From the NCBI GenBank assembly GCA_025210735.1, contig JAOARD010000040.1, positions 27,347-91,346 on the forward strand: a stretch of 64,000 nt of DNA, read 5' to 3'. The position numbers and the translations under genes were made by a program. Within the stretch, counting starts at the first letter, position 1. The number at the start of each line of letters is the position of its first letter. This document shows positions 1 through 64,000 of this stretch, one piece after another. The DNA comes from Bacteroidales bacterium (GTDB lineage Bacteria; Bacteroidota; Bacteroidia; Bacteroidales; UBA6680). The notes beneath the pieces are model-generated. The model was not told where the DNA came from, made no database searches, and saw only the letters and a program-made list of their open reading frames with translations.

Positions 1-104
1 TTATTAAAAAATGCAAAACCATAAATTAGAGATGTATAAATTGAGCATTATAATCAAACAATTGGTAAATTTATCATCAGTATAAATAGTTTCATACAGA
101 AATA

Positions 105-1469
105 ATGCGTAAAAGAGTTCATTTTATTGCTATAGGAGGGGCTGCAATGCACAACCTGGCAATAGCACTACATAAAAAAGGGTATTTAGTAACAGGATCT
201 GATGATGAGATATTTGAACCATCTAGAGGGAGATTGAAACATCATGGTATTTTACCGGAGCAGTTTGGGTGGTTTCCGGATAAGATAAATAAAGAGATTG
301 ATGCAGTTATATTGGGAATGCATGCACGTATTGATAATCCTGAACTTATAAAAGCTAAGGAGTTGGGGGTTACTATATACTCTTATCCGGAGTTTTTGTA
401 TGAACAGACAAAGAATAAAAAGCGAATTGTAATTGGCGGAAGCCATGGCAAAACCACTACAACAGCTATGGTTATGCATGTGCTTAAGGATCTTCAGTAT
501 AATTTTGATTATATGGTTGGTTCACAGATTGATGGATTTGATACAATGGTCAAATTATCTGATAATGCTGATATTGCTGTTTTTGAAGGTGATGAGTATT
601 TATCGTCACCAATAGATAAACGACCAAAATTTCATCTGTATAATCCACATATTGCCCTGATAACAGGTATTGCATGGGATCATATTAATGTGTTTCCAAC
701 ATTTGAGATATATAAAAGGCAGTTTGAAGAGTTTATAAAGAAGATAGAGGATGATGGTATACTTATATGGTATAAGAACGATGATAACCTCAAAAAAATG
801 GTTTTGAACAGCACTCGTAATGATATATCAGATATACCATATGATACACCTGAGTATATTATTGAAAATGGAGTTACTATTGTTGATATTGAAGGCGAGA
901 GATATCAACTTAAGATATTTGGTGAGCATAATCTTCAGAATATGGAGGGGGCAGCACAAATATGTTTCAGTCTTGGGATAAATTCTGGTGAGTTTTACAG
1001 ATCTATGCAGCGATTTGAGGGAGCTGCAAGAAGGCTTCAGAAACTTGAAGATAGTGGAGACAGGGTTGTGTATTATGATTTTGCTCACTCTCCATCTAAA
1101 TTAAAGGCAACAGTTGAGGCTGTAAAAAATCAGTATAAAGACCACCGGGTAGTAGCATGTATGGAGTTGCATACATTTAGTTCGTTAAATCATGAGTTTC
1201 TGAATCAGTATAACAAAACAATGAATGTAGCCGATGATGCTGTTGTTTTTTTTAATCCAGAGACGGTAAAGCATAAAAAATTGAAAAATATCTCGACAGA
1301 AGATGTTTTTAATGCATTTGGCAGGAAAGATCTTCAGGTTTTTTCTGATAGAAATATGATGGTTGAGAAATTGAAATCAGAAAAAAATAAAAAATGTGTT
1401 TTTTTATTGATGAGTTCCGGGAACTTTTCAGGAGTTGATATTAAGGAACTTGCGAAAACACTGGTGTAG
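105..1469 (+). CDS. mpl: Mur ligase family protein, most likely Mpl (UDP-N-acetylmuramate:L-alanyl-gamma-D-glutamyl-meso-DAP ligase) rather than MurC
   Basis: 454 aa; N-terminal IAIGGAAMHNLA dinucleotide-binding motif and GSHGKTTTT P-loop typical of MurC/Mpl; isolated from any dcw cluster, next to tRNA and rpsT. Confidence 0.6.
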   Translation: MRKRVHFIAIGGAAMHNLAIALHKKGYLVTGSDDEIFEPSRGRLKHHGILPEQFGWFPDKINKEIDAVILGMHARIDNPELIKAKELGVTIYSYPEFLYEQTKNKKRIVIGGSHGKTTTTAMVMHVLKDLQYNFDYMVGSQIDGFDTMVKLSDNADIAVFEGDEYLSSPIDKRPKFHLYNPHIALITGIAWDHINVFPTFEIYKRQFEEFIKKIEDDGILIWYKNDDNLKKMVLNSTRNDISDIPYDTPEYIIENGVTIVDIEGERYQLKIFGEHNLQNMEGAAQICFSLGINSGEFYRSMQRFEGAARRLQKLEDSGDRVVYYDFAHSPSKLKATVEAVKNQYKDHRVVACMELHTFSSLNHEFLNQYNKTMNVADDAVVFFNPETVKHKKLKNISTEDVFNAFGRKDLQVFSDRNMMVEKLKSEKNKKCVFLLMSSGNFSGVDIKELAKTLV

Positions 1470-1580
1470 CGGGGTGAATTTTTTATTAATTTTTTTCTTA
1501 AAAAGATTTGGTGGTGACAAAAAATGATTTACCTTTGCAACCGCAATGAGGAAATAACCTCACTAGCAAACAAGAATTTT

Positions 1581-1652
1581 GGTCCGTTCGTCTAGGGGTT
1601 AGGACGCCAGGTTTTCATCCTGGTAGCAGGGGTTCGAATCCCCTACGGACTA
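1581..1652 (+). tRNA. tRNA-Glu (anticodon TTC)
   Basis: Cloverleaf readable by eye: acceptor GGTCCGT/ACGGACT, anticodon stem CCAGG/CCTGG with loop TTTTCAT (anticodon TTC), T-arm GGTTCGAATCC. Confidence 0.85.
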
Positions 1653-1673
1653 CTTTTTTTAATCACTATTACA

Positions 1674-1925
1674 ATGGCAAATCACAAATCATCTATTAAG
1701 AGAATCAGACAGAGCGAGAAGAGAAGATTGCACAATAAATATTATGCAAGAACAACTCGTAATGCTATTAAGAAGCTTAGAGAGCTTACTGATAAGGCTG
1801 AGGCTTTAGAGATGCTGCCTAAGGTTGCTAGCATGTTGGATAAGTTGGCTAAAATCAATGTTATTCACAAGAATAAAGCATCAAACCTTAAGTCGAGTTT
1901 GACATTAAAAGTTAACTCTTTGTAA
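1674..1925 (+). CDS. rpsT: 30S ribosomal protein S20
   Basis: 83 aa, [22 protein letters not shown]... is the canonical bS20 N-terminus. Confidence 0.9.
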
Positions 1926-1948
1926 TTAGTTACAAATACGATATTCTT

Positions 1949-1982
1949 AACGTCTTCTTAATTTAAGAAGACGTTTTTTTTT
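1949..1982 (+). terminator. Rho-independent terminator after rpsT
   Basis: Hairpin AACGTCTTCTTAATTTAAGAAGACGTT followed by T9. Confidence 0.7.
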
Positions 1983-2084
1983 ATACATAGTTGATTGTTG
2001 GTTAAAAACGGAGCAAATTGTTATTGCCCCGTTTTTTGTTTTATCTATGATTACGGGGCTCTTTGTATGATTAAGTATTTCTGG

Positions 2085-2453
2085 TTACGATTCGCTATTT
2101 GAGTTATTATCGTTTTTGTATCCTTTGTTTGGGAACAGGTACTTCATTACAAAAGCAAATAGTCCTATTATTTGTGCTAATGAACCACCAAGCAGAGCAA
2201 GGATCACTGTGTCGCTCAGTTTAAGCCATTCCATACCGCATGAAATTGTTATAAGTAGTATTGTGAATACATAGAAAGCAACAAGCCTGAATGTGTATAT
2301 AGCGTACTTTTTACGTTCATCCTGATCTTGTAAATTGCCTTTATTCTCAATACGGCGTGCAAGAATATCGTCTACACTATCTTTGCTTGCTTCAATAATA
2401 CTTTCTGCATCAAAAAGCTGAGCTTCAAAGTTGTAATTGTTATCCTCTGTCAT
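2085..2453 (-). CDS. Small two-TM membrane protein, putative toxin partner of the Panacea protein
   Basis: 122 aa, acidic N-terminus then two hydrophobic helices (LVAFYVFTILLITISCG, ILALLGGSLAQIIGLFAFVM); translationally coupled to the upstream Panacea ORF. Confidence 0.4.
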   Translation of the reverse strand: MTEDNNYNFEAQLFDAESIIEASKDSVDDILARRIENKGNLQDQDERKKYAIYTFRLVAFYVFTILLITISCGMEWLKLSDTVILALLGGSLAQIIGLFAFVMKYLFPNKGYKNDNNSNSES

Positions 2454-2949
2454 TCTTTCTTACAACCTTATTAGCAAAAACATCATAAAACTCTTTGGTA
2501 AGCGAATCAGGAATTGATTTGTTCTCTCCGCGCTGATATATCTTCTGCCATGGGGTGCCATTCATGTGTAATAAAGATACCAGATCTCTTGCTGAAAAAT
2601 TACCGAATATCTTCCAGACAAGTTCTGTTACCTCTTTTATATCTTTATCAGCAAGTATTGCTGTTTTTGAATCTTCAGAATCGTAATCAATATAAACTGA
2701 TTTAAAGTCTTGTATAGGTTCTGAACCAAAGTGTTTGAATTCGTGATACAGGCTTGGTATTACCGGGCCAAACTTCCATGCTTCAATTTGATCGTAATTA
2801 TTATTTAATATACCTCTGTTTAAGAGAGCCAGAGAGAATCCGTGAACGATATATACCAACTTAAGCATTTTAAGTGTGCTTAAATCTGTATTATTCTGTT
2901 CTGCAAGTGTAATTATCTCGTTAGCTACTGCCTGGCTACAAACCTTCAT
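2440..2949 (-). CDS. Panacea domain (DUF4065) protein, SocA-like antitoxin candidate
   Basis: 169 aa; KMLKLVYIVHGFSLAL... matches the KLxKLLYxxxxxxL core of Panacea/DUF4065 phage-associated antitoxins; overlaps the downstream ORF by 14 nt. Confidence 0.55.
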   Translation of the reverse strand: MKVCSQAVANEIITLAEQNNTDLSTLKMLKLVYIVHGFSLALLNRGILNNNYDQIEAWKFGPVIPSLYHEFKHFGSEPIQDFKSVYIDYDSEDSKTAILADKDIKEVTELVWKIFGNFSARDLVSLLHMNGTPWQKIYQRGENKSIPDSLTKEFYDVFANKVVRKNDRG

Positions 2950-3184
2950 ATATATCTCCTCTGTTTTCTACAAAAATAACTAACATATTTAATAAAATAT
3001 ATGTTTAAGTAAAACATTTTGTATTGTAACAGCCTTGTAAATTATACAATACGGTAAATATGGTACTGTATAGAAGAAGAGTGTCGTTAACTAAAAACGA
3101 CACTCTGATTGATTTAAATCACCCACCGATTAAACGGCGCTATAAAAAATAGTGGACAACACGTAGTATTTAGAAACCCTAAAC

Positions 3185-3646
3185 CTATAAATTATAGCGC
3201 TTTGCATATAGTATCAAATCATCCGTTCCGGTAAGAGATAGCTTTTTCTGAATATTATGTAGGTGTGAATTTATGTTTTTGTTGCTGCAATTTATTAGTG
3301 TTGCTATTTGATTTATCCTTTTGTTTTCTGATAGATATGTTAATATAATATACTCTTTGCGTGACAAGTTAAATGGTATGCGACAAACAATTCCAAAATT
3401 AGGACACTTGTTTATTTTGTTGCATTTTGGTGGTGACGTCTTTGGTCTGTTGTAAGTTGATAATTTATTATTGGTTATAGGTAGTTTGTTGTATCTGCAT
3501 CTGATAAATTCATTGAGCATTAGTTTTTTATCATCATTAAACATTGATGATAGCATTATGTATGCTCTGGTATCGTTATGTAGTTCCTGATTAATGATAT
3601 TGTTAATATCTTTTAAGTTGTTGTTTACTGGTGTGTTATCAGACAT
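3185..3646 (-). CDS. LuxR/GerE-family HTH transcriptional regulator
   Basis: C-terminal LSRKEYIILTYLSENKRINQIATLINCSNKNINSHLHNIQKKL resembles the LuxR-type HTH. Confidence 0.55.
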   Translation of the reverse strand: MSDNTPVNNNLKDINNIINQELHNDTRAYIMLSSMFNDDKKLMLNEFIRCRYNKLPITNNKLSTYNRPKTSPPKCNKINKCPNFGIVCRIPFNLSRKEYIILTYLSENKRINQIATLINCSNKNINSHLHNIQKKLSLTGTDDLILYAKRYNL

Positions 3647-3657
3647 TAGTTTGTGGG

Positions 3658-3867
3658 TTATTTTAGTTTTTTTTGCAGACGTTTTTTTGTCTTTCTATAC
3701 TCGTTTCTTAGTTTGATAGCTTCGTTAACAATATCCATATTGAAATGTTTGCCTTTTAATACCAGACTGACATAATTTGGGGAGAATCCTGTTCTTTCTG
3801 CTAACCTTGCAGACCATCCGTGGGGTAGTTCTGCTTTAAGTTTTTGTAATTGACCTTGTGTAAGCAT
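3658..3867 (-). CDS. Small HTH DNA-binding protein (excisionase/XRE-like)
   Basis: 69 aa, basic C-terminus, LAERTGFSPNYVSLVLKG helix-turn-helix. Confidence 0.45.
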   Translation of the reverse strand: MLTQGQLQKLKAELPHGWSARLAERTGFSPNYVSLVLKGKHFNMDIVNEAIKLRNEYRKTKKRLQKKLK

Positions 3868-3986
3868 TGTTCAGTATTTGTAAAGTAAACGTAAAGTATT
3901 ACATTAGTGTCGTATAAGTGGGCGTAAAGTAAAGAAAACTTTATTAAAAACGCAAAATTTAAATGTAATATTATATAGCATTTGTT

Positions 3987-4385
3987 ATGTATAAGAATAT
4001 TGGTAAGCGCATATCTGAAATATGCAAAGAGAAGAATGTTACTCAAAAAGATTTGATTCTTAATGATTTAGGTAGTACGCCTACAATCAGCAATGTATTT
4101 CATGGACGCCAGTTACCAACATTAAAATTTGTGTCGGGTTTTCTTGATATGTTTCCATATCTGGATGCCAGATGGCTTGTGACGGGTAAACGATCTACGT
4201 TAGAGAACAATATAACCAGTGATAATCAGATAGAGTATGAGAAAAGAAGAGATGGTAATAATAAAGAGAACATACATCTGGAAAAGATAAACTCGCTTAC
4301 CGAACAAATTGAATTAAAAGATCAGATTATTGCAAATAAAGATGAGCAGATAGCTCTGCTTAAAAGACTTTTGGATGAGAAGTAA
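3987..4385 (+). CDS. XRE-family (Cro/CI-type) HTH regulator with C-terminal coiled coil
   Basis: N-terminal ISEICKEKNVTQKDLILNDLGSTPTISNVFHG HTH; C-terminal heptad-rich tail; divergent from the HTH gene at 3658-3867. Confidence 0.55.
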   Translation: MYKNIGKRISEICKEKNVTQKDLILNDLGSTPTISNVFHGRQLPTLKFVSGFLDMFPYLDARWLVTGKRSTLENNITSDNQIEYEKRRDGNNKENIHLEKINSLTEQIELKDQIIANKDEQIALLKRLLDEK

Positions 4386-4495
4386 TACTTTTGAGTGTAT
4401 TTTGTTTTTTAAATTTGTTTTTCTGTAGTAGTTTAAAATAATCATCCGTTTTGCTAAAATAACAAAACGGATAATTGGTTTTGTTTATAGTAAAG

Positions 4496-5269
4496 TTATT
4501 TTTTTACTATAGGTAATATATCTTCCAATATTATTCCTTTTCGTTCCAGATCATTTACACACATATTACTCAGATACTGTTTAGCATTGTTGTTTATTGT
4601 AAAACCAACTGACTTAAGTCTGTCAAAATAATCCATTCCATAATACCTAACATGATCGTACTGTCCAAATCTGCGTTCTCGTTCAGCTCTGTCTGTAATG
4701 GTAGAGTCTTCATCGGTTGTTTCTGATTTTATATTCAGAGGAACCTGAAAAATCCCCATTCCGTCATTCTTCATAACCCTGTAGAATTCTCGCATTGCTA
4801 TATTATCGTCGTTAACATGTTCCAGTACATGATTGCAAATAACAACATCAAAAGCCTCATCTTCAAAAGGTATATCGCAAACATCCATCTTTACATCAAC
4901 AATTGGCGATTCAAGATCGCCGGTTGTGTAGTCCAGATTCTTCATTTTTTTAAATCTGCCAATAAAACACTGTTCAGGTGCAATATGAAGAACTTTAAGT
5001 TCTTCGGCATTAAAAAAATTTGTATGTTCTTTCAGAAATAACCATAATAATCTGTGACGTTCAAGTGACAAACATCCTGGACATAATGCGTTGTCTCTCT
5101 TTTTTACATATCCGTAAGGTAAAAATTTTCTGAAATTGCCTTCGCATATCGGGCAGCTAACCTTGTTGCCTCTCATAAAAAAGGCAACAAATTTATGTAC
5201 AATCAGGCTCATCTTAATTAAAAGTGGTCTGGGAAATATCTTTAAAAGAACCTTAATAATACGATACAT
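4496..5269 (-). CDS. Class I SAM-dependent methyltransferase with N-terminal zinc-ribbon
   Basis: CPICEGNF...CPGC zinc-ribbon, then VLHIAPEQ / DVVICNHVLEH methyltransferase motifs I and post-I. Confidence 0.7.
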   Translation of the reverse strand: MYRIIKVLLKIFPRPLLIKMSLIVHKFVAFFMRGNKVSCPICEGNFRKFLPYGYVKKRDNALCPGCLSLERHRLLWLFLKEHTNFFNAEELKVLHIAPEQCFIGRFKKMKNLDYTTGDLESPIVDVKMDVCDIPFEDEAFDVVICNHVLEHVNDDNIAMREFYRVMKNDGMGIFQVPLNIKSETTDEDSTITDRAERERRFGQYDHVRYYGMDYFDRLKSVGFTINNNAKQYLSNMCVNDLERKGIILEDILPIVKK

Positions 5270-5271
5270 AA

Positions 5272-6222
5272 CTATATCTCCTTCTCAATCTTATAATCGT
5301 TGCGCGACGATGAACTTCTGGATACTAACTCAGCAAGGAATCCTGCAATGAATAGTTGTGCACCAATTATCATTGAAGCAAGAGCAATATAAAAGTATGC
5401 AGAATCAACAATTAATTTTGCAGGGATATTGCTTATAACGCAATATATTTTGTGAATACCAAGATATCCGGCAGCAATAAAACCAAAAATAAACATAAGC
5501 GTTCCAATACCACCAAACAGGTGCATTGGTCTCTTTGCCCATTTTGTAATAAATATTACCGACATCAGATCAAGAAAGCCTTTTACAAAGCGCTCCATAC
5601 CGAATTTGGATACTCCGTATTTACGCTCGCGGTGTTCAACAACTTTTTCGCCAATATTCTTAAACCCTGCTTGTTTAGCAAGAACAGGTATGTATCTGTG
5701 CATTTCGCCATATACCTCAATATTCTTTATAACTGCACGTTTATACGCTTTTAATCCGCAGTTAAAATCGTGTAGCTTTATACCTGTTACTGCACGTGCA
5801 GTGCGGTTAAAGAACTTACTTGGCAATGTCTTGGATATAGGATCGTATCTCTTCTTCTTCCAACCCGAAACAAGATCGTATCCCTCTTTCATAATCATAT
5901 TGTACAACTCAGGTATCTCATCAGGGCTATCCTGAAGATCTGCATCCATAGTTATAACAACATCTCCTTTGGCACGTTCAAAGCCTACAAACAGGGCTCC
6001 TGATTTGCCATAATTTCTTCTGAACTTAATGCCTGAAATGTTTTCGTCTTTCTTCTCAAGCTCCTCTATAACGTTCCAAGAGTTATCTGTACTACCATCG
6101 TCAATAAGTAGAATCTGATAACTATACTTATTTAAACTCATAACCCGAGCTATCCATTCGCATAACTCGGGCAATGACTCCTCTTCGTTTAAAAGAGGTA
6201 CAACAACTGATATATCTGTCAT
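5272..6222 (-). CDS. Family 2 glycosyltransferase (polyprenyl-phosphate sugar transferase-like, C-terminal TM helices)
   Basis: VVVPLLNEEESL, IDDGSTDNS, DADLQD (DxD) GT2-A motifs; two C-terminal TM helices as in DPM1/ArnC-like enzymes. Confidence 0.85.
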   Translation of the reverse strand: MTDISVVVPLLNEEESLPELCEWIARVMSLNKYSYQILLIDDGSTDNSWNVIEELEKKDENISGIKFRRNYGKSGALFVGFERAKGDVVITMDADLQDSPDEIPELYNMIMKEGYDLVSGWKKKRYDPISKTLPSKFFNRTARAVTGIKLHDFNCGLKAYKRAVIKNIEVYGEMHRYIPVLAKQAGFKNIGEKVVEHRERKYGVSKFGMERFVKGFLDLMSVIFITKWAKRPMHLFGGIGTLMFIFGFIAAGYLGIHKIYCVISNIPAKLIVDSAYFYIALASMIIGAQLFIAGFLAELVSRSSSSRNDYKIEKEI

Positions 6223-6233
6223 TAAATATATTT

Positions 6234-6800
6234 TTATTCTTCTGTTTCTGTAAAAAGATTAACAACTGGTTCCTTTTTTACTATTGCTGATGTAATTAAA
6301 GAGAATATAAATCCAAAGAAAGAGTGCCCTATTATAGCATAGAACATCATTAATACAGGATTCATAAAGTTTTTACTCATCTCCATAGCCATCTCTATTT
6401 GTTCTTCAGCCATTCCTCTTTCAAGCATTTTTTCTGTTTGAATCTCTATTATTCTATTAGTAATATCTGGATCTATAACTTTGAAGAGCATTATGGTAAA
6501 TAATCCGGATAAAATTCCTGTTATAACAGATATAAGTGTTCCTGCACCTAATCCTTGTGCATAGCTTAAAGAGCCATTGTTGCACTTCTCTCTTACAAGT
6601 TTTGAGCCATAAACAATACCAACAAATAGAATAATGTATGCTAAATAGCTAAACCAAGGTTCGTACATAAGATCGGTGATATAGCCAATTAACGAAAACA
6701 TAATAACACCTATACCTGTTACAAGTCCCCCTATAAGAACGGCTTGCATAAAACTCATCTTCTTTTCCATAAATACTATTTTTTGAAAGTGATAAAACAA
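6234..6800 (-). CDS. Multi-pass membrane protein (DUF4199-like)
   Basis: 188 aa, four or five predicted TM helices; co-oriented and contiguous with the GT2 and methyltransferase genes (operon). Confidence 0.5.
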   Translation of the reverse strand: MFYHFQKIVFMEKKMSFMQAVLIGGLVTGIGVIMFSLIGYITDLMYEPWFSYLAYIILFVGIVYGSKLVREKCNNGSLSYAQGLGAGTLISVITGILSGLFTIMLFKVIDPDITNRIIEIQTEKMLERGMAEEQIEMAMEMSKNFMNPVLMMFYAIIGHSFFGFIFSLITSAIVKKEPVVNLFTETEE

Positions 6801-6865
6801 AGATATTTTTTTTTAAATAAAAATTGCTTTTTTTTTTGCGGAATAGAAAAAATTCCTACTTTTGT

Positions 6866-6967
6866 GCCCGGGTAAGTCTTGCACGACTAGCTCCTGCTGA
6901 AATCCCCCAGGACCGGAAGGTAGCAAGGGTAGGTGGTTGTAGCAGTGCGATGCAAGTAGCTTACCCA
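6866..6967 (+). ncRNA. ffs: Signal recognition particle RNA (4.5S/ffs, small bacterial type)
   Basis: CCCCAGGACCGGAAGGTAGCAAGGGTAGG contains the conserved SRP domain IV motif (compare E. coli AGGTCCGGAAGGAAGCAGC); closed by GGGTAAGTCTTGCA...TGCAAGTAGCTTACCC and followed by a T-run. Confidence 0.7.
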
Positions 6968-7375
6968 TTTTTTGTACCCATAATTTACTATTTACTCCCA
7001 TCTCTGTTTTCAGATTCGCGTAAACCTTTAAAGAATCCTTTCTGAAATGCACTAAGCTGGCTTTCGTTTTTTCCTTTAAGGTATCCAATCCAGTATCCTA
7101 CGGCAAGAACAACTACTATTGCAATTATTATGGTTATAGTTACTTCCATAAAAATTTTGTTTAATTTATAACTATAAAAGCTGGTGATTAATCTCACCCG
7201 TTTGCTTGTCTAACAACGTTCAAAATTTAAACCAAATAACTTATGTTTTTGTAAGTCAGTAGTTAATAAATATTTATGAAAATTGAAATTGTACGAAAAC
7301 ATATACTCATAGTACGATATCGGGCAAATTAATGATAATGGTTTCTGAGATAAAAAAAACTTATTACTTTTGCAG

Positions 7376-7383
7376 TAAATTTG
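7376..7383 (+). promoter_or_regulatory. Candidate Bacteroidota -7 promoter element (TAnnTTTG) upstream of tal
   Basis: TAAATTTG about 60 bp upstream of the ATG at 7446; no spaced -33 TTTG identified. Confidence 0.25.
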
Positions 7384-7445
7384 TATAAAGTATTAATAAT
7401 TAGAGATTATATAATTACAATTCATACATTTAAAACATAAAAAAG

Positions 7446-8099
7446 ATGAAGTTTTTTATTGACACAGCCAATCTTGAGCAGATAAAAGAAGCAAATGATC
7501 TTGGTGTTCTTGACGGAGTTACTACAAACCCTTCGTTAATGGCAAAAGAGGGTATTAAAGGTGAAGAGAATATTCTTAATCACTATAAGGCTATCTGTGA
7601 GCTTGTTGATGGCGATGTTAGTGCTGAGGTTCTTTCTACAGACTTTGAAGGAATGATTAAAGAAGGTGAAGAGCTTGTTAAACTTCACGAGCAGATTGTA
7701 GTTAAGGTTCCTTGTACAAAAGATGGTATTAAGGCAATTAAATACTTTTCTGACAAAAAGATACGTACAAACTGTACATTGGTATTCTCAACAGGTCAGG
7801 CTCTGCTTGCTGCAAAAGCTGGTGCAACATATGTATCTCCTTTTGTTGGTCGTCTTGATGATATCTCAACCGATGGTGTTGAGCTTATAAGACAAATTGT
7901 TGATATGTACGGATATTATGAGTTCGATACACAGGTTCTTGCAGCTTCTATAAGACACACAATGCATATTGTACAGTGTGTTGAGGCTGGTGCTGATGTT
8001 TCAACATGTCCGCTTTCGGCAATTGTTGGATTACTAAATCACCCTCTAACAGATAAAGGGCTTGCTCAGTTTGTTGCTGATGCAAAAAAGATGAACTAA
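7446..8099 (+). CDS. tal: Transaldolase / fructose-6-phosphate aldolase (short Tal/Fsa family)
   Basis: 217 aa; [31 protein letters not shown] and the Schiff-base lysine context VVKVP are diagnostic. Confidence 0.9.
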
Positions 8100-8124
8100 A
8101 ACTTGATAGTTAAGTTATAATTCA

Positions 8125-8156
8125 AAAATCCTCATAATACGATGAGGATTTTTTTT
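8125..8156 (+). terminator. Rho-independent terminator after tal
   Basis: AAAATCCTCATAATACGATGAGGATTTTTTTT. Confidence 0.7.
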
Positions 8157-8173
8157 ACACTAAAAATTCTACA

Positions 8174-9334
8174 ATGATTATTCTGGACAAACCGTATATA
8201 TCGGAGTTTCTGACTTCAACGGCTATAAAGAACCGTACTCCGATATTAAGAAGCAATACGCTTGATCTTCATCAGGAGCTTAATCTGATAAATGAGGATG
8301 AGTTTAAAAAACAGATTGGGGATTCTAAAAACCCAAAACTTTATAGTAATTCCGAAAATGCTATAAATTGGATATCAAAAAATCTGAACTCTACCGATAT
8401 ACCTAAAAAGATAGATCTGTTTAAAAATAAAGTAGCATTCAGAGACCTGTTAAAACCAATATTTCCTGATTTCTTCTACAAAGGAGTAAAGTTTGATGAG
8501 CTGGCAACGCTTGACATAACTAATATCAGTAAACCTTTTATAATTAAGCCTTCTGTAGGTTTTTTTAGCATGGGTGTTTACAAAGTAAACAGCAACGAGG
8601 AGTGGAATACTACTGTAAATGCAATTAGCAATGAGATGTTGCTTGCAAAAGAGTTGTATCCTAAAGAGGTTATTAACTCAACCGATTTTATAATTGAGCA
8701 GAATATACCAGGTAAAGAATTTGCTATTGATGTATATTTTAATGAAGAAGGAAAACCTGTAATACTAAATATTCTTGAGCATATATTTCCGAATGAGGAT
8801 GATCTTACCGACAGAGCATATATAACCTCAAAAGATATAATAGTGAAGTATCACGATGTGTTTGAGAGATTGCTTGATAAAATTGGAACAATGTCAGAGT
8901 TGGTTAATTTCCCTATGCATATTGAGCTTAAGATATCAGACGATAACAATATTATTCCGATAGAGGTTAATCCTATGCGATTTACAGGATGGTGTCTTAC
9001 AGATCTGGCTTATTTTGCATATGGAATAAACGTATATGAGTACTATTTGAATGGTAAAAAGCCTGATTGGAACGAGATTCTTTCAGAAAAAGACAATCTT
9101 ACGTATAGTATGATTATAGGAACGCTACCTGAAGGATATACTCCGGCAATGATTGATAGTGTTGATTGGGATGCGTTTAAAAACTCATTTACAAAGGTTC
9201 TTGAGCTTCGTAAGGTAGATTATAATGAATATCCTGTTTTTGGTTTCTTGTTTACAGAAACACATAATGATAATAAGCAGGAAATTGATAAAATGCTAAA
9301 ATCTGACCTAAAAGAGTTCTTTAGATTAAAATAA
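8174..9334 (+). CDS. ATP-grasp domain protein
   Basis: FIIKPSVGFFSMGVYKV and EFAIDVYFNEEGKPVILNILEH resemble ATP-grasp B/C-domain motifs; specific substrate unknown. Confidence 0.45.
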   Translation: MIILDKPYISEFLTSTAIKNRTPILRSNTLDLHQELNLINEDEFKKQIGDSKNPKLYSNSENAINWISKNLNSTDIPKKIDLFKNKVAFRDLLKPIFPDFFYKGVKFDELATLDITNISKPFIIKPSVGFFSMGVYKVNSNEEWNTTVNAISNEMLLAKELYPKEVINSTDFIIEQNIPGKEFAIDVYFNEEGKPVILNILEHIFPNEDDLTDRAYITSKDIIVKYHDVFERLLDKIGTMSELVNFPMHIELKISDDNNIIPIEVNPMRFTGWCLTDLAYFAYGINVYEYYLNGKKPDWNEILSEKDNLTYSMIIGTLPEGYTPAMIDSVDWDAFKNSFTKVLELRKVDYNEYPVFGFLFTETHNDNKQEIDKMLKSDLKEFFRLK

Positions 9335-9386
9335 AAAGTTATCTTCCTCCTTATTTCAGGAGGAAGGCCTCCTTAAACTATACCAA

Positions 9387-10001
9387 ATGATTATTAAAAT
9401 TTATCCTGAAAACCCTAATAGCAGGGAGATTCAAAAGGTTGTTAATGTTCTAAAATCGGGTGGATTAATAATATATCCGACTGATACCGTTTATGGTATT
9501 GCTTGTGATATGAAGAGTATTAAGGCTATTGAGAAACTGATAAGGCTAAAAGGTAAGAAAACGGAAGCGGCCGAATTATCAATTATTTGCGATAATCTAA
9601 GTTCGCTTTCAAAGTACACCAAACCAATTACAAACAGGTATTTTAAGATTATAAAACATAATACTCCCGGGCCTGTTACTTTTCTGTTTGAGGCAAATAA
9701 TGAAGTGCCTAAAATATTCAAAACAAATAAGAAAACAATAGGTATTAGAGTTCCTGATAACTCAATCTGTCAATCAATTGTAAAAGAACTCGGGAATCCA
9801 CTTGTTTCATCTTCGTTAACAATTGACGATGATATTTTGGAGTATGTTACAGATCCGGAACTTATGCATGAAAAATATGCTAAAGGTGTTGATATAGTTA
9901 TAGATGGAGGTGTAGGAGATATAGTTCCGTCTACAATTGTAGATCTGAGATATGATGAGCCTGAAATTATAAGAGAGGGTAAAGCCGATATACTATTATA
10001 A
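9387..10001 (+). CDS. tsaC: L-threonylcarbamoyladenylate synthase (TsaC/YrdC)
   Basis: 204 aa; IIYPTDTVYGIACD and the KGR/K motif of the YrdC fold. Confidence 0.85.
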   Translation: MIIKIYPENPNSREIQKVVNVLKSGGLIIYPTDTVYGIACDMKSIKAIEKLIRLKGKKTEAAELSIICDNLSSLSKYTKPITNRYFKIIKHNTPGPVTFLFEANNEVPKIFKTNKKTIGIRVPDNSICQSIVKELGNPLVSSSLTIDDDILEYVTDPELMHEKYAKGVDIVIDGGVGDIVPSTIVDLRYDEPEIIREGKADILL

Positions 10002-10079
10002 ATGGTATAACACTAGTTATAATTAATCATGATGAAATAATAATATGTACTGAAAAGGTAAAAAACCAACCAATGTTTA

Positions 10080-11660
10080 TTGTATAATCAACCTTTTTAC
10101 TATCTTAAACTAAAATTATTTGAGATGGAAGACCTAAACACGTCACAAAACAAACAACCAAACAAAAAGAACTACAATTCGGAAAAACTAATTGAATGTA
10201 TAACACTTCTTTCATCTGAAGCTTGTTTTTTACAAAATAGAATTGGTGAAATAACTGATATTGTTTCAGATAATTCATTTACAGATATGCTAAAAACATG
10301 TCTGATAAAAGATGTCCTTTTTGAGGATGAGGAGATTCATAAACGGTTTGCTAAGAATGTTGTTCATACTCTTAATAAGAGTGCTGCAACAACATTCAAG
10401 ATACAGCTTCTTGTAAAAGGAAAACCTAAAAATATGGAAGTTAAGCAGGTTCCGTATAACGATGATCTTGTTCTTACAGTTATAAACGATGTAACTCCTC
10501 AGGCACAGTTAAAAGAGAATCTTACACTTTCGGCAGAGCAGGCAGAAAAGGAGAAGGCACTTAAAGCTAAGTTCATATCGGAGATGTCGCAGGAGGTTCG
10601 TACGCCTATGAATGCTGTTCTTGGATACGCGCATCTTCTGGGTAAGCATGATAATGATGCAAAGGAGAAAGAAGAACTTCTGAATCAGATTATATCAAGT
10701 GCAAGAAATATTACGTTACTTATTGACGATTTGGTTAATACAACACTTATTGTTAATAATCAGATATCAATAATATGTAACGATTTCAATATAAACGTAA
10801 TACTGAATAATCTCAAGAGCTTTTATTCAAAGAAGATAGAGATGGTTTACAACAACCAGATAAATATTATTGTTGAGGAGATTGAAGATGATAAAGCTCT
10901 GGTTTATATTGATAGCGGAAGGATAGAACAGATATTGAGATATGTTCTTAGTCTTGCAATATTAAAAACTGTACCTGGAGATATTATCTTTGGAGCGTCA
11001 ATTAATAATGAGAATGAACTGAAGTTTTATACAACATTCTTTGCTCCTGATTTTCCGGATAATATAATTGAGAATATAAACGATAGTATTGATTTTGCAG
11101 TAGAGATACTTGATACAGCATTAGGAAAAGAGTTTATGGGACTTAAGATAGCAAATGGTCTTGTAAACCTTATGGATGGTAAAATTGATATCCGTAAAAC
11201 ATCAAAAGGAAAAGTTACAATTTGGTTTAATATCCCTATACCAAAGGGTAAACTTGCCAGCCATTCACCAGATATAGGAAATGAGTATATCTGGAAAAAC
11301 AAGGTAATACTTATTGCAGAGGACGAACAGGAGAATACACTGCTATTTCAGGAGCTGTTTAAGGATACTGATGCACATCTGATATTTGCCGAAACAGGAG
11401 AACAGATTATAGATCTCTTTGAGACATTATCGCATATAGATCTTATTTTGCTTGATATAAAACTTCCGGTTATGAACGGCGATGATGTTGCCCGGTATAT
11501 AAGAGGAACAGGAAGTAAAATACCATTAATTGCACAGACTGCTTATAGTTATCCGAGTACAAAAGAGAGTCTGCTTGAGGCAGGTTTTAACGAATATTTC
11601 TGTAAACCTATAAATGTAAGAGACTTGATGGAGACTATGAATAAATATTTGTTAGAGTAA
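10080..11660 (+). CDS. Hybrid sensor histidine kinase/response regulator (cytoplasmic)
   Basis: HisKA H-box EMSQEVRTPMNAVLGYAHLL, HATPase region, and a C-terminal receiver with ILIAEDE...LLDIKLPVMNG; true start may be the downstream MEDLNTSQ. Confidence 0.8.
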   Translation: MYNQPFYYLKLKLFEMEDLNTSQNKQPNKKNYNSEKLIECITLLSSEACFLQNRIGEITDIVSDNSFTDMLKTCLIKDVLFEDEEIHKRFAKNVVHTLNKSAATTFKIQLLVKGKPKNMEVKQVPYNDDLVLTVINDVTPQAQLKENLTLSAEQAEKEKALKAKFISEMSQEVRTPMNAVLGYAHLLGKHDNDAKEKEELLNQIISSARNITLLIDDLVNTTLIVNNQISIICNDFNINVILNNLKSFYSKKIEMVYNNQINIIVEEIEDDKALVYIDSGRIEQILRYVLSLAILKTVPGDIIFGASINNENELKFYTTFFAPDFPDNIIENINDSIDFAVEILDTALGKEFMGLKIANGLVNLMDGKIDIRKTSKGKVTIWFNIPIPKGKLASHSPDIGNEYIWKNKVILIAEDEQENTLLFQELFKDTDAHLIFAETGEQIIDLFETLSHIDLILLDIKLPVMNGDDVARYIRGTGSKIPLIAQTAYSYPSTKESLLEAGFNEYFCKPINVRDLMETMNKYLLE

Positions 11661-11670
11661 TATACTGTAT

Positions 11671-11698
11671 AAAAACAGCGGATCAGACCGCTGTTTTT
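11671..11698. terminator. Bidirectional terminator between convergent genes
   Basis: AAAAACAGCGGATCAGACCGCTGTTTTT, A/T-flanked on both sides. Confidence 0.7.
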
Positions 11699-11711
11699 AT
11701 ATAAAGAATCT

Positions 11712-12329
11712 CTACTTCATCAGAGTAAACATATTATCAATCTCTTTTTTAGCTTTTGGTTTAACATCACCTTTTGGATAACCTACAGCAACAATAGCAA
11801 TAAGTTTATATTTGTCATCAAGTTTAAGTATCTCAGAAAGAGATTTTGATGCTATAAGCGGAGCACTCATCCAACATGCACCTAATCCTTTATCTGTAGC
11901 AGCAAGTAGCATATTTTGTATGCATGCACCTGCGCTCTGGATATCAGGATAGTTACGCATTTTATTGATATCTTTGTGTGTAAGATCAACACCCTGTTCA
12001 AGTACACTCTCATAATCCTCTATTGCAACAGCAATTACCGATGGTGCATCTTCAAAGAATGTTGCAAACCACTCAACCTGCGATTTAATATTCTTTGACG
12101 ATTCTGTTTCTGAATCAGGCAGTGCTTCAATACGGTCATGTACCTCTACTGCCATTTTGTGCAGAATCTCTTTATTTGTTACAGCAACAAATTTCCAGGG
12201 CTGATAGTTATTAACACTAGGAGCAAGGCTACCCATTCTGGCAATCTCTTTTAATAATTCAACAGATACTTCCTGATCTTTGTATGACCTTACGCTTACA
12301 CGTTGCTCTACTACTTGGGTTAATTCCAT
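11712..12329 (-). CDS. Nitroreductase family protein
   Basis: RVSVRSYKDQEVS...APSVNNYQPWKFVAV is the nitroreductase FMN-binding signature. Confidence 0.85.
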   Translation of the reverse strand: MELTQVVEQRVSVRSYKDQEVSVELLKEIARMGSLAPSVNNYQPWKFVAVTNKEILHKMAVEVHDRIEALPDSETESSKNIKSQVEWFATFFEDAPSVIAVAIEDYESVLEQGVDLTHKDINKMRNYPDIQSAGACIQNMLLAATDKGLGACWMSAPLIASKSLSEILKLDDKYKLIAIVAVGYPKGDVKPKAKKEIDNMFTLMK

Positions 12330-12509
12330 AATTGTATAATTTATTTAGTAATAATTGATCTCTTGGTTACTATTTCTAAGTTAAAGATTTTAAATATATT
12401 AATCAATAACAGAACAGGTGTAAGATGAAAAAGTTGTACTAAATGTAGTAGCAGAAGGTGTTAATATTAACTTTAATAACGTATCTGTTTAACAGATAAC
12501 TTGATAGTA

Positions 12510-13436
12510 TTACTCTTTTCCTGTTATTTTATGAAATACTTGTTTCAGGTAAGCAAATTTAGATGGTATACTTACCAGATATACACCAGTAAAGACAAGC
12601 AGTGTAGCCATGATTTTTACTGTTGATATAGAGTCTTGCCCAAGAATAATAGCTACCACAGATGCTATTACAGGCTGCGAATATATGTATATACTTACCG
12701 TGGTAGGGCGTACATGTTGTAGTGCATAAATATTTAGCAAATAGGCAAGAAATGTTGTGGCAACAATTACAAAAGTTATAGATAGTATTATTGACATTGG
12801 CATTGCTGACCATATAACCTCTGTAACCTGACCATATGATATAGGTGTAACAAAAAACAGACCTGACAGGAAAACCCATTTCATTACAGTAACAGGTTTG
12901 TATTTCATCATCATAGGTTTTATAAGTACCAGATATATACCGTACGACAGTGCGTTGAGGAATATCATTATGTTTCCCAAAAAGTTCTCAGAGGTAAAAT
13001 CGGCCTTGCCACTGTATAGTATAAGCCACAAAGCCCCCGATGCACCAAATATAATACCCAGAACCTTGCGCGATGTAATACGCTCTTTAAGAATTATTGC
13101 AGCCACAACAAGTACTAGAATTGGGTTAACAGTCATAATAATTGACGAGTCGATAGGGGTGGTGTAGTTAAGACCAGCAAGAAATAGTAGTTGATTAAGA
13201 ACAACACCAAAGAATGCGCATAAAACCATGTACCAGATATCTTTGCGTTTAACTTGTTCTTTGGGCGTCAGCATACTGAATAACCAAAAAAGAATAGTAG
13301 CACCAATAAGCCTCATCAGTACCAAACCAAAAGGTTTTACATAATCGGGCATAATGCCCTTTGCTATTACATAATTAACACCGTAAATAAGGTTGGCTCC
13401 AATTATTGCTGCATGCGATCTGATAATCTTACTCAT
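12510..13436 (-). CDS. DMT superfamily (EamA) transporter
   Basis: 308 aa, about 10 TM helices in two repeated EamA halves. Confidence 0.75.
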   Translation of the reverse strand: MSKIIRSHAAIIGANLIYGVNYVIAKGIMPDYVKPFGLVLMRLIGATILFWLFSMLTPKEQVKRKDIWYMVLCAFFGVVLNQLLFLAGLNYTTPIDSSIIMTVNPILVLVVAAIILKERITSRKVLGIIFGASGALWLILYSGKADFTSENFLGNIMIFLNALSYGIYLVLIKPMMMKYKPVTVMKWVFLSGLFFVTPISYGQVTEVIWSAMPMSIILSITFVIVATTFLAYLLNIYALQHVRPTTVSIYIYSQPVIASVVAIILGQDSISTVKIMATLLVFTGVYLVSIPSKFAYLKQVFHKITGKE

Positions 13437-13532
13437 TAATATAGCTTTTTGGCAAACAAAAAAATCAATACATCGTTTTTTAAGAAACAGTTTAAATCTG
13501 TTTTTAGAATTTTAAACAGTTTCTAAATATAT

Positions 13533-14642
13533 TTGTACAAAGAAAGCGAATTCTTACTGAACTATATTACTATGGCAAAGGATAATAAAAAAGCTCTGAA
13601 AAGTATAAGAAGCTCAAGAATAATATACCCTCTGATAATCGGGCTTGGAGTAATAGGTTACATGGTTGCAAAAGAGTTTGATCCTAATGCTCTAAGTTAT
13701 CTTAAAATTACATGGAGAGGTGTATTCTGGCTTTTTATTGCTGTTTTACTTATGCTTAGTAGAGATATAGGTTACGTAATACGTCTTAAGATATTATCTG
13801 ATAAAAAACTATCGTGGTGGCAGAGTATACGAATAGTATTTCTTTGGGAGTTTGCATCTGCCATAACCCCATCGGCAATTGGAGGAACAAGTGTTGCAAT
13901 AATATTTATACATAAAGAGGGGTTGAATATAGGAAAGAGTGCAGCTGTGGTTATGGCAACATCGTTGCTTGATGAGTTGTACTTTATAATATTCTTTCCG
14001 CTATTGTTACTTATTCTTACTCCTGCCGAACTGTTTAATATAGATACTTTAGAGAACTACTCATATCTGAATAGCTTCTTTCTGTTTGCAATTATCGGGT
14101 ATTCGGTAAAGCTGCTGTGGGTTATTGCTGTAAGTTATGGGCTGTTTGTAAATCCAAAAGGATTAAGGAGATTGATACTATTGGTATTCAGATTGCCAAT
14201 TATACGTAAATGGAGAAACAGTGCCCGTGCTGCGGGTAATGATATAATAAAGAGTTCAAAAGAACTTAAAGCAAAACCATTCAAATTCTGGTTAAAGGCA
14301 TTTGGTGCAACTGTGTTGTCTTGGACATCGCGTTACTGGATTGTAAATGCACTGTTTCTGGCATTTTTTCTGGTTAAAGGTCATGTGATTATATTTGCTC
14401 GTCAGCTTGTAATGTGGATAATGATGCTTGTTAGCCCAACACCTGGCGGAAGTGGTTTCTCTGAATATGTATTTAAGGAGTATCTTGCAGAGTTTATTGA
14501 GGTTCCGGTAGATCATCTGCCATTTATAATAATTGCACTGGCGCTTATCTGGCGACTTATAAGTTACTATCCGTATCTTATTATCGGAGCCTTTATATTC
14601 CCAAAATGGGTTAGTAAAAGATTTAATAACACAAAAAAGTAG
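13533..14642 (+). CDS. Flippase-like / lysylphosphatidylglycerol-synthase TM-domain (UPF0104) membrane protein
   Basis: Multi-pass membrane protein with the conserved SPTPGGSGFSEY motif; start probably at MAKDNKK (13572). Confidence 0.65.
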   Translation: MYKESEFLLNYITMAKDNKKALKSIRSSRIIYPLIIGLGVIGYMVAKEFDPNALSYLKITWRGVFWLFIAVLLMLSRDIGYVIRLKILSDKKLSWWQSIRIVFLWEFASAITPSAIGGTSVAIIFIHKEGLNIGKSAAVVMATSLLDELYFIIFFPLLLLILTPAELFNIDTLENYSYLNSFFLFAIIGYSVKLLWVIAVSYGLFVNPKGLRRLILLVFRLPIIRKWRNSARAAGNDIIKSSKELKAKPFKFWLKAFGATVLSWTSRYWIVNALFLAFFLVKGHVIIFARQLVMWIMMLVSPTPGGSGFSEYVFKEYLAEFIEVPVDHLPFIIIALALIWRLISYYPYLIIGAFIFPKWVSKRFNNTKK

Positions 14643-14645
14643 ATT

Positions 14646-15365
14646 ATGAATTACATATATATTACAGGAACAAGCAGAGGTATAGGAAAAGCAGTTGCAG
14701 AACTTATGCTTTCAGATGCAAATAATAAGGTTATTGGTATATCAAGAGAGTGTGTTATAACGCATAAAAATTATAGCCATATTAAGCTTGATTTGTCAGA
14801 TACAGAAGAAACAGCAGCATTTGAATTTGCCGATCATACAGATGCACAAAAAATTATACTAATAAACAACTCTGGTGTTCTTGGACCAAGCTCTGTTGTA
14901 GGAAACAGCATACCTGCAAATCAGGTAACCATGGCTTTTAATGTTAACGCTATTGCTCCTGCAATACTTATGAACAATTTTGTAAACAGATACAAAAACA
15001 CTAATGCTGAGTTAATAATAATTAATACATCGTCCGGAGCAGGACGACATACAATTGATGGCTGGAGTACGTATTGCGCAACAAAAGCTGCCCTTGATAT
15101 GTATAGCATGACAATTGCTGACGAGCAGAGAGGTAAAGAGAATCCGGTTAAGGTATACTCTGTTGCTCCTGGAATTGTAGACTCAAAAATGCAGGATGAG
15201 ATACGTACGCAGAAACAGGAGGATTTCCCTTTGGTACAAAAATTCATAGATTACAAAAAAGATAACGCATTAAGCACACCGGAAGATGTTGCTAAGAAAT
15301 ACCTCTATATTATAAACAACACAGATAAATTTACAGACCCAATTGTAGATGTAAGGGATTTTTGA
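14646..15365 (+). CDS. SDR family oxidoreductase
   Basis: IYITGTSRGIGKAVAE (TGxxxGIG) cofactor motif and YCATKAA catalytic YxxxK. Confidence 0.85.
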   Translation: MNYIYITGTSRGIGKAVAELMLSDANNKVIGISRECVITHKNYSHIKLDLSDTEETAAFEFADHTDAQKIILINNSGVLGPSSVVGNSIPANQVTMAFNVNAIAPAILMNNFVNRYKNTNAELIIINTSSGAGRHTIDGWSTYCATKAALDMYSMTIADEQRGKENPVKVYSVAPGIVDSKMQDEIRTQKQEDFPLVQKFIDYKKDNALSTPEDVAKKYLYIINNTDKFTDPIVDVRDF

Positions 15366-15439
15366 TTTTAGAGATTCTTATAAGATAGCCCAAGAACTAC
15401 CAAGTCTGTAGTTCTTGGACTACCAAATATTATATCAAA

Positions 15440-15916
15440 CTACTTATTACCTTTTAATGAGTTGTAAAGTTCCTGGTTGCGTTCAAGTTCTCTGTTTAGT
15501 GACTCTTTAAGTTCGTTTTTATCATTTAGCAGATCTCCGGTAAGACCTTTGTAATTGTCAATCATCATTCTTAGGTCGTCTATATGTGCCTTTAGCTGCG
15601 ATATTAGTGAATCTTTGTTTGTGCATGATTCGCATTTACCGGTACTTATGCTTTCGGTTTTTTCTGTTGTTGTATTATTGTTCTCTTTCCAGTTTGTTTT
15701 ACCAAATACCAGATAATCCATGCTGTAGTTAAACTGTATACAAAAGTCATGCAGTAACTCAAGGCTTATCTTGGTTCTTCCTTTAAGTATCTCTGTTAAT
15801 TTCTGGGGTGAATATCCAAGTCGTTTAGCAAGGTCGTTATTAGATTGGATAATCCCGTTATCCTTTAAAGCATCCAGTTCTGATTGAAATCTGTTTCTAA
15901 GCTCTTTCTGATTCAT
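15440..15916 (-). CDS. XRE-family HTH regulator with C-terminal coiled coil (CI-like candidate regulator of the tail module)
   Basis: LAKRLGYSPQKLTEILKGRTKISLELLHDFC HTH; coiled-coil C-terminus; divergent from the tail gene cluster; preceded by the repeated leader element. Confidence 0.6.
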   Translation of the reverse strand: MNQKELRNRFQSELDALKDNGIIQSNNDLAKRLGYSPQKLTEILKGRTKISLELLHDFCIQFNYSMDYLVFGKTNWKENNNTTTEKTESISTGKCESCTNKDSLISQLKAHIDDLRMMIDNYKGLTGDLLNDKNELKESLNRELERNQELYNSLKGNK

Positions 15917-16125
15917 TTGTCGTCTTTTTCATCTGTTTATAATTGTTTTTTCATTTGCCAGATGGAACTCCGCATAATAATCATCCTCGTGTGTGTGAAT
16001 GACCATTCTCATGCTTCGTTTCATCTGTTTATAATTTGTTTTCCAGTTGCCAGATAGAACTCGCATAATAATCATTCCTATATGCAAATGACTATTCTTT
16101 TGCTTTGTCTCATTTTTATCTGGTT
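15917..16125 (-). repeat. Two tandem copies (second degenerate) of the roughly 100-bp conserved start-codon-proximal element, copy A
   Basis: Reverse complement reads AAACAGATGAAACGAAGCATGAGAATGGTCATTCACACACACGAGGATGATTATTATGCGGAGTTCCATCTGGCAAATG...AAACAGATGAAA; about 85% identical to copies at 27.88, 33.50 and 41.32 kb. Confidence 0.8.
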
Positions 16126-16483
16126 GCAGAATGAAGGTTAGTATAAAAGTTGCATAAATGCATATTATAATCTACAACTTTTATATTTGGCCATATTTTC
16201 TGCTAAAAACCATATTTGTCTCATTTATCTAATTTACGATGAATATTAGCACTATATAATCTTGTACAATCTACGGCACTAAAATTTATCATACTATCCT
16301 TAATAAAACTTTCTAAATACAGAAATTCTGTATATATTTGTAGAAAGTATTGCGCAATATACAAAAAATACCCGTCATTCTAATAAATAAAGAATTATTG
16401 TAGTTGGTTATCTGCAATGTCGGGTACATTAATTAATGTAATATGTAACAAGCATTATACGCTGCTTCTGACTAAAGAGATAG

Positions 16484-16777
16484 TTGATTTTGCCGATTGC
16501 ATATAACAAAAGGGAAATTATAATATATGTAAAAATTAACTGTATGGCTTATTATCCAAAACCTGAACATCCCCAGAAACAGGAAATTGAAAACCGTATA
16601 GTGTGTCTAAGACAACGAATTAATGAGTTAAGAGAGAGAGATTGCAACGAAGAGAATATCAGAGAGATATCACTATTATCTCATAAAGTAGAGGTTGCAC
16701 AAAACAGGTTAAACGGAACATTCGGAAGTTCCGTTACAGAAACATTTAAAGTAGAATATTTTAATATAAAGGACTGA
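16484..16777 (+). CDS. Hypothetical protein (tail-module accessory)
   Basis: ORF only; likely start at MAYYPKPEHP; coiled-coil-like middle. Confidence 0.3.
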   Translation: MILPIAYNKREIIIYVKINCMAYYPKPEHPQKQEIENRIVCLRQRINELRERDCNEENIREISLLSHKVEVAQNRLNGTFGSSVTETFKVEYFNIKD

Positions 16778-16783
16778 ATAATT

Positions 16784-17044
16784 ATGAAAAACAAAGAGTT
16801 AGTAACAAAAGCCCCAAATCATATACGCAGATATAAAGAGATTCAGTTAGTATCTACAGAGTTATTAAAGACTTACAGGTCAAATAAAGTGATAGAATTT
16901 ATTAATAATAATTACTTTATTGGCGAAGATCTGTTCTGGAAGATAATAGGAATGAACCTTAACGATATTGATTTTATAACAGAAGACTCAAGCTGTATAT
17001 ACAAATCTATATTTGATAAGAAACGACGTAAGATAGCGATTTAG
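16784..17044 (+). CDS. Hypothetical protein
   Basis: ORF followed by hairpin CCCTGCAATACTACATTGCAGGG plus T-run (17075-17108). Confidence 0.3.
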   Translation: MKNKELVTKAPNHIRRYKEIQLVSTELLKTYRSNKVIEFINNNYFIGEDLFWKIIGMNLNDIDFITEDSSCIYKSIFDKKRRKIAI

Positions 17045-17271
17045 TGAATCCTTATTCTGTACTCTTATAATAGTTATCCCTGCAATACTACATTGCAGGG
17101 ATTTTTTTATTATCTAAATACTGAAAACGTGTATTTAATACAGAATAATATTTCAAATATACTGATTTAAAACTGTATGGATACACAAAACCAAGACATG
17201 GTAATGCTTTTACTGTATTCTTTACAGGATAGAGTGTATGGCTGTTTACTGAATTTGTGTAGTCAGAGATA

Positions 17272-17748
17272 ATGTACCATCTTTGTAATGTCGAAAGGGA
17301 ACAACGAATAAACAACACGATTATGAGAATTGATATTTATACAGAAATTAAGGATATATTAGAATCGAGTAAAGAGTTTAGAACAGTAACTCTTTATAAA
17401 GATCAGTTTAACAGGTTACCACTTGATGCCTCTTTAGAGAGACCTGCAGTGTTAATTGACATAGCAAATGTGAACTGGAAAAGTTTGTCTAAAGGGGTTA
17501 GACATGGTGATATGGTAGTTGGTATCTATCTGATAGTTGGAGCAAACAACAATCTTAATAGTTCAATTACAGCAGAGAACGATACCGCTGCCATAAACCT
17601 TCTTGATAAAACAGGAGAGATACTTGATGGTTTTGTATTTAATAACGGATGCCGATTACAACGAGTATCAGATAAGGCAATAAAACATACATCATCGCTA
17701 AGCATATATAGAATTGAGTATACAATGCTTGTATCATTAGGAGAGTAA
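17272..17748 (+). CDS. Hypothetical tail-associated protein (possible tail completion/terminator); likely start MRIDIYTE at 17323
   Basis: Position immediately upstream of the sheath; size about 140 aa typical of tail terminator/completion proteins; no motif recognised. Confidence 0.3.
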   Translation: MYHLCNVEREQRINNTIMRIDIYTEIKDILESSKEFRTVTLYKDQFNRLPLDASLERPAVLIDIANVNWKSLSKGVRHGDMVVGIYLIVGANNNLNSSITAENDTAAINLLDKTGEILDGFVFNNGCRLQRVSDKAIKHTSSLSIYRIEYTMLVSLGE

Positions 17749-17753
17749 CAGAT

Positions 17754-18008
17754 ATGGATATTAAGTATTGGATCTTAACAGGTGTTGTATCGGTATTTTT
17801 TACTCTATCTATGCTATTTCTTAGAATATGGCTTAACAGAGTGCTGCGTAAGTTCGATAACCTTACCGATTCGGTAAACGATCTTAAAGCAAGTTTTATG
17901 CTGCAAAAACACGATTCTGTAGCAATAAGGGAGGAGATAAAACGGCACGATATCAGAATTAATAACCATGCCGACCGGATACGGGAATTAGAGATATTAA
18001 TAAAGTGA
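17754..18008 (+). CDS. Single-TM plus coiled-coil small protein (holin-like candidate)
   Basis: N-terminal TM WILTGVVSVFFTLSMLFLRIWL then charged coiled coil. Confidence 0.35.
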   Translation: MDIKYWILTGVVSVFFTLSMLFLRIWLNRVLRKFDNLTDSVNDLKASFMLQKHDSVAIREEIKRHDIRINNHADRIRELEILIK

Positions 18009-18034
18009 TAACCCAACTAAACATCTATGAATTA

Positions 18035-18211
18035 TGCTTGACAGAATTTTTAAAAATTGGAAGACTACGATATTTGGTTTATCGATGATAGCTTTTTGCT
18101 TTGTTTTAGTAGGAGCAGGTAAAGCCTCATTATCAGAGGTGGGAACATTTATACTGGGAGGCTTTGCCCTGTTCTTTACAAAAGACGGAACACCCGATAA
18201 CCAGAGTTAGA
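18035..18211 (+). CDS. 58-aa two-TM small membrane protein (holin-like candidate, below ORF-track cutoff)
   Basis: MLDRIFKNWKTTIFGLSMIAFCFVLVGAGKASLSEVGTFILGGFALFFTKDGTPDNQS read directly from sequence. Confidence 0.3.
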
Positions 18212-18316
18212 TTCAGATATCTGCAGTAGCGCGCTCATAAGTATGCAGATATAATCAGAGAGAATTAAAGTAATCTGTTGATACAGATGACATTTTGAAA
18301 CGAATTAATTATTCGT

Positions 18317-19558
18317 ATGGGATTGCTATACCCATATGAGACTATTTATAAATTAAAAATCAATTGTAAAATGGGTTTACCAAATGTTAAGATTAACATT
18401 ACTAACGGTGCATTAGGTACTGTTGATGCCAAAAACGGCGGTGTAGCAGCAATGATTCTGCGCGGAACAACAAAAGGTGGTGAGGATGTACAACCGGATC
18501 CGGTAAGTACACCAATTGTTCTAAACAGCTTAAATGATGCCGTAAAGAACAATATTACACCTGAGTACGATTCAGAAAGAGGAGTAAATGCATATCATCA
18601 TATTAAAGAGTTTTATGATGAGGCTGGCGAGGGTGCAAAGCTATGGGTAATGGTTGTTGATAAGTCGGTAGAGATGAATAATCTTGTGTCTGCACAACAC
18701 CCTGAGTTTGCAAAGAAACTTATTGATGCCGGACAAGGTGAGATCAGATTGTTAGGACTTACTGGTGCTGTAGTTGAGACTCCTACAATTACAAAGGGAC
18801 TTCAGACAGATGTTGCTAATGCAATAAATGGTGCACAAACATTTGTAGGAAACTATGTTGAGAAGATTGCTCCGTTTATCACAGTACTTGAGGGTAAGAA
18901 TTGGGATAAGTCAGCAACAGATATTGAGAATCTTCGTGAGGGTGATGATAACCGTGTTTCGGTTGCTCTATGTAGCTCAAAAACCGATGGTTCTGCATCA
19001 ATAGGTCTTGTACTTGGTCGTTTGGCTAAGGTTGAAGAGCAGACACGTATCAGCCGTGTTAAGGATGGTTCTCTGTCAATTAACAAGGCGTATTTCTCAA
19101 ACGGAGAGATTGTTGATAACGCAACAGCGGAGTCGTTACACGACAAGGGATATGTTGTAATGCGTACATTCCCAAGAACAAACGGATACTTCTTTGCAAG
19201 TGACTACACAGCAACAAAAGCATCTGACGATCTGAACAGAATCTCATTGGTTCGTACTATTGATAAGGCACTTATGATTGCTTACGATACATATATCAAC
19301 TCTGTTGATGATGAGATTGAGATGGATAGTAAGGGTCAGGTTCTTGCCTCTGTAGCAAAATCGCTTGAGACAGATATTGAGGACATGGTTCGTATTCAGA
19401 TGAACGGACAGATCAGCTCATTTGATGCATTTGTTGATCCTGCACAAAACATCATCAGCACCGGACAGCTAAGCGTTGTTTGTAAGATAGTTCCTAAGGG
19501 ATATCTAAATGAGATTGTTGTAGATCTTGGTTTCAGCAATCCGGCATTAAGTAACTAA
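18317..19558 (+). CDS. Contractile tail sheath protein (start possibly MGLPNVKI at 18371)
   Basis: About 400 aa, immediately followed by a 140-aa tube-like protein, frameshift chaperone and tape measure: canonical myovirus order sheath-tube-chaperone-TMP. Confidence 0.6.
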   Translation: MGLLYPYETIYKLKINCKMGLPNVKINITNGALGTVDAKNGGVAAMILRGTTKGGEDVQPDPVSTPIVLNSLNDAVKNNITPEYDSERGVNAYHHIKEFYDEAGEGAKLWVMVVDKSVEMNNLVSAQHPEFAKKLIDAGQGEIRLLGLTGAVVETPTITKGLQTDVANAINGAQTFVGNYVEKIAPFITVLEGKNWDKSATDIENLREGDDNRVSVALCSSKTDGSASIGLVLGRLAKVEEQTRISRVKDGSLSINKAYFSNGEIVDNATAESLHDKGYVVMRTFPRTNGYFFASDYTATKASDDLNRISLVRTIDKALMIAYDTYINSVDDEIEMDSKGQVLASVAKSLETDIEDMVRIQMNGQISSFDAFVDPAQNIISTGQLSVVCKIVPKGYLNEIVVDLGFSNPALSN

Positions 19559-19591
19559 TTGTAAGAACATAAAAAAAATTAAGTAAAGAAT

Positions 19592-20014
19592 ATGGCAGAG
19601 TTTAATAGCAGACAGTATCAGTTTTCAGACATTCAGGTAGTTATAAAAGGTAGAACTATCACTGGTTTGAGAGGAATTAAGTATAAGGTTTCTCAGGATA
19701 AAGAGGTTGTGTATGGAGCCGGTAACAAAGGTCAGTTTATTCAGAGAGGTAATATTTCATATGACGGAGAGATTTCGTTGTTGCAGAATGAGCTTCTTGC
19801 ACTTGAGCGTTATGCACGCGAAGAGGGCTTTGAAGGGCTACACGATCTTCAGTTAAACATAGTAGTGGCTTATGCTCCTGAAACAGGACTTCCGCTTACA
19901 ACAGATGTTATCAGAGGCGTTGAGTTTACATCAGTTGATACCGGTATGAGCCAGGGAGATAAGATGATGGAGGTAACACTTCCGTTTATCGCTCTTGATA
20001 TCAAAAAGGGTTAA
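19592..20014 (+). CDS. Tail tube protein
   Basis: 140 aa, beta-rich, follows sheath; attenuator hairpin after it. Confidence 0.6.
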   Translation: MAEFNSRQYQFSDIQVVIKGRTITGLRGIKYKVSQDKEVVYGAGNKGQFIQRGNISYDGEISLLQNELLALERYAREEGFEGLHDLQLNIVVAYAPETGLPLTTDVIRGVEFTSVDTGMSQGDKMMEVTLPFIALDIKKG

Positions 20015-20030
20015 TTATAAAGTAAAGCTG

Positions 20031-20060
20031 AAAAGGCTCTTAGCGGAGCCTTTTGCTTTC
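20031..20060 (+). terminator. Intrinsic terminator/attenuator between tube and chaperone genes
   Basis: AAAAGGCTCTTAGCGGAGCCTTTTGCTTTC. Confidence 0.5.
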
Positions 20061-20105
20061 TAAAACAGAGTCTTTAAAAGAGTTTCATAAAAAATAAACA
20101 ACAGT

Positions 20106-20411
20106 ATGAGTAAAGAGTATAAAGGGCAGTTATCTGCAGCAGAGATTGCCGAGTTAAAAGCAAAGCATAAAGATATTTTTCAGTATAAAGTTGATGGTAA
20201 AATCTGCTACCTGCGCGATGTTACTATTGATGATATAGACTATGCTCAGACAGTTAAGAAGAGTAATATAGGGTTTAAGATGATGATTATTGATTCTATA
20301 TGGCTTGCAGGATGTGAGGAGATAAGATCAAATAAACGATATAAACTGGGATTGTCATCATTTGTAAGTGACCTTATAGAGATTGAGGTAGGTGAGTTGG
20401 ACAGGCTTTAG
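20106..20411 (+). CDS. Tail assembly chaperone (gpE/G-like), probable -1 frameshift extension to 20566
   Basis: 101 aa between tube and tape measure; -1 frame is open from 20396 to a TAA at 20564-20566 and encodes ...ADTVVEKTDSIRQINAQLRYYFKIDPKGLSIYERAKLYNELIWIRKMERGK with no ATG of its own. Confidence 0.5.
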   Translation: MSKEYKGQLSAAEIAELKAKHKDIFQYKVDGKICYLRDVTIDDIDYAQTVKKSNIGFKMMIIDSIWLAGCEEIRSNKRYKLGLSSFVSDLIEIEVGELDRL

Positions 20412-20648
20412 CCGATACTGTTGTTGAGAAAACAGACAGTATTCGGCAGATAAACGCCCAGTTACGATACTACTTTAAGATAGATCCCAAAGGACTAAGT
20501 ATTTATGAGAGAGCAAAACTCTACAATGAGCTAATCTGGATCAGAAAGATGGAGAGAGGTAAATAACCTCTCTTCTTTAGCCCCTAAACTAAACAACTCT
20601 ACTAAAGCAAAGCTCTCAGACAATGTAAAAATTAAATCAATTTAAAAT

Positions 20649-23489
20649 ATGTCAGATAATTATGATAAGATACTGAAGGCTGTTGAAGGTACCAATAATA
20701 GTTTGCAGGTTATTATTGCCGACCTGGCAAAAATACCAAAAGGTTCAGATGATGCTGTACTTAAAACTTTAGGTGGTAACTGGATGCAGCTTTTGGGTGC
20801 TATAGAGAGCTATGGAGCCGATGTTGAAGATACAGAGAATGAGTTATCGGATATACCGGGCGAGTTTAAGAATATTTTAGATAAGAACAACAGAGAGTTA
20901 CGTACTATATACGATGAGTTTGTACGCGATATGTTTGATGTTCTGTATCGTATAAAAGACATACAGTCACAGAGCAGAACGTTACAGACAGGCAGAACAG
21001 AACCAGCAGATATCAGACTCCTGAATACTACATCCCCGTTAGATTCAGGAAACATGAGTAGTATAGCTCCGTTAATGTTATCACCTGCTAATAATAACGG
21101 TATTAGTAATCCTGAACTTATGTTGCCTCAGCCAAACAGAGGAACCTCAGGAGCTATGTTGCCGGTGGCAAATAGCAGAAGAAACGAAGATGTTAATTCA
21201 ATAATAGAGAATACACGTGGTACTCAGCTTATGTTACCACAATCAAGCAGAGCTATGCTTCCGGTACCTCACAGATCAACTGTTAATAGTAACAGACCTG
21301 TAGTAACACCGGGAGATAATATAGTACATACACCACAGATTATTATGTCTCCTTCAGCTAACAGAAGTGAGAGAAGAGATTTGTACTCTGTAATCAGGAA
21401 TATATCAAGACCTATAGATATAACACCTGTGAATAGTGGCTCCGATAGCAGAACAGGTAACAGATCTGGTATTAGCAGGGCATTTGGCGGAATGAGAAGA
21501 GGTGTAGGAAAAGCTTTTGGAGGAATAAAAGGTGGATTAGGAAAGGCTCTGGGTGGTATAGGAGGCGGAATGCTTAAGGCAAACCCCTATGTTATGGCTG
21601 CATCAAAGGTTGCAGGAGTAATGTACGATGCCGGTAAAGCTGTTGTAGATGCCACAATGAAGTACGATAAGTATAATGATACATTGCAACGTACCTTCAG
21701 AGATACAACAAAGGCTGGTAATGCAATGGATATGCTTAAGAACTTTGCTACCGATACACCTTTCCAGATTGATGAGCTTACAGGATCATTCAGTCAGCTT
21801 ACCAAGGATGGTGTTGGACCAACCAAAGCACAGATGAAAAGTCTGGGTAATGTAGCATCATATAATGGACTAAGCTTCTCTGATATGACAAAGGCTCTTG
21901 TAGCAGCAGAGTCGGGTAAGGTAGACAGTTTGAGTGCACTTGGTGTTAAAGCAAAGGTTAATGGCGATAAAATATCGGTTGTATTTAAAGGGCAGAAAAA
22001 GGAGATTGAGAATACGGCGGCTGGTATACGTAAATATGTAACAGAGCTTGGTAATATGCCGGGAGTTGCAGGAAGTATGGCTGCTGCAAATGATACTATT
22101 GGAGCATCTATCCAAAATCTTGGTGAATCATGGACAGGCATGTTGGCATCTATTGGCGATGGACGCATGGGACCTCTTCAGAGTGTTTTGGATGGGCTTG
22201 GTGATGGCCTTAACTCAATTGGCGAGTGGTTTGAGATACCTGTTAGTGACAAAATAATGGAGGAGAAGGCCGAGATAAATGGTCTTGTTAATGCCATTAT
22301 TGCACTTAATGAAGGTGATTCAATGAGATTAGATCTGCTTAATCAGTTACAGCAGAGATATCCGGATGTAATTGGTGCAATTGATCTTGAGAAATTATCG
22401 AACGAACAGCTTGCAGAGAGTCTTAAACGTGTTAATGGTGAGTATGAGCGAAAATATAATTCTCAGAAAGCTAATGAAGAGAGAGCAGAAGAGCAGGAGG
22501 AGATTGATGAGTTAAAGCAGGAGCTTTTGGAGGTGAATACAGCCAGGGGTATCAAAGCTCGTATGAGTCAATTAAATAATGAACTTTTCAAAAAAGCCGG
22601 AGGTAAATGGCAAGAGTATCAAACATCTATGTTTGGTTCTGGTAGTATGCATTACAACAGTAAGGTTATTGGAACTGTAGAGTTTGAGGAGTATCAGAAA
22701 CTTCAGGAACAGCTTGGAGATCTTGGATTTAAGTATAAGCTTGGTACTGTAAATTATGAAGAAAAGATAAAGAGTATTCAGGCAGAGATTAGTAAACATG
22801 AGAAGAAGCAAAAGGATATTACTAATGTAGAGCAGTTAGGAAGACGTTCCAGTGTTTTTGAAGATGCCAAAGATCTGGGAATTGATGTTACAGATGATAA
22901 GAATGGTAACTATGCCAGATTGTTCGGGCAAGACAAAGCTCTGTATGATAAGTTTGATAAGATAGTTAAAGAGGATTATAAAGATCTTGACGATACTGAA
23001 TTTAAATTTCTGGAGGAGGTTCTTTCAGGAAAACTGGTAAAGAGTCAGAAGAGTAAGAAGGAGGTTCTTGATAAATCATCTAAAGTGGATGCCAGTGTAT
23101 TTAAAGGTAATAAGAAAGTTAAGGAAGAATATATAAACCTTAAGAAGCAGAGTGTTTATGAACTTGATGATAAAGAGACTAAGCGCCTTAAAGAGATACT
23201 TAGCATGCCTTCTGCTCAGAAAAGTTTTAATTCTAAAAAAGGCAAAGCCGGAAATGAGAATTCATCATTAACAGGATCAGAAACATCAAGAGTAAATAAC
23301 GGACCACTTGAGGTTGCATCGGGAGGATCACGTGCTACCCATATAAATACCACCGTGCAGAAACTTGTTGAGAGTATTGTGATAAATGCCCAAGGTAAAG
23401 ATATGGGCTATATAAAAGAGAATATACAGGCAACAGTTGAGGAGGCTCTGCTGCGTGCTCTGAACTCGGCTAACGCTATAGCAAATTAA
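20649..23489 (+). CDS. Tail tape measure protein
   Basis: 946 aa; Gly-rich GKAFGGIKGGLGKALGGIGGG segment; long coiled-coil, Lys/Glu-rich C-terminal half; position after the chaperone. Confidence 0.7.
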   Translation: MSDNYDKILKAVEGTNNSLQVIIADLAKIPKGSDDAVLKTLGGNWMQLLGAIESYGADVEDTENELSDIPGEFKNILDKNNRELRTIYDEFVRDMFDVLYRIKDIQSQSRTLQTGRTEPADIRLLNTTSPLDSGNMSSIAPLMLSPANNNGISNPELMLPQPNRGTSGAMLPVANSRRNEDVNSIIENTRGTQLMLPQSSRAMLPVPHRSTVNSNRPVVTPGDNIVHTPQIIMSPSANRSERRDLYSVIRNISRPIDITPVNSGSDSRTGNRSGISRAFGGMRRGVGKAFGGIKGGLGKALGGIGGGMLKANPYVMAASKVAGVMYDAGKAVVDATMKYDKYNDTLQRTFRDTTKAGNAMDMLKNFATDTPFQIDELTGSFSQLTKDGVGPTKAQMKSLGNVASYNGLSFSDMTKALVAAESGKVDSLSALGVKAKVNGDKISVVFKGQKKEIENTAAGIRKYVTELGNMPGVAGSMAAANDTIGASIQNLGESWTGMLASIGDGRMGPLQSVLDGLGDGLNSIGEWFEIPVSDKIMEEKAEINGLVNAIIALNEGDSMRLDLLNQLQQRYPDVIGAIDLEKLSNEQLAESLKRVNGEYERKYNSQKANEERAEEQEEIDELKQELLEVNTARGIKARMSQLNNELFKKAGGKWQEYQTSMFGSGSMHYNSKVIGTVEFEEYQKLQEQLGDLGFKYKLGTVNYEEKIKSIQAEISKHEKKQKDITNVEQLGRRSSVFEDAKDLGIDVTDDKNGNYARLFGQDKALYDKFDKIVKEDYKDLDDTEFKFLEEVLSGKLVKSQKSKKEVLDKSSKVDASVFKGNKKVKEEYINLKKQSVYELDDKETKRLKEILSMPSAQKSFNSKKGKAGNENSSLTGSETSRVNNGPLEVASGGSRATHINTTVQKLVESIVINAQGKDMGYIKENIQATVEEALLRALNSANAIAN

Positions 23490-23502
23490 AAACTAAACAG
23501 TT

Positions 23503-24150
23503 ATGGACGATATAAAAAGAGGTAGCGCACCGGTAGGTGACGACTTTAGTGGTGTAGGAGATAATATTACACTTAAGGATAGTATTGAATATCTGTGGGG
23601 ATTCAGAGGAGTGCCATTTCCTGGTGACTTTAGTGAGATTAAGGAGGGGCATATTGGGAAAAGACTAAAATACTATGGTGATAAGCTTGAAGAACTGGAT
23701 GATAAGGGATTTAAGATCTTTACTGAAGGACTTAAGGGTAAGAAGATAGAATCACCGATAACCGTTTTAATTGACGGATTAGAATATCAATTGCCACTTC
23801 CTACATTTAAGATTACCGGAACAAAGAATATTGTGTCAACGCCCCTGGCAGCCGGAGTAGGTTCTGTAAAGGAGCTTGTAAGTGTTAATGGGTTTATTAT
23901 TGAAGTCAGCGGACTTATATACAGTAGTGCACAAGAATATCCACAGAAAGAGATTGCGGAGTTTAAGAAGATATGGAAACATAACGATGTTGTTACATTA
24001 CAGAATGTTGTAATGGCAGAATTTCTTGAAGAGAAAGACAATGTGGTGGTAAAAGAGGTTGAGATATCTGATGAAAAGGGTATTCTGAATGGTATACCAT
24101 ATAAGTTGAAGTTTGAGAGTAATAATCCGATAGAACTAATAATTAATTGA
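23503..24150 (+). CDS. Tail protein (gpU/distal tail-like)
   Basis: Synteny only. Confidence 0.4.
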   Translation: MDDIKRGSAPVGDDFSGVGDNITLKDSIEYLWGFRGVPFPGDFSEIKEGHIGKRLKYYGDKLEELDDKGFKIFTEGLKGKKIESPITVLIDGLEYQLPLPTFKITGTKNIVSTPLAAGVGSVKELVSVNGFIIEVSGLIYSSAQEYPQKEIAEFKKIWKHNDVVTLQNVVMAEFLEEKDNVVVKEVEISDEKGILNGIPYKLKFESNNPIELIIN

Positions 24151-24156
24151 TAGCCT

Positions 24157-25143
24157 ATGTATGTATTGAGTTGTGAAATAGATATAAACGGTAAAGTGTT
24201 TAAGAGTGTAAACTCTGTAAATATAAAGCGTTCTGTACATACACTATCAGATAGTGCTACAATAAAACTACCAAAGACAGCTATTCAGAAAAAAGAGGAT
24301 AAAACCTTTCAGGCTTATGATATTGCAGAGACAATAAAGGTAGGAGAGAAGGTGACTATTAAACTGGGCTATAATGGGAAAAACAATACCGAATTTGTTG
24401 GATTTGTTAGCAAAGTTACAACATCAATGCCGGTTGTTATTGAGTGTACAGATTTTAGCTATCTGCTCACCAAAACCAGTTTCAGAAAGAGTTTTAAGGA
24501 TACTACACTTGAAGAGGTTCTTAAGTTTATAATAAAAGGTATTGGAGAGGTTAAATTGTCAGATAAGTGCCGTAAGATGAATATCAGTTACATGGTGCTG
24601 AGTTCAAAATCAAATGGAGAGATAACTGCTTTGGAGGCACTTAGAAGACTTCGTGATAAATATAGTCTGGCAATATATTTTAAGAGTGATGGTACGCTGT
24701 ATGTTGGTGGTCAGTACGATGAAAAGGGCGAAGATTCGGCATATAAAATAGGATATAACACTGTTTCTGATCAGCTAAAATATCTTGATGCCGAAGAGAG
24801 AAAGATTAAAATCACCGCAGAGTCATACGATAAAACCGGGCAGAAATATAAAGGTGAGTTCGGAGATAGCGGTGGTGCTAACAGAACAATATTCTTGTTT
24901 GGTATAACCGATGAGCAGAAACTTAAAGAGTTTGCGGAGGAGGAGGTTAAACGATACACCTATTCGGGATTTGAAGGAGCATTAACAGGTTTTATGCAAC
25001 CATTTGTACAACCAACAGATAGTGTGAATATTATAGATCCTAAGTTTAAGCGCGATGACGAGAAATACTTTGTTGTAAGCACCGATGTTACCTATGGTAC
25101 AGGAGGAGGAAGGCGTGTTGTTGAATTAGGAATAAAACTGTAA
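24157..25143 (+). CDS. Baseplate hub / late control gpD-like protein
   Basis: 328 aa following the gpU-like gene as in P2-like tails; weak similarity only. Confidence 0.4.
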   Translation: MYVLSCEIDINGKVFKSVNSVNIKRSVHTLSDSATIKLPKTAIQKKEDKTFQAYDIAETIKVGEKVTIKLGYNGKNNTEFVGFVSKVTTSMPVVIECTDFSYLLTKTSFRKSFKDTTLEEVLKFIIKGIGEVKLSDKCRKMNISYMVLSSKSNGEITALEALRRLRDKYSLAIYFKSDGTLYVGGQYDEKGEDSAYKIGYNTVSDQLKYLDAEERKIKITAESYDKTGQKYKGEFGDSGGANRTIFLFGITDEQKLKEFAEEEVKRYTYSGFEGALTGFMQPFVQPTDSVNIIDPKFKRDDEKYFVVSTDVTYGTGGGRRVVELGIKL

Positions 25144-25186
25144 CCCCTTTGGTCAGATAATTTATTAACCAAAAACTATATAATCT

Positions 25187-25927
25187 ATGAGTAAAACTAC
25201 TGAGCAGATATACAGAGTAATACGCGATATTGCTTCTGATGATGAGGAGATGATATTTAGTGGTACTGTTGCTGAGGTACTTGAAGAGGAACAGGCGATA
25301 ACTGTAAAGATAAATGAGGATATTGAGATCCCTAATGTACTGCTAAGATCGTTAAGTGGTAAAAATACCGGTCTTGTTGCTTTTCCTAAGTTAGAATCGC
25401 ATGTGGTATGTGCTAAATCGTTACAACATGATTTCTCATATGTAATAATGTATTCAGACATTGATAAGATGGAGTATACAGGAGAGAATATGAACTGGAT
25501 GTTTAGCGATGTTGATAAAACGCTTCTGTTTGTAAATGGTGAGGTACAATCTGAGATAACCGATACCAGCATAAATGTTACTAATAAGGATGTTAGTATA
25601 GCAATTGCTGATAATCAGATAACTGTCACAAATGGTAAAGCATCGGTTGAGATTAAGGATGATACCATTGTTATGAACGAGGGTGGTAACGATGGTCTTG
25701 TTGTAATAGGATCGCTAACCGAAAAACTGAACGGGTTGGTAAAAGAGGTTGACGCTATAGGTAAAGATGTAAATGATCTTAAAAAAGGAATAGGTAAATG
25801 GGTTGCAAAAGCTAATGATGGGGGAGCTTCATTAAAATTAGCTCTTACATCATGGTTCGGAAAGCAAATTGCTGCTACAACCAAATTCAGTAAACCTGAT
25901 TACGAGAACCAGAAAGTAAAACATTAA
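25187..25927 (+). CDS. Baseplate spike (gpV/VgrG-like) protein
   Basis: N-terminal OB-like region then repeated beta-strand motif VTNKDVSIAIADNQITVTNGKASVEIKDDTIVMNEGG typical of spike beta-helix. Confidence 0.45.
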   Translation: MSKTTEQIYRVIRDIASDDEEMIFSGTVAEVLEEEQAITVKINEDIEIPNVLLRSLSGKNTGLVAFPKLESHVVCAKSLQHDFSYVIMYSDIDKMEYTGENMNWMFSDVDKTLLFVNGEVQSEITDTSINVTNKDVSIAIADNQITVTNGKASVEIKDDTIVMNEGGNDGLVVIGSLTEKLNGLVKEVDAIGKDVNDLKKGIGKWVAKANDGGASLKLALTSWFGKQIAATTKFSKPDYENQKVKH

Positions 25928-25931
25928 AGCA

Positions 25932-26264
25932 ATGATAGATATAAAACATATTGATACCATTCCTGAAGGAGGTGATCCCTCGATGCTTGGCGATATTGAT
26001 ATATCAGGAGGAGACCTGAATATTGTAAAGAATGCTGTTTATCAGCATCAACGAGATATTATAATGATGCACAAAGGCGAGGTTAAGTGTGCTCCGGCAA
26101 TGGGGGTAGGTGCATCAGATTTTATCGATGATGCTGATGAGGCCACAATTATCGGGGTTATTCGTCGTGAATTAGTACGCGACAAGCAGACTGTAGAGAG
26201 GATAGGTTTTAGAAATGGCAAACTTGAAATAGAGGCTTATTATGAAGAAGATAAAGACGGTTGA
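25932..26264 (+). CDS. Baseplate wedge gp25/gpW-like protein
   Basis: 110 aa, position between spike and gpJ-like. Confidence 0.4.
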   Translation: MIDIKHIDTIPEGGDPSMLGDIDISGGDLNIVKNAVYQHQRDIIMMHKGEVKCAPAMGVGASDFIDDADEATIIGVIRRELVRDKQTVERIGFRNGKLEIEAYYEEDKDG

Positions 26265-26490
26265 TGGACAGAATGTATTTGATATTGCTGTACAGGAGTA
26301 TGGTAATGTAGAGGCTGCTTTTGAGGTGCTAAGACTTAATCCTCATATTGTTAGCAGCGATACAGATTACAACTATGAGTTATCAAAAAGTATAAAACCA
26401 GGAGTTGAACTGAGTATTGATACTGATAGTGATCTGTACAGACCCAAAATAAAACGAGAGTTGGAGAACAAAAACATAATATCAGATTAA
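26242..26490 (+). CDS. Hypothetical small baseplate-associated protein
   Basis: ORF, overlaps neighbours by a few codons. Confidence 0.3.
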   Translation: MKKIKTVDGQNVFDIAVQEYGNVEAAFEVLRLNPHIVSSDTDYNYELSKSIKPGVELSIDTDSDLYRPKIKRELENKNIISD

Positions 26491-26491
26491 T

Positions 26492-27343
26492 ATGGAACAG
26501 TATAATACGTTGGCAGCCTGCAGAGAGGCTGTAGAGAGCAAATCGCGCGAGAGATTTGGTGACAAACTGGATACTTCCGGAGCTTCAGAATGGGGATTAT
26601 GGATAGGAATTCTCTCATACTGTATCTGGATATTTAACAATATTCTAAATCTCTTTAAGAGAGATGTTGAGGCCAGTATACAGAGTAAAAAGATGTTTCT
26701 TTTACCATGGTACGCAAAGATGATAAAGGAGTTTCAGCTTGGCGACAGTCTTGTTACAGATAAGAGTGGGATTACTTCATATCCGGTTGTTGATGAGAAG
26801 AAGAGAATAATTAAACATGTAACTATTAGAGAGACAACAGAGGGATTATCTATTAAGGTTGCAAAAGAGATTGATGATAACGGGGTTAAAAAACTGGCAC
26901 CTTTAAACAGGGCTACAGATGAGTTTATACAGTTTAAACGTTATGTAGAGAATCGTAAAGCTCCGGGAACAAAGATAGAGTATATATCGTTAGGTCCTGA
27001 TGTGGTATACCTTGATACAGATATCTATTACGACTCACTCTATATCCCAATGTCTGGCGACAATGCAGTTGATTCGGTTAAAGGTAATGTGCTCAGAACA
27101 CTTGAGGAGTATAAAGAGAGCCTTGGTTACGAGGGGATTATTTATGTGTCTGATCTTGAGAAGAGACTATCTGAGACCGATGGTGTAGTTACAGCAAAGA
27201 TAAACCTTATAAAAGGAACTCAGGGTAGTGCAGTTACCACGTTTGATGTTGCCTATATTCTTAAATCAGGTTATTTCAACTTTGATGACAGTGTAGTTGT
27301 AAACATGCATAATAGTGCTGATTTTCTTAAGACTATAAACTAA
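26492..27343 (+). CDS. Baseplate J-like protein
   Basis: 283 aa, synteny W-J-I-H. Confidence 0.45.
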   Translation: MEQYNTLAACREAVESKSRERFGDKLDTSGASEWGLWIGILSYCIWIFNNILNLFKRDVEASIQSKKMFLLPWYAKMIKEFQLGDSLVTDKSGITSYPVVDEKKRIIKHVTIRETTEGLSIKVAKEIDDNGVKKLAPLNRATDEFIQFKRYVENRKAPGTKIEYISLGPDVVYLDTDIYYDSLYIPMSGDNAVDSVKGNVLRTLEEYKESLGYEGIIYVSDLEKRLSETDGVVTAKINLIKGTQGSAVTTFDVAYILKSGYFNFDDSVVVNMHNSADFLKTIN

Positions 27344-27383
27344 TATAGGTTTAATATGACCATTAAAAAACAAATTTAGACAT

Positions 27384-27866
27384 ATGAATCTTAATTTAGA
27401 TATAAAAAGCTTTGTAAACAGGATGATTCCTGTTCACAAAAGACAGCCTGTGCGTCTGAAAATACTTGGATTCTTTGCCGATCTGATGTCTGAGATATAT
27501 AACGATTATGCAAGCTACAGGGATGAGTTGTTATATCGGTTTAACGTTACAGGAGAGGTGCTTAGTCTTAAGAATTTTCTTAACCGGCAGATCCCTGAGG
27601 CAGGTGGCAGAATAGATATTATACACGGAAAAGAGAATGGGTTCTCAATTCAGCTAAGATCTGAGCAGGGGTATAATTATCTGCAACTAAGCAATAGCGA
27701 TGGTAACCAGTTTGTAGAGGTAGCTTTGCGCGGAGAGATATTAGATCCTTTTACAGAGTCGTTTGCAGTAGAGGTGCCTGAGCATGTAAATACCGATAAA
27801 GTGCTTGCAATTGTTAACGAGTACCGACTTGCAGGTAAGAGCTTTAAAATAATCAATAAACAGTAA
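27384..27866 (+). CDS. Tail protein gpI-like
   Basis: 160 aa preceding the fibre gene; upstream AAACAAATTTAGACATATGA start context shared with lanB. Confidence 0.4.
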   Translation: MNLNLDIKSFVNRMIPVHKRQPVRLKILGFFADLMSEIYNDYASYRDELLYRFNVTGEVLSLKNFLNRQIPEAGGRIDIIHGKENGFSIQLRSEQGYNYLQLSNSDGNQFVEVALRGEILDPFTESFAVEVPEHVNTDKVLAIVNEYRLAGKSFKIINKQ

Positions 27867-27874
27867 CAAAACTA

Positions 27875-27975
27875 AATACATATGAAACGAAGCATGAGAA
27901 AGAATTTTCACACACACGAGAATGATTATTATGCGAAGTTCCATCTGACCATTAAAAAGAAAAAATAAACAGATG
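27875..27975 (+). repeat. Conserved start-codon-proximal element, copy B
   Basis: ACATATGAAACGAAGCATGAGAAAGAATTTTCACACACACGAGAATGATTATTATGCGAAGTTCCATCTGACC...AAACAGATGAAAAG; ends in the fibre gene ATG. Confidence 0.8.
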
Positions 27976-30009
27976 AAAAGACAAGTACAGGCAGAGGGTG
28001 TACGTCAGTGGTATGGCGATGATCTGATATCTCTGCAGAGTGAGCCGATGAAGGTTCTTGACAAATTTTTTGAGGATTATGGTAATATGATAATCTCAGG
28101 ATGTAAGGTTAAAGGTAATAGTATAACCCCTGGTTTAGTAGGATTAACTTATGAAAACGAAGGTAGTTCTATATATAAGGTTTGTGAATTCAGAGGACTT
28201 GACTCTGTAGAGTCATGGCCGGTATTTCTGTCGTTATCAAAAGAGGTTATAGATGGTAAATATGCCTCAGAGCAGACAAAACCAATTATTGAGCAGTATA
28301 TTGCTAAACCCGATTATCTTGAACCGGATGGTATCTACATAAGTATTAATAGTAACGGACAGGTATTTGCATATGAAAGCGATGATGCAATAGAGACCAG
28401 AATGGTTACATTACGTGAAATAAATGACTGGAATAGATCCAGAGCAGATGCAGTATCAGATGTAAGAGGAGGAGTTCCTTCTAATGTAAATACACTTAAG
28501 CAGCTTTATAACTGGGTGCAGGCTAACTATCTGCAGAAGACATTAAGAAGTAATAGCCATACATCAACATCAACAGAGAGTGTTGCAACTAGTAAGGCAG
28601 TTAACGATTCAAAAACAAGCGTTATATCAACAATCAGAGATGGTGCTGCTCCGGCATATAATACATTTAAAAAACTGTATGATTATGTTGTTGGCAACTA
28701 TATTCTTAACTCAAGAGTTAATGACAGTCACTCGTCTGCATCAACAAATAATGTAGCATCAAGTAAAGCAGTATTGGATGCAAAAACAAATGTGTTGTCA
28801 ACAATACGTGGTGGTATATCAACAACGTATGATACCCTTAAGAAGTTATATGATTATGTTGTTAATAACTATATATCTAATGGCAGAGTAAGTAACCTGC
28901 ATACATCTCAGTCAACAACAAATGTTGCTTCAAGTAAGGCTGTTTATGATGCAAAGAGTAGTGTTCTGTCTACAATTCGTGGAGGAGTATCTTCGTCATA
29001 CGATACCCTTAAGGAGTTATATGATTATGTTGTTAATAATTATGTTTCTAATGGTAGGGTAAGTAATCTACATACATCAGACTCAACAACAAATGTGGCC
29101 TCAAGTAAAGCTGTAAAAGATGCAAAAAGTAGTGCTGTTTCAATAGTAGTTGGAGGAGAGGCAACATATAATACATTAAAGAAACTGTATAATTATGTTG
29201 TAGGTAACTATGTTTCAAAATCAAGTATTAATAGTAGCCATACCTCAACCTCAACCTCAACTGTAGCATCAAGTAAAGCTGTTTATGATGCAAAGAATAG
29301 TGTACTGTCTACAATTCGTGGAGGAGTATCTTCGTCATATGATACCCTTAAGGAGTTATTGGATTATGTGACTGGTAATTATGTCTCTAATTCAAGGGTG
29401 AGTGATAATCATACTTCAAGTTCTAAAACAGATGTAGCGTCAAGTAAGGCTGTAAAAGATGCAAAGAGCAGTGTTATTTCAACATTACTTGGAGGAGAAT
29501 CTACATATAATACGTTAAAGAAAATGTATAATTATATTGTAGGTAATTATATCGCAAAATCTAAAATTAGTAATAGTTATACATCATCTTCTACAACCAA
29601 TGTTGCTTCAAGTAGAGCTGTAAGAGATAGTGTAAGTAGTGTAAAGAGAGAGCTTGGATTTAATATTATTGACTCATGGAGTAAATCTCATAATTCACAA
29701 TCTGGATACGAGATACAGCTAACTGCTGTTAAGTATGTAAATGGAATGGTTCGTTTATGTATTAAATCAGATGATAGTCCTGGGCAGGTTACAGATCCTG
29801 GATATTTACTTGAACTACCAGAGATGTACAGACCTGTTGAGGATGTAACATTTGTTGGGTCAGGCTCTATTAGTGGTAGAGATATTAATCTGACAAAATA
29901 TAAATTATTAAAATCAGGTAGATTGGAAAATGGAACAATTACGCATGCTACTGTAATGTATCAGGCAGTTATGACAATGAGTGAGTTTGATGATTATTAT
30001 GTTTGTTAA
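27973..30009 (+). CDS. Tail fibre protein with about 6.5 tandem ~58-aa repeats
   Basis: 678 aa; repeats of ...HTSxSTTNVASSKAV(Y/K)DAKSSVLSTIRGGVSSSYDTLK(E/K)LYDYVVNNYVSNGRVSN between roughly 28540 and 29650. Confidence 0.7.
   Translation: MKRQVQAEGVRQWYGDDLISLQSEPMKVLDKFFEDYGNMIISGCKVKGNSITPGLVGLTYENEGSSIYKVCEFRGLDSVESWPVFLSLSKEVIDGKYASEQTKPIIEQYIAKPDYLEPDGIYISINSNGQVFAYESDDAIETRMVTLREINDWNRSRADAVSDVRGGVPSNVNTLKQLYNWVQANYLQKTLRSNSHTSTSTESVATSKAVNDSKTSVISTIRDGAAPAYNTFKKLYDYVVGNYILNSRVNDSHSSASTNNVASSKAVLDAKTNVLSTIRGGISTTYDTLKKLYDYVVNNYISNGRVSNLHTSQSTTNVASSKAVYDAKSSVLSTIRGGVSSSYDTLKELYDYVVNNYVSNGRVSNLHTSDSTTNVASSKAVKDAKSSAVSIVVGGEATYNTLKKLYNYVVGNYVSKSSINSSHTSTSTSTVASSKAVYDAKNSVLSTIRGGVSSSYDTLKELLDYVTGNYVSNSRVSDNHTSSSKTDVASSKAVKDAKSSVISTLLGGESTYNTLKKMYNYIVGNYIAKSKISNSYTSSSTTNVASSRAVRDSVSSVKRELGFNIIDSWSKSHNSQSGYEIQLTAVKYVNGMVRLCIKSDDSPGQVTDPGYLLELPEMYRPVEDVTFVGSGSISGRDINLTKYKLLKSGRLENGTITHATVMYQAVMTMSEFDDYYVC
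28540..29650 (+). repeat. Intragenic tandem repeat array (about 175-183 bp unit) inside the tail fibre gene
   Basis: Six full and one partial protein-level repeats; units 3 and 5 nearly identical (AVYDAK(S/N)SVLSTIRGGVSSSYDTLKEL). Confidence 0.7.
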
Positions 30010-30318
30010 ATGCAAGGATTTATAGGAGGTAGCTTTGCAAGATATATAAGAGGAGAGGAATCACATTATAATGATATTGATATGTATTTTGATTATAATC
30101 AGTTGCCCGAGTTGATATCTCATCTTACAAGTATTGGTGTTGCAATATCAGAGCATAATGGAAATGGGGTTATATGGTGCTCTACCATACACAATAACAT
30201 GGATATTATTGTATTTCAGCCAGATTTTGAATATGAAACAGAGCAAGTAATGGGATTTACTCTGTTGACATCAGAAACTATAGATAATATATATAGGTAT
30301 GCAGCAAGCATTAAGTGA
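30010..30318 (+). CDS. Minimal nucleotidyltransferase-fold protein, paralog 1
   Basis: GGSFARYIRGEESHYNDIDMYFD matches the Pol-beta/MNT hG[GS]x(9-13)DhD motif and NMDIIVF supplies the third carboxylate; start abuts the fibre stop. Confidence 0.5.
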   Translation: MQGFIGGSFARYIRGEESHYNDIDMYFDYNQLPELISHLTSIGVAISEHNGNGVIWCSTIHNNMDIIVFQPDFEYETEQVMGFTLLTSETIDNIYRYAASIK

Positions 30319-30350
30319 GAGAAGAGATTTTATCTCTCTTCTTTCTTAAA
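30317..30350 (+). terminator. Hairpin plus T-run between nucleotidyltransferase paralogs 1 and 2
   Basis: GAGAGAAGAGATTTTATCTCTCTTCTTTCTT. Confidence 0.5.
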
Positions 30351-30361
30351 AACAATTTATT

Positions 30362-30703
30362 ATGCAAGGATTTATAGGAGGTAGCTTTGCTAAGTATATA
30401 AGAGAAGAAGTTACGCAGTATAACGATATTGATATATACTTTGATTATAGTCAGTTCATTGAACTTATGCCTGAATTGATGAAAAGAGGGGTTGCTCTGT
30501 CAGAACACCCGGATCATAAGATAGTAGCTTTTACGGCTAAACATAAGGGTATTGATGTTATGGTGTTTAAATCAGATTTTGAATACAAAATAGAGCAAGT
30601 AATGGGTTTTACGCTTTTAACAAAAGATACGATGGATAAGATATACAAAAATGCAGAAATGCGTAGATTGTTAAGAGAGCGTATGTTAAGTAAAAAAAGG
30701 TGA
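30362..30703 (+). CDS. Minimal nucleotidyltransferase-fold protein, paralog 2
   Basis: GGSFAKYIREEVTQYNDIDIYFD ... GIDVMVF; about 50% identical to paralog 1. Confidence 0.5.
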   Translation: MQGFIGGSFAKYIREEVTQYNDIDIYFDYSQFIELMPELMKRGVALSEHPDHKIVAFTAKHKGIDVMVFKSDFEYKIEQVMGFTLLTKDTMDKIYKNAEMRRLLRERMLSKKR

Positions 30704-30708
30704 TATTT

Positions 30709-31035
30709 ATGTATACAGCAAAAGGGTTTATAGGTGGTAGTTTTGCCAAATTTATAAGACAGGAGGTACCTGATTATAACGATATTGATATCTACTTTGA
30801 TTTTGATCAGTTACCTGAACTTATGGCAGAGCTTACTGCAAAAGGAGTTGGTGTTATTGAACATCCTGATAATGAAATTGTATCATTTTCAGCACAGCAT
30901 AACGGATTTGATATTATGGTATTTAATCCCGATTTTGAATATGGGACAGAGGATCTGGTTGGCTTTACTCTGTTAAGCAGAGCTACAATGGATAGGATTT
31001 ATAGTTATGCAGCAGAGATAGATAGTAAAGTATAG
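30709..31035 (+). CDS. Minimal nucleotidyltransferase-fold protein, paralog 3
   Basis: GGSFAKFIRQEVPDYNDIDIYFD ... GFDIMVF; ATG at 30709 preferred over the GTG at 30700. Confidence 0.5.
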   Translation: MYTAKGFIGGSFAKFIRQEVPDYNDIDIYFDFDQLPELMAELTAKGVGVIEHPDNEIVSFSAQHNGFDIMVFNPDFEYGTEDLVGFTLLSRATMDRIYSYAAEIDSKV

Positions 31036-31232
31036 TTTTATATGTAACTACACCACTCTGTTTAGTATAATAGTCTGAAACTGACAAAATAATGATATGT
31101 GTCAATTTTATGAATACAATATTGTATAGGTAATAATAATTATGTAAATTGAAGAGTGATTATTGTAGAGTTAACCCCGACAATGCACATCGGGTATTAA
31201 TTTAGTGTAATAATCCGTAACAGATCTAAAAG

Positions 31233-31268
31233 GTAATAGCCTCAGTATTGAGGCTATTACTGTTTTAT
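31233..31268. terminator. Bidirectional terminator between tail module and flotillin gene
   Basis: GTAATAGCCTCAGTATTGAGGCTATTAC followed by TGTTTTA. Confidence 0.6.
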
Positions 31269-31283
31269 ATTGTAAGATTTAAC

Positions 31284-32717
31284 TTATTCATTAATACCTT
31301 CAGGTTTGTCTTCAGAGATTACTTTAGCCTCTTCAACCGATTCTGTGTTCTCAGTACCTTTACCTTTTAGATATGATGGAAGCTCCATACCAGCCATCTT
31401 AAACAGCTCTTCGAATGGAGGAATTGATCCTAGCATTCCTGAAAGGAAGTTTGCAGATGTAGGTGTTTTACCATCTTTACCGCTCGACATATTATCCCAT
31501 ACGGTAATTTTGTCAATCTTAAGATTCTTAACAGCCTCAACCTGTGTTTTAACAAGCTCAGGAAGTTTGTCAGCTATCATAAGCATTACAGCATCAGATG
31601 CATTATCGCCACTGGCAGCAACAAGTTTCTGGAAACCTTCTGCCTGCTTACTTAATACCTCATAAATACCTTTCGCTTCAGCCTCCATTTTCAGATATAT
31701 AGCATCTGCCTCTCCTTTTGCATGTCTTCTTGTCTGCTCTGCAATAGCCTCAGCAGCAATCTGAACTTTCTCTTTGTCAACCTCAGCAGGTACAATAATA
31801 TCTGCTGTTTGCGACTCTTTATCTCTCTGTGCTCTGGAAATCTCAGCCTCTTTCTCTGCAGCATATGCCTCTTCAAGAGCTTTTGCCTGACTCACCTTCT
31901 CAGCAGCAACGGCTTTACGTTCAGCCTCAGCCTCTTTCTCACGTCTGTCGGCATCTGAGTTTGCAATTGTAATCTTTGCAGTGTTCTCCCCTTCAACAGC
32001 CGATGCATCAGCACGTGCAACCTGAACCCTCTGATCCTGCATTGCATTTGCCTCACCAATAGAACCGTCTCTGTTTTTCTCAGCAACACTCTTCTTAGCG
32101 TCGTTAATTGCTTTTGCAGCAGCCTCTTTTCCAAGAGCATCAATATAACCAGACTCATCGTTGATGTCGGTAACGTTAACGTTAATTAACTTAAGACCAA
32201 TTTTCTTAAGTTCTGCTTCTACATTTGACGATACAGCCTCAAGGAACTTGTCACGATTACTGTTTATCTCTTCAATATCCATTGTTGCAACAACCAGACG
32301 AAGCTGTCCGAATATGATATCTTTAGCAAGATTACTTACATCATCTTGTGAAAGACCAAGAAGACGCTCAGCAGCATTTGTCATAATACCAGATTCTGTA
32401 GATATACCAACAGTAAACCTTGAAGGAACATCAACCCTGATATTCTGCTTACTCAGTGCATTTGTAAGGTTAATCTCAATTGAGATAGGTGTAAGGTCAA
32501 GGAAGTCGTAATCCTGAATAATTGGCCATACAAATGCAGCACCTCCGTGTATACATTTTGCAGATCGTGATTCTGAAGTACCACCTTTACCTACTTTACC
32601 ATAAACAACAAGAACTCTGTCAGAAGGACATCGTTTGTATCTTCTGAAGAATGAAATGATTAAAATAAATACGAATAGTATTGCCGCAGCAATAACAAAA
32701 ACTAAATATTGACCCAT
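31284..32717 (-). CDS. Flotillin / SPFH (band 7) domain protein
   Basis: N-terminal TM, SPFH domain, long Ala/Glu/Lys coiled coil (AEAERKAVAAEKVSQAKALEEAYAAEKEAE). Confidence 0.85.
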   Translation of the reverse strand: MGQYLVFVIAAAILFVFILIISFFRRYKRCPSDRVLVVYGKVGKGGTSESRSAKCIHGGAAFVWPIIQDYDFLDLTPISIEINLTNALSKQNIRVDVPSRFTVGISTESGIMTNAAERLLGLSQDDVSNLAKDIIFGQLRLVVATMDIEEINSNRDKFLEAVSSNVEAELKKIGLKLINVNVTDINDESGYIDALGKEAAAKAINDAKKSVAEKNRDGSIGEANAMQDQRVQVARADASAVEGENTAKITIANSDADRREKEAEAERKAVAAEKVSQAKALEEAYAAEKEAEISRAQRDKESQTADIIVPAEVDKEKVQIAAEAIAEQTRRHAKGEADAIYLKMEAEAKGIYEVLSKQAEGFQKLVAASGDNASDAVMLMIADKLPELVKTQVEAVKNLKIDKITVWDNMSSGKDGKTPTSANFLSGMLGSIPPFEELFKMAGMELPSYLKGKGTENTESVEEAKVISEDKPEGINE

Positions 32718-32734
32718 AATTTTTGATAGATTAT

Positions 32735-33328
32735 TTAATTACTACTAGATTTTACTAATAATATCTCTCCGTTAATAACATCTGTAACCTCAACAACAGC
32801 TCCTGTAGGAATCTCTGTTTCGTTATCGGTAACAGCATCCATTGTTCTTAATCCCTGTATCATAACCTGTATTTTTCCCATACCAGAACGTTTCTGGGGT
32901 ATACGCAGGTATACAGTGGCAGTTTTACCAATTGCATGATTAATGTTCATTGTGCCATTATGGGTAAGTTTGCCCATAAAGTATGCAATAGAAGCCATAA
33001 CAGTCATCATAATAATTCCTGCAAGGGTTGATACAAGAATTGTAATGCCTGTACTTGTACCTCCTTTTAAACACGCAATACCTGTCCAGCCAAATATTGT
33101 GAAGAATGCAACAAGGTTTTTTAATGACAGGAACTGAAATTCTATTCCTGTATCTCCTTCAATGGCAGCATCGGCATCACCATCTGCTTCAATACCATCA
33201 ATATCTCCACCAAAAAAGGTAAGAATTATCTGTATTACAAATATCAAGGAGAAAGGAACTGCAAAGCACCAATATAATTTCTCTATTAGAGCCATTGCTT
33301 CCCACGATTCTGAAATTGATAACAACAT
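32735..33328 (-). CDS. NfeD-family membrane protein (flotillin partner, YqiJ-like)
   Basis: TM helices plus C-terminal OB-fold-like beta region; immediately upstream of flotillin in the same orientation. Confidence 0.65.
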   Translation of the reverse strand: MLLSISESWEAMALIEKLYWCFAVPFSLIFVIQIILTFFGGDIDGIEADGDADAAIEGDTGIEFQFLSLKNLVAFFTIFGWTGIACLKGGTSTGITILVSTLAGIIMMTVMASIAYFMGKLTHNGTMNINHAIGKTATVYLRIPQKRSGMGKIQVMIQGLRTMDAVTDNETEIPTGAVVEVTDVINGEILLVKSSSN

Positions 33329-33499
33329 ATTTTAAATATTTAAGTGAAATGCGGACGAAAAATGTTTAGGGGCATCTTTAGTCGATTGTTTAACTTTTGT
33401 ACGAATATACTGAAGTTTTCTTAACTTTAATATAATTGATATTGTTTTTAGTAGACGAATTATTTAATGTGATAGGAACAATTTATCTGGTGATAAATT

Positions 33500-33593
33500 T
33501 TGAAATGAAGCATGAGAATAGTCATTCACACACACGGAGATGATTATAAATGCGAGTTCCATCTGGCAAATAAAAAACAATTATAATCAGATG
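33500..33593 (+). repeat. Conserved start-codon-proximal element, copy C
   Basis: TGAAATGAAGCATGAGAATAGTCATTCACACACACGGAGATGATTATAAATGCGAGTTCCATCTGGCAAATAAAAAACAATTATAATCAGATG. Confidence 0.8.
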
Positions 33594-34088
33594 AAAACAG
33601 TACAGGCATTGCTACTAGTGTATTTTGTTATAAGCGTAGGTAACCTATACGCTAAACCCAATAAAAATTATTGTGACTCAATAGATGTAAACAATGACAC
33701 GATAATTGATTTTGTTATTGAAAACAGGTTACAAACAACAATGGATTTGGGATCTAAACCAATAACTATTGTTTCAATTCGTCCATTAAATAGTAATATG
33801 TTACTGTATAAACCGTATGTAGGATACCTGTTTCTTGGTAGAGGCGATACTATAACAAAATCTGACAGAAAAGAGTATGTCTGGACAAAATACAGAGCAG
33901 ATTTACTAAATGGTTACAATAATAATTGGAAGGTAATAGGAGAGTGTAAAGAGTTATGCTATATCGGAATAAAGATCTATGTAAGAGAAGAGTGTAATAT
34001 TGGTTGGTTAATATTAGATATTGATCAGGGCAACATAGCAGTTTCTGAAATGAAGTTGTTAACTGAAGATATTGTTGTAATAGAGTAG
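33591..34088 (+). CDS. Secreted hypothetical protein (signal peptide; start revised to MKTVQALLL)
   Basis: Signal peptide MKTVQALLLVYFVISVGNLYA; the ATG at 33591 coincides with the end of element copy C, as in the other copies. Confidence 0.5.
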   Translation: MKTVQALLLVYFVISVGNLYAKPNKNYCDSIDVNNDTIIDFVIENRLQTTMDLGSKPITIVSIRPLNSNMLLYKPYVGYLFLGRGDTITKSDRKEYVWTKYRADLLNGYNNNWKVIGECKELCYIGIKIYVREECNIGWLILDIDQGNIAVSEMKLLTEDIVVIE

Positions 34089-34125
34089 GGTGAAACATAT
34101 ATTATTTCACCCTATATATCTTGTT

Positions 34126-34722
34126 CTAGTTAAGTATAATTTTATACCCAACTGTGATTGCAAAAGGTAGAGGTTCTGTGTATTTCTCTATATTGTAGTG
34201 CGATTGGTAATAGTCATTATGGTTTTTATATTCAGAATCTCTTATTGGAATTAATAATCCAAAAGTCCAGTACCCTGGCGATGTTGGTCTGAATTTTAGA
34301 TCTATTCCACCACCAAATGTATAACCATAAAATAGTTTGTCAGCACGTTTGAGACCTTTGATTTTGTATGCTAAATTGTAACCATACATACCTATGAAGA
34401 AAGGATTAACTAATCCTCTCTTTGTTATCATTCTTACTTTTATTCCGGCATTGTAACCTGCACCAGCAAGAGCATATCCAACACCGCCAAATATTCCAAT
34501 GTTTTTTTGAGGATATACTATCAGGTTTGCACCAATACCACCGTAATCAAGTCCAAGTCCAAAACCAAGCGATACAATATCGGGTTTGTTCTCTTCTTCA
34601 TATATAATTTGTGCTGAAGAGTTTAAGTTTGTTAATACTGTAAAAACAAAAAGAGTAATAAAAATTTTTTTCATAATGTGTTTTCTTCTAATGATATGTT
34701 CTGTGTTATATAAGCGGCGCAA
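34126..34722 (-). CDS. Outer-membrane beta-barrel (porin-family) protein
   Basis: Signal peptide, alternating hydrophobic beta-strands, Gly/Tyr-rich, C-terminal aromatic residue. Confidence 0.55.
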   Translation of the reverse strand: MRRLYNTEHIIRRKHIMKKIFITLFVFTVLTNLNSSAQIIYEEENKPDIVSLGFGLGLDYGGIGANLIVYPQKNIGIFGGVGYALAGAGYNAGIKVRMITKRGLVNPFFIGMYGYNLAYKIKGLKRADKLFYGYTFGGGIDLKFRPTSPGYWTFGLLIPIRDSEYKNHNDYYQSHYNIEKYTEPLPFAITVGYKIILN

Positions 34723-34861
34723 AAATATTTATTTAATGTTAAAACGCAATTTTTTATGTGAGTTTATTATCAAATAACCGTACTAATATCTTCTATTGTT
34801 ATGTGTTTATTAGATGGATATTGATTAATTTTCAGAGATTAATTAACGAAATAACCTAAAC

Positions 34862-36190
34862 ATGAAGTCATTAAACTTACACTTTTTTATAGCCATATTT
34901 TTGTTGGTGATTTATGGTTGTAGTGCAGATAAAGCAGTAGATACCCTTATTAAGAATGTTTGTATTGTTGATGTAAAAGAGGGTGTTGTTACCGAGCCTT
35001 TAAATATTGCAATTGATAATGGAACTATTGTTGATATTGGCAAAACGTATAGTGCAGAAACCGTAATTGATTGTACTGGCAAATATGTTATTCCCGGACT
35101 ATTTGATTGCCATACACACTTAGCTAATCTTGAGCTGTTTGGAGATAGTTTAAAGGGTGATATTCTTAAAGGTTTTGTAAAAAAAGGAGTTATGTATGTG
35201 CGCGACGTTGGAGGACCAATAGATGTTATAGACAATATGAGTAACCAGATTAACTCTGGTGATATTTGTGGTCCAGAGATATTTTATACAGGACCAATGC
35301 TTGAGAGCAGTCCTTTGACATGGGAGAGACAAAATGCCAGATTGCCGGATTTTACAGTTGCAATAAATTCTAAAAGTGATGCTGATTCAATAATAGATAT
35401 TTTATCTGGTAAAGGAGCAACAATGATAAAGACATTCAAAAAGTTTAAACCAGAATTGTATAGATATATTGTAACTGTAGCTCATAAACATGGCCTACGT
35501 GTTGTACATGATCCGGGAGGACCTCTGTTTCATCCAATACCTGTTGATAAAGCAACGGAGTTTGGTGCAAACTCTATAGAACATGCAAAGGCTTTATGGC
35601 CGGCTGTACTTAAGGATACTTTTAAATATCGTCATGATAGTTTTATGCTTTCTGTGGATACCGACAGAGAAGCAATGGTTAAGTTGGTAGGAGAGATTGT
35701 TGATGCGGGTGTTGAATCCGTATCAAAGGATAAAATAATTAAGGTCGGTAATGCAATGGTAAGATACAATGTTTATATGTGTCCCACATTTTATGCATTG
35801 GCATCTATGAGTGAAGAAGAACCGGATCCGAATAATAAACAGCAGGTTTTTATTAATAAAATGCGTAAAGCAATGCATGATGTTGGAGTTATGTTTGTGA
35901 GTGAGTTAAATAATGTGGGTGTGAATATGCTTGTTGGTCAGGATAATATAAAACCAGAAGGTACTGTTGCTGAGATGAAACTAATGAAGGAAGCAGGAAT
36001 TTCAGATATTGATATTCTTAGAGGAGCAACAATATTGCCTGCCCGCTGGCTTGGTATTGATAATAAGTATGGATCTGTAGGAAAAGGAAAAAAAGCAGAT
36101 ATATTAATACTTAATAGTAATCCACTGGTTGATATTGACGCTGTTGCTAATATTCATAAAGTTGTACATAGAGGTAAGTTTTTACTATAG
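34862..36190 (+). CDS. Amidohydrolase family metallo-hydrolase (secreted/lipoprotein)
   Basis: Signal peptide with lipobox-like YGCS; metal-ligand motif CHTHLAN near N-terminus and HD pair later. Confidence 0.75.
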   Translation: MKSLNLHFFIAIFLLVIYGCSADKAVDTLIKNVCIVDVKEGVVTEPLNIAIDNGTIVDIGKTYSAETVIDCTGKYVIPGLFDCHTHLANLELFGDSLKGDILKGFVKKGVMYVRDVGGPIDVIDNMSNQINSGDICGPEIFYTGPMLESSPLTWERQNARLPDFTVAINSKSDADSIIDILSGKGATMIKTFKKFKPELYRYIVTVAHKHGLRVVHDPGGPLFHPIPVDKATEFGANSIEHAKALWPAVLKDTFKYRHDSFMLSVDTDREAMVKLVGEIVDAGVESVSKDKIIKVGNAMVRYNVYMCPTFYALASMSEEEPDPNNKQQVFINKMRKAMHDVGVMFVSELNNVGVNMLVGQDNIKPEGTVAEMKLMKEAGISDIDILRGATILPARWLGIDNKYGSVGKGKKADILILNSNPLVDIDAVANIHKVVHRGKFLL

Positions 36191-36210
36191 TTAGTTAAGA
36201 TTAAAACTTA

Positions 36211-36246
36211 ATAAGGTTGTCTTTGATGAGGCAACCTTATTTTTTG
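36211..36246 (+). terminator. Rho-independent terminator after amidohydrolase gene
   Basis: ATAAGGTTGTCTTTGATGAGGCAACCTTATTTTTTG. Confidence 0.7.
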
Positions 36247-36409
36247 TATAAATATATTTATTGTATAGGTATTTATTATTATGTTTTTATATATTTGAAT
36301 GTCGGTCATCACCTTCCTGTATACGCCACACAATATAATGATGTCTGACAATCAGGACTTGTAATTATCTCTGATATTAAAGAAAACTTAAACAGACGAA
36401 AACATTATT

Positions 36410-36652
36410 ATGGAAACATTCAATAAAATACTTAAACTTGAGCAGATACATCAACTTATAAAATTAAGGTCAACCGGAAATGCTCAGGAGTTTAGTAATA
36501 AAATGGGGATAAGTGTGGCAACACTGAAAAGAGAGATTAACACTATGAGAAAGTTAGGCTGCCCCATAAAATACTGTCGTTATAGCAGGTCATATTATTA
36601 TGAATATGAAGGCGAAATGAACCTGCAATTCAGAAGACGTAACAGAGTGTAA
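36410..36652 (+). CDS. Small HTH protein upstream of lanC (candidate cluster regulator)
   Basis: 80 aa; NAQEFSNKMGISVATLKREINTMRKLG helix-turn-helix. Confidence 0.45.
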   Translation: METFNKILKLEQIHQLIKLRSTGNAQEFSNKMGISVATLKREINTMRKLGCPIKYCRYSRSYYYEYEGEMNLQFRRRNRV

Positions 36653-36882
36653 TTGTTAAAAAAAACAAAAAAACATCACCGTATCAATTTATGACACGGT
36701 ACCATATTATGTTTGTAATATAGTTTTTTAAAGGACAACCCAAATACATCTAATGAGTTTGATTTACATTTCAGAATACAGAATAAAACATTGTTTATCA
36801 GGTATCGGATAAGAATATATTTATTATATCTGATGGTGTAGGGTAGTCATAGTTTTTATAATTATATCTATTTATAAAATTT

Positions 36883-38082
36883 ATGTGGAAACCGTTAAAT
36901 GTTGAGAATAAAGAGAGAGCAGATCAGGTATTAAACAGTATTGCAGACACTTTATACAGCTACGATTTTAATCAGGTTGGTATTGGTCTGATGGGAGGAA
37001 AAGCTGGTATAGCTCTGTTTATGTATTACTATTACAGATATACCAATAATGAGAAGTATCTTGATAAAGCCAATGAGTATATAGAGTCGGATTTTGAACA
37101 AATAAACAATGGATTCTCTTTTGGAACACATGCCGGAGGTATTTCAGGAATACTGTATGCATTAAGTATAATAAAAGAGGAAGGATTTGTTGATATTGAT
37201 AAAGAGTTATTTCAGGAGTTTGATACATATCTTTCAGAAAGTATAACAAATTGTTTTAAGAATAATAATTATGATTTTCTTCATGGAGCTTTGGGCTATG
37301 GAATTTTCTTTCTAAGATATCCGGAGTTATATATAGACAACCTTGAAAAAGCGTTTGATAACCTTAAAGATATGGCAACCGATTTTAAGGAGAATGGTGT
37401 TGCCTGGCATTCTGTTAACTCTCATGCCAATTTTGAGGGATATAACTTGAGCTTATCACATGGGTTATCCAGTATAATTCACTTTCTGGCAAAGTTATAT
37501 GAACATGATATATGTAAAGATCGTGTTTATAATCTATTGAAAGAGGCTGTTAAATACCTTTTCTACAATCTTCAGCCTGTTGATGAAATAGGGTCTTACT
37601 TTCCTGCATGGTCAGATCCGGGAGTTTATGAATGGAGCCGTATGGCTTGGTGCTATGGCGATATGGGAATAGCAGCATCTCTTTGGCAGGTGGGATATAT
37701 TACAGGTAATGATGAATGGAGAGAGAAAGCAGAAGAGGTATTACTATTCTCAGCAAACCGTAGAGATGTAATGAAAGAACTTGTAAGAGATGCAGGACTT
37801 TGTCATGGCTCAGCAGGTTTGGCTCTTATGTTTCATAGAATGTACAACTATACTCAACGAATAGAATTTAAAGAGACTGCTGAATATTGGGTGGATGTAA
37901 CATTTAAATTCTCTAATAGTGAAGATGGTGTTGCTGGTTTTAAAGCTTACAGGCCAGCAAATTCTGAAGGAAATACAAAAGAGACAGGGATGTTAGAAGG
38001 AGCGGCCGGAGTAGGTTTAAGTCTTATATCTGCAATGTCTGAGATAGAACCTAAGTGGGATGCTACACTATTATTGAGCTAA
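36883..38082 (+). CDS. lanC: Class I lanthipeptide cyclase LanC
   Basis: LanC zinc-ligand motifs WCYGDMG and GLCHGSAG plus Gly-rich repeats (GGKAGIALF, HGALGYGIFFL) of the alpha-toroid. Confidence 0.85.
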   Translation: MWKPLNVENKERADQVLNSIADTLYSYDFNQVGIGLMGGKAGIALFMYYYYRYTNNEKYLDKANEYIESDFEQINNGFSFGTHAGGISGILYALSIIKEEGFVDIDKELFQEFDTYLSESITNCFKNNNYDFLHGALGYGIFFLRYPELYIDNLEKAFDNLKDMATDFKENGVAWHSVNSHANFEGYNLSLSHGLSSIIHFLAKLYEHDICKDRVYNLLKEAVKYLFYNLQPVDEIGSYFPAWSDPGVYEWSRMAWCYGDMGIAASLWQVGYITGNDEWREKAEEVLLFSANRRDVMKELVRDAGLCHGSAGLALMFHRMYNYTQRIEFKETAEYWVDVTFKFSNSEDGVAGFKAYRPANSEGNTKETGMLEGAAGVGLSLISAMSEIEPKWDATLLLS

Positions 38083-38143
38083 TGATATAAGCGTATGCCG
38101 AAAAGCTATAATAGAGTAGGCGGTTAATATAAATTGAAAAGTT

Positions 38144-38305
38144 ATGAGAAAGCTAAAGTTATCATTAAAGAAGGAAATTATTTCTGATTTAGAGGCAAAT
38201 AAAGTTAAAGGAGGAGGAAACAATCCAAGAGAAACTTTTACTGGATGTCCTGCAAAGTACACTGACGATTGTCCTTCTGGTCCTAAATGTACCCTAGAGT
38301 GTTAG
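38144..38305 (+). CDS. lanA: Lanthipeptide precursor LanA-1 (53 aa, below ORF-track cutoff)
   Basis: MRKLKLSLKKEIISDLEANKVKGGGNNPRETFTGCPAKYTDDCPSGPKCTLEC read from sequence; conserved leader, Cys/Thr/Ser-rich core. Confidence 0.75.
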   Translation: MRKLKLSLKKEIISDLEANKVKGGGNNPRETFTGCPAKYTDDCPSGPKCTLEC

Positions 38306-38373
38306 ACTTAATCTAAACTAGCGTAAGCCGAAAAGCTATAACAGAGTAGGCGACACCAACAAATATACAGATT

Positions 38374-38592
38374 ATGAGAAAGTTAAAATTGACACTTAAA
38401 AAAGAGATTATTTCTGATCTTGAGTCAAAAGAGGTTAAAGGAGGAAAACCTTTAGATACTGGTAACTGTGTAACACAGCAAGTAGCTTGTGTTACAAGAC
38501 AGAATGTTTACAGTTGTATAGGTTGTTTACCTACAGGAGACTGCGAAACAAAGGTGCCTGTTTGCTTCACAATAGATGATTGTGAGTCATAA
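38374..38592 (+). CDS. lanA: Lanthipeptide precursor LanA-2
   Basis: Leader MRKLKLTLKKEIISDLESKEVKGG; core with 7 Cys. Confidence 0.8.
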   Translation: MRKLKLTLKKEIISDLESKEVKGGKPLDTGNCVTQQVACVTRQNVYSCIGCLPTGDCETKVPVCFTIDDCES

Positions 38593-38796
38593 ACAACAGA
38601 TGTTATTAGAAAATTAAAGTTTTCTGAGGGAGAGTTTTTTAATCTAATGGAGAATATAAAACTCTCTCCAATACTTTATAAAAGCTATTAGAACTTCACT
38701 ATAAGATAAGAATATATTATTGAGTGTTAGTATACAAAAAAATAGCGGTGACCGAAAAGCTATAATAGAGTAGGAAAAAATTAAAAAACCAAAATT

Positions 38797-38997
38797 ATGC
38801 GAAAACTAAAATTATCTTTAAAGAAAGAGGTTATCTCTGATCTTGAATCAGTAAGAGGTGGTAATATGAATAACAGAACATGGACTATTCCGGGAACATG
38901 TTGTATTAATCCTGATCCATCAAGAAGAGACGATACTTGCGAGACCAGACACTGTCAGTCTGTAGAGTGTGAGTATACAGAGATTAATTGCATGTAA
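38797..38997 (+). CDS. lanA: Lanthipeptide precursor LanA-3 (TIPGTCC subfamily)
   Basis: Leader ...SDLESVRGG; core NRTWTIPGTCCINPDPSRRDDTCETRHCQSVECEYTEINCM. Confidence 0.8.
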   Translation: MRKLKLSLKKEVISDLESVRGGNMNNRTWTIPGTCCINPDPSRRDDTCETRHCQSVECEYTEINCM

Positions 38998-39015
38998 TTT
39001 AACATATAGTGCAAG

Positions 39016-39219
39016 ATGAGAAAATTAAAATTAACACTAAAGAAAGAGATTATCTCTGACCTTGAAGCAAAAGAGATAAAGGGTGGTGCAAATACATTAG
39101 ATCAGTGCCAGACTCAAGGAGCGTCTTGTTTGACAAATTGCGAAATTGATACTTGTATTGATTGCTTTATGACTAATGGTTGTGAATCAGTTCCTTGTAC
39201 AAAGGCTGATTGTCTGTAA
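39016..39219 (+). CDS. lanA: Lanthipeptide precursor LanA-4
   Basis: Leader ...EAKEIKGG; core ANTLDQCQTQGASCLTNCEIDTCIDCFMTNGCESVPCTKADCL. Confidence 0.8.
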   Translation: MRKLKLTLKKEIISDLEAKEIKGGANTLDQCQTQGASCLTNCEIDTCIDCFMTNGCESVPCTKADCL

Positions 39220-39241
39220 CTAATAATTAAAAACCAAAATT

Positions 39242-39445
39242 ATGCGAAAATTAAAATTAACACTAAAGAAAGAGATTATCTCTGATCTTGAAGCAAAAGA
39301 GATAAAGGGTGGTGCAAATACATTAGATCAGTGCCAGACTCAAGGAGCGTCTTGTTTGACAAATTGCGAAATTGATACTTGTATTGATTGCCTTATGACT
39401 AATGGTTGTGAATCAGTTTCTTGTACAAAAGCTGATTGTCTGTAA
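39242..39445 (+). CDS. lanA: Lanthipeptide precursor LanA-5 (near-identical duplicate of LanA-4, 2 aa differences)
   Basis: Core differs only F/L and P/S from LanA-4; flanking DNA also duplicated. Confidence 0.8.
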   Translation: MRKLKLTLKKEIISDLEAKEIKGGANTLDQCQTQGASCLTNCEIDTCIDCLMTNGCESVSCTKADCL

Positions 39446-39467
39446 CTAATAATTAAAAACCAAAATT

Positions 39468-39650
39468 ATGCGAAAACTAAAACTGTCGTTAAAGAAAGAG
39501 GTTATCTCTGACCTTGAAGCAAAAGAAATAAAAGGTGGTAATGGATCAAAATTTGATTGTACGCCAAGAACTGCAATATCACTTTGTATAAGATGTGTTT
39601 ATACAGAGGGTGAGGAGTATACATGTGAAATGGTTTGCGGACTGGAATAA
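39468..39650 (+). CDS. lanA: Lanthipeptide precursor LanA-6
   Basis: Leader conserved; core NGSKFDCTPRTAISLCIRCVYTEGEEYTCEMVCGLE. Confidence 0.75.
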   Translation: MRKLKLSLKKEVISDLEAKEIKGGNGSKFDCTPRTAISLCIRCVYTEGEEYTCEMVCGLE

Positions 39651-39663
39651 AGAGTGAATCATT

Positions 39664-39852
39664 ATGCGAAAATTAAAACTATCGTTAAAAAAAGAGGTCA
39701 TCTCTGACCTTGAAGCAAAAGAGGTAAAAGGCGGTGCAACTATAGATTGCTATTCTGCAAATAGATATTGTAGACCACGTACCAGAGAAATCTCTATTTG
39801 TGTTGATTGTTCGCCAACTGAACAAAGGACTTGCAGAATTTGTGAGGATTAA
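39664..39852 (+). CDS. lanA: Lanthipeptide precursor LanA-7
   Basis: Leader conserved; core ATIDCYSANRYCRPRTREISICVDCSPTEQRTCRICED. Confidence 0.75.
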   Translation: MRKLKLSLKKEVISDLEAKEVKGGATIDCYSANRYCRPRTREISICVDCSPTEQRTCRICED

Positions 39853-39890
39853 TGTAATTATAATAATTACTAATTAACTACTTAATTATT

Positions 39891-40064
39891 ATGAGAAAAC
39901 TGAAACTATCCTTAAAAAAGGATATCATATCAGACCTTGAAAACAAAGAGGTAAAGGGCGGAGTAATTTATTCTGAAAATATGAATTGCAGACCTAAGAC
40001 ATATGAACTGTCGCGTTGTTTAATGTGTGATAAAACGCAAGAGTTAACATGTATGGCTTGTTAA
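39891..40064 (+). CDS. lanA: Lanthipeptide precursor LanA-8 (57 aa, below ORF-track cutoff)
   Basis: MRKLKLSLKKDIISDLENKEVKGGVIYSENMNCRPKTYELSRCLMCDKTQELTCMAC read from sequence. Confidence 0.7.
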   Translation: MRKLKLSLKKDIISDLENKEVKGGVIYSENMNCRPKTYELSRCLMCDKTQELTCMAC

Positions 40065-40104
40065 TAATTTCTTGTTTGACATTTCATATCTAATAATAAG
40101 CCTT

Positions 40105-40290
40105 AGGATAAAACTTAAACTATCTCTTTAAAACGAGATTATATAATATTTTGAGGCAAATAATACCGTAGTTGGAGGTATTAATTCACATAGAACCTTA
40201 TCAATTCAGGCTATATTTTGTCGTGATATTGATAAATGTGAGACAGGTATTGTGATATCGATACTTGTTTACAAATATTTTTTGTTAATA
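40105..40290 (+). pseudogene. Decayed lanthipeptide precursor copy
   Basis: ATAAAACTTAAACTATCTCTTTAAAACGAGATTATA aligns to ATGAGAAAACTGAAACTATCCTTAAAAAAGGATATCATA with start lost and in-frame stops; downstream remnant still encodes CRDIDKCETGIV. Confidence 0.5.
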
Positions 40291-40306
40291 ACTAATAACC
40301 ATAAAG

Positions 40307-40525
40307 ATGAGAAAATTAAAACTATCATTAAAAAAAGAGATCATCTCTGATCTAGAATCAAAAGAGGTAAAAGGAGGTATGAATACTATTGATTTGTGTA
40401 AGACAGAACCACAATCTTATTGGACAAATTGTGAAGTTAATACTTGTGTTAATTGCCTTTTGACTAAAAATTGTGAGACAACACCTTTAGATTCATGTGA
40501 ATGTCTTCCGACATATATGTGTTAA
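40307..40525 (+). CDS. lanA: Lanthipeptide precursor LanA-9
   Basis: Leader ...ESKEVKGG; core MNTIDLCKTEPQSYWTNCEVNTCVNCLLTKNCETTPLDSCECLPTYMC. Confidence 0.8.
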   Translation: MRKLKLSLKKEIISDLESKEVKGGMNTIDLCKTEPQSYWTNCEVNTCVNCLLTKNCETTPLDSCECLPTYMC

Positions 40526-40683
40526 ATATCGGAAATATGATTAATCAAATGGGAATATGTTTTTGAATGGCATTCCTATATCAGGAATATTATAAATGTA
40601 ATTCTGTTTGGCTGATGAATTTTCTAAAACTATACATGTGTATAGTTCTAACTATTACTAATAAACAATTAAAAATCAGAATT

Positions 40684-40872
40684 ATGAGAAAATTAAAATT
40701 AACATTAAAAAAAGAGATTATCTCTGATCTTGAGAATGTAACGGGTGGTATTAATCCTAACAGAACTGTAACAATTCCAGGTACTTGTTGTATCGTTGAA
40801 GAAACTAAGCATTTTCATAGTTGTGAGACTGATTGCAATACAGATACCTGTCATACAAAAATCTTCTGTTAA
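40684..40872 (+). CDS. lanA: Lanthipeptide precursor LanA-10 (TIPGTCC subfamily; start revised from 40567)
   Basis: MRKLKLTLKK begins at codon 40 of the listed ORF; the upstream extension is AT-rich spacer. Confidence 0.75.
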   Translation: MRKLKLTLKKEIISDLENVTGGINPNRTVTIPGTCCIVEETKHFHSCETDCNTDTCHTKIFC

Positions 40873-40893
40873 TAACTAAATAAGATAAGTAAG

Positions 40894-41088
40894 ATGAGAA
40901 AGTTAAAATTATCTTTAAAGAAAGAGGTTATATCTGATCTTGAGTCAGTAACTGGTGGTATTAATCCTTTAAAAACTAGGACAATTCCAGGAACATGTTG
41001 CTTAGATCCAGATCCATCAAGACAAGACGATACTTGTGAAACAAGATATTGCGAAACACAAGCTTGTCATACAAGACAATTTTGTTAA
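40894..41088 (+). CDS. lanA: Lanthipeptide precursor LanA-11 (TIPGTCC subfamily)
   Basis: Leader ...SDLESVTGG; core INPLKTRTIPGTCCLDPDPSRQDDTCETRYCETQACHTRQFC. Confidence 0.8.
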   Translation: MRKLKLSLKKEVISDLESVTGGINPLKTRTIPGTCCLDPDPSRQDDTCETRYCETQACHTRQFC

Positions 41089-41315
41089 TTCAACATGTTT
41101 AACAAATAGAACGTATAGTGAGTGATTTCAATTTTACGATTACTGTTTGCTTGTTTTATATGGATAATTGAGTAAAATTGAATACCTCAAAATATTAAGA
41201 GGGCGTTTAACACGCCCTTTTTAACTTCTAAAACAAGAATATGAGGCGAGCATATACAAGATTTATCTCAAACATAGAGATGAAAAAGTTATGTGAGCTC
41301 ATATAGCAACTGAAA

Positions 41316-41425
41316 AACAAATTTAGATATATGAAACGAAGCATGAGTAAAGGATTTTCTCACACACGAGGATGGCTAAGAATGCGAGTTCCATATGACC
41401 TTTAAGAAACAAATTTAGACATATG
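41316..41425 (+). repeat. Conserved start-codon-proximal element, copy D
   Basis: AAACAAATTTAGATATATGAAACGAAGCATGAGTAAAGGATTTTCTCACACACGAGGATGGCTAAGAATGCGAGTTCCATATGACC...AAACAAATTTAGACATATG; flanked by a 20-bp direct repeat that includes the lanB ATG. Confidence 0.8.
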
Positions 41426-43648
41426 AAACCAGAATACTCTATAGCCGACTCGTTTGTATACCGGCGTCATCTGTTGCCAACAGATACGCTTGATAGTATA
41501 ATAAACGGAGGTGATATATCATTAGATACACTTGTTAAGTTCTGTTTAAAACAGGAGATTTTTGAACCAATATTTATTGCATCGCAAGAGTTGGCATTAC
41601 AGATAGTGAAGTATAATGAAGGAACCCTGAAGGATAAGAAGAAACAGGATAAGCTTAAGGAGTCCCTGCTTAAGTATGTATCGCGTATGTCGTCAAGATG
41701 TACACCATTTGGTCTTTTTGCAGGTTGCTGCACAGGGTCATTTACAGATAATACGGAGGTGCAAATGTCTGAGATATCTGACTTTAGAAAGCATACCAGA
41801 CTTGATATGCACTATCTTATTAATATTGCAGATTATATACAGAAAGATAAAAGCATACGTTCGCAACTTAAGTTTTATCCTAATTCGAGCCTGTACACCG
41901 TAGACGATAAATATCGCTATGTTGAATACAAATACAATAAAGGAAACAGAAAACATTTTATAGTTGAGGTAGAGAGTAATGAATATCTTGATGCAATTAT
42001 TCAGGATGCAAAGCAGGGAAAAACAATAAATCAACTCACAGATGTTCTTACAAAAGATGGATATACCAAAGAGGAGTCAACAGAGTATATAGAGGAGATA
42101 ATTGATAATCAGGTATTGATATCGGAACTTGAACCATCGGTAACAGGAAGTGAGTTTATAGATCACATTAAAAAGAAACTTACAGAGCTTGATAACTCCG
42201 GCGAGATATTATCTGTAATATCAGATATAGACAATAAGATAAACAATATAAATACCTCAGAAATTGGTCTGGAGACATCAAATTACAATGATGTTACAGA
42301 TAAACTTAAATCTTTGGAGTTACCATTTAACCCCAAATATATATACCAGACAGACCTGAATATTGCCAGTAACAGTTGCGAACTGAGTAAAGATATTAAG
42401 AATGATCTTCTTGAAGGGCTAAGTATACTTAACAGAATAACACCAAAAAGAGAGGAGACTCAACTGGATAGTTTTAAGAGTAGTTTCTACTCAAGATACG
42501 AAGAGCGCGAGATGCCTCTGTTACAGGTTTTGGACACTGACTTAGGAATAGGATTCAAACAGAACGGAAAGTCTTCCGGGAATGATATAAATCCTCTTGT
42601 AGACGATCTGTTTATCTCTCCGGGTAAACAAAACGGTTATAAGACTAATATAAATAAGCTGTACAGTATTCTTCATAAGAAAGTTGTTGAAGCAGTAAAG
42701 ACCGATAGCATAGAGATTGAGTTGACAGATAAAGATCTTGAAGGATTTGAGGCAGATAATAATGATATGCCACTATCAATGTCAGCAATGACAGAGGTGT
42801 ATAAAACCGACAATGGTATTGAGATATCACTAAAAAGTGTAGGAGGATCAAGTGGAGCTAATCTGTTAGGACGATTTGCTCAGAGTAATGACGACATAAA
42901 AGAACATGTTAAGAATATTACCTTAAAGGAGCAGGAAAAAACAGGAGATAAAATACTTGCTGAGATTGTCCATGTGCCGGAATCGCGTGTTGGAAATATA
43001 TTGCAACGCCCTGAATTAAGAGATTATGAGATACCATATCTGGGAAGAACAGCCGTTAATCCTGATAATGCAATATATCCTGACGACCTTATGATATCTG
43101 TAAGATATGGTAAATATATTACCCTCAGATCTAAACGACTTAACAAGATTATATCGCCACGATTAAGTACTGCTCATAACTACTCAAATAATGCTCTGCC
43201 TCTTTATGAGTTTCTGTGTAATATGCAGACAGACGGGCTAAAATCCGGACTGTTTTTCCATTGGGGTGATATAGAGAACCAATTTGATTTTTTACCACGC
43301 GTTAGGTACAAAAACATAATATTTGAGCATGCCCAATGGAGGGTGAAAAGTGATGAGGTAAAGCATATATTTGATATTAAGGATGAGCAGAAGATGCTTG
43401 AAGAAATGAATGCTCTGCGTCAGAAGAGAGGTATTCCGGCAAAGGTGCTTCTTGTTGAGGGCGATAATGAGTTATATCTAGATCTTAGTATATCAGCATA
43501 TATAAAACTGCTGAGAGCTGCATCAAAACGCGGAGTATTTGTCCTTAAGGATTTTTATTATACCTCTGATAAGGCTCTGGAGAGTAAAGGTGATAAACAT
43601 TACAGAAATCAATTTGTATTTACATTTGAGAAGGAGGTGCAGAAATGA
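41423..43648 (+). CDS. lanB: Lanthipeptide dehydratase LanB, N-terminal glutamylation part (split LanB)
   Basis: 741 aa; N-terminal FVYRRHLLP (LanB FxxRTPLLP-type) motif; stop overlaps start of the next ORF (ATGA). Confidence 0.85.
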   Translation: MKPEYSIADSFVYRRHLLPTDTLDSIINGGDISLDTLVKFCLKQEIFEPIFIASQELALQIVKYNEGTLKDKKKQDKLKESLLKYVSRMSSRCTPFGLFAGCCTGSFTDNTEVQMSEISDFRKHTRLDMHYLINIADYIQKDKSIRSQLKFYPNSSLYTVDDKYRYVEYKYNKGNRKHFIVEVESNEYLDAIIQDAKQGKTINQLTDVLTKDGYTKEESTEYIEEIIDNQVLISELEPSVTGSEFIDHIKKKLTELDNSGEILSVISDIDNKINNINTSEIGLETSNYNDVTDKLKSLELPFNPKYIYQTDLNIASNSCELSKDIKNDLLEGLSILNRITPKREETQLDSFKSSFYSRYEEREMPLLQVLDTDLGIGFKQNGKSSGNDINPLVDDLFISPGKQNGYKTNINKLYSILHKKVVEAVKTDSIEIELTDKDLEGFEADNNDMPLSMSAMTEVYKTDNGIEISLKSVGGSSGANLLGRFAQSNDDIKEHVKNITLKEQEKTGDKILAEIVHVPESRVGNILQRPELRDYEIPYLGRTAVNPDNAIYPDDLMISVRYGKYITLRSKRLNKIISPRLSTAHNYSNNALPLYEFLCNMQTDGLKSGLFFHWGDIENQFDFLPRVRYKNIIFEHAQWRVKSDEVKHIFDIKDEQKMLEEMNALRQKRGIPAKVLLVEGDNELYLDLSISAYIKLLRAASKRGVFVLKDFYYTSDKALESKGDKHYRNQFVFTFEKEVQK

Positions 43649-44535
43649 AACGATCATTTATTCCGGGAGAGGAGTGGGTATACTATAAACTATATTCAGG
43701 AACAAAGAGTGCAGACAGAGTATTAACACAACATATACTACCACTTGCCGAGGAACTTATGGAGGCTGGGGTTGTTGAAGAGTGGTTCTTTATCAGATAC
43801 TCAGACCCAGATGAACATATAAGAGTACGATTCAGAGTTAAAGATATGACGGCATATGCAACAGTTATATCGCAGGTTACACCTATGCTTAAACAGTTGC
43901 ATGAAACAGGTATTATCTGGAAAATAATGATGGATACCTATAACAGGGAAATAGAGCGTTATGGAAGCGAATCTATACCTGTGTTGGAGAGTCTGTTTTT
44001 TGTTGATAGCAAGCATGTCATGAAACTACTTGGTGCCGTTACAAATCAGGAACATATGGCATATGTAGGTATGCATATGATTGATACTATATTATCAGTA
44101 TTTGGTAATAATCTGGCTGCAAAAAACGATCTTGCAACAATGTGGCACGACTCAATGGGTAAGGAGTTTAATATGGATAAAAGTCTTAGGGTGCAGATAG
44201 ATGGTAAGTACCGAAAATCTAAAAAGAGTGTTGCAGGAGTGTTTGATAATAGCCTGTTTGATACACGTGTACAGATGATACTTAAATCGTACAAAAACCA
44301 ACTATCTGATATTGCAACAAAGATAGATGAGCTTTATGCAGAGGATAAGGTTGAGGTTGAAAAGAAACAGCTGCTGAATAGTATATGCCATATGTCTATG
44401 AATCGTCTGTTCCGTTCTAAGCAGCGAATGAGTGAAATGGTAATATACGGATACCTGTCAAGATACTATAATAGTATGCTTATGAGAGAGAAATATAGCA
44501 AAAAGAGTAAAAAAGAGCTTGTAGAAGCAGAATAG
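43645..44535 (+). CDS. LanB C-terminal glutamate-elimination domain protein (SpaB_C / thiopeptide-type)
   Basis: 296 aa; translationally coupled to the LanB N-terminal gene; YYKLYSG...EWFFIRYSDPDEHIRVRF is typical of the standalone elimination domain. Confidence 0.8.
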   Translation: MKRSFIPGEEWVYYKLYSGTKSADRVLTQHILPLAEELMEAGVVEEWFFIRYSDPDEHIRVRFRVKDMTAYATVISQVTPMLKQLHETGIIWKIMMDTYNREIERYGSESIPVLESLFFVDSKHVMKLLGAVTNQEHMAYVGMHMIDTILSVFGNNLAAKNDLATMWHDSMGKEFNMDKSLRVQIDGKYRKSKKSVAGVFDNSLFDTRVQMILKSYKNQLSDIATKIDELYAEDKVEVEKKQLLNSICHMSMNRLFRSKQRMSEMVIYGYLSRYYNSMLMREKYSKKSKKELVEAE

Positions 44536-44600
44536 CCAAAACGCAATTAACGATAACCATGATTAAATTACGTTGATGTGTTTTTTGATTTGATATGATG

Positions 44601-44634
44601 AACAGAGGGGATGATTCTCCTCTGTTATTTTTAC
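44601..44634 (+). terminator. Terminator after the lanthipeptide operon
   Basis: AACAGAGGGGATGATTCTCCTCTGTT followed by ATTTTTA. Confidence 0.55.
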
Positions 44635-44986
44635 CCCTGTTTAGAACACCTCCTTTATAATTAATATTTGTTGAGTTTATACTACGTTATTTGTATATCT
44701 CTTTTTCTTCTATGTAAGATGTTCAGATCTTATATTAATTGCATGTTTTACGATTAACTTTTTGCTTGTCAGTATTATATATAGTGGTTGTTGTTAATGT
44801 CAGACATAAATAGTATCTGATAAGCTGCACTTAATGGCACCAATGCTATTGGTTGTAGAATTTAACAGAATGTGATTTTTTAAGAAAAAAGCTATATATG
44901 TGATAATAAAATATTAAATTGATTGAGGAAATATATATTACTCTGCTGGTAAATTACTTATATTTGTGGATAAAAAGTATTAAATA

Positions 44987-45589
44987 ATGGGTAAAGTTAA
45001 ATTAAATGTATTAGGTATATCCTATAGCCAGACACAATCCGGAGCGTATGCATTAGTGTTAAGCGAAGCTGACGGAGAGCGCAGAATACCTATAATTATA
45101 GGTGGTTTTGAGGCACAGGCTATAGCTATACAATTGGAGGGATTAACTCCTCCGCGACCACTTACCCACGACCTGTTTGTTCATCTTTCAAATAAATTTA
45201 ATATCAAACTAACCGAAGTAAATATATATAAACTGGAAGAGGGAGTCTTCTTCTCAAAGCTTATCTGCAGTGGTAACGATAAGATTGAGACTATTGATGC
45301 CCGTACATCAGATGCAGTTGCTTTGGCACTCAGATATCACTGTCCGGTTTTTACTACAGAGGAGATTGTTGAGAGAGCAGGAATAATACTTGATACCGAC
45401 CCACCAAAAGAACCTACCAAGTTTGAGGATGATATTGATGAACCAGAAGATTATGAAGATGCTGTTAAAGGATCTCTTAAGGAGGCATCAGTTGAGGAGT
45501 TGGAGAAGATGTTGAATGAGGCAATAAATGATGAAAATTATGAGTTTGCCACACGAGTAAGAGATGAATTAGATAAACGAAAAAAATAA
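44987..45589 (+). CDS. Bifunctional nuclease (BFN/DUF151) domain protein with C-terminal UVR motif
   Basis: IPIIIGGFEAQAIA..., and C-terminal EFATRVRDELDKRKK UvrB/C-like helix. Confidence 0.7.
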   Translation: MGKVKLNVLGISYSQTQSGAYALVLSEADGERRIPIIIGGFEAQAIAIQLEGLTPPRPLTHDLFVHLSNKFNIKLTEVNIYKLEEGVFFSKLICSGNDKIETIDARTSDAVALALRYHCPVFTTEEIVERAGIILDTDPPKEPTKFEDDIDEPEDYEDAVKGSLKEASVEELEKMLNEAINDENYEFATRVRDELDKRKK

Positions 45590-45604
45590 TTTCAAATAAA
45601 TTTT

Positions 45605-47140
45605 ATGAGGAAAGTTGTTTTTGTCGCCTTGGCGACCCTTCTATTGTTTGCTCCTCAATTAATGCTTGCAAACAATGTAGCAGACAGTGTGCAGAATGTG
45701 TTAGAGGTGTCTGAGGTTGTTGATTCTGTTGCTGTTGATAGTGTGACTAGTGTGGTTGATAATAGTGCTCCGGTAGCAACAATTGATAAAGCAGGAGGTG
45801 CCGAAAATGAGGTTGGTTTTGACCTGATAACAATACTCAGAGGTTTACTCGGAATGGCTGTTCTTATAGCAATAGCATGGTTGTTTAGTGCAAATAAAAA
45901 GGCTATAAACTGGAAAATTGTGGCTATTGGTCTTGGTATACAGTTGCTATTAGCATTAGGTATACTTCAGGTTCCTGCAATTCAGGTTATATTTGAGTTT
46001 GTAGGAAAGATCTTTGTTAAGATACTTGACTTTACACAGGCCGGAACAACATTCCTGTTTAAATCGTTTGGTACAGGAGAAATTGAGTCGCCACTTATGA
46101 CATTTGCTGTAATAATATTACCAACAGTAATATTCTTCTCGGCTCTTACAAGTGTGCTTTTCTATCTTGGCGTTATACAGATTGTTGTAAAAGGTCTTGC
46201 ATGGATAATGGCAAAATCGTTTGGTATATCAGGTGCAGAGAGTCTGTCTGTTGCAGGTAATATATTCCTTGGGCAAACAGAGTCACCTCTGATGATTAAG
46301 CCATATCTGGATAAGATGACAAAATCGGAGATACTGCTGGTTATGTCGGGTGGTATGGCAACGCTTGCCGGAGGAGTGCTCGCCGTTTATATTGCTGTAC
46401 TTGGTGGTGACGATAAAGTTATGCAGCTATTCTATGCAAAACACCTGTTAACAGCATCTATTATGGCAGCACCAGGTGTAGTTGTTATCTCTAAGATTCT
46501 GTATCCACAAACGGAGAAGGTGAATACAGATGTAACAGTATCTAATGAGAAGATTGGTAAGAATGTACTTGATGCAATATCAAATGGTACGGCAGATGGT
46601 CTTAAACTGGCTGTTAACGTAGGGGCTATGCTTCTTGTGTTTATTGCATTTATAGCATTTGGTAACTATCTGTTTGAGCTTATAGGGCGTATACCTCTTG
46701 ATTCAACAGATCCAAAAGCTGTTTTTAGGATAAATAACTGGATTGCCTCAATAACCGATGGGCAGTATACTAAGCTATCACTTGAATTTATTCTTGGATA
46801 TACATTTGCTCCGCTTATGTGGTTGCTTGGAGTGTGCAAGGAAGATATGACATATGTAGGACGAGTTCTGGGAGAGAAGATTATACTTACGGAGTTTATT
46901 GGTTACGTATCGTTGGCTGATCTTAAAGCTACATTTGCTGAGAAGAAATCGGCAATTATGGCAACATATATGCTGTGCGGATTTGCAAACTTTGCATCAA
47001 TAGGTATACAGATAGGTGGTATTGGTTCGCTGGCTCCTAATCGTAGAGTATTGCTATCGCAATTCGGACTTAGAGCACTGCTTGCCGGAACATTGGCATC
47101 GTTATTGTCTGCCACTATTGTAGGAATGATTTTAGGATAA
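45605..47140 (+). CDS. Concentrative nucleoside transporter (NupC/CNT family) with N-terminal extension
   Basis: 511 aa, about 10 TM helices; GNIFLGQTESPLMIKPYL and TYMLCGFANFASIGIQIGG match CNT conserved regions. Confidence 0.8.
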   Translation: MRKVVFVALATLLLFAPQLMLANNVADSVQNVLEVSEVVDSVAVDSVTSVVDNSAPVATIDKAGGAENEVGFDLITILRGLLGMAVLIAIAWLFSANKKAINWKIVAIGLGIQLLLALGILQVPAIQVIFEFVGKIFVKILDFTQAGTTFLFKSFGTGEIESPLMTFAVIILPTVIFFSALTSVLFYLGVIQIVVKGLAWIMAKSFGISGAESLSVAGNIFLGQTESPLMIKPYLDKMTKSEILLVMSGGMATLAGGVLAVYIAVLGGDDKVMQLFYAKHLLTASIMAAPGVVVISKILYPQTEKVNTDVTVSNEKIGKNVLDAISNGTADGLKLAVNVGAMLLVFIAFIAFGNYLFELIGRIPLDSTDPKAVFRINNWIASITDGQYTKLSLEFILGYTFAPLMWLLGVCKEDMTYVGRVLGEKIILTEFIGYVSLADLKATFAEKKSAIMATYMLCGFANFASIGIQIGGIGSLAPNRRVLLSQFGLRALLAGTLASLLSATIVGMILG

Positions 47141-47156
47141 TAAAAAATATATAACA

Positions 47157-47801
47157 ATGAAGAGTCTGTTATTTAGTCTGCTGCTGTTAATATCTGTACC
47201 ATTTGCGTACGGACAGGATTCTACCAAGGTAGCTAAGAAGAAGATTACACCGATTCCGAATGCAGAGTACGACTATCTTGTTACAATAAATACTGGTTAC
47301 GGGCAGATGAAACTTCTGCTTTTTGATGAGACACCTGAGCATAAACGCAACTTTATCCGTTTGGCTAAATTGGGTGTGTATAACGGAACAGATTTCTTCA
47401 GGGTTATCGAAAAGTTTATGATTCAGGGCGGAAACCCTAAGTTTAAGAAAAATCCTGATCCTAAAGATATAGAACGTCTTAAGGCAGGAGGGATGAAGCC
47501 TGAGATAAAGCCACATATAAAACATGTGTATGGCTCTATAGCATCGCCCAGCAGTAAGCCGGGAGTTAAATCGAATAGTGCACAGTTTTATATTGTTGAG
47601 AACAAAAACGGAGCACCGCATCTTGATGGTAAGTATACCGTGTTTGGACGTGTTGTAAGTGGTCTGGAGACTATTACAAAGATTGCACGTGTTAAAACAA
47701 ACTCAAAAGACAGACCATTGCGTGAGGTGTGGATGAATATGAAGATAGAGAAGGTTAAGCGTTCTGATATTAAGAAATTTTATGTGATAGATTTCTATTA
47801 G
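47157..47801 (+). CDS. Cyclophilin-type peptidyl-prolyl cis-trans isomerase (secreted)
   Basis: Signal peptide; FFRVIEKFMIQGGNP and SNSAQFYI cyclophilin signatures. Confidence 0.85.
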   Translation: MKSLLFSLLLLISVPFAYGQDSTKVAKKKITPIPNAEYDYLVTINTGYGQMKLLLFDETPEHKRNFIRLAKLGVYNGTDFFRVIEKFMIQGGNPKFKKNPDPKDIERLKAGGMKPEIKPHIKHVYGSIASPSSKPGVKSNSAQFYIVENKNGAPHLDGKYTVFGRVVSGLETITKIARVKTNSKDRPLREVWMNMKIEKVKRSDIKKFYVIDFY

Positions 47802-47824
47802 TAGCTTACTCATACAATATACAG

Positions 47825-47863
47825 AGAGAGGATTGTTAAGTCAACAATCCTCTCTTTTTTTAT
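47825..47863 (+). terminator. Terminator after PPIase gene
   Basis: AGAGAGGATTGTTAAGTCAACAATCCTCTCT followed by T8. Confidence 0.7.
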
Positions 47864-47877
47864 TATTGGAATGTAGG

Positions 47878-48016
47878 TTTATAGGCACGAGTCATAGTGC
47901 ACTTGAAATAGCGTATATTATTTGATATTTAAGATCGCACTAACGTTAGGCCAAATTCTGGAATTTGGCGAATTGAGGTTCTTGGGCACGAGTTATAGTC
48001 AATTTAATATTGTAGG
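47878..48016. repeat. Short GGCACGAG-containing repeat units (about 40 bp), two copies
   Basis: TATAGGCACGAGTCATAGTGCACTTGAAATAG and GTTCTTGGGCACGAGTTATAGTCAATTTAATATTGTAGG; third related copy at 52491-52545. Confidence 0.6.
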
Positions 48017-48021
48017 TTACC

Positions 48022-49080
48022 CTACTTAATCATCTTGTTATAGAACGTTGTAAGCTTATCTATAGCCTGATTAACATATTTCTCCTGATCATAAAGATCA
48101 AAATGTTGAGCACCTTTTATCTTATATAACTCCTTTGTTCCTATAGCGCGTTTTACTGCAACTTCGCTAAAATATGCCGATAGAGCCTCTGTACCTACAA
48201 TTGCCAGAAATGGTGTACCACGCATCAGATCCATATGTTCGCTCGGATTAAAGAAATATCTTGTATCAAGCGACATTGCTGCTCTTAGCGGAGTATATGT
48301 TGGTGCAGCACCTCCGCGTTTTGGATTACGATAGTAGTCTGCAGCTCTGTCCCAGAACTCACCCATACCAGAGCCTTTTGCTGGTATACCATCCACAAGA
48401 ACTACCTCTCCTGTTTCGTAGTATTTCTGACGAGCTTCGCTACCCATCTTTATCTGCTGTTGAAACTGCTCTATTTTATCACCTTTAAGAATATCAGAGT
48501 ACTGTGTAGCACCACCAAGACCATAGTCAATAAAATCTACAAAACCACTTACTGTTGCAACAGCCTTTACACGGGCATCAAAACATGCAGTCTGTATACT
48601 GTAACCTGCACCTGAGCAGATACCTAACTCAGCAATCCTGTTCTTATCAACACCCGGAACTGTACCAATAAACGATATAGCGCTCTTTATATCCTCTACC
48701 TTCATTGGAGCATTCTCCATACCACGTGGCATACCACCACTCTCGCCATATGTGCGATGATCAAATGCCAGTGTAACAAAACCTTTTTTTGCCAGTTTTT
48801 CGGCATATATACCTGCTGTCTGTTCCTTTACTCCACTGGCTGGTGTTATTACCACAATGGCTCTGTAGTTACCTTTTTTATTATACCCCTTGGGTACAAA
48901 AAGATGTCCTGCAACTCTTGTTCCTTCACTTATGAAACTAACTTTGTTCTTTCCTGTTAAATAATCTGTTTTATAAGTAGCATTACTCTGTTTTACAGCT
49001 TTCTGTCCGTATACGTTTAGTACCGACATAACCAGCATGAATGTTGTAATAATACTTAACTGTTTTACTAATGTTCTCAT
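48022..49080 (-). CDS. Alpha/beta hydrolase family protein (secreted)
   Basis: Signal peptide; alpha/beta-hydrolase-like region around LGICSGAGYS (no canonical GxSxG elbow recognised) and C-terminal His region GAQHFDLYD. Confidence 0.65.
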   Translation of the reverse strand: MRTLVKQLSIITTFMLVMSVLNVYGQKAVKQSNATYKTDYLTGKNKVSFISEGTRVAGHLFVPKGYNKKGNYRAIVVITPASGVKEQTAGIYAEKLAKKGFVTLAFDHRTYGESGGMPRGMENAPMKVEDIKSAISFIGTVPGVDKNRIAELGICSGAGYSIQTACFDARVKAVATVSGFVDFIDYGLGGATQYSDILKGDKIEQFQQQIKMGSEARQKYYETGEVVLVDGIPAKGSGMGEFWDRAADYYRNPKRGGAAPTYTPLRAAMSLDTRYFFNPSEHMDLMRGTPFLAIVGTEALSAYFSEVAVKRAIGTKELYKIKGAQHFDLYDQEKYVNQAIDKLTTFYNKMIK

Positions 49081-49591
49081 TCAAATAATGTTTAAAAGTT
49101 AGACGTTATAATCAGACATAGCTATCTCCGGTAGTATCATATTTGGTACTACTAACACGATATTGTTATGTAAGTCTGATTAATTAATATGTTGTCTGTA
49201 TCGCGCGAAAAAAACAACATTGTTTTGTACTGCTTGTATATCTGTTTTGTTTATTATTAATATTTATAATGATAGATGTCAGAATCTATAACTATATACT
49301 CTCCTTTTAAAATTAATATATTGCAAATATATGTTGTGACAAAGTAGGATCAAAATACTAATTTCAGATGGTGATGATAACTATTTTTTATGATAAGTTT
49401 GCAAAAGTAATGAGCACGAGTTGCCGCGGATTTTTTAGACTAAATTTTGAGTAGACGGATAATCTGGTGCTCGTTTGATTATATATGTAAAAGATATGCC
49501 TTGGGGAAAGAGACTGTTTGTTATTGAAGAGAATATGCTACATTTGGATAGAGTAAAGTTAATATGAAGTTTATAATAAAACACCCCCTTT

Positions 49592-50173
49592 ATGAAGATA
49601 TCAAAATATGTAATATTTCCATTAGAAATAGTATTGATTACTGTATTATCCATTTCATTTTTCTCTGAACATGTACTGTTTGATTATATATTGGCTGTAT
49701 TAATGATTGGTTTATTGATATTTAGGATTATTAGGTATTTTAAAGAAAGATCTACGTCAAATATGGAGTTTGACAAAAAGATCAGACTAAGTCATGAGAC
49801 AAGGGTAAATAAGAAGTTCTGGATCTGGATGTTAATTGTTTGGAGTTTTTTAGCAATAATTGGATACTTACATGACTACGATAACATAATGATATGTTAT
49901 GTTAATGTTTTTATATCGGTTAATTGGCTATTGTTTAATGATACAAGTAAACAATTCCTGTTTTGTGATGACAGAGGCAGATGGAACATAAAGTTTGAAG
50001 ACAAGATTGAATGCTTTGATGAGATTATCGGCTACAGACAGGAATCAAAAAGGATAGTTATTAACACAATACGTGGAGAGATTAAACTGCCGAAGTATGA
50101 AAAGGTATTTGAAAATAGATTAATGGCCATTTTAGACAGAGAAGTTGAAATAAGACAATTTAATATAAGATGA
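49592..50173 (+). CDS. Hypothetical membrane protein (3 TM)
   Basis: ORF with hydrophobic helices; overlaps next gene start (operon of three). Confidence 0.35.
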   Translation: MKISKYVIFPLEIVLITVLSISFFSEHVLFDYILAVLMIGLLIFRIIRYFKERSTSNMEFDKKIRLSHETRVNKKFWIWMLIVWSFLAIIGYLHDYDNIMICYVNVFISVNWLLFNDTSKQFLFCDDRGRWNIKFEDKIECFDEIIGYRQESKRIVINTIRGEIKLPKYEKVFENRLMAILDREVEIRQFNIR

Positions 50174-50634
50174 TTATGAGGTATATATTATTAATCCTTC
50201 TTCTTCTACCTGTTAATATGTTTGTGCAGGAAAATATAACTTCAGACTCAGATGTTGACAGATGCTTGAATGATACAATAAGAGATGATGTTTACATTAT
50301 AGCAGAGCAGATGCCAAAACTTATTAACGGAGAGTCAATAACCTCATATTTCAACAGTCGGTCTTTTATAGTGGATTCTTGCTGTCTTTTTAAGGCTTGT
50401 ATTAGTTTTGTTGTTGAGACAGATAGTACAATAACAGATAAGATGATTAATGTTAGCACTGTAAATTGTAAACAAAAAGGTTTGATTTATAGTGGAGCTG
50501 AAATAGAATCAGTGAGATTGAAAATAGATAGTATTCTGAGTAATATGCCTGAATTAGTGCCGGGTAGAATTAACAATAAGAGTGTTGCTGTTATGATATC
50601 TATCCCTATTCATGTTGATTGTTTTATTCGATGA
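50170..50634 (+). CDS. TonB C-terminal domain-like protein
   Basis: Signal/TM anchor then IIAEQMPKLINGES resembling the AEQMPxFPGG start of TonB_C domains. Confidence 0.4.
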   Translation: MIMRYILLILLLLPVNMFVQENITSDSDVDRCLNDTIRDDVYIIAEQMPKLINGESITSYFNSRSFIVDSCCLFKACISFVVETDSTITDKMINVSTVNCKQKGLIYSGAEIESVRLKIDSILSNMPELVPGRINNKSVAVMISIPIHVDCFIR

Positions 50635-51245
50635 TTTACAGAAATTACAAATGTATGAGATTAAGATTAACAATAATATTAATACTGTTGATAAATATTC
50701 AATTAAGAGTTGAAGCTCAGGATATAATAGTTTATGAAGATGTACGTAGAGAACTGGTAAATTATGGTAGTTTGGAGATTATTTCTGTTTACTCTTATCA
50801 TTTAAAGCAAAATTCGGAACTCTATCTTATAGATATAATGAGACCGGGAACTTTCTCAGAACCACCTGAATTTGATATTAAGACAAAAAAACAACTTACA
50901 ATAGATTTTGAGGCTGACTCTTTAATGTTAAAGCGAATTATCGATTTTATGGATAATAATAGGTTTTTAGATTCGCTATATGTGAGAATAAATGATCGTT
51001 ATATAAATATTAAAACAACTGATAATATTTTTTGTGATTATGAGACTCTTGTGGTTATTGATTTTGTACATAGATATAAAGGAGAACTGATGCAAACATA
51101 TACTAAGATTGATGATATTAATCAATTGGATTTGCTTATATCTGGATTAGAAGATATTCTCGGTGTAAAGAAACCTAAATTTCTCAAGGACTATAAGGAG
51201 AGTATAAGAAAACTTAGAGATATAAAATATTGTCCATTAAACTGA
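50619..51245 (+). CDS. Hypothetical secreted protein
   Basis: N-terminal hydrophobic signal; no motif recognised. Confidence 0.35.
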   Translation: MFYSMIYRNYKCMRLRLTIILILLINIQLRVEAQDIIVYEDVRRELVNYGSLEIISVYSYHLKQNSELYLIDIMRPGTFSEPPEFDIKTKKQLTIDFEADSLMLKRIIDFMDNNRFLDSLYVRINDRYINIKTTDNIFCDYETLVVIDFVHRYKGELMQTYTKIDDINQLDLLISGLEDILGVKKPKFLKDYKESIRKLRDIKYCPLN

Positions 51246-51510
51246 GGAGCTGTATAGTCGTTTGATTATAAGTTATTAAGAATGTCAAAAAGTATGAGTT
51301 AACTTATATTGAATCTCCCGCTTACTTTTGTTGTAAAGACAATCGAGACTTCTGGTTATAGATGTTTAAAGAGTCATCTGTATAATTCCGTTTTTAAAAT
51401 TAATTTCAAATATAGTTGCTAAGGAAACTAAATTGCTTTATGTTTGTATCCGTGGAAACTAAAAGTGGTTTTAAATAGTATTGTTATTTGTAATTAAGAA
51501 TAGATAGTAT

Positions 51511-51972
51511 ATGGAAGAGAAATTAGATAGTTTGAATTTGGCTCCGGTAGTTATTGGTAAGCTGTTAAATATTGGCGGAATGTTACAGCGTCATGGTGAC
51601 AGATTATTATTGCCTTTTAACTTGAATCAGCAACAGTTCACGATCTTTTTTGAGATTGCTAAAGCAAATAAAGTCAGACAAAAAGATATTGTTAACAGAT
51701 TAATGCTTGAAAAGGCTCATATATCAAAGGTTGTTAAAAAGTTACAAGATATGGGGCTTATTACTGTTGCAGCATCTGGTGAAGATAAGCGTTCGTTCTG
51801 GTTATTGGCAACAGAAAAGGGGAAACAGGTAATTAATGAGTGTATGATGATTTTTGAAGAGTGGAACAAAGAGTGGCTCAGTGAAATTGACGATAAACAG
51901 CTTGCATTGGTTATTGAGAACCTGACTTTGTTGCAATCTGTATTTAAGAGTAAAACAGATAATAAAAGATAA
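51511..51972 (+). CDS. MarR family transcriptional regulator
   Basis: Winged-helix region QQQFTIFFEIAKANKVRQKDIVNRLMLEKAHISKVVKKLQDMGLI. Confidence 0.8.
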   Translation: MEEKLDSLNLAPVVIGKLLNIGGMLQRHGDRLLLPFNLNQQQFTIFFEIAKANKVRQKDIVNRLMLEKAHISKVVKKLQDMGLITVAASGEDKRSFWLLATEKGKQVINECMMIFEEWNKEWLSEIDDKQLALVIENLTLLQSVFKSKTDNKR

Positions 51973-51976
51973 TAAT

Positions 51977-52474
51977 ATGGTTATGAAGCTAAAAAATAGT
52001 TTGAAATTATTTGTGTACGGTTTACTTGTTATAATATCTGTAGGTTGTGCAAAAAGTAATAAAGAGGAGAAAACCGTGCAGAGAAGAGTAATAAATCCTT
52101 GGACATGGCAGGATAAGTATGGATTTGTGCAATCTAATGAGGTAACAAATTCAAATAGGATATTATATACAGCAGGAATAGTATCGGTTGATAGGGATGG
52201 TAATCTGCTTTATCCAGGAGATATGGCAAAACAGGTAGCTAAAGTTCTTGATAATATGGAGGTATTGCTTAAAGAGGCTGGCTATAGTATGTCAGATGTT
52301 GTAAGGTTTACATACTACACAACCAATGTTCAGGAGTTTACAAATTCAGGTAGTAAGGTATTAATTAATCGTTTAAAGGAAACAAATTGCAAACCAGCTA
52401 CTTCGTTAATTGGTGTAGCATCGTTGTTTCACCCTGATTGTGTTGTTGAGATAGAGGCTGTTGTAGCTAATTAG
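51977..52474 (+). CDS. RidA (YjgF/L-PSP) family protein, lipoprotein form
   Basis: Lipobox SVGC; YTAGIVSVDRDGNLLYPGDMAKQ and C-terminal VEIEAV match the RidA fold; adjacent MarR suggests a regulated pair. Confidence 0.75.
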   Translation: MVMKLKNSLKLFVYGLLVIISVGCAKSNKEEKTVQRRVINPWTWQDKYGFVQSNEVTNSNRILYTAGIVSVDRDGNLLYPGDMAKQVAKVLDNMEVLLKEAGYSMSDVVRFTYYTTNVQEFTNSGSKVLINRLKETNCKPATSLIGVASLFHPDCVVEIEAVVAN

Positions 52475-52490
52475 TTGTGTGATATAACTA

Positions 52491-52545
52491 TTGTAGGCAC
52501 GAGCTATAGCAAATTTTGAATATTGCGGGTTCTTGACCACGTAAG
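52491..52545. repeat. GGCACGAG repeat copy 3 (1.3 units)
   Basis: TGTAGGCACGAGCTATAGCAAATTTTGAATATTGCGGGTTCTTGACCACG, a circular permutation of the unit at 47977-48016. Confidence 0.55.
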
Positions 52546-52767
52546 CTAGTGCTGGCATTTGAGTCTTAATTTTTAATAAAGCTTACCATTTATAAAATAG
52601 TTTCGGCATCTCGTTCTGTTATCAGTGCTCTTTACAAAGAGTACGGTTTTAATAATTAGTAATTTCTCATATTTATTGTGATAAGTGCTTATGTAATTAA
52701 GTAAAGTATATAATAAGGAGCTTGTAATTATTGTGATATCGGGCTCTGTTAAATATGAGTAATAAAT

Positions 52768-53202
52768 ATGAAATTGAATGAATATTTATCTGATGGTAGT
52801 TTTATAACTTTTATTCCGGGGCAATCGTCAGAGATTGAACTGAATAAAACCAGTATTCAGTTTGATGAATTCTTAAACAAAAAAGGTGCTGAAAGCTTTG
52901 TATTTGTCTCTTATGATGATTTAACTAAGCTTAGACCTATTAATAGTCCTGAGGATGAGAAGGAGTATAATGATAGTGTTGATGATTCCTGTTATTATAA
53001 GTTGAATATGACAGTTGGCGAACAAGGTTGGTTGTTTTATCTAGGAGGTTTTAAACCATATAGTAACTACAGTGCAATAACAGGTCTGTTTATTCTAAAT
53101 GTTAATGAAGATGAGATTAAATCTTTTGTTTCATTAGCTGGTTACAATTGGTTTGTTTATGGATCAAAAGGAGAGTCTGCTAAATTGGTTGAGTGGGATT
53201 AA
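52768..53202 (+). CDS. Hypothetical protein
   Basis: ORF only. Confidence 0.35.
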   Translation: MKLNEYLSDGSFITFIPGQSSEIELNKTSIQFDEFLNKKGAESFVFVSYDDLTKLRPINSPEDEKEYNDSVDDSCYYKLNMTVGEQGWLFYLGGFKPYSNYSAITGLFILNVNEDEIKSFVSLAGYNWFVYGSKGESAKLVEWD

Positions 53203-53448
53203 TATTTTATAAGTTCTGAACCTTAACAGTTTCTAAAGGTGTGATTATTATTTAAGCCTCTTTTTGTATTTAATGGTTCTTTAATTACCATTTATAAAAT
53301 AGGAGTAGCATTTCATCTGAATATAACTACACCTCACAAAGAGTATAGTTTTAGGAAATAGTTATTTCTGATATTGGGATGAAAAATGAGTCTTTTGAAT
53401 TTGTTTTAATAGTCTTTATAATCTGAAGATTTATCTGACTCATTCGCA

Positions 53449-53952
53449 TTGTACAATATTAAAAACAGGAGTAATATGTTAAGTTTAATTTTGGATCGCG
53501 TACTGCGCGATGTTCAGAGAAAAGTTACAAATGAGGTTTCTGAAAAAGCAACAGATGCTGTAAGTGGACTGTTTAATAGAAAGAGAAAATCAAAAGAGAA
53601 AGAAGTGACCAAGAAATCTGATGGTTCGGATCTGTTAACAGCTTGCCTTTATGTTGCTTTTGCTGCTTCATATGCCGATGGTACTCTTGATAAATCTGAG
53701 GAAGAAGAGATAGAGAAAGTTAAAAACAAGCTTGCTTCTGAAGGTAATGGCGATTTAGCTATAAAGATGATGCAGATAAAAGGAGAGAAGCCATCGTTTG
53801 GAACAGCAATGAAATATGTTGATAAAATAGAGAAGGATAAACTCCCTGTTTTTGATGGCATTATTGATGATATTCTTAAAGCAGATGGTTCTGTTGATGA
53901 GACAGAGGAGTCATTCCTAAAAGAGTGGGAAAGTTATAAATCAGGAAGATAA
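53449..53952 (+). CDS. TerB-like (tellurite-resistance TerB/DjlA N-terminal domain) protein
   Basis: LYVAFAASYADGTLDKSEEEEI...DGIIDDILKADGSVDETEESFL is the TerB acidic two-helix repeat pattern. Confidence 0.5.
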   Translation: MYNIKNRSNMLSLILDRVLRDVQRKVTNEVSEKATDAVSGLFNRKRKSKEKEVTKKSDGSDLLTACLYVAFAASYADGTLDKSEEEEIEKVKNKLASEGNGDLAIKMMQIKGEKPSFGTAMKYVDKIEKDKLPVFDGIIDDILKADGSVDETEESFLKEWESYKSGR

Positions 53953-53996
53953 TTAGCTAACTATAAAATAGCGACATTCTTTGTAGTTTGTTTATA

Positions 53997-54030
53997 AAAC
54001 GCAGAAGTAGTATACTGTCTGCGTTTTTTG
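53997..54030 (+). terminator. Terminator after TerB-like gene
   Basis: AAAACGCAGAAGTAGTATACTGTCTGCGTTTTTTG. Confidence 0.7.
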
Positions 54031-54101
54031 TATATGTTTAGTTGTAGTAGATTTTAATATACCGTTATTTTAATCTTTCTTACTAATATATGTAGATTGT
54101 A

Positions 54102-54530
54102 ATGGACAGATTGGTTTTAAGAGTTATTAAACGTGCAGATTTAAGTATGAAACGTGGTGATATCAGAAGAGCAATAGGTATTTATGAAGGATCTTTTCAG
54201 CACTACTCTACTGTTCAGGAGGTTCATAACAGAGTTGCTGAACTATATATAGAAGTGGGTGATATGGTTAGAGCCGGACGTCATCTGTACTTTAAAGAAG
54301 ACCCTTCTGATATTGAGAAGGAGTGTATAACAATGTTTGAAAAGAGATGTGATAATAGTCCTGTGCTAATTCTAAAAAATATTATTAGTAAGGAAAATTT
54401 TAAGATCATACCCCTTGATAACAAGGTTAAAAGAAGGTTAAGATATCTTGTAAATGGGGCTGTGGATGAGGCTGGAACTGTACCTAATTTTCTGAAAGGG
54501 ATAAAACGACATCTGGATAAAACACTCTGA
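54102..54530 (+). CDS. Hypothetical protein
   Basis: ORF only. Confidence 0.35.
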   Translation: MDRLVLRVIKRADLSMKRGDIRRAIGIYEGSFQHYSTVQEVHNRVAELYIEVGDMVRAGRHLYFKEDPSDIEKECITMFEKRCDNSPVLILKNIISKENFKIIPLDNKVKRRLRYLVNGAVDEAGTVPNFLKGIKRHLDKTL

Positions 54531-54557
54531 AACATTTGCATAGCCGATTTATATTAT

Positions 54558-55259
54558 TTGTATATTGCTCTATATAATTATATCGTTAATATGAAGGTAA
54601 TTACAACGTCTGTATTTGTACTTATTACGGTGTTTAATGTTTCTTGTAAACCCGAAAAACAGTTGGTAATGAAAAAGGTAGCTTTAACCACTGACAGGGT
54701 TAGTATTATTGAATATCAGAATCTGAAGCTTGAGGCAAGCATTTATATATATGGTGAGAACTCTGAGGCTCATTTGGTTGGTGATGTATTGGTTAATATT
54801 ATTGATAATGGTAAAGTGTTAGTAAGTTTCTATATTGATAATAACGATGCCGGACAGATGTATCACAGGCGTATTTATAAGAACTATTTTATGACTCTTG
54901 AGGTTGATAAAGGCGAGTACAGTATTGTGGTTGAGGAGTCGGTATTCGGAAAACCATTTGCACTGCAGAGTGGTTTGGGAGTTGCCAGTGTAGGCGATAT
55001 TGAGCTTGAGATTACAAACTTTATGCATGAATGGACTGTTACGGAATCGGGAGAGCATGATTCTGATGACGTTAACTATACCTTAACAACAAGGGTGGGA
55101 GATGTTGTTGAGAATCACTGTTTCTATAGTAGCGATATAGGCAATGGTTATATTATTGAGTTAGGCGATTATATTATAGAAGTTCTATCAGACAGATATA
55201 ACAACAACGACTGTATTGTTGAGGTGGTTGTTAACAGGTCGTATTTATCACCTATGTAA
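54558..55259 (+). CDS. Hypothetical secreted protein
   Basis: N-terminal signal peptide; no motif recognised. Confidence 0.35.
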   Translation: MYIALYNYIVNMKVITTSVFVLITVFNVSCKPEKQLVMKKVALTTDRVSIIEYQNLKLEASIYIYGENSEAHLVGDVLVNIIDNGKVLVSFYIDNNDAGQMYHRRIYKNYFMTLEVDKGEYSIVVEESVFGKPFALQSGLGVASVGDIELEITNFMHEWTVTESGEHDSDDVNYTLTTRVGDVVENHCFYSSDIGNGYIIELGDYIIEVLSDRYNNNDCIVEVVVNRSYLSPM

Positions 55260-55320
55260 TAAATTACAACATCTGTGTGTTTTAAATTAAAACAATCGCT
55301 ATCTTTGTATTGTAAATCAT

Positions 55321-56115
55321 ATGTATACAACTATGTTAACGCAGAAAGAATTAGGGAAGAGAATATCTGAATTAAGAAAGATAAAGGGTTATTCGCAGGA
55401 TGAATTATCAAAGCTTCTTGATATTTCCAGACCATCAATTACACAGATAGAATTGGGTAGAAGAAATGTAACTGTAATTGAACTTATGAAAGTGGCAGAT
55501 TGTTTGTCGGTTAGTGTTGACTATTTGTTGAGCGATGATTTTGTTATTGATGATATAAATATGTTTGAAACGGATAGTGAGAATAATAAAGATATACGTG
55601 TTGCTATTCCGGAATTAAATGTTAATAAGTTTAGAGAGGTATTACTTTATATTTTGGAAAGATGTGCGGGTAAACCAAATGTAGGAGAAACCTTATTATA
55701 CAAGTTACTGTATTTCTCTGATTTTAATTATTATGAAATATATGAGGAACACCTTACGGGAGCTGAATATAGGAAGTTGCCTTTTGGTCCGGTACCTCAC
55801 AGATTAGATTCTGTGATAATGCAGATGATAGATAGTAAAATGATAGATAGGTTTAAAACCGAGTATCATGGGTTTCCACAGACACGATATATTCCGTTGA
55901 TAAAGCCTGATCTTAGAAACCTTAAAGCTAGTGAAAAGGATGTGGTTGATAAAGTTATAGATCAGTATTCAGATTGGTCGGCATCAGCTATTAGCGAATA
56001 TTCTCATAAAGATATGCCTTGGATAGCATCAAAAGATGGGGAGGTAATTGATTATGAATTGGTGTTTTATCGGGAGCATCCTTATAGTGTAAGAACTTAT
56101 AGTGATGATAATTGA
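55321..56115 (+). CDS. XRE-HTH fused to Panacea (DUF4065) domain: SocA/HigA-like antitoxin
   Basis: N-terminal LGKRISELRKIKGYSQDELSKLLDISRPSITQIELG HTH; C-terminal LLYKLLYFSDFNYYEIYEEHLTGAEYRKLPFGPV Panacea core. Confidence 0.65.
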   Translation: MYTTMLTQKELGKRISELRKIKGYSQDELSKLLDISRPSITQIELGRRNVTVIELMKVADCLSVSVDYLLSDDFVIDDINMFETDSENNKDIRVAIPELNVNKFREVLLYILERCAGKPNVGETLLYKLLYFSDFNYYEIYEEHLTGAEYRKLPFGPVPHRLDSVIMQMIDSKMIDRFKTEYHGFPQTRYIPLIKPDLRNLKASEKDVVDKVIDQYSDWSASAISEYSHKDMPWIASKDGEVIDYELVFYREHPYSVRTYSDDN

Positions 56116-56449
56116 AGAGCTTGACGAATATAGAAAGGATTTAAAGAGGCTCATAAAGAAGTATAAGACACTTAATGATGATATAAGGGTTGTTCATAAG
56201 GTTTTGTCTGTGAGTCCGGGTGGTCGTCCCCCGTTTAGTTTTAAGATTGATAATCTTGGCATAGAGACATGTGTAATTAAGGTTAAGAAGATAGCGAGCA
56301 GATCATTTAAAGGAAGAGGTGTTAATTCCGGTTTCAGACTCATATATGCTCATTTTGAAGAAGAGAACAGAATTGTTATGATTGAGTTGTATCATAAAAA
56401 CAGTAAGGATGTTGAAGACAGAGATAGGATTTTGAAGTATTTCGGCTAG
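56102..56449 (+). CDS. RelE/ParE-superfamily toxin candidate
   Basis: 115 aa, overlaps antitoxin stop by 14 nt; GFRLIYAHFEEENRIVMIELYHKNSKD resembles the RelE/ParE C-terminal beta-strand/HRKD region. Confidence 0.5.
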   Translation: MMIIEELDEYRKDLKRLIKKYKTLNDDIRVVHKVLSVSPGGRPPFSFKIDNLGIETCVIKVKKIASRSFKGRGVNSGFRLIYAHFEEENRIVMIELYHKNSKDVEDRDRILKYFG

Positions 56450-56699
56450 TACGCAATGATTACATATTCTTTATATGCGTTTAACGAAAATGACTCAAAA
56501 GGTGAAATATATCGGTGTTTTACCTGCATATAGTTGTTTAACAATGTATTTATAACTACTGGTATAACTCCCAATATTTCTAGTTGAGAATAATAAATAA
56601 TTATTTTTACTATTATTGTCATGAACCCAAACAGTAGCTTATGAAACTTGCCTCATTAATTAGTGATACAGTTACGCAGATGTGGCATGTTATATGTGA

Positions 56700-58616
56700 G
56701 TGTTGAAACATAAAACTCTATATATGGAACGTCTATTTGCGCGAATATTTACTCTGATTATAATTAATATTTTTGCTTTGTGTACACTATTTGCAAATAA
56801 GCAGAGTGCCAAGGATAGTATTATTCATCTGCTTGATACAAATATTGATGATACAACAAGAATTGATCTGTTATGTGTATTATCGCACACTAGTTTGACC
56901 TCTGATTTTGAACAGAGATTATTTTATCTTCATAGTTCATTGACTACTGCTGAAAAGATAAGTAGCAGCAGCAGAATAGCATATATTAACAAACTTATTG
57001 GTAACCTCTATATGGAACGTTTTGATTCTGTTAATGGGTTTTCGTATCTGAACAGAGCTTATGACTTTTATATTAAAAGTGGTACCGGAGATGAGAAGGC
57101 TGGAATCTTATTGGATCTGGGATATTCATATAGTTTGTTAGATGATAACTACAAAGCATGCAGGTATTATAACAGGGCACTGGAAGATGTAGAACGTGAT
57201 GGACTGAAAGCGCATATATATAATCTGTTGGGGACTGCATATTTTTCTGTAGGTGAATATGATAAATCAATATCTAATTTGTTGGCTGGTACTGAATTGA
57301 TTGATGAGGAGAAGGATGCGTTTGTATCATCACAGATAAATATTAATCTTGGAACTATCTATTTCAGAATGAAAGATTATGAGAAATCTCTAAGTTATTT
57401 TGTAAAAGGTTCTGAGCAGAAGATGAGGCTTGGCGATAAGGTTGGGTTGATAAGAGCCTATAACAATATTGGCAGTGTACTGTATAGCCAGGGAAAGACA
57501 GATGAGACAGAGAGCGTTTATAAAAAGGCATTGGCTCTCGCAAGAGAGATTAATAATGAGTCTCTGATGTCGTTAATTCTTAATAATCTGGGTGAAATAA
57601 CCGGACGTAAGGGAGATCATAAGCAGGCAATTGTATATTTTGAGGAGGCAATGAAACTGAAGTATGCAGCAAGTAATCCGAATCTCTATTCTAATATGGC
57701 AGATGAGTATATGTTGCTTGGTAATAATCAGAAAGCTATTAATTATTATATGAAAGGATATGGTATTGCTAAAAGTAGTGAGAATCTTGAATCTGTAAAG
57801 ATAATATCAAAGAAGATAAGTGACTTTTATAGAGCTAACAGCGATTTTGGCAATGCTCTTAAGTATATAGATATTCATATAGCAAGTAAGGATTCGTTAC
57901 TTAATGAGTTTGTTATGAAACGTGTTCTTGATATGCAGAATAAGTATGAGTCTGAGAAGTTACAGACAGAGATAGAGCTGTTGAGAAAAGAGAATGAACT
58001 TAAGGAGGTTGAGTTATCAGGGTTTAACAGGCTTATTATAATATCTGTTGTTGCTTTTATACTATTCTCATTGGTTATACTTCTTCTGGCACAACGTTAC
58101 AGGTATATGCGTAAGCAATCGTCTGACAGGTTATTACGACAGAAAGATTTATATGATAAGGAGCGTGAGATATTAGAGAAGGAGTTGTTGTCTAAAAATC
58201 ATGAGCTTACCAGCCATATAATGCACGTAACAGAGAAGAATGAATTTATTTACAGGGTAACTCAGGATCTGTTAAATTTGAGTAAATACTTAAAGGTTAG
58301 CAACCAGAAGAGGGTAAGAGAGTTGGTAGATGATCTTAAGAAGAATACAAAAGAGGATATCTGGACAGAGTTTGATATTAGATTTAAGGAGGTACAGAAA
58401 GACTTTTACGATAATCTTAACACAAAGTATCCTGACTTATCTATAGCAGAAATAAGACTATCTGCGTTTCTAAGGATGAATATGACCACAAAAGAGATCT
58501 CAGCAATTACTCATATGTCTCCCGGAGGTATCGATACGGCACGTTCAAGACTAAGAAAAAAGCTTGGAATTATAGACAGCAATATCAATCTTAATACATT
58601 TATAAAGAATATTTAG
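56700..58616 (+). CDS. TPR-repeat membrane-anchored regulator with C-terminal LuxR-type HTH
   Basis: Signal anchor, multiple TPR-like 34-aa repeats (YNLLGTAYFSVGEYDKSI...), TM helix LIIISVVAFILFSLVILLLA, C-terminal LSIAEIRLSAFLRMNMTTKEISAITHMSPGGIDTARSRLRKKLG. Confidence 0.7.
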   Translation: MLKHKTLYMERLFARIFTLIIINIFALCTLFANKQSAKDSIIHLLDTNIDDTTRIDLLCVLSHTSLTSDFEQRLFYLHSSLTTAEKISSSSRIAYINKLIGNLYMERFDSVNGFSYLNRAYDFYIKSGTGDEKAGILLDLGYSYSLLDDNYKACRYYNRALEDVERDGLKAHIYNLLGTAYFSVGEYDKSISNLLAGTELIDEEKDAFVSSQININLGTIYFRMKDYEKSLSYFVKGSEQKMRLGDKVGLIRAYNNIGSVLYSQGKTDETESVYKKALALAREINNESLMSLILNNLGEITGRKGDHKQAIVYFEEAMKLKYAASNPNLYSNMADEYMLLGNNQKAINYYMKGYGIAKSSENLESVKIISKKISDFYRANSDFGNALKYIDIHIASKDSLLNEFVMKRVLDMQNKYESEKLQTEIELLRKENELKEVELSGFNRLIIISVVAFILFSLVILLLAQRYRYMRKQSSDRLLRQKDLYDKEREILEKELLSKNHELTSHIMHVTEKNEFIYRVTQDLLNLSKYLKVSNQKRVRELVDDLKKNTKEDIWTEFDIRFKEVQKDFYDNLNTKYPDLSIAEIRLSAFLRMNMTTKEISAITHMSPGGIDTARSRLRKKLGIIDSNINLNTFIKNI

Positions 58617-58784
58617 TGTTTGTGTAATATATTAAAAAACATTGTGTTGTAATGATTGTTGAGATGTTGTACAGATGTTTTTTTAGTATGCTGCGATTAA
58701 TCTAAGTGCTTATAATGAGCACAGATGTTTTTGATTCATATGTTTGGGTGATCACAGAATTTTTAACTTAAACATTATTGAATC

Positions 58785-61166
58785 ATGAAGAAATTTTATT
58801 TACTATTATTTGCATTTCTTATATCCGTTTCAGGGTATACACAACAGGTCTCCATATACGATATGGATAATGTTGGGATACACGATAACTCAATTTCATG
58901 TATAAAAGAGATAGATGGTTACCTATGGATAGGTAATGCTCATGGCTGTTCTCGTTTTGATGGGGAAACATGGAAGCACTATTCTTATACTGATATGGGA
59001 GCAGAGTACAATTATATCTGGGTGTACGATATGCTAAAAGGAGACGATGGAAACATCTGGGCCTGCGGGAATGCAGGTGTATTTAAATTTGATGGTGAAG
59101 ACTGGACTCTGTATGAGTCGGGAGTAGATTTGAAGTATTACAATCTATTAGATATGGAGAAAGATTCTAAAGGGAATCTTTGGTTTGTAGGGAGTAATGG
59201 TGTGTATTCATATTTTTATAAGCTTGATACTTATGGTATGAAGTGGACGCTTTATGATAAAGCAAAATTTGGAACGAAGATAAAGAGAGTTCTTAACACC
59301 ATTACTATTGGAGAGAATGACGAGATAAGTTTTTTGTCGTCTAAGAAAGGATTTGTAAAGTTTGATGGAACAGATCTTATAGAGACACCTGCAATAACAT
59401 CATTTAATGTAGCTATTGATAAAGACAACTATACGTGGTCTGGTAGTTTTGGAGATCCAGAGGGACTTGTTAAGTACGATAAGGATTATAAGATTGTTAA
59501 GCAGTATAAAAAAGATAATTCAGCTATTCCGTTTGAGTATGTTGGTAGAATTGGATATAACAAAGAGGAAGAAACCGTATGGTTTGCTTCTAGTGCCTCG
59601 GTAATGACAGCTGCTGGAATTATGTCATTTGATGAAAAAAAGGAGTTCTTCTTATTATTTGGCACATTCTCAGGACTACCTCACAATAAAGTCTCTAGAA
59701 TGTTTTTTAAAGGAGAAAAAGCATATTTAGGAACAGATTATAATGGTGTTGTAGAGATTGATTTTAATAAAACACCATATCTGGATGTAGATCATGGAGT
59801 AGTAACAGTTAATGTTGTAGAGGGTACTACAGTATCTGTCCCTATGAATATTATTAACAAAGGTGGTGGAACATTAGACTATAAGGTAGTTTTGTCAAAT
59901 GCAGCACCATGGTTAGGAGTTGTAGGAGGTAATGGTTCTGTTAATGCCGGTGATAAGGTAAAGCAGAATCTGGTATATGACGCAATGACCCTTAAACAAG
60001 GAGATAAATTTGAGACAAAATTCAGAATAGAATCGAATGGAGGATATGGTTTCATCAGAGTTGTTATGAATGTAGTGGCTAACCCTGGTTTACAGCCTCC
60101 GGGAGAACTTAATGCAGAGAAGCAAGGAGAGCTTAACCACTATAAATTAACCTGGACAAAAAGTACAGATACAGAATCAGGACTTACCCCTGTAGCTTAT
60201 AAGATATTCAGAGATAATAAGATGGTTGCAGAAGTTTCTGAACTAACATATGTTGATAAGATAGGAAACAGTGCGGCAACTTATGAGTATTATGTAACCG
60301 CAATATATGATAACCCTAATTATGAAACAGCAGCATCAGAAAAGATATCGGTTACAACTACAGCAATATCAAAACCATCGCCTGTAATATCATATAATAA
60401 CGAAGCTACAATAAGTGCAGGTAAAGGTGTTGTAATTAAAGATGTTACTGAAAGCATTCCTGCTGCTACAGCAAGAATGTGGAAGATAACACCTGATACA
60501 TACGAGTTTGCTTCTGGTTCTGAATCATCAGAGAGTATTAATGTAATTTTCAGAGAACCGGGCGATTATGCCATAGAGCTGATTGTAACAAATGCTGTTG
60601 GAGCAGGAACATCAATAGAGAGTATAACAGTTAGTAATAAGGTGTTTGAAGCTCCTGTAAACCTTAAGGTTGACTTTGATAATAAAACAAGAAATATATC
60701 AGCTGTATGGGAAAAACCTTCTGATATATCAGGTATTACATCATATAAGGTGTACAGAGATAATTCAGAGGTATCTGAGGTTTCGGAACTACTGTTTAAA
60801 GAGATTTTAGAGAATGCTGATGCTACTTATAAATATCATGTTACGGCAGTATACAGCGATCCTGATGGCGAATCAGAAGCATCTAATGTTGTAACAATTA
60901 AGACTGTAAAAGGAACTACTTCTGTTGATGGATCAGAAAATATCGATGTATCTGTATACCCTAATCCTAATAACGGAACATTCAGATTGAAGATGAATAA
61001 CGGAGATAATGGTAAGTGGTATCTGATTGATGTTAACGGAAAGGTTGTACAGAGTGATATAACAACATCTGATATAACTACAATAAATGTTGATAAGTCA
61101 GGTGTATACCTTCTTAAAGTAGAGGTTGGTAACAGTACTAAAATAGTTAAGATAGTAGTAAGATAG
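58785..61166 (+). CDS. T9SS C-terminal sorting-domain surface protein with Reg_prop-like beta-propeller and Fn3-like domains
   Basis: Signal peptide; repeated propeller blades with W/Y motifs; C-terminal VSVYPNPNNGTFRLKMNNG...YLLKVEVGNSTKIVKIVV matches the T9SS type A CTD. Confidence 0.75.
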   Translation: MKKFYLLLFAFLISVSGYTQQVSIYDMDNVGIHDNSISCIKEIDGYLWIGNAHGCSRFDGETWKHYSYTDMGAEYNYIWVYDMLKGDDGNIWACGNAGVFKFDGEDWTLYESGVDLKYYNLLDMEKDSKGNLWFVGSNGVYSYFYKLDTYGMKWTLYDKAKFGTKIKRVLNTITIGENDEISFLSSKKGFVKFDGTDLIETPAITSFNVAIDKDNYTWSGSFGDPEGLVKYDKDYKIVKQYKKDNSAIPFEYVGRIGYNKEEETVWFASSASVMTAAGIMSFDEKKEFFLLFGTFSGLPHNKVSRMFFKGEKAYLGTDYNGVVEIDFNKTPYLDVDHGVVTVNVVEGTTVSVPMNIINKGGGTLDYKVVLSNAAPWLGVVGGNGSVNAGDKVKQNLVYDAMTLKQGDKFETKFRIESNGGYGFIRVVMNVVANPGLQPPGELNAEKQGELNHYKLTWTKSTDTESGLTPVAYKIFRDNKMVAEVSELTYVDKIGNSAATYEYYVTAIYDNPNYETAASEKISVTTTAISKPSPVISYNNEATISAGKGVVIKDVTESIPAATARMWKITPDTYEFASGSESSESINVIFREPGDYAIELIVTNAVGAGTSIESITVSNKVFEAPVNLKVDFDNKTRNISAVWEKPSDISGITSYKVYRDNSEVSEVSELLFKEILENADATYKYHVTAVYSDPDGESEASNVVTIKTVKGTTSVDGSENIDVSVYPNPNNGTFRLKMNNGDNGKWYLIDVNGKVVQSDITTSDITTINVDKSGVYLLKVEVGNSTKIVKIVVR

Positions 61167-61357
61167 AATTACTCCATTATATAACGAAATATTTGTAAGC
61201 ATTACTTTTCCAAATGTTTCAATAACAATAAGAAGGGCTGTGTGCATACTTGCAGCTCTTCTTTAAACAAAATTTTAGTTGCCGTAATATACGGCAGTAA
61301 CAGATGATTGCATATAAATAATATGTAACGCATTTAACAAATTAAAAAAGACAAATA

Positions 61358-64000
61358 ATGAGACGAAATATATTTATTAAAGCACTCTTGTTAATGCTTA
61401 TTGTGTTTGGTATTCATCATGCCTCAAAAGCACAAGCAGGATCGTATTGTGAGAGTACAGCAAAATATGTGTACAGAGCACCGCATATCAAGAATGTAAC
61501 CTATGGTACTGTAAATAATAACTCATATAGTTCCAGATATAAGGATTATACCGATAAATTTTCAGCATTTGAGAGAGGTGCAACATTTGATCTTAGTGTA
61601 ACAACAAAGTACGGTATAGGTGCTTTTGTTTTTGTTTGGGTTGACTGGAATAAAAACTACGATTTCGAAGAGTCGGAGAAGATGATAGTGAAGTACCCTG
61701 GTACAGAGACTGCAACTATTCAGCTTACAGTTCCTGACGATGCTGTTTTAGGTAATACACGTATGCGTATTACATGTGCTAGACCAATGCTGTTTACAGC
61801 GTGTACGCCTATATTAGAAAATGGAGGAGAGGTTGAGGACTATACTGTATATATTACAGACAGACCTGTTTCTGATCAGTTAGCTAAGCCTGCATATTAT
61901 ACTGCTGTAAATAATAATAAGCAGATAAAAATGTATTGGCTTGCACCAGATGAGACACCGATAATGAGAAGCCCTGAGGATTTTGAACAGGGACTATTTC
62001 CACCCGCTGGTTGGCAGATTAAAACATCAACAGATATAAATTCAGAGCCTCAAGACATCACAACAACAAACCTAACAACATGGTCACTGAATAAAAGCGA
62101 TTTATATCTGGGATCGGGACAATTTTCAGCAGTAATACCTTATCAGGCAGAAAATTGTAACTGGCTAATTACACCAGAAGTAGCTATACAGGATTCAAAG
62201 GAGTTAAGTTTTGATCTGTTCTTTCTTAATGGTAACAGTTTAAGTGAGATGGATATAATGGTATATTCTGATTCACAATGGACAAGTATTAAAAACTACA
62301 ATAGTACATCGGAATCTAATCCTATGACAGAGAAGGTTAAGTTAGATCTTTCTGCATATGCAGGAAAGAGTATTAAGATAGCCTTTGTTCAGACATATAC
62401 AGATGGTTATAATATGGCTATTGATAATGTAAATATTGGTGATAAATCTGCTGATATTACATCAAAAAAATCTGATATAGATTTTCCGCCTCTATTGTTT
62501 GAAGAGGCAAAGAGACCAATTACTGAATTAATAATAAATAATATTGCAGTTGCTAATAATAGTGTAAACAGATCAACAGCAACTCTTGAAGGTTTTAAGG
62601 TATTTGTTAATAACACAATTGTAAACCTTGGATCTGATGCCAGAGAGTATATAATTGATAATGCTGAATTAGGCACCTATAAATGTTCTGTAGCTGCTGT
62701 ATACGATACAGGTGAGTCGTTACGTGATTTTATTGATGTTGAGACAAAGAATCCAAAGGTAAAAATTAAGGTTGATAAGGATCTTGCAGGTGTTGGAGAA
62801 GAGGTGACATTAACTGCACATATTAAAGGATATTACTCATCGTTAAGCTGGGATTTGGGATCTGATTCAGATCCTGTTACATCTGATAAAAAAGAGGTTA
62901 AGGTAAAGTATTCTAAGTTAGGAAACAGAGATATTTCTCTTACTCTTAATGGAGATTTAACTATTAAGAAAGAAGATCTGGTAAGGATAGTAGTTGGTTC
63001 AGCTGGTATTGACCCTATAGAGGATGTTAAAACGGTTTGCGGTTTTGATAATGTTAAGATTTCATGGCCGTCAATAACCGGAGATTATGCTGATTTTGCA
63101 AAGATTAATATCTATCGTAACGATGTTATAGTTCATACATTTAATAATGATGAGGCAACAGAGTGGACAGATGAGAATTTGAGTACCGGAGAGTATAACT
63201 ACTATCTTACTGTGGTTAACAACTCAGATAAAGAGTCGTATCCAAGCAATATGTCTACAGCAAGGGTTTATAATATAGTATCGCCTCCTTATAATATGGA
63301 TTTTGAATCTGATTATAACGATTGGATTTTAAATGACAACAAATACTCGCTTAAAGTTGGAACAACGGCTGATTTCAACAAGGAGACATTTGATTTCCCT
63401 GATCATAGCGGTAAATATATTGGAGTAAATACTTCTGATCTGGAAAGAAATAATTACGGATATCCTCTTGTAAGAGATACAATGTGTTTTTCTGCATTTA
63501 ACCTGGAAGGTATAGGAAGAGCGTTTTTAGAGTTCGACTATTTTTCAGAGATAGAGCTGGCATATATTATCTGTAGAGCTAATCCTACTGCTGAGTGGGA
63601 GGTTCTTAAAGTTCTACCACATAATTCTAACTGGAGTAGCGTTAGTGTTACATTACCAGATAAGGTATTAGCTAATGGATATCAGTTTGCATTTGTTTAT
63701 TCAAACCAAAAGAAGGGTTCAAACGGATTTGCAATTGATAATATTGCTGTTACAGCTAATGAGGGTAAACATTTAACTATTAGATATAATGGTCTTAAGT
63801 TAGATAGTGGTAAGACTGTAGATCTGGGTATAACTAAACCTAATATGCCAAGAGATTATGAAATGATTATTCATAATATTGGAAATGAGGATGTTCAGAT
63901 ATCTGATTTATCACTTACTAATGATAAGTTTGTTATTAAAGGCGATGCAATAAATAATGTAACTCTTGCAGCTAATGGGTATTTGAAACTTGAATTTACA
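61358..64000 (+). CDS. GEVED-domain surface protein with Fn3-like repeats (3' partial, runs off window)
   Basis: Signal peptide MRRNIFIKALLLMLIVFGIHHASKAQA; ENGGEVEDYTVYI is the GEVED signature; open frame continues to the window end. Confidence 0.65.
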   Translation, partial: MRRNIFIKALLLMLIVFGIHHASKAQAGSYCESTAKYVYRAPHIKNVTYGTVNNNSYSSRYKDYTDKFSAFERGATFDLSVTTKYGIGAFVFVWVDWNKNYDFEESEKMIVKYPGTETATIQLTVPDDAVLGNTRMRITCARPMLFTACTPILENGGEVEDYTVYITDRPVSDQLAKPAYYTAVNNNKQIKMYWLAPDETPIMRSPEDFEQGLFPPAGWQIKTSTDINSEPQDITTTNLTTWSLNKSDLYLGSGQFSAVIPYQAENCNWLITPEVAIQDSKELSFDLFFLNGNSLSEMDIMVYSDSQWTSIKNYNSTSESNPMTEKVKLDLSAYAGKSIKIAFVQTYTDGYNMAIDNVNIGDKSADITSKKSDIDFPPLLFEEAKRPITELIINNIAVANNSVNRSTATLEGFKVFVNNTIVNLGSDAREYIIDNAELGTYKCSVAAVYDTGESLRDFIDVETKNPKVKIKVDKDLAGVGEEVTLTAHIKGYYSSLSWDLGSDSDPVTSDKKEVKVKYSKLGNRDISLTLNGDLTIKKEDLVRIVVGSAGIDPIEDVKTVCGFDNVKISWPSITGDYADFAKINIYRNDVIVHTFNNDEATEWTDENLSTGEYNYYLTVVNNSDKESYPSNMSTARVYNIVSPPYNMDFESDYNDWILNDNKYSLKVGTTADFNKETFDFPDHSGKYIGVNTSDLERNNYGYPLVRDTMCFSAFNLEGIGRAFLEFDYFSEIELAYIICRANPTAEWEVLKVLPHNSNWSSVSVTLPDKVLANGYQFAFVYSNQKKGSNGFAIDNIAVTANEGKHLTIRYNGLKLDSGKTVDLGITKPNMPRDYEMIIHNIGNEDVQISDLSLTNDKFVIKGDAINNVTLAANGYLKLEFT

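What the first reader, a model, noticed from the sequence alone, without database searches (positions are those of the whole stretch)
15440..31272. Headless contractile phage-tail module (candidate R-type tailocin) bounded by housekeeping genes
Between an SDR gene (14646-15365) and the flotillin operon (31284-33328) lies a co-directional run consistent with a complete contractile tail and fibre. The parts are a possible terminator, sheath, tube, frameshifted chaperone, 946-aa tape measure, gpU/D-like, spike, gp25-like, baseplate J-like, gpI-like and a repeat-rich fibre. There are no capsid, portal, terminase, integrase or replication genes. The divergently transcribed XRE/CI-like regulator at 15440-15916 is the only regulator. 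This architecture is that of tailocins (R-pyocin-like particles) rather than a prophage. I am not aware of tailocins being well characterised in low-GC Bacteroidota. No endolysin is visible; only two small holin-like membrane ORFs at 17754-18211 are, so the release route is unclear.
Basis: partly seen in the sequence, partly recalled or inferred. Interest (0 to 1): 0.75.

Follow-up and report, generated by a model that had tools for sequence, protein, structure and literature searches.

The report
Headless contractile phage-tail gene cluster
An uncultured Bacteroidales bacterium keeps a complete, selectively maintained contractile phage-tail gene set with no head genes, which makes it a good candidate for a tail-shaped bacteriocin (tailocin) in a phylum where I found none described.

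Summary
Window 16544-31035 (+) is a co-directional tail operon with an HTH regulator (15440-15916, -) on the left and housekeeping genes on both sides.

- **Sheath:** its model has a contractile-sheath fold; the best match is the R2 pyocin sheath (E 2e-12).
- **Tail set:** all 11 core tail gene families and a tail-completion family are shared with real Bacteroidota myophages.
- **Head genes:** in about 50 of 80 related genome loci, Mu-like head genes lie just upstream of the sheath. HMMs of those head families find nothing in the 64 kb window or 10 kb beyond each end.
- **Maintenance:** wherever assemblies span a junction, the element sits at the same junctions. No tail ORF is broken. Tail genes are under purifying selection (pN/pS 0.10-0.20).
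- **Swapped parts:** the spike tip, the fibre tip and three orphan paralogs downstream differ between strains as a cassette (dS about 1).

Two caveats remain. The lysis slot keeps only two membrane proteins; the endolysin present in relatives is missing. The chaperone's -1 extension is conserved, but its slippery heptamer is gone.

Verdict: probably a domesticated R-type tailocin, function untested. Similar headless modules recur in Bacteroidota, including a monophyletic Chitinophaga clade.

The parts
15440..15916 (-). HTH_3 (XRE/Cro-CI type) regulator, 158 aa, with a coiled-coil C-terminus and no detected S24 peptidase domain. It is transcribed divergently from the tail operon.
   Evidence: Pfam HTH_3 4.7e-06; phrog transcriptional regulators; PADLOC HTH_VI 6e-09. 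No non-synonymous change against L001.
15927..16075 (.). About 1.6 tandem copies of a roughly 95-nt dispersed intergenic repeat, lying in the divergent control region. I first took it for an operator pair. It is not specific to the element.
   Evidence: Direct repeat D4. Further copies at 33501-33597, 27882-27947 and 41306-41347. Several assemblies break here.
16182..16340 (+). Two Bacteroidetes-type -7 boxes (TATATTTG) at 16182 and 16333. They are candidate promoters for the rightward genes.
   Evidence: Pattern scan. Inference only.
16544..16777 (+). Small early ORF, 77 aa, coiled-coil-like, of unknown role. The longer TTG start at 16484 is not conserved.
   Evidence: ORF list. Called as 77 aa in other assemblies. 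The 5' extension is frame-broken in L001 and L003.
16784..17044 (+). Small early ORF, 86 aa, of unknown role. It is specific to this species' element.
   Evidence: No Pfam or PADLOC hit.
17076..17102 (+). Hairpin followed by a T-run (intrinsic-terminator-like), between the two small early ORFs and the tail operon.
   Evidence: No + strand -7 box lies between it and 17323.
17323..17748 (+). Tail-completion or terminator-type protein, 141 aa (family f16, phrog_6911).
   Evidence: phrog_6911 3e-17, hit by 31 of 31 family members. The family HMM hits Peternella_1 gp29, annotated 'tail completion (VirFam)', at 4.8e-27. Other headless lineages keep it.
17754..18008 (+). Membrane protein, 84 aa, with an N-terminal TM segment and a coiled coil (XhlA-like). 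It occupies the lysis-cassette position.
   Evidence: Weak XhlA 1.5e-04, below the Pfam cut-off; phrog_1009 2e-07. TM prediction, and the same architecture in relatives' families f27, f42 and f62.
18034..18210 (+). Two-TM 58-aa protein, holin-like.
   Evidence: Hydropathy scan. Position in the lysis slot.
18317..19558 (+). Contractile tail sheath (DUF2586). The likely true start is M19 at 18371.
   Evidence: AF2 pLDDT 83. Foldseek: R2 pyocin sheath E 1.8e-12, PVC, AFP, diffocin CD1363, T4 gp18 and Mu.
19592..20014 (+). Tail tube protein, 140 aa.
   Evidence: phrog_4579 2e-14. Family f5 follows the sheath in 69 loci. The HMM hits Peternella gp45 'tail protein' at 8e-31. The fold was not tested.
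20106..20566 (+). Tail assembly chaperone: a 101-aa ORF (20106-20411) plus a 56-aa extension in the -1 frame (20396-20566).
   Evidence: The -1 frame is open in 69 of 72 related loci. Most have A_AAA_AAG or G_GGA_AAC two codons before the stop. The window's extension matches an HMM of relatives' extensions at E 2e-18, but the window has G_GAC_AGG at the slip position.
20649..23489 (+). Tape measure protein, 946 aa. Relatives have about 600 aa.
   Evidence: TMP_3 1e-09; phrog_5062 2.6e-24. Family sizes.
23503..24150 (+). DUF6046 protein, 215 aa. It sits in the position of Mu gp43 (tube initiator).
   Evidence: DUF6046 8e-19; phrog_5233. The Mu parts list is from PMC11915804. The role is positional.
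24157..25143 (+). Baseplate hub, 328 aa.
   Evidence: phrog_4930 2.2e-72. Equivalent to Peternella gp49 'baseplate hub', 1.6e-79.
25187..25927 (+). Candidate central spike, 246 aa. Its C-terminal 55 aa or so are hypervariable between strains.
   Evidence: Family f4 occurs in 70 loci. The role is positional. C-terminus dS 0.83 and dN 0.58, against dS 0.076 and dN 0.003 for the N-terminus.
25932..26490 (+). Two small baseplate proteins, 110 aa (25932-26264) and 82 aa (26242-26490). By position the first corresponds to a gp25/Mu gp46-type wedge protein. The second belongs to a family with LysM/Tail_X-like members.
   Evidence: Families f7 and f9. Weak Phage_tail_X 5e-03. LysM in 2 of the 150 scanned members, presumably in this family. 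The roles are positional.
26492..27866 (+). Two wedge-type baseplate proteins, 283 aa (26492-27343) and 160 aa (27384-27866). They sit in the positions of Mu gp47 and gp48.
   Evidence: phrog_38413 3e-35. Families f8 and f10. Equivalent to Peternella gp58 and gp59. No Pfam hit in 25 members each.
27973..30009 (+). Tail fibre, 678 aa: a conserved N-terminal 155 aa, then 57-aa repeats of variable copy number, then a divergent C-terminal domain of about 115 aa.
   Evidence: TRF period 171; phrog_4757 and phrog_7489. The fibre is 793 aa in L083 and split in L088. C-terminus dS 1.18 and dN 0.42.
30010..31035 (+). Three tandem orphan paralogs (102, 113 and about 107 aa) with invariant GGS...DxD...D residues. 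They are swapped between strains together with the fibre tip. Their role is unknown; fibre-tip accessory or chaperone is my guess.
   Evidence: Repeat D2; alignment A5. Only this species in 5.8 billion clusters, and 4 hits among 1.84 billion representatives. dS 0.8-1.0 with omega 0.14. The structure model failed at pLDDT 50.
31232..31261 (.). Bidirectional hairpin terminator that closes the tail operon and the convergent flotillin operon.

Best explanation
This is a chromosomally fixed, head-less derivative of a temperate Bacteroidota myophage. The ancestor belongs to the lineage with a DUF2586 sheath and a Mu-like head, to which Flavobacterium phage pippi8-1 and Winogradskyella phage Peternella_1 belong. 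The host has kept the element as a contractile tail-particle (R-type tailocin) locus.

Proposed working; only the gene content, conservation and selection are shown, and the rest is inferred:
1. The HTH regulator keeps the rightward promoter(s) off.
2. On induction, the two small early ORFs and then the 14-kb late operon are transcribed, reading past the hairpin at 17076-17102.
3. The TMP and its chaperone, the hub, the spike and the wedge proteins build a simple Mu-type baseplate.
4. Tube and sheath polymerise to a length set by the 946-aa tape measure.
5. The tail-completion protein caps the particle.
6. Six fibres carry a strain-specific C-terminal domain.
7. Particles leave the producer by lysis that involves the XhlA-like and two-TM membrane proteins, but must use a host or unrecognised murein hydrolase.
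8. On a related target cell the fibres bind, the sheath contracts, and the tube and spike puncture the envelope.

Strain-to-strain swapping of the spike tip, the fibre tip and the three downstream paralogs retargets the particle.
For: **Sheath fold.** The AF2 model (pLDDT 83) matches the R2 pyocin sheath at E 1.8e-12, and also PVC, AFP, diffocin, T4 and Mu sheaths.

**Complete tail set.** All 11 core tail families of 80 related loci, plus the tail-completion family, are present. They map one-to-one onto the tail genes of Peternella_1 and pippi8-1.

**Head loss is real.**
- About 50 related loci carry Mu-like head families directly upstream of the sheath.
- HMMs of those families find nothing in the 64 kb or in 10 kb beyond each end.
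- The flanks are housekeeping genes.

**Maintained, not decaying.**
- The same left and right junctions appear in independent assemblies from several samples.
- No stop or frameshift occurs in any tail gene in three strains.
- pN/pS is 0.10-0.20 from sheath to wedge, and about 0.04 without the TMP, compared with 0.04 in flanking genes.
- 4.7% of random single-base changes would create a stop.

**Specificity cassette.** The fibre C-terminus, paralogs 1-2 and the spike C-terminus have dS 0.8-1.2, against 0.04-0.1 for the core. The paralogs have omega 0.14.

**Precedent in the phylum.** Headless modules of the same family sit among host genes in six Chitinophaga species (monophyletic), a Bacteroidales MAG, a Ca. 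Azobacteroides MAG and a Tannerellaceae MAG.
Against: - No endolysin. Relatives have a T7-lysozyme-type amidase or a GH24 lysozyme between the tail-completion gene and the sheath. This element has none, and no homologue lies anywhere in the window.
- The canonical slippery heptamer of the chaperone is replaced by G_GAC_AGG, so the long chaperone form may not be made.
- Spike, wedge and tube roles rest on position and on homology to phage virion genes, not on tested folds.
- The element occurs in one species only; the next-best sheath is 43% identical. It is therefore young on a phylogenetic scale.
- There is no expression, particle or killing data.
- Head genes elsewhere in the genome cannot be excluded.
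Confidence: 0.6

Rival explanations
1. It is an inert cryptic-prophage remnant. A deletion removed the head, replication and integration genes, and the tail genes simply have not yet decayed.
For: - The element is restricted to one species.
- The endolysin and the slippery site are lost, which looks like the start of decay.
- Remnants do occur in this family: the Ekhidna locus L047 is a truncated near-copy of an intact prophage in the same genome.
Against: - All strains share the same deletion boundaries, so their divergence (tail dS 0.07-0.11) accumulated after the head loss.
- Even so, pN/pS is 0.10-0.20 and none of about 9.1 kb of tail coding sequence carries a stop or frameshift in three strains.
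- The swapped fibre-tip cassette still has omega 0.14-0.2.
Confidence: 0.15
2. It is a tail-donor module that works together with head genes located elsewhere. This would be a split prophage or gene-transfer-agent-like system, or a source of tails for capsid-forming satellites. It would not be a stand-alone killer particle.
For: - The element keeps a tail-completion protein, which forms the head-proximal end of the tail.
- It lacks its own endolysin, which a partner element could supply.
- Only about 84 kb of the genome was inspected.
Against: - No adaptor, portal, Mu-F, protease, capsid or terminase family lies within 25 kb upstream or 43 kb downstream.
- The neck (Mu gpG-like, f20) and adaptor (Mu gp36-like, f14) families that join tail to head in relatives are absent.
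Confidence: 0.1
3. It is a contractile particle used against non-bacterial targets or for another purpose, in the manner of eCIS/MAC systems, rather than as a bacteriocin.
For: - Bacteroidota are known eCIS and T6SS-iii carriers (literature seen).
- The three orphan paralogs with an NTase-like GGS/DxD motif could in principle be cargo or effectors.
Against: - The sequence lineage is that of true phage tails: a DUF2586 sheath, a TMP_3 tape measure and a phage lysis slot.
- No AAA+ ATPase, Afp-type or Tss gene was found.
- The nearest relatives are prophages.
- Fibre-tip swapping within one species fits targeting of kin.
Confidence: 0.07

Closest known systems
R-type pyocins of Pseudomonas aeruginosa (R2; structures 3j9q, 6u5b) and other R-type tailocins
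   Same: - A headless contractile tail operon in the chromosome between housekeeping genes.
- Sheath fold match at E about 1e-12.
- TMP with chaperone, a simple baseplate, and a fibre whose C-terminus varies between strains together with downstream small gene(s).
- An adjacent regulator.
   Different: - The origin is independent: a DUF2586 sheath from a Mu-like-head Bacteroidota phage lineage, with no detectable sequence similarity to P2-type genes.
- No endolysin or spanin, and no PrtR-type S24 repressor.
- Three orphan paralogs take the place of one fibre chaperone.
- Function is untested.
Winoviridae phages: Flavobacterium phage vB_FspM_pippi8-1 (NC_048830) and Winogradskyella phage Peternella_1 (NC_062754). 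Related Bacteroidales prophages (Dysgonomonas, Paludibacteraceae) also belong here.
   Same: - The same tail gene families in the same order, from tail completion through sheath, tube, chaperone, TMP, hubs and small baseplate proteins to the wedge pair.
- The lysis slot lies upstream of the sheath.
   Different: - Those are 35-40 kb phages or prophages with terminase, a DUF935 portal, Mu-F, protease and capsid. The window has none of these.
- The window has a 946-aa TMP and a 678-aa repeat fibre instead of a fibre of about 290 aa.
- Sheath identity is only 25-43%.
Headless DUF2586 tail modules in Chitinophaga (C. tropicalis, C. varians, C. silvisoli, sp. CF418 and two MAGs; loci L004, L005, L007, L008, L014, L030)
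   Same: - Tail-only clusters embedded among host genes, including a TonB-dependent receptor, an MFS transporter and T9SS cargo.
- No head-family hits.
- They keep the tail-completion gene and a TM/coiled-coil lysis protein.
- Three of the six also lack the amidase.
   Different: - They form a separate monophyletic clade, 41-42% identical in the sheath, so the head loss was independent.
- They have a short fibre (f19) plus f23 rather than the repeat fibre and three paralogs.
- To my knowledge they are uncharacterised.
Bacillus subtilis PBSX (xhlA-xhlB-xlyA lysis genes) and diffocin of C. difficile (sheath CD1363, 6gkw)
   Same: - Phage-derived particles kept by the host.
- A membrane protein with an XhlA-like architecture in the lysis cassette.
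- The diffocin sheath is among the fold matches.
   Different: - PBSX has heads and an amidase.
- The XhlA match here is below the Pfam cut-off.
- Those systems are from Gram-positive hosts and unrelated lineages.
eCIS (Afp/PVC/AlgoCIS), T6SS-iii of Bacteroidota, and 'rhapidosomes' seen in Chondrococcus (Flavobacterium) columnaris (PMC2107119)
   Same: - Contractile or tubular phage-tail-like structures in the same phylum.
- Sheath folds are related.
   Different: - No Afp-, Tss- or AAA+ ATPase genes were found in the scans.
- Gene order and the nearest relatives are those of phages.
- The genes for rhapidosomes were never defined in the paper found.

Membership tests
R-type tailocin (phage-tail-like bacteriocin) | Contractile sheath and inner tube genes | tested here: met
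   The sheath fold was confirmed. The tube is supported by family and position only.
R-type tailocin (phage-tail-like bacteriocin) | Full set of tail assembly genes: TMP with chaperone, hub and spike, wedge proteins, fibre, and tail completion | tested here: met
   All core tail families of related functional phages are present and intact. Individual baseplate roles are positional.
R-type tailocin (phage-tail-like bacteriocin) | No capsid, portal, terminase, replication or integration genes | tested here: met
   Head-family HMMs give no hit in the window or in 10 kb beyond each end. Pfam finds only housekeeping genes in the flanks. This is not testable genome-wide.
R-type tailocin (phage-tail-like bacteriocin) | Fixed chromosomal locus, inherited vertically and kept under purifying selection | tested here: met
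   The same junctions occur in every assembly that spans them. pN/pS is 0.10-0.20 with no disrupted ORF. No empty site was found.
R-type tailocin (phage-tail-like bacteriocin) | Own lysis cassette (holin plus endolysin, with or without spanins) for release | tested here: not met
   Only a TM/coiled-coil protein and a two-TM protein are present. The endolysin found in relatives is absent from the window.
R-type tailocin (phage-tail-like bacteriocin) | Stress-responsive regulator pair (for example a PrtR-like cleavable repressor with an activator) | tested here: inconclusive
   An HTH_3 regulator is present, but no S24 peptidase domain was detected. The two small early ORFs have unknown roles.
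R-type tailocin (phage-tail-like bacteriocin) | DNA-free particles that kill related strains | not testable with these tools
   This needs induction, EM and killing assays, and the organism is known only from metagenomes.
Intact temperate myophage (prophage) | Head and packaging module, integrase or transposase, and replication genes contiguous with the tail genes | tested here: not met
   No att-like flanking direct repeats were found.
Extracellular contractile injection system (Afp/PVC type) or T6SS-iii | Afp/Tss-type core genes, an AAA+ ATPase (Afp15/ClpV) and cargo or effector genes | tested here: not met
   No such Pfam or PHROG hits occur in any of the 21 ORFs. The nearest relatives are phages.
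-1 programmed frameshift tail chaperone (G/GT type) | Overlapping -1 ORF conserved in sequence, plus a slippery heptamer | tested here: inconclusive
   The -1 extension is conserved (E 2e-18; open in 69 of 72 loci). The heptamer A_AAA_AAG of relatives is G_GAC_AGG here.

The most novel reading that the evidence does not exclude
Headless tail modules with a DUF2586 sheath are a so far unrecognised class of tailocins, domesticated repeatedly across Bacteroidota. Examples are this Bacteroidales species and a whole Chitinophaga clade, with other isolated headless loci in a Bacteroidales, an Azobacteroides and a Tannerellaceae MAG. This member is released without a dedicated endolysin and is retargeted by swapping a cassette made of the spike tip, the fibre tip and three orphan NTase-motif paralogs.
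Probability: 0.35. Interest if true: 0.7.

Novelty: new member of a known kind. Interest (0 to 1): 0.55.

Why it matters
Tailocins are narrow-spectrum killing particles that shape competition between strains. They are also being engineered as precision antibacterials. The characterised ones come from Proteobacteria and a few Firmicutes.

A maintained, strain-variable tail-only locus in an uncultured Bacteroidales, together with a conserved clade of such loci in cultivable Chitinophaga, would extend the phenomenon to a phylum that dominates gut, soil and aquatic communities. Chitinophaga isolates would provide a testable system.

The missing endolysin raises the question of how such particles get out of a diderm Bacteroidota cell. 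The orphan three-gene cassette tied to the fibre tip may be a new kind of fibre accessory.

Tried and rejected
- **Profile search of PDB sequences.** The sheath, tube and tail-completion families gave no hits.
- **hhalign against single Mu proteins.** Those families compared with Mu gpL, gpM and gp37 gave nothing. The lineage is too divergent for sequence methods, so only the fold search of the sheath model worked.
- **Three paralogs.** There were no Pfam or PADLOC hits. The AF2 model had pLDDT 50 and its Foldseek matches were meaningless. The PDB profile search gave nothing significant. An HMMER scan of 1.84 billion representatives gave only 4 hits. The NTase idea therefore rests on the GGS/DxD/D motif alone.
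- **Operator hypothesis.** I first read the two 44-nt repeats at 15927-16062 as operators. I rejected this as the main reading because the unit is a dispersed repeat of about 95 nt with copies elsewhere in the window.
- **Search for an empty site.**
  - The metagenome scan with the SDR protein found only relatives at 49% identity or less, with no synteny.
  - Exact-protein look-ups of both flanking genes found only contigs that carry the element.
- **Mobility.** I found no att-like direct repeats and no integrase.
- **Homologue search for the tail-completion protein.** It returned only the protein itself, so no alignment-based structure could be made.
- **Close headful phage relative.** I looked in INPHARED and IMG/VR; the best sheath identity was 36-42%.
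- **Papers.** One search was badly framed and gave nothing useful.

Full report
**Source.** The window is part of JGI metagenome 3300039008, contig Ga0400167_130512 (138.6 kb). The same species appears as the GTDB MAG 'Bacteroidales bacterium UBA6680' and in several other samples. A T9SS sorting domain in the window and the taxonomy of all relatives place it in Bacteroidota. GC content is about 0.33 in the flanks and 0.36-0.40 in the tail genes.

**1. The observation.** A co-directional + strand gene run lies between an SDR gene (14646-15365) and a Band_7/flotillin operon (31284-33328, minus strand).

Family scans identify these genes:
- a DUF2586 sheath (7e-51; phrog_907 'tail sheath' 6.5e-41);
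- a 140-aa 'tail protein' (tube);
- a 101-aa chaperone-position ORF;
- a 946-aa tape measure (TMP_3, phrog_5062);
- a DUF6046 protein and a 'baseplate hub' (phrog_4930, 2e-72);
- a fibre with 171-nt tandem repeats.

The divergent ORF at 15440-15916 is an HTH_3 regulator.

The sheath profile found nothing in PDB by sequence, so I modelled it from 24 homologues (pLDDT 83, pTM 0.82). Foldseek returned only contractile sheaths: R2 pyocin 6u5b_A at 1.8e-12, then PVC, AFP, diffocin CD1363, T4 gp18 and Mu. I could not model the tube.

**2. Relatives and head loss.** The next-best sheath in 5.8 billion protein clusters is 43% identical. In phage genomes the family occurs in small temperate Bacteroidota myophages: Flavobacterium pippi8-1/lotta, FPSV and fF4, and Winogradskyella Peternella_1. 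These phages have Mu-like head genes directly upstream of the sheath: a DUF935 portal, Mu-F, a gpG-like neck protein, a DUF1320 adaptor, a protease and a capsid protein.

I fetched 80 genome loci and clustered all their ORFs.
- Eleven tail families, in conserved order, are shared by the window and most loci.
- Eight head or packaging families lie upstream of the sheath in about 50 loci, and all eight are missing from the window.
- HMMs of those eight families, built without the window, give no hit at E<=10 in its six-frame translation. The control HMMs hit at 1e-130 (sheath), 1e-53 (tube) and 1e-19 (tail completion).
- Ten kb beyond each end of the window is also clean.
- I found no integrase, no replication genes and no att-like repeats.

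**3. Maintained or decaying?** Three strain variants (the window, L001/L083 and L003) are 96-98% identical across the element.
- No tail gene has a stop or frameshift.
- pN/pS from the sheath to the last wedge gene is 0.20 against L001 and 0.10 against L003. The L001 counts without the TMP give about 0.04, the same as flanking housekeeping genes (0.04).
- 4.7% of random single-base changes in these genes would create a stop.
- All variants share the same junctions: SDR-HTH on the left, and paralogs-Band_7 on the right. This divergence therefore postdates the head loss.
- The 82-aa baseplate protein was found on 12 contigs, the six shown coming from six samples. Look-ups of the two flanking genes added further samples and found no empty site.

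This argues against an inert remnant.

**4. Specificity parts.** Between the window and L083, the values below come.

| Region | dS | dN | omega |
|---|---|---|---|
| Fibre N-terminal 155 aa | 0.08 | 0 | - |
| Fibre C-terminal ~115 aa | 1.18 | 0.42 | - |
| Spike candidate, first 185 aa | 0.076 | 0.003 | - |
| Spike candidate, last ~55 aa | 0.83 | 0.58 | - |
| Paralog 1 | 1.03 | 0.142 | 0.14 |
| Paralog 2 | 0.84 | 0.120 | 0.14 |
| Paralog 3 | 0.21 | 0.048 | 0.23 |

The number of 57-aa fibre repeats also differs: the fibre is 678 aa here, 793 aa in L083, and split into two ORFs in L088.

Such ten-fold jumps in dS indicate allele replacement by recombination, not local mutation. This is the pattern known for the fibre and chaperone of R-type pyocins (my own knowledge).

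The paralogs are orphans. They occur only in this species among 5.8 billion clusters, and an HMMER scan of 1.84 billion representatives gave four hits. They share invariant GGS, DxD and D residues that resemble a minimal nucleotidyltransferase. No model, fold search or profile confirmed this.

**5. Lysis.** In relatives, the slot between the tail-completion gene and the sheath holds a lysis cassette. It consists of:
- an endolysin, either a T7-lysozyme-type amidase (1e-18 to 1lba) or a GH24 lysozyme (5e-32);
- a protein with one TM segment and a coiled coil;
- a lipoprotein or two-TM protein.

The window keeps only an 84-aa TM/coiled-coil protein (a weak XhlA match, below the Pfam cut-off) and a 58-aa two-TM protein. 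No endolysin homologue lies anywhere in the 64 kb. Three of the six headless Chitinophaga loci also lack the amidase. The release route is unresolved.

**6. Other details.**
- **Tail completion.** The 141-aa ORF at 17323-17748 belongs to phrog_6911 (31 of 31 family members). Its family HMM hits Peternella_1 gp29, annotated 'tail completion (VirFam)', at 4.8e-27. Other headless lineages retain it. For comparison, the corresponding Mu protein gp37 is the tail terminator by cryo-EM, although databases label it 'portal'.
- **Chaperone.** The -1 frame stays open past the stop in 69 of 72 loci. Most carry A_AAA_AAG or G_GGA_AAC two codons before the stop. The window's 56-aa extension matches an HMM of the others at 2e-18. 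The slip position in the window reads G_GAC_AGG, which I cannot explain.
- **Control region.** Candidate Bacteroidetes -7 boxes lie at 16182 and 16333. A hairpin terminator at 17076-17102 separates the two small early ORFs from the late operon. A bidirectional terminator at 31232-31261 closes the operon.
- **Baseplate roles.** The spike and wedge assignments follow the order of the Mu baseplate. They are positional, because no Pfam model hit any of about 25 members per family.

**7. Wider pattern.**
- Other loci with 10 kb upstream and no head-family hit sit among host genes. These are six Chitinophaga species, a Bacteroidales MAG (ExoVII and SpoIIE upstream), a Ca. Azobacteroides MAG (a GyrB-type topoisomerase upstream) and a Tannerellaceae MAG.
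- An Ekhidna locus (L047) also lacks heads but is a truncated near-copy of an intact prophage in the same genome, so I read it as a remnant.
- In a neighbour-joining tree of the sheaths (no bootstrap), the Chitinophaga loci are monophyletic.
- The window lies on a long branch beside head-bearing Bacteroidales prophages, so its head loss was independent.
- Most IMG/VR relatives carry heads.

**8. Comparison and verdict.** The element works like, and has the architecture of, an R-type tailocin. It meets the sequence-testable criteria except for a dedicated endolysin. It is not an eCIS, a T6SS or an intact prophage.

Full-text searches found no characterised Bacteroidota tailocin and no paper mentioning DUF2586. 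The only hits were old reports of 'rhapidosomes' in Flavobacterium columnare. Tailocins have arisen many times from different phages, so this is a new member of a known kind in a phylum where none is characterised. My confidence that it makes functional particles is about 0.6.

Noticed in passing
window 36883-44535: A class I lanthipeptide cluster. It has a LanC-like cyclase (36883-38082), then 11 tandem precursor-like ORFs (38144-41088). All of them share the leader MRKLKLSLKKE(I/V)ISDLE...GG, followed by diverse Cys/Ser/Thr-rich cores. A split LanB dehydratase follows (41423-43648 and 43645-44535).
   Followed up: partly
window 15927-16075, 27882-27947, 33501-33597, 41306-41347: A dispersed intergenic repeat of about 95 nt with an internal CATCTG...CAGATG inverted repeat. 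Two copies lie inside the tail element, in the control region and just upstream of the fibre start codon. Several independent assemblies break at this repeat, and contig DKJY01000139 (L003) begins with an inverted pair of it.
   Followed up: partly
L001 5331-7159 (between the SDR and HTH genes; absent from the window): One strain carries a 1.8-kb insertion that encodes three small lipoprotein-like ORFs with signal peptides and lipobox cysteines; one has MORN-like repeats. None has a PADLOC hit. They look like host accessory genes rather than part of the tail element.
   Followed up: partly
loci L004, L005, L007, L008, L014, L030 (Chitinophaga spp.): A monophyletic clade of headless DUF2586 tail modules in six Chitinophaga species, set among host genes at different loci. 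Each has a divergently oriented tail-completion gene, a TM/coiled-coil protein and, in three of the six, a T7-lysozyme-type amidase. These organisms are cultivable and the modules look like an uncharacterised tailocin family.
   Followed up: partly
loci L027 and L047 (both from Ekhidna sp. contig CBDHDT010000193.1): The same genome holds an intact-looking prophage with heads and a second, near-identical copy that is headless and has a truncated sheath. The second copy looks like a true decaying remnant, and it contrasts with the window's element.
   Followed up: no
loci L038, L053, L054 (Roseivirga): Tail modules that retain only the Mu gp36-like adaptor gene (family f14) from the head set. 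This may be an intermediate stage of head loss.
   Followed up: no
window 20380-20411: The chaperone's conserved slippery heptamer (A_AAA_AAG in most relatives) reads G_GAC_AGG in all three strains of this species. The -1 extension is nevertheless kept open and is still homologous to the relatives' extensions.
   Followed up: partly
window 49592-56449: A run of co-directional small ORFs with strong positive GC skew. Most have no Pfam hit. The run includes a MarR regulator, a faint TerB-like hit, DUF6584 and an HTH/SocA-Panacea antitoxin-type gene (55321-56115). A second SocA_Panacea gene lies at 2440-2949.
   Followed up: no
RefSeq NC_000929 (locus L089 6955-7503): Phage Mu gp37 is labelled 'portal protein' in RefSeq and PHROGs (phrog_490). 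Cryo-EM shows that it is the tail terminator (PMC11915804). The same mislabel probably affects phrog_209.
   Followed up: yes

Follow-up and report, generated by a model that had tools for sequence, protein, structure and literature searches.

A start-codon-carrying repeat of Bacteroidales that probably spreads as a mobile 5′-leader cassette

A repeat of ~97 bases, dispersed and multi-copy in an uncultured Marinifilaceae-like lineage of Bacteroidales, ends in an ATG that in most assessable copies opens the gene downstream. We consider it probable that this repeat is a non-autonomous, proliferating mobile 5′-leader cassette that integrates behind (A)TGAA and restores the start codon. Its units measure ~92–98 nt and share one order, in which a start box (ATGAAAC) is followed by a hairpin, an arm with the sequence GTTCCAT(C/A)TG, an A-rich tail and a terminal CA(G/T)ATGAA. 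A preliminary description of this DNA had suggested a MITE-like element with a translation-initiation region as its target or its cargo. The copy number, the presence/absence and replacement between strains and the element's own A-rich leader with ATGAA bear this out in substance, but the element is not a classical MITE.

In the 64-kb window, by which we mean the whole stretch of DNA analysed, a search with covariance model (CM) R1 with filters off yielded seven matches: four intact units, two degenerate tandem units and one 3′ remnant. Five copies of a ~100-bp element had been described before; the CM found all of them (A, B1, B2, C and D) and added two, the degenerate unit D-up and the remnant. 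The four full copies score 103–108 bits (E ~1e-17) and are 74–90% identical in pairwise comparison, and the core CACACACGRGRATG occurs four times against 0.5 expected. An eighth copy lies just beyond the window edge.

Copy A (27882..27978, plus strand; 104 bits) follows the tail module and is fused to the ATG at 27973 of a gene for 678 aa (ORF 27973–30009). Its old start box, ATGAAAC (27882–27888, plus strand), begins 15 nt past the stop codon of the gene at 27384–27866, the position expected of an original start, and its arm GTTCCATCTG (27938..27947, plus strand) is complementary both to this 5′ box and to the element's own terminal CAGATGAAA. The gene at 27384–27866 is itself fused at its start to the 3′ remnant (27335..27389, plus strand; 39 bits), which retains the arm, tail and ATG of a type II unit and is also conserved in the metagenome-assembled genome (MAG) UBA6680. 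Copy C (33500..33596, plus strand; 107.5 bits) has the variant 5′ box TTGAAAT and is fused to the ATG at 33591, where a predicted secreted protein of 165 aa begins; in related samples, short-read assemblies are interrupted within this copy. Copy D (41331..41428, plus strand; 102.6 bits) is a type II unit, with the arm CCATATG and the terminal sequence CATATGAAA, fused to the ATG at 41423 of lanB (741-aa ORF; Pfam Lant_dehydr_N, E = 2.6e-144). In tandem before it stands D-up (41241..41330, plus strand), a degenerate full unit recognized by a CM score of 32 bits together with alignment and directly preceded by a terminator-like hairpin. On the minus strand, copy B2 (15927..16024; 103 bits) has the degenerate copy B1 (16025..16113; 45 bits, 63–76% identity to intact copies) in tandem upstream. 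The terminal ATG of B2 (15932–15930) is out of frame with the XRE gene and opens an 11-codon ORF, the XRE start lying 16 nt downstream at 15916. Fusion of every copy to the downstream ATG had been claimed; it holds for A, C and D and fails for B2. As to the genes named at the time, Pfam confirms lanB, the XRE HTH protein and a Band_7 protein, while 'tail fibre' is a name given by position. Gene calls in the window vary (165 versus 182 aa, 724 versus 741 aa) according to how the element is read.

The termini of the unit, as set by polymorphisms at B2 and site A, are CGAAGC... and ...CAGATGAAA. The left border abuts (A)TGAA(A), and the right end consists of the A-rich tail followed by the unit's own ATGAA(A). 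At the left border TGAA is nearly invariant, and the left flanks vary from site to site. Most copies have (A)TGAA(A) on both sides, with the two boxes differing at several sites, such as L018, L027, L030 and copy C. Element-specific rather than host sequence makes up the tail and the three bases preceding the terminal ATG, and the right box belongs to the element. Direct repeats of 10–20 bp had been reported at both ends; at D and B2 the long ones turn out to be tails of the tandem units that stand upstream, and what is repeated at A and C is (A)TGAAA only. The terminal inverted repeats reported with them are not upheld, as the inverted repeats are subterminal on one side, with the right arm 25–30 nt inside the right border. 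An integron attC site was considered and rejected: of the core pair RYYYAAC/GTTRRRY only the AAC/GTT triplets fit (ATGAAAC/GTTCCAT), and the copies are dispersed, each with the same tail and ATG, unlike a cassette array with its integrase. Rfam returned no match at the gathering threshold and only chance-level ones at E up to 10, and inspection of the consensus by eye showed neither the −33 TTTG nor the −7 TAnnTTTG promoter motif of Bacteroidetes in either orientation.

Beyond the window, UBA6680, the genome of a close relative, holds ~40 copies, many of them at contig ends. A pattern scan located 33 genome loci, mostly in this MAG and at least 15 at contig ends, and the covariance model produced 56 matches on them. 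Of 34 copies that could be assessed, 23 have a terminal ATG from which an ORF of at least 60 aa begins (null rate 0.32, P = 2e-5), and seven have no long ORF after them. Besides those in the window, the carrier genes include endonuclease IV, a 679-aa ORF that we take from its N-terminus to be a putative peptidase, an MBL-fold protein and many secreted proteins in relatives. They are functionally unrelated, and the earlier suggestion of a leader coordinating tailocin and lanthipeptide expression is contradicted by this range of genes behind the same element. At least eight UBA6680 contig ends carry an identical palindromic version followed by the recurrent sequence ATGAAAGATAGGTT; no repeat longer than 250 bp is common to the loci. 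Diverged copies are also seen in other Bacteroidales.

Comparison of closely related strains shows that the element turns over between them. At site A, in front of the putative tail-fibre gene, the flanks are 98.3 and 98.5% identical in another strain and the element only 70%; the replaced stretch extends through the terminal ATGAA(A/G), so that the same site is held by a different family member. The B2 site in UBA6680 likewise contains a different variant inside 98%-identical flanks. In two assemblies (L047 and L048) B2 is exactly absent, with the junction ...CAGATGAAA^AAGACG, although 18-nt direct repeats are present and slippage could delete one unit without transposition. None of the strains examined yielded an unoccupied site with fully native flanks, and all of them are filled at A, C and D. 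Further copies across the genome and presence/absence polymorphism, on which the preliminary description had staked its MITE-like reading, were thus both looked for and found.

Folding and covariation across copies had also been proposed there. According to the folding predictions, the hairpin is significant only as sense-strand RNA, with a mean z of −3.0 and 21 of 29 copies below −2, against a mean of −1.7 for antisense RNA; under DNA parameters the sense strand averages −0.43 and the antisense strand −0.97, with only 4 to 5 of the 29 copies below −2. Variation in the inner stem is limited to AU↔GU and CG↔UG changes. Covariation links the arm base to the one preceding the terminal ATG (AU 13, CG 12, UA 1, other 3), a result reached by none of 500 shuffles, although these counts represent few independent events because one lineage and a handful of subfamilies account for most copies. 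In the distant copy L008 the helix is kept despite two further changes (CAUUCG:CGAAUG). In the diverged copies L006, L031, L030b and L063 the arm no longer pairs with the terminal box. The arm helix has only 6–9 bp and spans an A-rich loop of 22–25 nt. In equilibrium folding the new AUG is unpaired with a mean probability of 0.24 and the old AUG with one of 0.33, and the new AUG is mostly paired in the predicted bistable folds of A, C and D. The new AUG is not consistently exposed, and the element might therefore leave expression unchanged, repress it or act on it like a switch. Since the conserved structure behaves as sense-strand RNA, a common post-transcriptional effect on all carrier genes is possible.

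Under the mobile-cassette reading, insertion would take place immediately 3′ of (A)TGAA, typically where this motif forms the opening five or six bases of a gene beginning Met-Lys. Because the unit ends in the same (A)TGAA motif as its target, the gene start would be rebuilt, and insertions at gene starts would therefore be tolerated, while those at internal ATGAA motifs would be purged by selection. The carrier gene would stay intact and gain a new structured leader along with the element's start codon. The unit would be transcribed within the mRNA leader, where its sense strand may fold into a long hairpin and the 3′ arm, GUUCCAU(C/A)UG, could pair with either start box, old or new; a common structured, possibly bistable leader would thus be conferred on the carrier genes. 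More tentatively, the element might be a new type of guide-directed mobile DNA, or an RNA-mediated element, whose arm pairs with ATGAAAC, homes to the first codons of a gene, swaps the leader and rebuilds the start. The pairing of the arm with the terminal box fits an internal guide for a cleavage site, and an RNA helix would account for it too.

As to what might move the element, the window contains no strong match to a transposase, in agreement with the preliminary description, and neither a transposase, a Y1/HUH protein nor a reverse transcriptase was found in the window or the retrieved loci. Motif scans for a Y1 (HUH) gene in these sequences were negative, and no parent IS with matching ends was found in them. 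Our leading guess, which we hold with low confidence, is a trans-acting enzyme of the IS200/IS605 or RAYT type guided by the pairing of arm and start box. Pairing between guide and cleavage site has been described for IS608 and REP elements, and a Y1 subclass particular to Bacteroidetes (2.6) is bordered by atypical hairpins of which further copies occur at other places in the genome (PMC6006769). The present element resembles REP/REPIN-RAYT and small IS200/IS605-derived elements (PATEs) in its lack of terminal inverted repeats, its hairpin architecture and its high copy number. REP-RAYT and IS200/IS605 systems insert beside a short conserved motif, and the borders of the present element are compatible with insertion after (A)TGAA; as in IS608 and REP, an internal sequence is complementary to the element's end. 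It differs from these systems in having a single hairpin instead of one at each end, in a proposed cleavage point at the foot of the stem and in the lack of a detectable Y1 gene in the window and retrieved loci; moreover, REPs usually lie at 3′ ends or between genes, whereas this element is fused to start codons. As single-stranded DNA the hairpin is no more stable than shuffled sequence, and an IS200/IS605-type mechanism is disfavoured because of this weakness.

Among other explanations, we regard as rather unlikely a host cis-regulatory leader, kept for the common post-transcriptional control of a gene set and spread by recombination only secondarily, in which the arm would sequester the real start codon unless an upstream decoy box captured it. 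The sense-strand structure with its wobble-type stem variation, the covariation of the arm with the region of the real start codon and the bistable fold predicted to pair the new AUG in A, C and D would all suit such a leader, for which there is precedent in repeats with a ribosome-binding site and ATG that control a regulon (PMC3184786). Under the mobile-cassette reading, too, the element's nearest known counterparts are the dispersed ~100–150 bp repeats Neisseria REP2 (the contact-regulated element, CREN) and Borrelia IR-A/IR-B: they lack terminal inverted repeats, have internal stem-loops and lie directly upstream of unrelated ORFs, to which they contribute the ribosome-binding region and the ATG used (PMC3184786). 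Here too the repeat supplies the initiation region and ATG of unrelated ORFs. REP2, however, belongs to a different phylum, the likeness drawn here being one of architecture, and it has a promoter and a Shine–Dalgarno site, whereas the present leader is an A-rich tail without a recognizable Bacteroidetes promoter motif. Nor are there reports for REP2 of a start box duplicated on the 5′ side or of an arm that can pair with either box, and strain-level turnover is documented for the present element. RNA thermometers and translational riboswitch platforms similarly place a helix over the AUG and an upstream competitor for the same arm, but they are confined to single loci or regulons and are not mobile, and no ligand-binding fold or Rfam match was found here. 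What speaks against a host regulatory leader is the functional disparity of the carrier genes, the near-identical copies at contig ends, which indicate recent bursts, the 70%-identical variants at one site in 98%-identical strains, the decayed tandem copies upstream of intact ones, the loss of arm–box pairing in four diverged copies and the negative promoter and Rfam searches.

A classical DDE-type MITE, moved through terminal inverted repeats by a related IS with a 4–6 bp target duplication, (A)TGAA(A), appears improbable. Short direct repeats do flank the units, an imperfect inverted repeat and a high copy number are present, and the ATGAAAGATAGGTT that follows the palindromic version could be the start of an IS gene; yet no inverted repeat is formed by the termini CGAAGC... 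and ...AAACAG, the right arm being set in from its end, the flanking boxes differ at several loci, the tail and the bases before the ATG belong to the element rather than the host, and neither a long repeat shared among the loci nor a transposase was found in the window and retrieved loci. Bacterial MITEs such as Correia, ERIC, RUP and Nezha are similarly small, non-coding, multi-copy, co-transcribed with their neighbours, able to fold as RNA and variably present between strains, but unlike the present element they have terminal inverted repeats and true target duplications, insert in either orientation and supply no start codon downstream. That the ORF from the 5′ ATGAAAC (MKRSMR..HTH..DDY..) is a functional small coding gene or leader peptide, translationally coupled to the downstream gene, is very hard to credit: type I copies do have a 24–31-codon ORF that begins at the 5′ ATG and either ends shortly before the real ATG or overlaps it, but the frame is not conserved, as type II copies stop after 15 codons and the ATGAAACGAGCATGA copies (L003, L008, L016 and L025) after four, copy D is frameshifted and copy C is without the 5′ ATG.

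Repeats that carry start codons are already known from REP2 and Borrelia, and how such repeats spread is a long-standing question. The present family offers a testable model of that spread, in which the start box is copied at the 5′ border and rebuilt by the 3′ end, with an internal arm complementary to both. In practical terms, the element is a source of breaks in short-read assemblies and of misled gene calling. If the guide-directed reading were true, a single bistable RNA switch that sequesters the start codon would be common to dozens of unrelated genes, and there would be a start-codon-specific insertion mechanism without a described transposase family. Translation initiation in Bacteroidetes does not rely on Shine–Dalgarno pairing and is sensitive to leader structure, and therefore a mobile leader of this kind could rewire the expression of many genes at once.

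Window copies of the repeat, aligned with one another, define a unit of ~97 nt. It opens with a 5' box (ATGAAAC), followed by GAAGCATGAG, a variable inner stem, a CA-rich loop (CACACACACGAG), ATGATTAT..ATGCGAG, the arm GTTCCAT(C/A)TG, an A-rich tail of 22–25 nt and, at the terminus, CA(G/T)ATGAA(A). With filters off, the whole window was searched using a covariance model derived from 21 copies. Four matches scored above 100 bits: copies C (33500–33596, forward strand, 107.5 bits), A (27882–27978, forward, 104.4 bits), B2 (15927–16024, reverse, 103.2 bits) and D (41331–41428, forward, 102.6 bits). Identity between the intact window copies is 74–90%. Two degenerate copies were also detected, B1 (16025–16113, reverse, 45 bits) and D-up, in tandem before D (41241–41330, forward, 32 bits), as was a 3' remnant at gene 27384 (27335–27389, forward, 39 bits); the best remaining match in the window had E > 0.4. 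All seven lie inside 26 kb (15927–41428) covering the phage-tail-like and lanthipeptide clusters, the other 38 kb being without copies, and an eighth, ~90–190 nt upstream of the window start, is fused to an MBL-fold gene. The window is contained in JGI metagenome contig Ga0400167_130512, and its host was assigned to Bacteroidales, with a Bacteroidales-type small SRP RNA found and a G+C of 34.6%.

The preliminary description had every unit stop at the ATG of the downstream gene. This holds for A, C and D, whose terminal ATG is the first codon of a long ORF, but not for B2, which had been read as fused to the XRE start: its ATG lies 16 nt upstream of the start of the XRE ORF and begins a frame of 11 codons. 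The inverted repeat was confirmed, although not as a terminal feature: the tail and ATG box come after the right arm. The long direct repeats reported at D and B2 are present, but they are explained by the older tandem copies, D-up and B1, whose tails they represent. Among the gene labels, lanB, the XRE HTH and the Band_7 proteins were confirmed, whereas 'tail fibre' is positional only; a DUF2586 protein and a tape-measure protein were also confirmed. No transposase had been reported, and no strong transposase family was detected among 55 window ORFs. Gene callers disagree near copy C (33540–34088), where the secreted protein is 165 or 182 aa and the longer call begins inside the element; for lanB (41423–43648) the calls are 741 and 724 aa, although the sequence is otherwise the same. 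A leader-peptide or coding reading of the unit was rejected because the frame from the 5' ATG is not conserved among copies: the ORF is broken in many of them, by stops after 4 or 15 codons or by frameshifts, and one copy has no ATG. The in-frame translation of the leader, MIINASSIWQIKNNYKQ, had no match in a protein search.

The repeats are spread genome-wide and have been active recently. When one genome per species was scanned with a degenerate pattern, 33 loci emerged, the majority from the MAG 'Bacteroidales bacterium UBA6680', a close relative whose contig DKJY01000139 is 92–98% identical to window positions 15956–31882. Within these loci the covariance model made 56 matches, which supplies the additional copies on which the initial suggestion of a mobile element had been staked. 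Copies also occur in Marinifilaceae McD1.32, on a contig of the same study that was binned as Vallitalea, and in Proteiniphilum and Bacteroidales WOFB09. At least 15 UBA6680 matches sit at contig ends, the signature of a high-copy repeat, and short-read assemblies of samples with the window organism break inside copies C and B2. The terminal ATG starts an ORF of 60–1185 aa in 23 of 34 assessable copies, against a background rate of 0.32 for ATGAAA sites generally (P = 2e-5). The downstream genes are unrelated and include endonuclease IV, LanB, an MBL-fold protein and many signal-peptide proteins; one carrier is a 679-aa ORF, taken as a peptidase from its N-terminus.

Presence/absence polymorphism, also named at the outset as a check, was found at B2, whose unit is exactly missing from two assemblies (L047 and L048). 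There, the B1 tail runs directly into ...AAACAGATGAAA^AAGACGACAAATGAATCAG, while in the window and three other contigs CGAAGC...CAGATGAAA occupies the ^ position. Because the empty alleles share their SNP haplotype with a filled allele, B2 is at least as likely to have been lost, through precise excision or slippage between 18-nt repeats, as to have been gained. UBA6680 carries a different variant at B2 between flanks that are 98% identical. A 184-kb contig from a different sample can be compared at site A: over 600 nt its flanks match those of the window at 98.3% and 98.5%, yet the element between them is only 70% identical to copy A, with loop, arm and tail all different. This divergence reaches through the terminal ATGAA(A/G), so the terminal start box is part of the element. 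The decayed copy is the upstream one in both window tandem pairs, which is consistent with insertion of a new unit at the terminal ATGAA of a resident one. The 5' ATGAAA of copy A lies 15 nt past the stop codon of the preceding gene, where the original start of the gene would be expected. Searches for empty sites through homologues, using the 160-aa protein and the XRE protein, matched only the queries themselves.

The loci around the copies vary as well. Compared with window ~15366–15439, some strains (among L045, L047, L048 and L049) have an extra ~1.9 kb, holding three or four small ORFs without Pfam matches, which separates the XRE and short-chain dehydrogenase genes that are neighbours in the window. 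On contigs from other metagenomes, one labelled coral (L051–L053), an XRE protein of 158 aa identical to that of the window (15440–16031) is preceded by a near-identical B2 unit and lies in a different neighbourhood, with HU-DNA_bdg/DUF4469 genes. For the gene after copy A (27973–30009), the window call is 678 aa long, against 327 aa in L061 and at least 793 aa in L062; the N-terminus is shared, so this presumed tail-fibre protein varies in its C-terminal part. Ahead of lanB (38374–41088) lie about 10 paralogous small ORFs (60–101 aa), whose number and order vary between strains (L055–L060). The Rfam DUF805b RNA motif has three gathering-threshold matches (38088–38122, 38318–38352 and 38742–38776), each ~25 nt upstream of a small ORF starting MRKLKL... 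within an array of 60–72-aa ORFs that separates the LanC-like gene from lanB. The small ORFs are likely lanthipeptide precursors, and the precursor genes may share the motif as a cis-element.

All copies share one common hairpin, formed by the 5' box with the arm, GCAU with AUGC, the inner stem and the CA-rich loop. Either box, the 5' one or the terminal one carried by the element, can pair with the arm, and among 29 distinct copies the variable base of the arm covaries with the base preceding the terminal ATG (AU in 13, CG in 12, UA in one and unpaired in three), a result reached by none of 500 shuffles. Pairing of the arm with the 5' flank was no better than chance. The 3' helix is retained in the distant copy L008 despite two further changes, and the helix is lost in several diverged copies; inner-stem variation is limited to AU<->GU and CG<->UG changes. 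The hairpin beats dinucleotide shuffles only as sense-strand RNA, with a mean z of -3.0 and 21 of 29 copies below -2, compared with -1.7 and 12 of 29 for the antisense strand; in 23 of 29 copies the sense strand folds more stably than the antisense. Under DNA parameters the values were -0.4 (4 of 29) for sense and -1.0 (5 of 29) for antisense, and a single-stranded DNA hairpin was rejected as not significant. In predicted equilibrium folding the two start boxes compete for the arm and neither is consistently exposed, which gives no support to a model in which the old start is hidden and the new one exposed; this model was rejected.

The element matches no Rfam family, and BLAST against annotated plasmids and annotated phages gave no match to it. 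No HUH/Y1 motifs were detected in the window and the collected locus DNA, and no long repeat common to the loci was found. A metagenome scan for an autonomous partner through the recurrent ATGAAAGATAGGTT junction returned chance matches only, and viral scans were empty but for one contig from the window's own metagenome. An integron attC site was rejected, the AAC/GTT likeness being merely superficial, and the element falls outside the definition of a classical MITE. At least eight UBA6680 contigs have an identical end, with a perfect 26–27 bp inverted repeat with a 35-nt loop, a tail and then ATGAAAGATAGGTT (L001, L004, L007, L012, L015, L018, L020 and L032). The loop is derived from the element, and the other side is the reverse-strand tail and ATG of a different gene in each. 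As DNA, this palindrome forms a very stable hairpin (-38.9 kcal/mol, z = -11.8). The palindromes prompted the idea of an invertible promoter switch, which was set aside given the very short loop and no promoter motif seen; it is further weakened in that the palindrome form may partly reflect assembly through palindromes. They may represent a candidate end of an autonomous element or, alternatively, flank a single-copy enzyme gene that was reached through mis-extension in the assembly. A variant unit with the tail GGCAAATGAAAAAGTGGGCTAAACAAGGATGAACAGAG occurs at four UBA6680 contig starts (L019, L022, L024 and L031), inserted in reverse-oriented copies just past their arm (CCATCTGGCA|) and yielding inverted pairs that stand tail to tail, 35 nt apart; L007 has this variant at a non-element site.

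Taken together, the data fit a non-autonomous mobile leader cassette. Such a cassette would land directly 3' of (A)TGAA and bring a copy of (A)TGAA with its own leader ahead of that copy, so that insertions at Met-Lys gene starts would survive, and the inserted element would subsequently be constrained as part of the mRNA. The complementarity of arm and boxes could define the ends during movement, by analogy with IS200/IS605 and REP elements, in which a guide pairs with the cleavage site (PMC6006769); alternatively, it could control translation. Our confidence in an IS200/IS605-type mechanism is low because the single-stranded DNA fold is weak and no Y1 gene was found in the DNA examined. Among known systems, Neisseria REP2 and Borrelia IR-A/IR-B come closest: these are repeats with an internal stem-loop that give promoter, ribosome-binding site and ATG to unrelated ORFs, and whose origin and mode of spread were described as open questions (PMC3184786). 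Unlike these, the present family is found in another phylum, has a duplicated start box and an arm complementary to both boxes, and shows documented strain-level turnover. The repeat family is thus real and unusual, a fresh variant among start-carrying repeats, for which an effect on genes and the proposed mode of spread are plausible.

What the first reader, a model, noticed from the sequence alone, without database searches (positions are those of the whole stretch)
36410..44535. Class I lanthipeptide locus with 11 tandem precursors, a split LanB and no protease/transporter in the window
LanC (WCYG, CHG zinc motifs) is followed by 11 intact lanA genes. All share the leader MRKLKL(S/T)LKKE(I/V)ISDLE...GG and have hypervariable Cys/Ser/Thr-rich cores (4-8 Cys each). 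Then come a 741-aa LanB glutamylation part and a separately encoded, translationally coupled 296-aa elimination domain (ATGA overlap). Multi-precursor clusters serviced by one enzyme set are best known for class II (ProcM). A class I split-LanB system with this many divergent substrates implies an unusually substrate-tolerant dehydratase/cyclase pair. The small HTH gene at 36410 is the only regulator candidate. No LanT/LanP/LanFEG genes lie within the window.
Basis: partly seen in the sequence, partly recalled or inferred. Interest (0 to 1): 0.85.

Follow-up and report, generated by a model that had tools for sequence, protein, structure and literature searches.

The report
Eleven-precursor class I lanthipeptide gene cluster
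This is a real gene cluster in an uncultured Bacteroidales bacterium for making ring-containing lanthipeptides; its type is already known, but it has unusually many (11) different peptide genes served by one enzyme set.

Summary
Window 36410-44535 holds a small HTH gene, LanC, 11 intact lanA genes, a 741-aa LanB glutamylation protein and a 296-aa elimination protein joined by an ATGA overlap. No transporter or protease lies in the window or 10 kb beyond either end.

All tested catalytic residues are present. The leader is held constant at the protein level despite many synonymous changes. Orthologous cores in a sister species have dN/dS of about 0.1, so the peptides are functional genes.

Split LanB, the LxLxKx5L...GG leader and multi-precursor arrays are the published norm for Bacteroidota class I clusters (pinensin type; Walker 2020).

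What stands out is array size. This window has 11 genes in four core families. Sister strains have 12-13 and a sister species has 7. The maximum was 6 in 53 other Bacteroidota loci, and the published class I maximum I found is 10.

New details:
- A decayed 12th lanA.
- Three copies of the Rfam DUF805b hairpin just upstream of lanA1-3.
- A 92-nt dispersed repeat inserted at the lanB start codon.
- Terminator-like hairpins that bound the locus.

Verdict: new member of a known kind, moderate interest.

The parts
36210..36241 (+). Terminator-like hairpin after the upstream amidohydrolase gene; it marks the upstream boundary of the locus
   Evidence: 14-bp stem followed by a T run
36410..36652 (+). 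80-aa HTH_11 protein, candidate transcriptional regulator
   Evidence: PF08279, E 9e-7. It is 97.5% aa identical in sister species L001 (dN 0.029, dS saturated). Homologues of 37-44% identity lie near LanB in L019, L058, L063 and L068.
36883..38082 (+). LanC cyclase (399 aa)
   Evidence: PF05147, E 5e-49. Best NCBIfam match is the LanM cyclase domain TIGR03897, E 3e-32. WCYG (C257), CHG (C307/H308) and SHG (H193) are present. dN/dS against L001 is 0.078.
38088..38122 (+). DUF805b-type hairpin motif, copy 1; it ends 21 nt before the lanA1 ATG
   Evidence: Rfam RF02914, 42.9 bits against a gathering score of 35.6
38144..38305 (+). lanA1 (53 aa; 24-aa leader; 29-aa core with 4 Cys)
   Evidence: the ortholog in L001 has dN/dS 0.066
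38318..38352 (+). DUF805b-type hairpin motif, copy 2
   Evidence: RF02914, 43.8 bits
38374..38592 (+). lanA2 (72 aa; 7 Cys)
   Evidence: near-identical copies in sister strains L085-L092
38742..38776 (+). DUF805b-type hairpin motif, copy 3
   Evidence: RF02914, 43.4 bits
38797..38997 (+). lanA3 (66 aa; 22-aa leader; 6 Cys; same core family as lanA10 and lanA11)
39016..39219 (+). lanA4 (67 aa; 8 Cys)
   Evidence: It is the first unit of a 226-bp tandem duplication that is 98% identical to the next unit.
39242..39445 (+). lanA5 (67 aa; 8 Cys; differs from lanA4 by 2 residues)
   Evidence: The copy number of this repeat rests on this one assembly.
39468..39650 (+). lanA6 (60 aa; 5 Cys)
   Evidence: L001 ortholog dN/dS 0.060
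39664..39852 (+). lanA7 (62 aa; 6 Cys)
   Evidence: L001 ortholog dN/dS 0.092
39891..40064 (+). lanA8 (57 aa; 5 Cys; leader has D at position 11)
40105..40290 (+). Decayed 12th lanA (pseudogene of the lanA10/11 family): no ATG and two in-frame stops
   Evidence: The translation reads RIKLKLSL*NEII*YFEANNTVVGGINSHRTLSIQAIFCRDIDKCETG... Its 5' part is 75-84% identical to lanA leaders and its 3' part is 76% identical to the lanA10 3' end. Coordinates are approximate.
40307..40525 (+). lanA9 (72 aa; 8 Cys)
   Evidence: L001 ortholog dN/dS 0.060
40684..40872 (+). lanA10 (62 aa; 22-aa leader; 6 Cys); the true start is internal to ORF 40567-40872
   Evidence: L001 ortholog dN/dS 0.109
40894..41088 (+). 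lanA11 (64 aa; 6 Cys)
   Evidence: L001 ortholog dN/dS 0.145
41200..41218 (.). GC-rich hairpin with T/A runs on both sides, lying between the lanA array and lanB. It is a likely terminator or attenuator.
   Evidence: scored on the - strand; the + strand reads AGGGCGTTTAACACGCCCTTTTTAAC; conserved in L001 and L085
41331..41422 (+). 92-nt dispersed repeat inserted at the lanB start. The old ATG now opens a 24-codon upstream ORF.
   Evidence: Copies of the same element abut the start codons of genes at 27973, 33591 and 15916(-). It is absent upstream of lanB in sister species L001 and present in L085, L086 and L003.
41423..43648 (+). LanB glutamylation protein (741 aa)
   Evidence: PF04738, E 3e-144. 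R88, R92, T94, D128, D311 and R484 align with NisB R83, R87, T89, D121, D299 and R464 (PMC7296275). dN/dS 0.056.
43645..44535 (+). LanB elimination protein (296 aa), translationally coupled through an ATGA overlap
   Evidence: PF14028, E 1e-66, and TIGR03891. HIRVR, REIERYG and SICH align with NisB R786, E823/R826 and H961. dN/dS 0.073.
44601..44626 (+). Terminator-like hairpin; it marks the downstream boundary of the locus
   Evidence: 11-bp stem followed by a T run. Synteny with L001 ends here: L001 has MTHFR/MetH where the window has a BFN nuclease.

Best explanation
This is a functional class I lanthipeptide biosynthetic locus of the Bacteroidota (pinensin-like) type in an uncultured Bacteroidales bacterium.

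Proposed mechanism:
1. Eleven precursors, comprising 10 distinct cores in four families, carry one conserved 22-24-residue leader of the form LxLxKx5L...GG. The leader directs them to a single enzyme set.
2. The 741-aa LanB protein glutamylates core Ser and Thr residues using Glu-tRNA(Glu).
3. The separately encoded 296-aa protein eliminates the glutamate to give Dha and Dhb.
4. The zinc enzyme LanC adds core Cys thiols to these residues to form (methyl)lanthionine rings.
5. The double-glycine leader is then removed, and the peptide exported, by a C39-peptidase ABC transporter (PCAT) encoded elsewhere in the genome.

Proposed expression layout:
- lanC and the lanA genes form one block, with DUF805b hairpins in front of lanA1-3 and a hairpin terminator after lanA11.
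- lanB1 and lanB2 form a separate, translationally coupled pair.

Shown here: gene content, catalytic residues, selection on leaders and cores, strain-to-strain turnover of the array, and absence of a linked transporter.

Inferred: the chemistry on each core, leader recognition, the unlinked PCAT, the transcription units and the biological activity. The cores are net acidic and activity is unknown.
For: - Domain hits are strong: LanC E 5e-49, LanB-N E 3e-144, LanB-C E 1e-66.
- All five NisB glutamylation residues whose mutation abolishes dehydration are conserved, and they are invariant in 24 homologues.
- The elimination-domain Arg, Glu, Arg and His are conserved.
- The LanC Cys-Cys-His zinc motifs are present.
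- The leader is 93% identical in protein but only 82.5% identical in DNA over its first 17 codons. There are up to four synonymous codons per invariant residue. This indicates selection on the peptide, not recent copying.
- Six precursors have orthologues in a sister species whose LanB is 89% identical. Their dN/dS is 0.06-0.15, with pooled cores at 0.10 and leaders at 0.09. The enzymes are similar, at 0.056-0.078.
- Ser+Thr is at least equal to Cys in all 11 cores, so every Cys could form a thioether.
- Independent assemblies from other samples recover the same architecture with 7, 12 and 13 precursors.
- The leader matches the published Bacteroidetes class I motif LxLxKx5L ending in GG. A C39 protease is often in such clusters (PMC7268733).
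- 35 of 54 related loci have a PCAT within 10 kb.
Against: - There is no experimental or transcript evidence.
- No PCAT, membrane fusion protein, LanP or immunity gene lies in 84 kb around the cluster. Export and leader removal are therefore assumed.
- Nothing shows that one LanB/LanC pair can process four dissimilar core families.
- The lanA4/lanA5 tandem, which is 98% identical over 226 bp, is supported by only one assembly. An independent assembly of the same strain breaks exactly there (L090).
- A 92-nt repeat inserted at the lanB start could reduce lanB expression in this lineage.
Confidence: 0.78

Rival explanations
1. Only a subset of the 11 peptides are true LanB/LanC substrates. The others would mature differently, for example as disulfide-rich peptides, or would be inactive passengers that merely share the export leader.
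For: The four core families are very dissimilar, with mean pairwise identity of 30%. LanC has the ordinary CCH zinc site rather than the CCG site associated with promiscuous ProcM-type enzymes (PMC12328550). Cys counts of 4-8 would also allow disulfides.
Against: All 11 keep the same enzyme-recognition leader under purifying selection. All have Ser+Thr at least equal to Cys. No other modifying enzyme is in the locus. Class I enzymes are known to be leader-directed and tolerant of the core (PMC12328550).
Confidence: 0.14
2. The locus is a cryptic or decaying remnant. It lacks a transporter, contains a pseudogene and has a repeat inserted at the lanB start.
For: No PCAT or protease lies in 84 kb. 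There is one decayed lanA. A 92-nt insertion creates an upstream ORF directly before lanB.
Against: dN/dS is 0.06-0.15 for the precursors and 0.056-0.078 for the enzymes. All catalytic residues are intact. The insertion regenerates an intact ATGAAAC start, and LanB keeps the N-terminus conserved in homologues (M1, Y5, R14, L17). 19 of 54 related loci also lack a nearby PCAT.
Confidence: 0.05
3. The array is an assembly artefact caused by collapsed or expanded repeats.
For: The genes share a leader of about 70 nt. Short-read contigs of the same strain end inside the array (L090, L091, L092). lanA4 and lanA5 form a 98% identical tandem.
Against: The leaders are only 82.5% identical in DNA and the cores are unique sequence. 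Separate assemblies from at least four other samples give co-linear arrays with the same gene order (L085, L086, L087, L088, L001, L002, L003). Only the lanA4/lanA5 copy number is uncertain.
Confidence: 0.03

Closest known systems
Pinensin cluster of Chitinophaga pinensis and the Bacteroidetes class I family with LxLxKx5L...GG leaders (Mohr 2015; Walker 2020, PMC7268733)
   Same: Stand-alone LanC; LanB split into a glutamylation protein and an elimination protein; leader motif LxLxKx5L ending in GG; LanC sequence closest to LanM-type cyclase domains.
   Different: Eleven precursors here against one or a few. No C39 transporter is in the neighbourhood. The cores are unrelated to pinensin as far as tested: no NCBIfam model hits them.
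Ped15.1/15.2 (Pedobacter lusitanus), viridisins and thalassomonasins: class I lanthipeptides of Gram-negative bacteria with double-glycine leaders
   Same: Class I LanB/LanC chemistry directed by a conserved GG leader shared by several precursors in one operon (PMC9680876).
   Different: Those systems have two precursors and, per PMC9680876, unsplit LanB enzymes. Here there are 11 precursors and a split LanB.
Prochlorosin / ProcM and SyncM systems (class II)
   Same: One enzyme set, many precursors with a near-invariant leader and dissimilar cores, a GG leader, and transporter genes not next to the precursors (PMC12328550).
   Different: Those use a bifunctional LanM with a CCG zinc site and Nif11-type leaders, with 29-79 precursors scattered in the genome. 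Here the enzymes are LanB1/LanB2/LanC with a CCH site, the leader family is different, and the precursors sit in one tandem array.
Tumebacillus flagellatus class I cluster with 10 distinct precursors (noted in Walker 2020)
   Same: A class I cluster with about ten different precursors. It is the largest class I number reported in that survey of RefSeq.
   Different: It is from a Firmicute. I did not examine that cluster. The array here is slightly larger (11; 12-13 in sister strains) and is of the Bacteroidota split-LanB type.
Split LanB dehydratases of thiopeptide and pyritide pathways
   Same: Separate glutamylation and elimination proteins. The elimination protein hits TIGR03891 'thiopeptide-type bacteriocin biosynthesis'.
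   Different: No YcaO or cyclodehydratase, and no second PF14028-type [4+2] cyclase, was found in the window. A LanC with an intact zinc site is present.

Membership tests
Class I lanthipeptide biosynthetic cluster | LanB glutamylation domain with the residues required for dehydration (NisB R87, T89, D121, D299, R464) | tested here: met
   PF04738, E 3e-144. R92, T94, D128, D311 and R484 align with these NisB residues. The residue list comes from PMC7296275.
Class I lanthipeptide biosynthetic cluster | Glutamate-elimination domain with catalytic Arg, Arg and His (NisB R786, R826, H961) | tested here: met
   PF14028, E 1e-66. The alignment to NisB 4WD9 shows these residues conserved. The NisB residue numbers are from my own knowledge of Ortega et al. 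2015.
Class I lanthipeptide biosynthetic cluster | Stand-alone LanC with a Cys-Cys-His zinc site | tested here: met
   PF05147, E 5e-49. WCYG (C257) and CHG (C307, H308) are present. The ligand set is given in PMC7296275. Assignment is by motif, not by a printed NisC alignment.
Class I lanthipeptide biosynthetic cluster | Adjacent precursor(s) with a leader and a Ser/Thr/Cys-rich core | tested here: met
   Eleven ORFs; 4-8 Cys each; Ser+Thr at least equal to Cys in all of them.
Class I lanthipeptide biosynthetic cluster | Dehydration and thioether rings actually formed on the peptides | not testable with these tools
   This needs expression and mass spectrometry.
Bacteroidota pinensin-type class I family (Walker 2020) | Leader with LxLxKx5L in place of FxLD, ending in Gly-Gly | tested here: met
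   L6, L8, K10, L16 and the GG are invariant in 11 of 11. The motif is described in PMC7268733.
Bacteroidota pinensin-type class I family (Walker 2020) | LanB split into two polypeptides | tested here: met
   Two ORFs with an ATGA overlap. 119 of the 120 best homologues are also N-domain only.
Bacteroidota pinensin-type class I family (Walker 2020) | C39 peptidase / PCAT encoded in the cluster (described as 'often', so not strictly defining) | tested here: not met
   None in the window or within 10 kb beyond each end. 35 of 54 related loci have one within 10 kb.
ProcM-type combinatorial lanthipeptide system (class II) | Bifunctional LanM synthetase with a CCG zinc motif | tested here: not met
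   Separate LanB and LanC proteins. LanC has CHG and no CCG.
ProcM-type combinatorial lanthipeptide system (class II) | Many precursors with a conserved leader and dissimilar cores served by one enzyme set | tested here: met
   Leader 93% identical against cores 30% identical. There is a single LanB/LanC set in 84 kb.
Thiopeptide/pyritide pathway with split LanB | YcaO-type cyclodehydratase and a [4+2] cycloaddition enzyme | tested here: not met
   No such Pfam hits on any ORF of 110 aa or more scanned in the window, nor in the gene tables.
Rfam RF02914 DUF805b RNA (the three elements before lanA1-3) | Covariance-model score above the curated gathering score | tested here: met
   42.9-43.8 bits against 35.6.
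Rfam RF02914 DUF805b RNA (the three elements before lanA1-3) | 4-bp hairpin supported by compensatory changes | tested here: met
   Inner pair G-C 19 / C-G 10; second pair A-T 22 / G-C 6; outer pair A-T 22 / T-A 3 among distinct instances. All four pairs form in 84 of 123 metagenome instances. Thermodynamic folding alone is not significant, with z between -0.2 and 0.9.
Rfam RF02914 DUF805b RNA (the three elements before lanA1-3) | Location upstream of DUF805-domain genes (the origin of the name) | tested here: not met
   Here, and in related loci, it precedes lanA genes. No DUF805 gene was seen in the window.

The most novel reading that the evidence does not exclude
This Bacteroidales lineage carries a class I counterpart of the prochlorosin system. 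One LanB1/LanB2/LanC set would mature ten or more dissimilar cores. The tandem gene array gains and loses cassettes between strains: 7, 11, 12 and 13 genes, with about 15 distinct cores in the group. Each surviving core stays under purifying selection. In addition, the orphan Rfam motif DUF805b would be a general 5' expression element for exported peptides and proteins in Bacteroidota. It sits a fixed 20-25 nt before the start codon, and here it precedes lanA1-3.
Probability: 0.35. Interest if true: 0.65.

Novelty: new member of a known kind. Interest (0 to 1): 0.45.

Why it matters
If the single split-LanB/LanC set really processes all four core families, this would be a compact natural example of multi-substrate class I lanthipeptide biosynthesis. 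That could be useful for enzyme-tolerance studies and peptide engineering, which so far rely mainly on class II ProcM/SyncM.

The comparison between strains shows how such arrays evolve: cassettes are duplicated, lost and decay, while the leader and each retained core stay conserved.

The cluster also adds LanB-type lanthipeptides to Bacteroidales. A 2023 survey of Bacteroidales genomes found no LanB at all (PMC10352776).

The link between the DUF805b motif and precursor genes could help find unannotated precursor genes in Bacteroidota.

Tried and rejected
- **Sigma-70 promoter scan.** It found 34 sites against 43.9 expected. This is uninformative, because Bacteroidota use other promoter motifs.
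- **Thermodynamic folding of the motif upstream of lanA.** There was no signal, with z near 0. Its reality rests on the Rfam score and on covariation.
- **First regex for precursors in related loci.** It gave false families. For example, the eight 'peptides' in L024 are frames of a tandem DNA repeat. I replaced it with a leader HMM.
- **MAFFT alignment A3 of the motif.** It misplaced gaps in the 3' stem, so I did not use it with the pair-counting tool. I counted pairs in an anchored register in Python instead.
- **NCBIfam.** No model hits the precursors.
- **GTDB representative genomes.** They hold no close relative. The best LanB match is 61% identical, so the organism could be placed only as a Bacteroidales MAG.
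- **Papers not held.** Bothwell 2021 (PMC9845027) and the supplement of Weinberg 2017 that describes DUF805b are not in the library.
- **Idea that DUF805b is specific to lanthipeptide precursors.** Rejected. In an unbiased metagenome sample, 44% of downstream ORFs have signal-peptide-like N-termini and only 23% are GG-leader peptides.
- **Idea that the tRNA-Glu in the window belongs to the cluster.** Not supported. It lies 35 kb away among housekeeping genes.

Full report
**Observation**

- HTH_11 protein of 80 aa: 36410-36652.
- LanC: 36883-38082 (PF05147, E 5e-49).
- Eleven intact small ORFs lie between 38144 and 41088.
- LanB N-terminal protein of 741 aa: 41423-43648 (PF04738, E 3e-144).
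- LanB C-terminal protein of 296 aa: 43645-44535 (PF14028, E 1e-66; TIGR03891). Its ATG overlaps the preceding TGA.

An alignment of the 11 peptides shows invariant M1 R2 K3 L4 K5 L6 L8 K9 K10 I13 S14 D15 L16 E17 and an invariant GG. The cores have 4-8 Cys.

Small corrections:
- lanA8 has Asp at leader position 11.
- lanA10 starts inside a longer ORF.
- lanA4 and lanA5 are a 98% identical 226-bp tandem. There are therefore 10 distinct cores, which fall into four sequence families: A1; A2, A4, A5, A9; A3, A10, A11; and A6, A7, A8. Mean pairwise core identity is 30%, against 93% for the leader.

**No transporter or protease nearby**

- A six-frame search for Walker A and ABC-signature motifs found nothing in the 64 kb.
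- tblastn with three peptidase-containing ABC transporters (PCATs) taken from related loci gave no hit better than E 1.9.
- Pfam scans of the other ORFs show housekeeping genes, a phage-tail-like block at 18-30 kb, and T9SS-secreted proteins.
- Exact-sequence look-ups place the window at about 27347-91346 of a 138,618-bp JGI metagenome contig. That contig is also deposited as a 'Bacteroidales bacterium' MAG.
- A Bacteroidales-type small SRP RNA at 6863-6970 agrees with that placement.
- Gene tables for 10 kb beyond each window end also lack any ABC transporter or LanP-type protease.

**Are the genes real and functional?**

*Catalytic residues.*
- LanB-N keeps R88, R92, T94, D128, D311 and R484. 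These align with NisB R83, R87, T89, D121, D299 and R464. Mutating NisB R87, T89, D121, D299 or R464 abolishes dehydration (PMC7296275).
- These residues are invariant in 24 homologues.
- The elimination protein keeps the Arg, Glu/Arg and His that align with NisB R786, E823/R826 and H961. The NisB numbers are from my knowledge of Ortega 2015.
- LanC has the WCYG and CHG zinc motifs (ligand set per PMC7296275).

*Selection on the leader.* Its first 17 codons are 93% identical in protein but only 82.5% identical in DNA. Invariant residues use up to four synonymous codons. This is the signature of selection on the peptide. It is not the signature of recent duplication, gene conversion or assembly collapse.

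*Selection on the cores.* A sister species (locus L001; LanB 89% identical; same upstream synteny) has seven precursors. Six are orthologues of lanA1, 6, 7, 9, 10 and 11.
- Their dN/dS is 0.06-0.15.
- Pooled cores give 0.10 and pooled leaders 0.09.
- LanC, LanB-N and LanB-C give 0.078, 0.056 and 0.073.

The cores are therefore diverse between paralogues but individually conserved. 'Hypervariable' is the wrong word.

*Ring capacity.* Ser+Thr is at least equal to Cys in all 11 cores, so every Cys could form a thioether.

**Assembly artefact?**

Independent assemblies from other samples recover co-linear arrays.
- Sister strains have 12 genes (L085, on a 184-kb contig) and 13 genes (L086).
- Two Logan contigs give partial arrays.
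- The sister species has seven.

Across these, about 15 distinct core types occur. The window lacks four cores that the sister strains have, and it has lanA4/5 where they carry a different 76-aa precursor.

A decayed 12th copy lies at about 40105-40290. It has no ATG and two in-frame stops, and it is homologous to the lanA10 family. The array thus evolves by cassette gain, loss and decay.

The one weak point is the copy number of the lanA4/lanA5 tandem. An independent short-read contig of the same strain ends exactly at lanA4 (L090).

**How unusual is it?**

- *Split LanB is the rule.* Of the best 120 of more than 1693 homologues, 119 are N-domain-only proteins of about 745 aa.
- *The cluster type is published.* Walker et al. 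2020 describe Bacteroidetes class I precursors with an LxLxKx5L leader ending in GG, often with a C39 protease in the cluster. They describe split LanB as in pinensin, and LanCs that resemble LanM cyclase domains (PMC7268733). All of this fits here; the best NCBIfam hit of LanC is LanM.
- *A missing PCAT is common.* In 54 related loci of at least 20 kb, 35 have a PCAT within 10 kb of LanB and 19 do not.
- *Array size does stand out.* A leader HMM run on 53 GTDB loci of at least 20 kb found 0-6 precursors per locus, against 11 here and 12-13 in the sister strains (13). Walker 2020 reported that 62% of class I precursors are the only one in their cluster, and named a 10-precursor Tumebacillus cluster as the notable exception.
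- *Caveats on the survey.* My sample is the best 80 of at least 582 loci. The HMM may also miss other leader types, since 20 loci scored zero.
- *No larger array found in the literature.* I found no paper reporting a larger class I array.
- *Bacteroidales context.* A 2023 survey of Bacteroidales genomes found no LanB at all (PMC10352776). Several MAGs labelled Bacteroidales do carry it.

**Regulation and layout**

- Terminator-like hairpins at 36210-36241 and 44601-44626 bracket the locus. Another at 41200-41218 separates the lanA array from lanB.
- A 35-nt element ends 21 nt before the ATG of each of lanA1, lanA2 and lanA3. All three copies score above the Rfam gathering threshold for RF02914, the 'DUF805b' cis-regulatory RNA: 42.9-43.8 bits against 35.6.
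- The element's 23-nt conserved core is identical upstream of lanA1 in the sister species, despite saturated synonymous sites.
- In eight distant lanthipeptide loci, Rfam finds 19 further copies. Eighteen of them lie 17-23 nt before the ATG of a small Cys-containing peptide with a GG-type leader.
- The 4-bp stem shows compensatory changes, while the 12-nt loop and the 3' tail UAAnAGAGUAGG are conserved.
- An unbiased scan of metagenome contigs shows that the motif is not specific to lanthipeptides. Of 115 distinct downstream ORFs, 44% have signal-peptide-like N-termini and 23% are GG-leader peptides. The distance to the ATG peaks sharply at 22-24 nt.
- I read the motif as a general 5' element of genes for exported products in Bacteroidota, used here for the first three precursors. 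Its mechanism is unknown.
- I could not check what its discoverers wrote about it, because the supplement is not held.

**A repeat at the lanB start**

A 92-nt dispersed repeat lies directly upstream of, and flush with, the lanB-N start codon at 41331-42.
- Copies of it abut the start codons of three other genes in the window.
- It is absent at this position in the sister species, so it is an insertion in this lineage.
- It leaves a 24-codon upstream ORF before lanB.
- LanB's conserved N-terminus (M1, Y5, R14, L17 in 24 homologues) shows that the 741-aa start is the right one. The 724-aa JGI call is too short.

**Most likely mechanism**

1. The shared leader recruits each precursor to LanB-N, which glutamylates core Ser and Thr with Glu-tRNA(Glu).
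2. The coupled elimination protein produces dehydro residues.
3. LanC closes thioether rings.
4. A PCAT encoded elsewhere cuts after the GG and exports the peptides.

Steps 1-3 follow from family membership and intact active sites. Step 4 follows from the leader type and from the PCATs found in two thirds of related loci. None of the four steps has been shown experimentally. The products are net acidic and their activity is unknown.

**Verdict**

The finding is real and well described, but it is a new member of a known kind rather than a new system. Its points of interest are:
- the size and strain-level turnover of the precursor array;
- purifying selection on each core;
- the unlinked export step;
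- the two cis elements noted above.

Noticed in passing
window 38088-38122, 38318-38352, 38742-38776 (+): Three copies of Rfam RF02914 'DUF805b' (a small hairpin with a conserved loop and tail) lie 21 nt before lanA1-3. The same motif precedes precursor genes in distant Bacteroidota lanthipeptide loci. In an unbiased metagenome sample it sits 22-24 nt before the start codons of signal-peptide proteins and GG-leader peptides. Its function is unknown.
   Followed up: yes
window 41331-41422; also about 27880-27972, about 33501-33590 and 15917-16113 (two tandem copies, - orientation): A dispersed repeat of about 92 nt always lies flush against a gene's start codon and is flanked by ATGAAA(C) on both sides. 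At lanB it is an insertion that is absent in sister species L001, and it creates a 24-codon upstream ORF. It has no Rfam match. Other copies lie at L001 19033-19126, L004 10559-10654 and L094 9712-9811.
   Followed up: partly
window about 40105-40290 (+): A decayed 12th lanA (relic of the lanA10/11 family, with no ATG and two in-frame stops) lies between lanA8 and lanA9.
   Followed up: yes
window 1581-1653 (+): A tRNA-Glu (UUC) gene lies 35 kb upstream of the cluster. Its location is probably coincidental. It does give the cognate co-substrate sequence needed for heterologous LanB activity.
   Followed up: partly
window 15440-30009: A phage-tail-like block: an HTH_3 repressor-like gene on the - strand, DUF2586, a 946-aa tape-measure-like protein, DUF6046 and several proteins with no known domain. 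It lies about 6 kb upstream of the lanthipeptide locus, and part of it is conserved in sister strains.
   Followed up: no
window 36803-36821 and 38700-38718 (+): A shared 19-mer, TAT(C/A)(G/A)GATAAGAATATATT, occurs about 60-80 nt upstream of both lanC and lanA3. It is a possible promoter or operator.
   Followed up: no
window 38606-38660 (+): A long hairpin (GGGAGAGTTTT...AAAACTCTCTCC) follows lanA2 in the 204-nt gap before lanA3, with no clear T run after it. It is a possible attenuator or RNA-stability element.
   Followed up: no
window 30010-30318 and 30362-30703 (+): Two adjacent paralogous small genes of unknown function, whose products share the N-terminus MQGFIGGSFA. Related pairs occur in L001.
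   Followed up: no
window 61346-64000 (+; runs off the window end): A very large (1839 aa) T9SS-secreted protein with GEVED, PKD and Peptidase_C11 domains. It is a secreted cysteine protease unrelated to GG-leader cleavage as far as can be told.
   Followed up: partly
window 2440-2949 (-) and 55321-56115 (+): Two proteins with the SocA/Panacea antitoxin domain, one of them fused to an HTH_3 domain. They are possible toxin-antitoxin or defence modules.
   Followed up: no
L089 (the window's own contig), JGI gene calls: Automatic gene calling on this contig found only 8 of the 11 lanA genes. It missed lanA3, lanA8 and lanA9 and over-extended lanA10. It also called LanB-N 17 codons short.
   Followed up: yes
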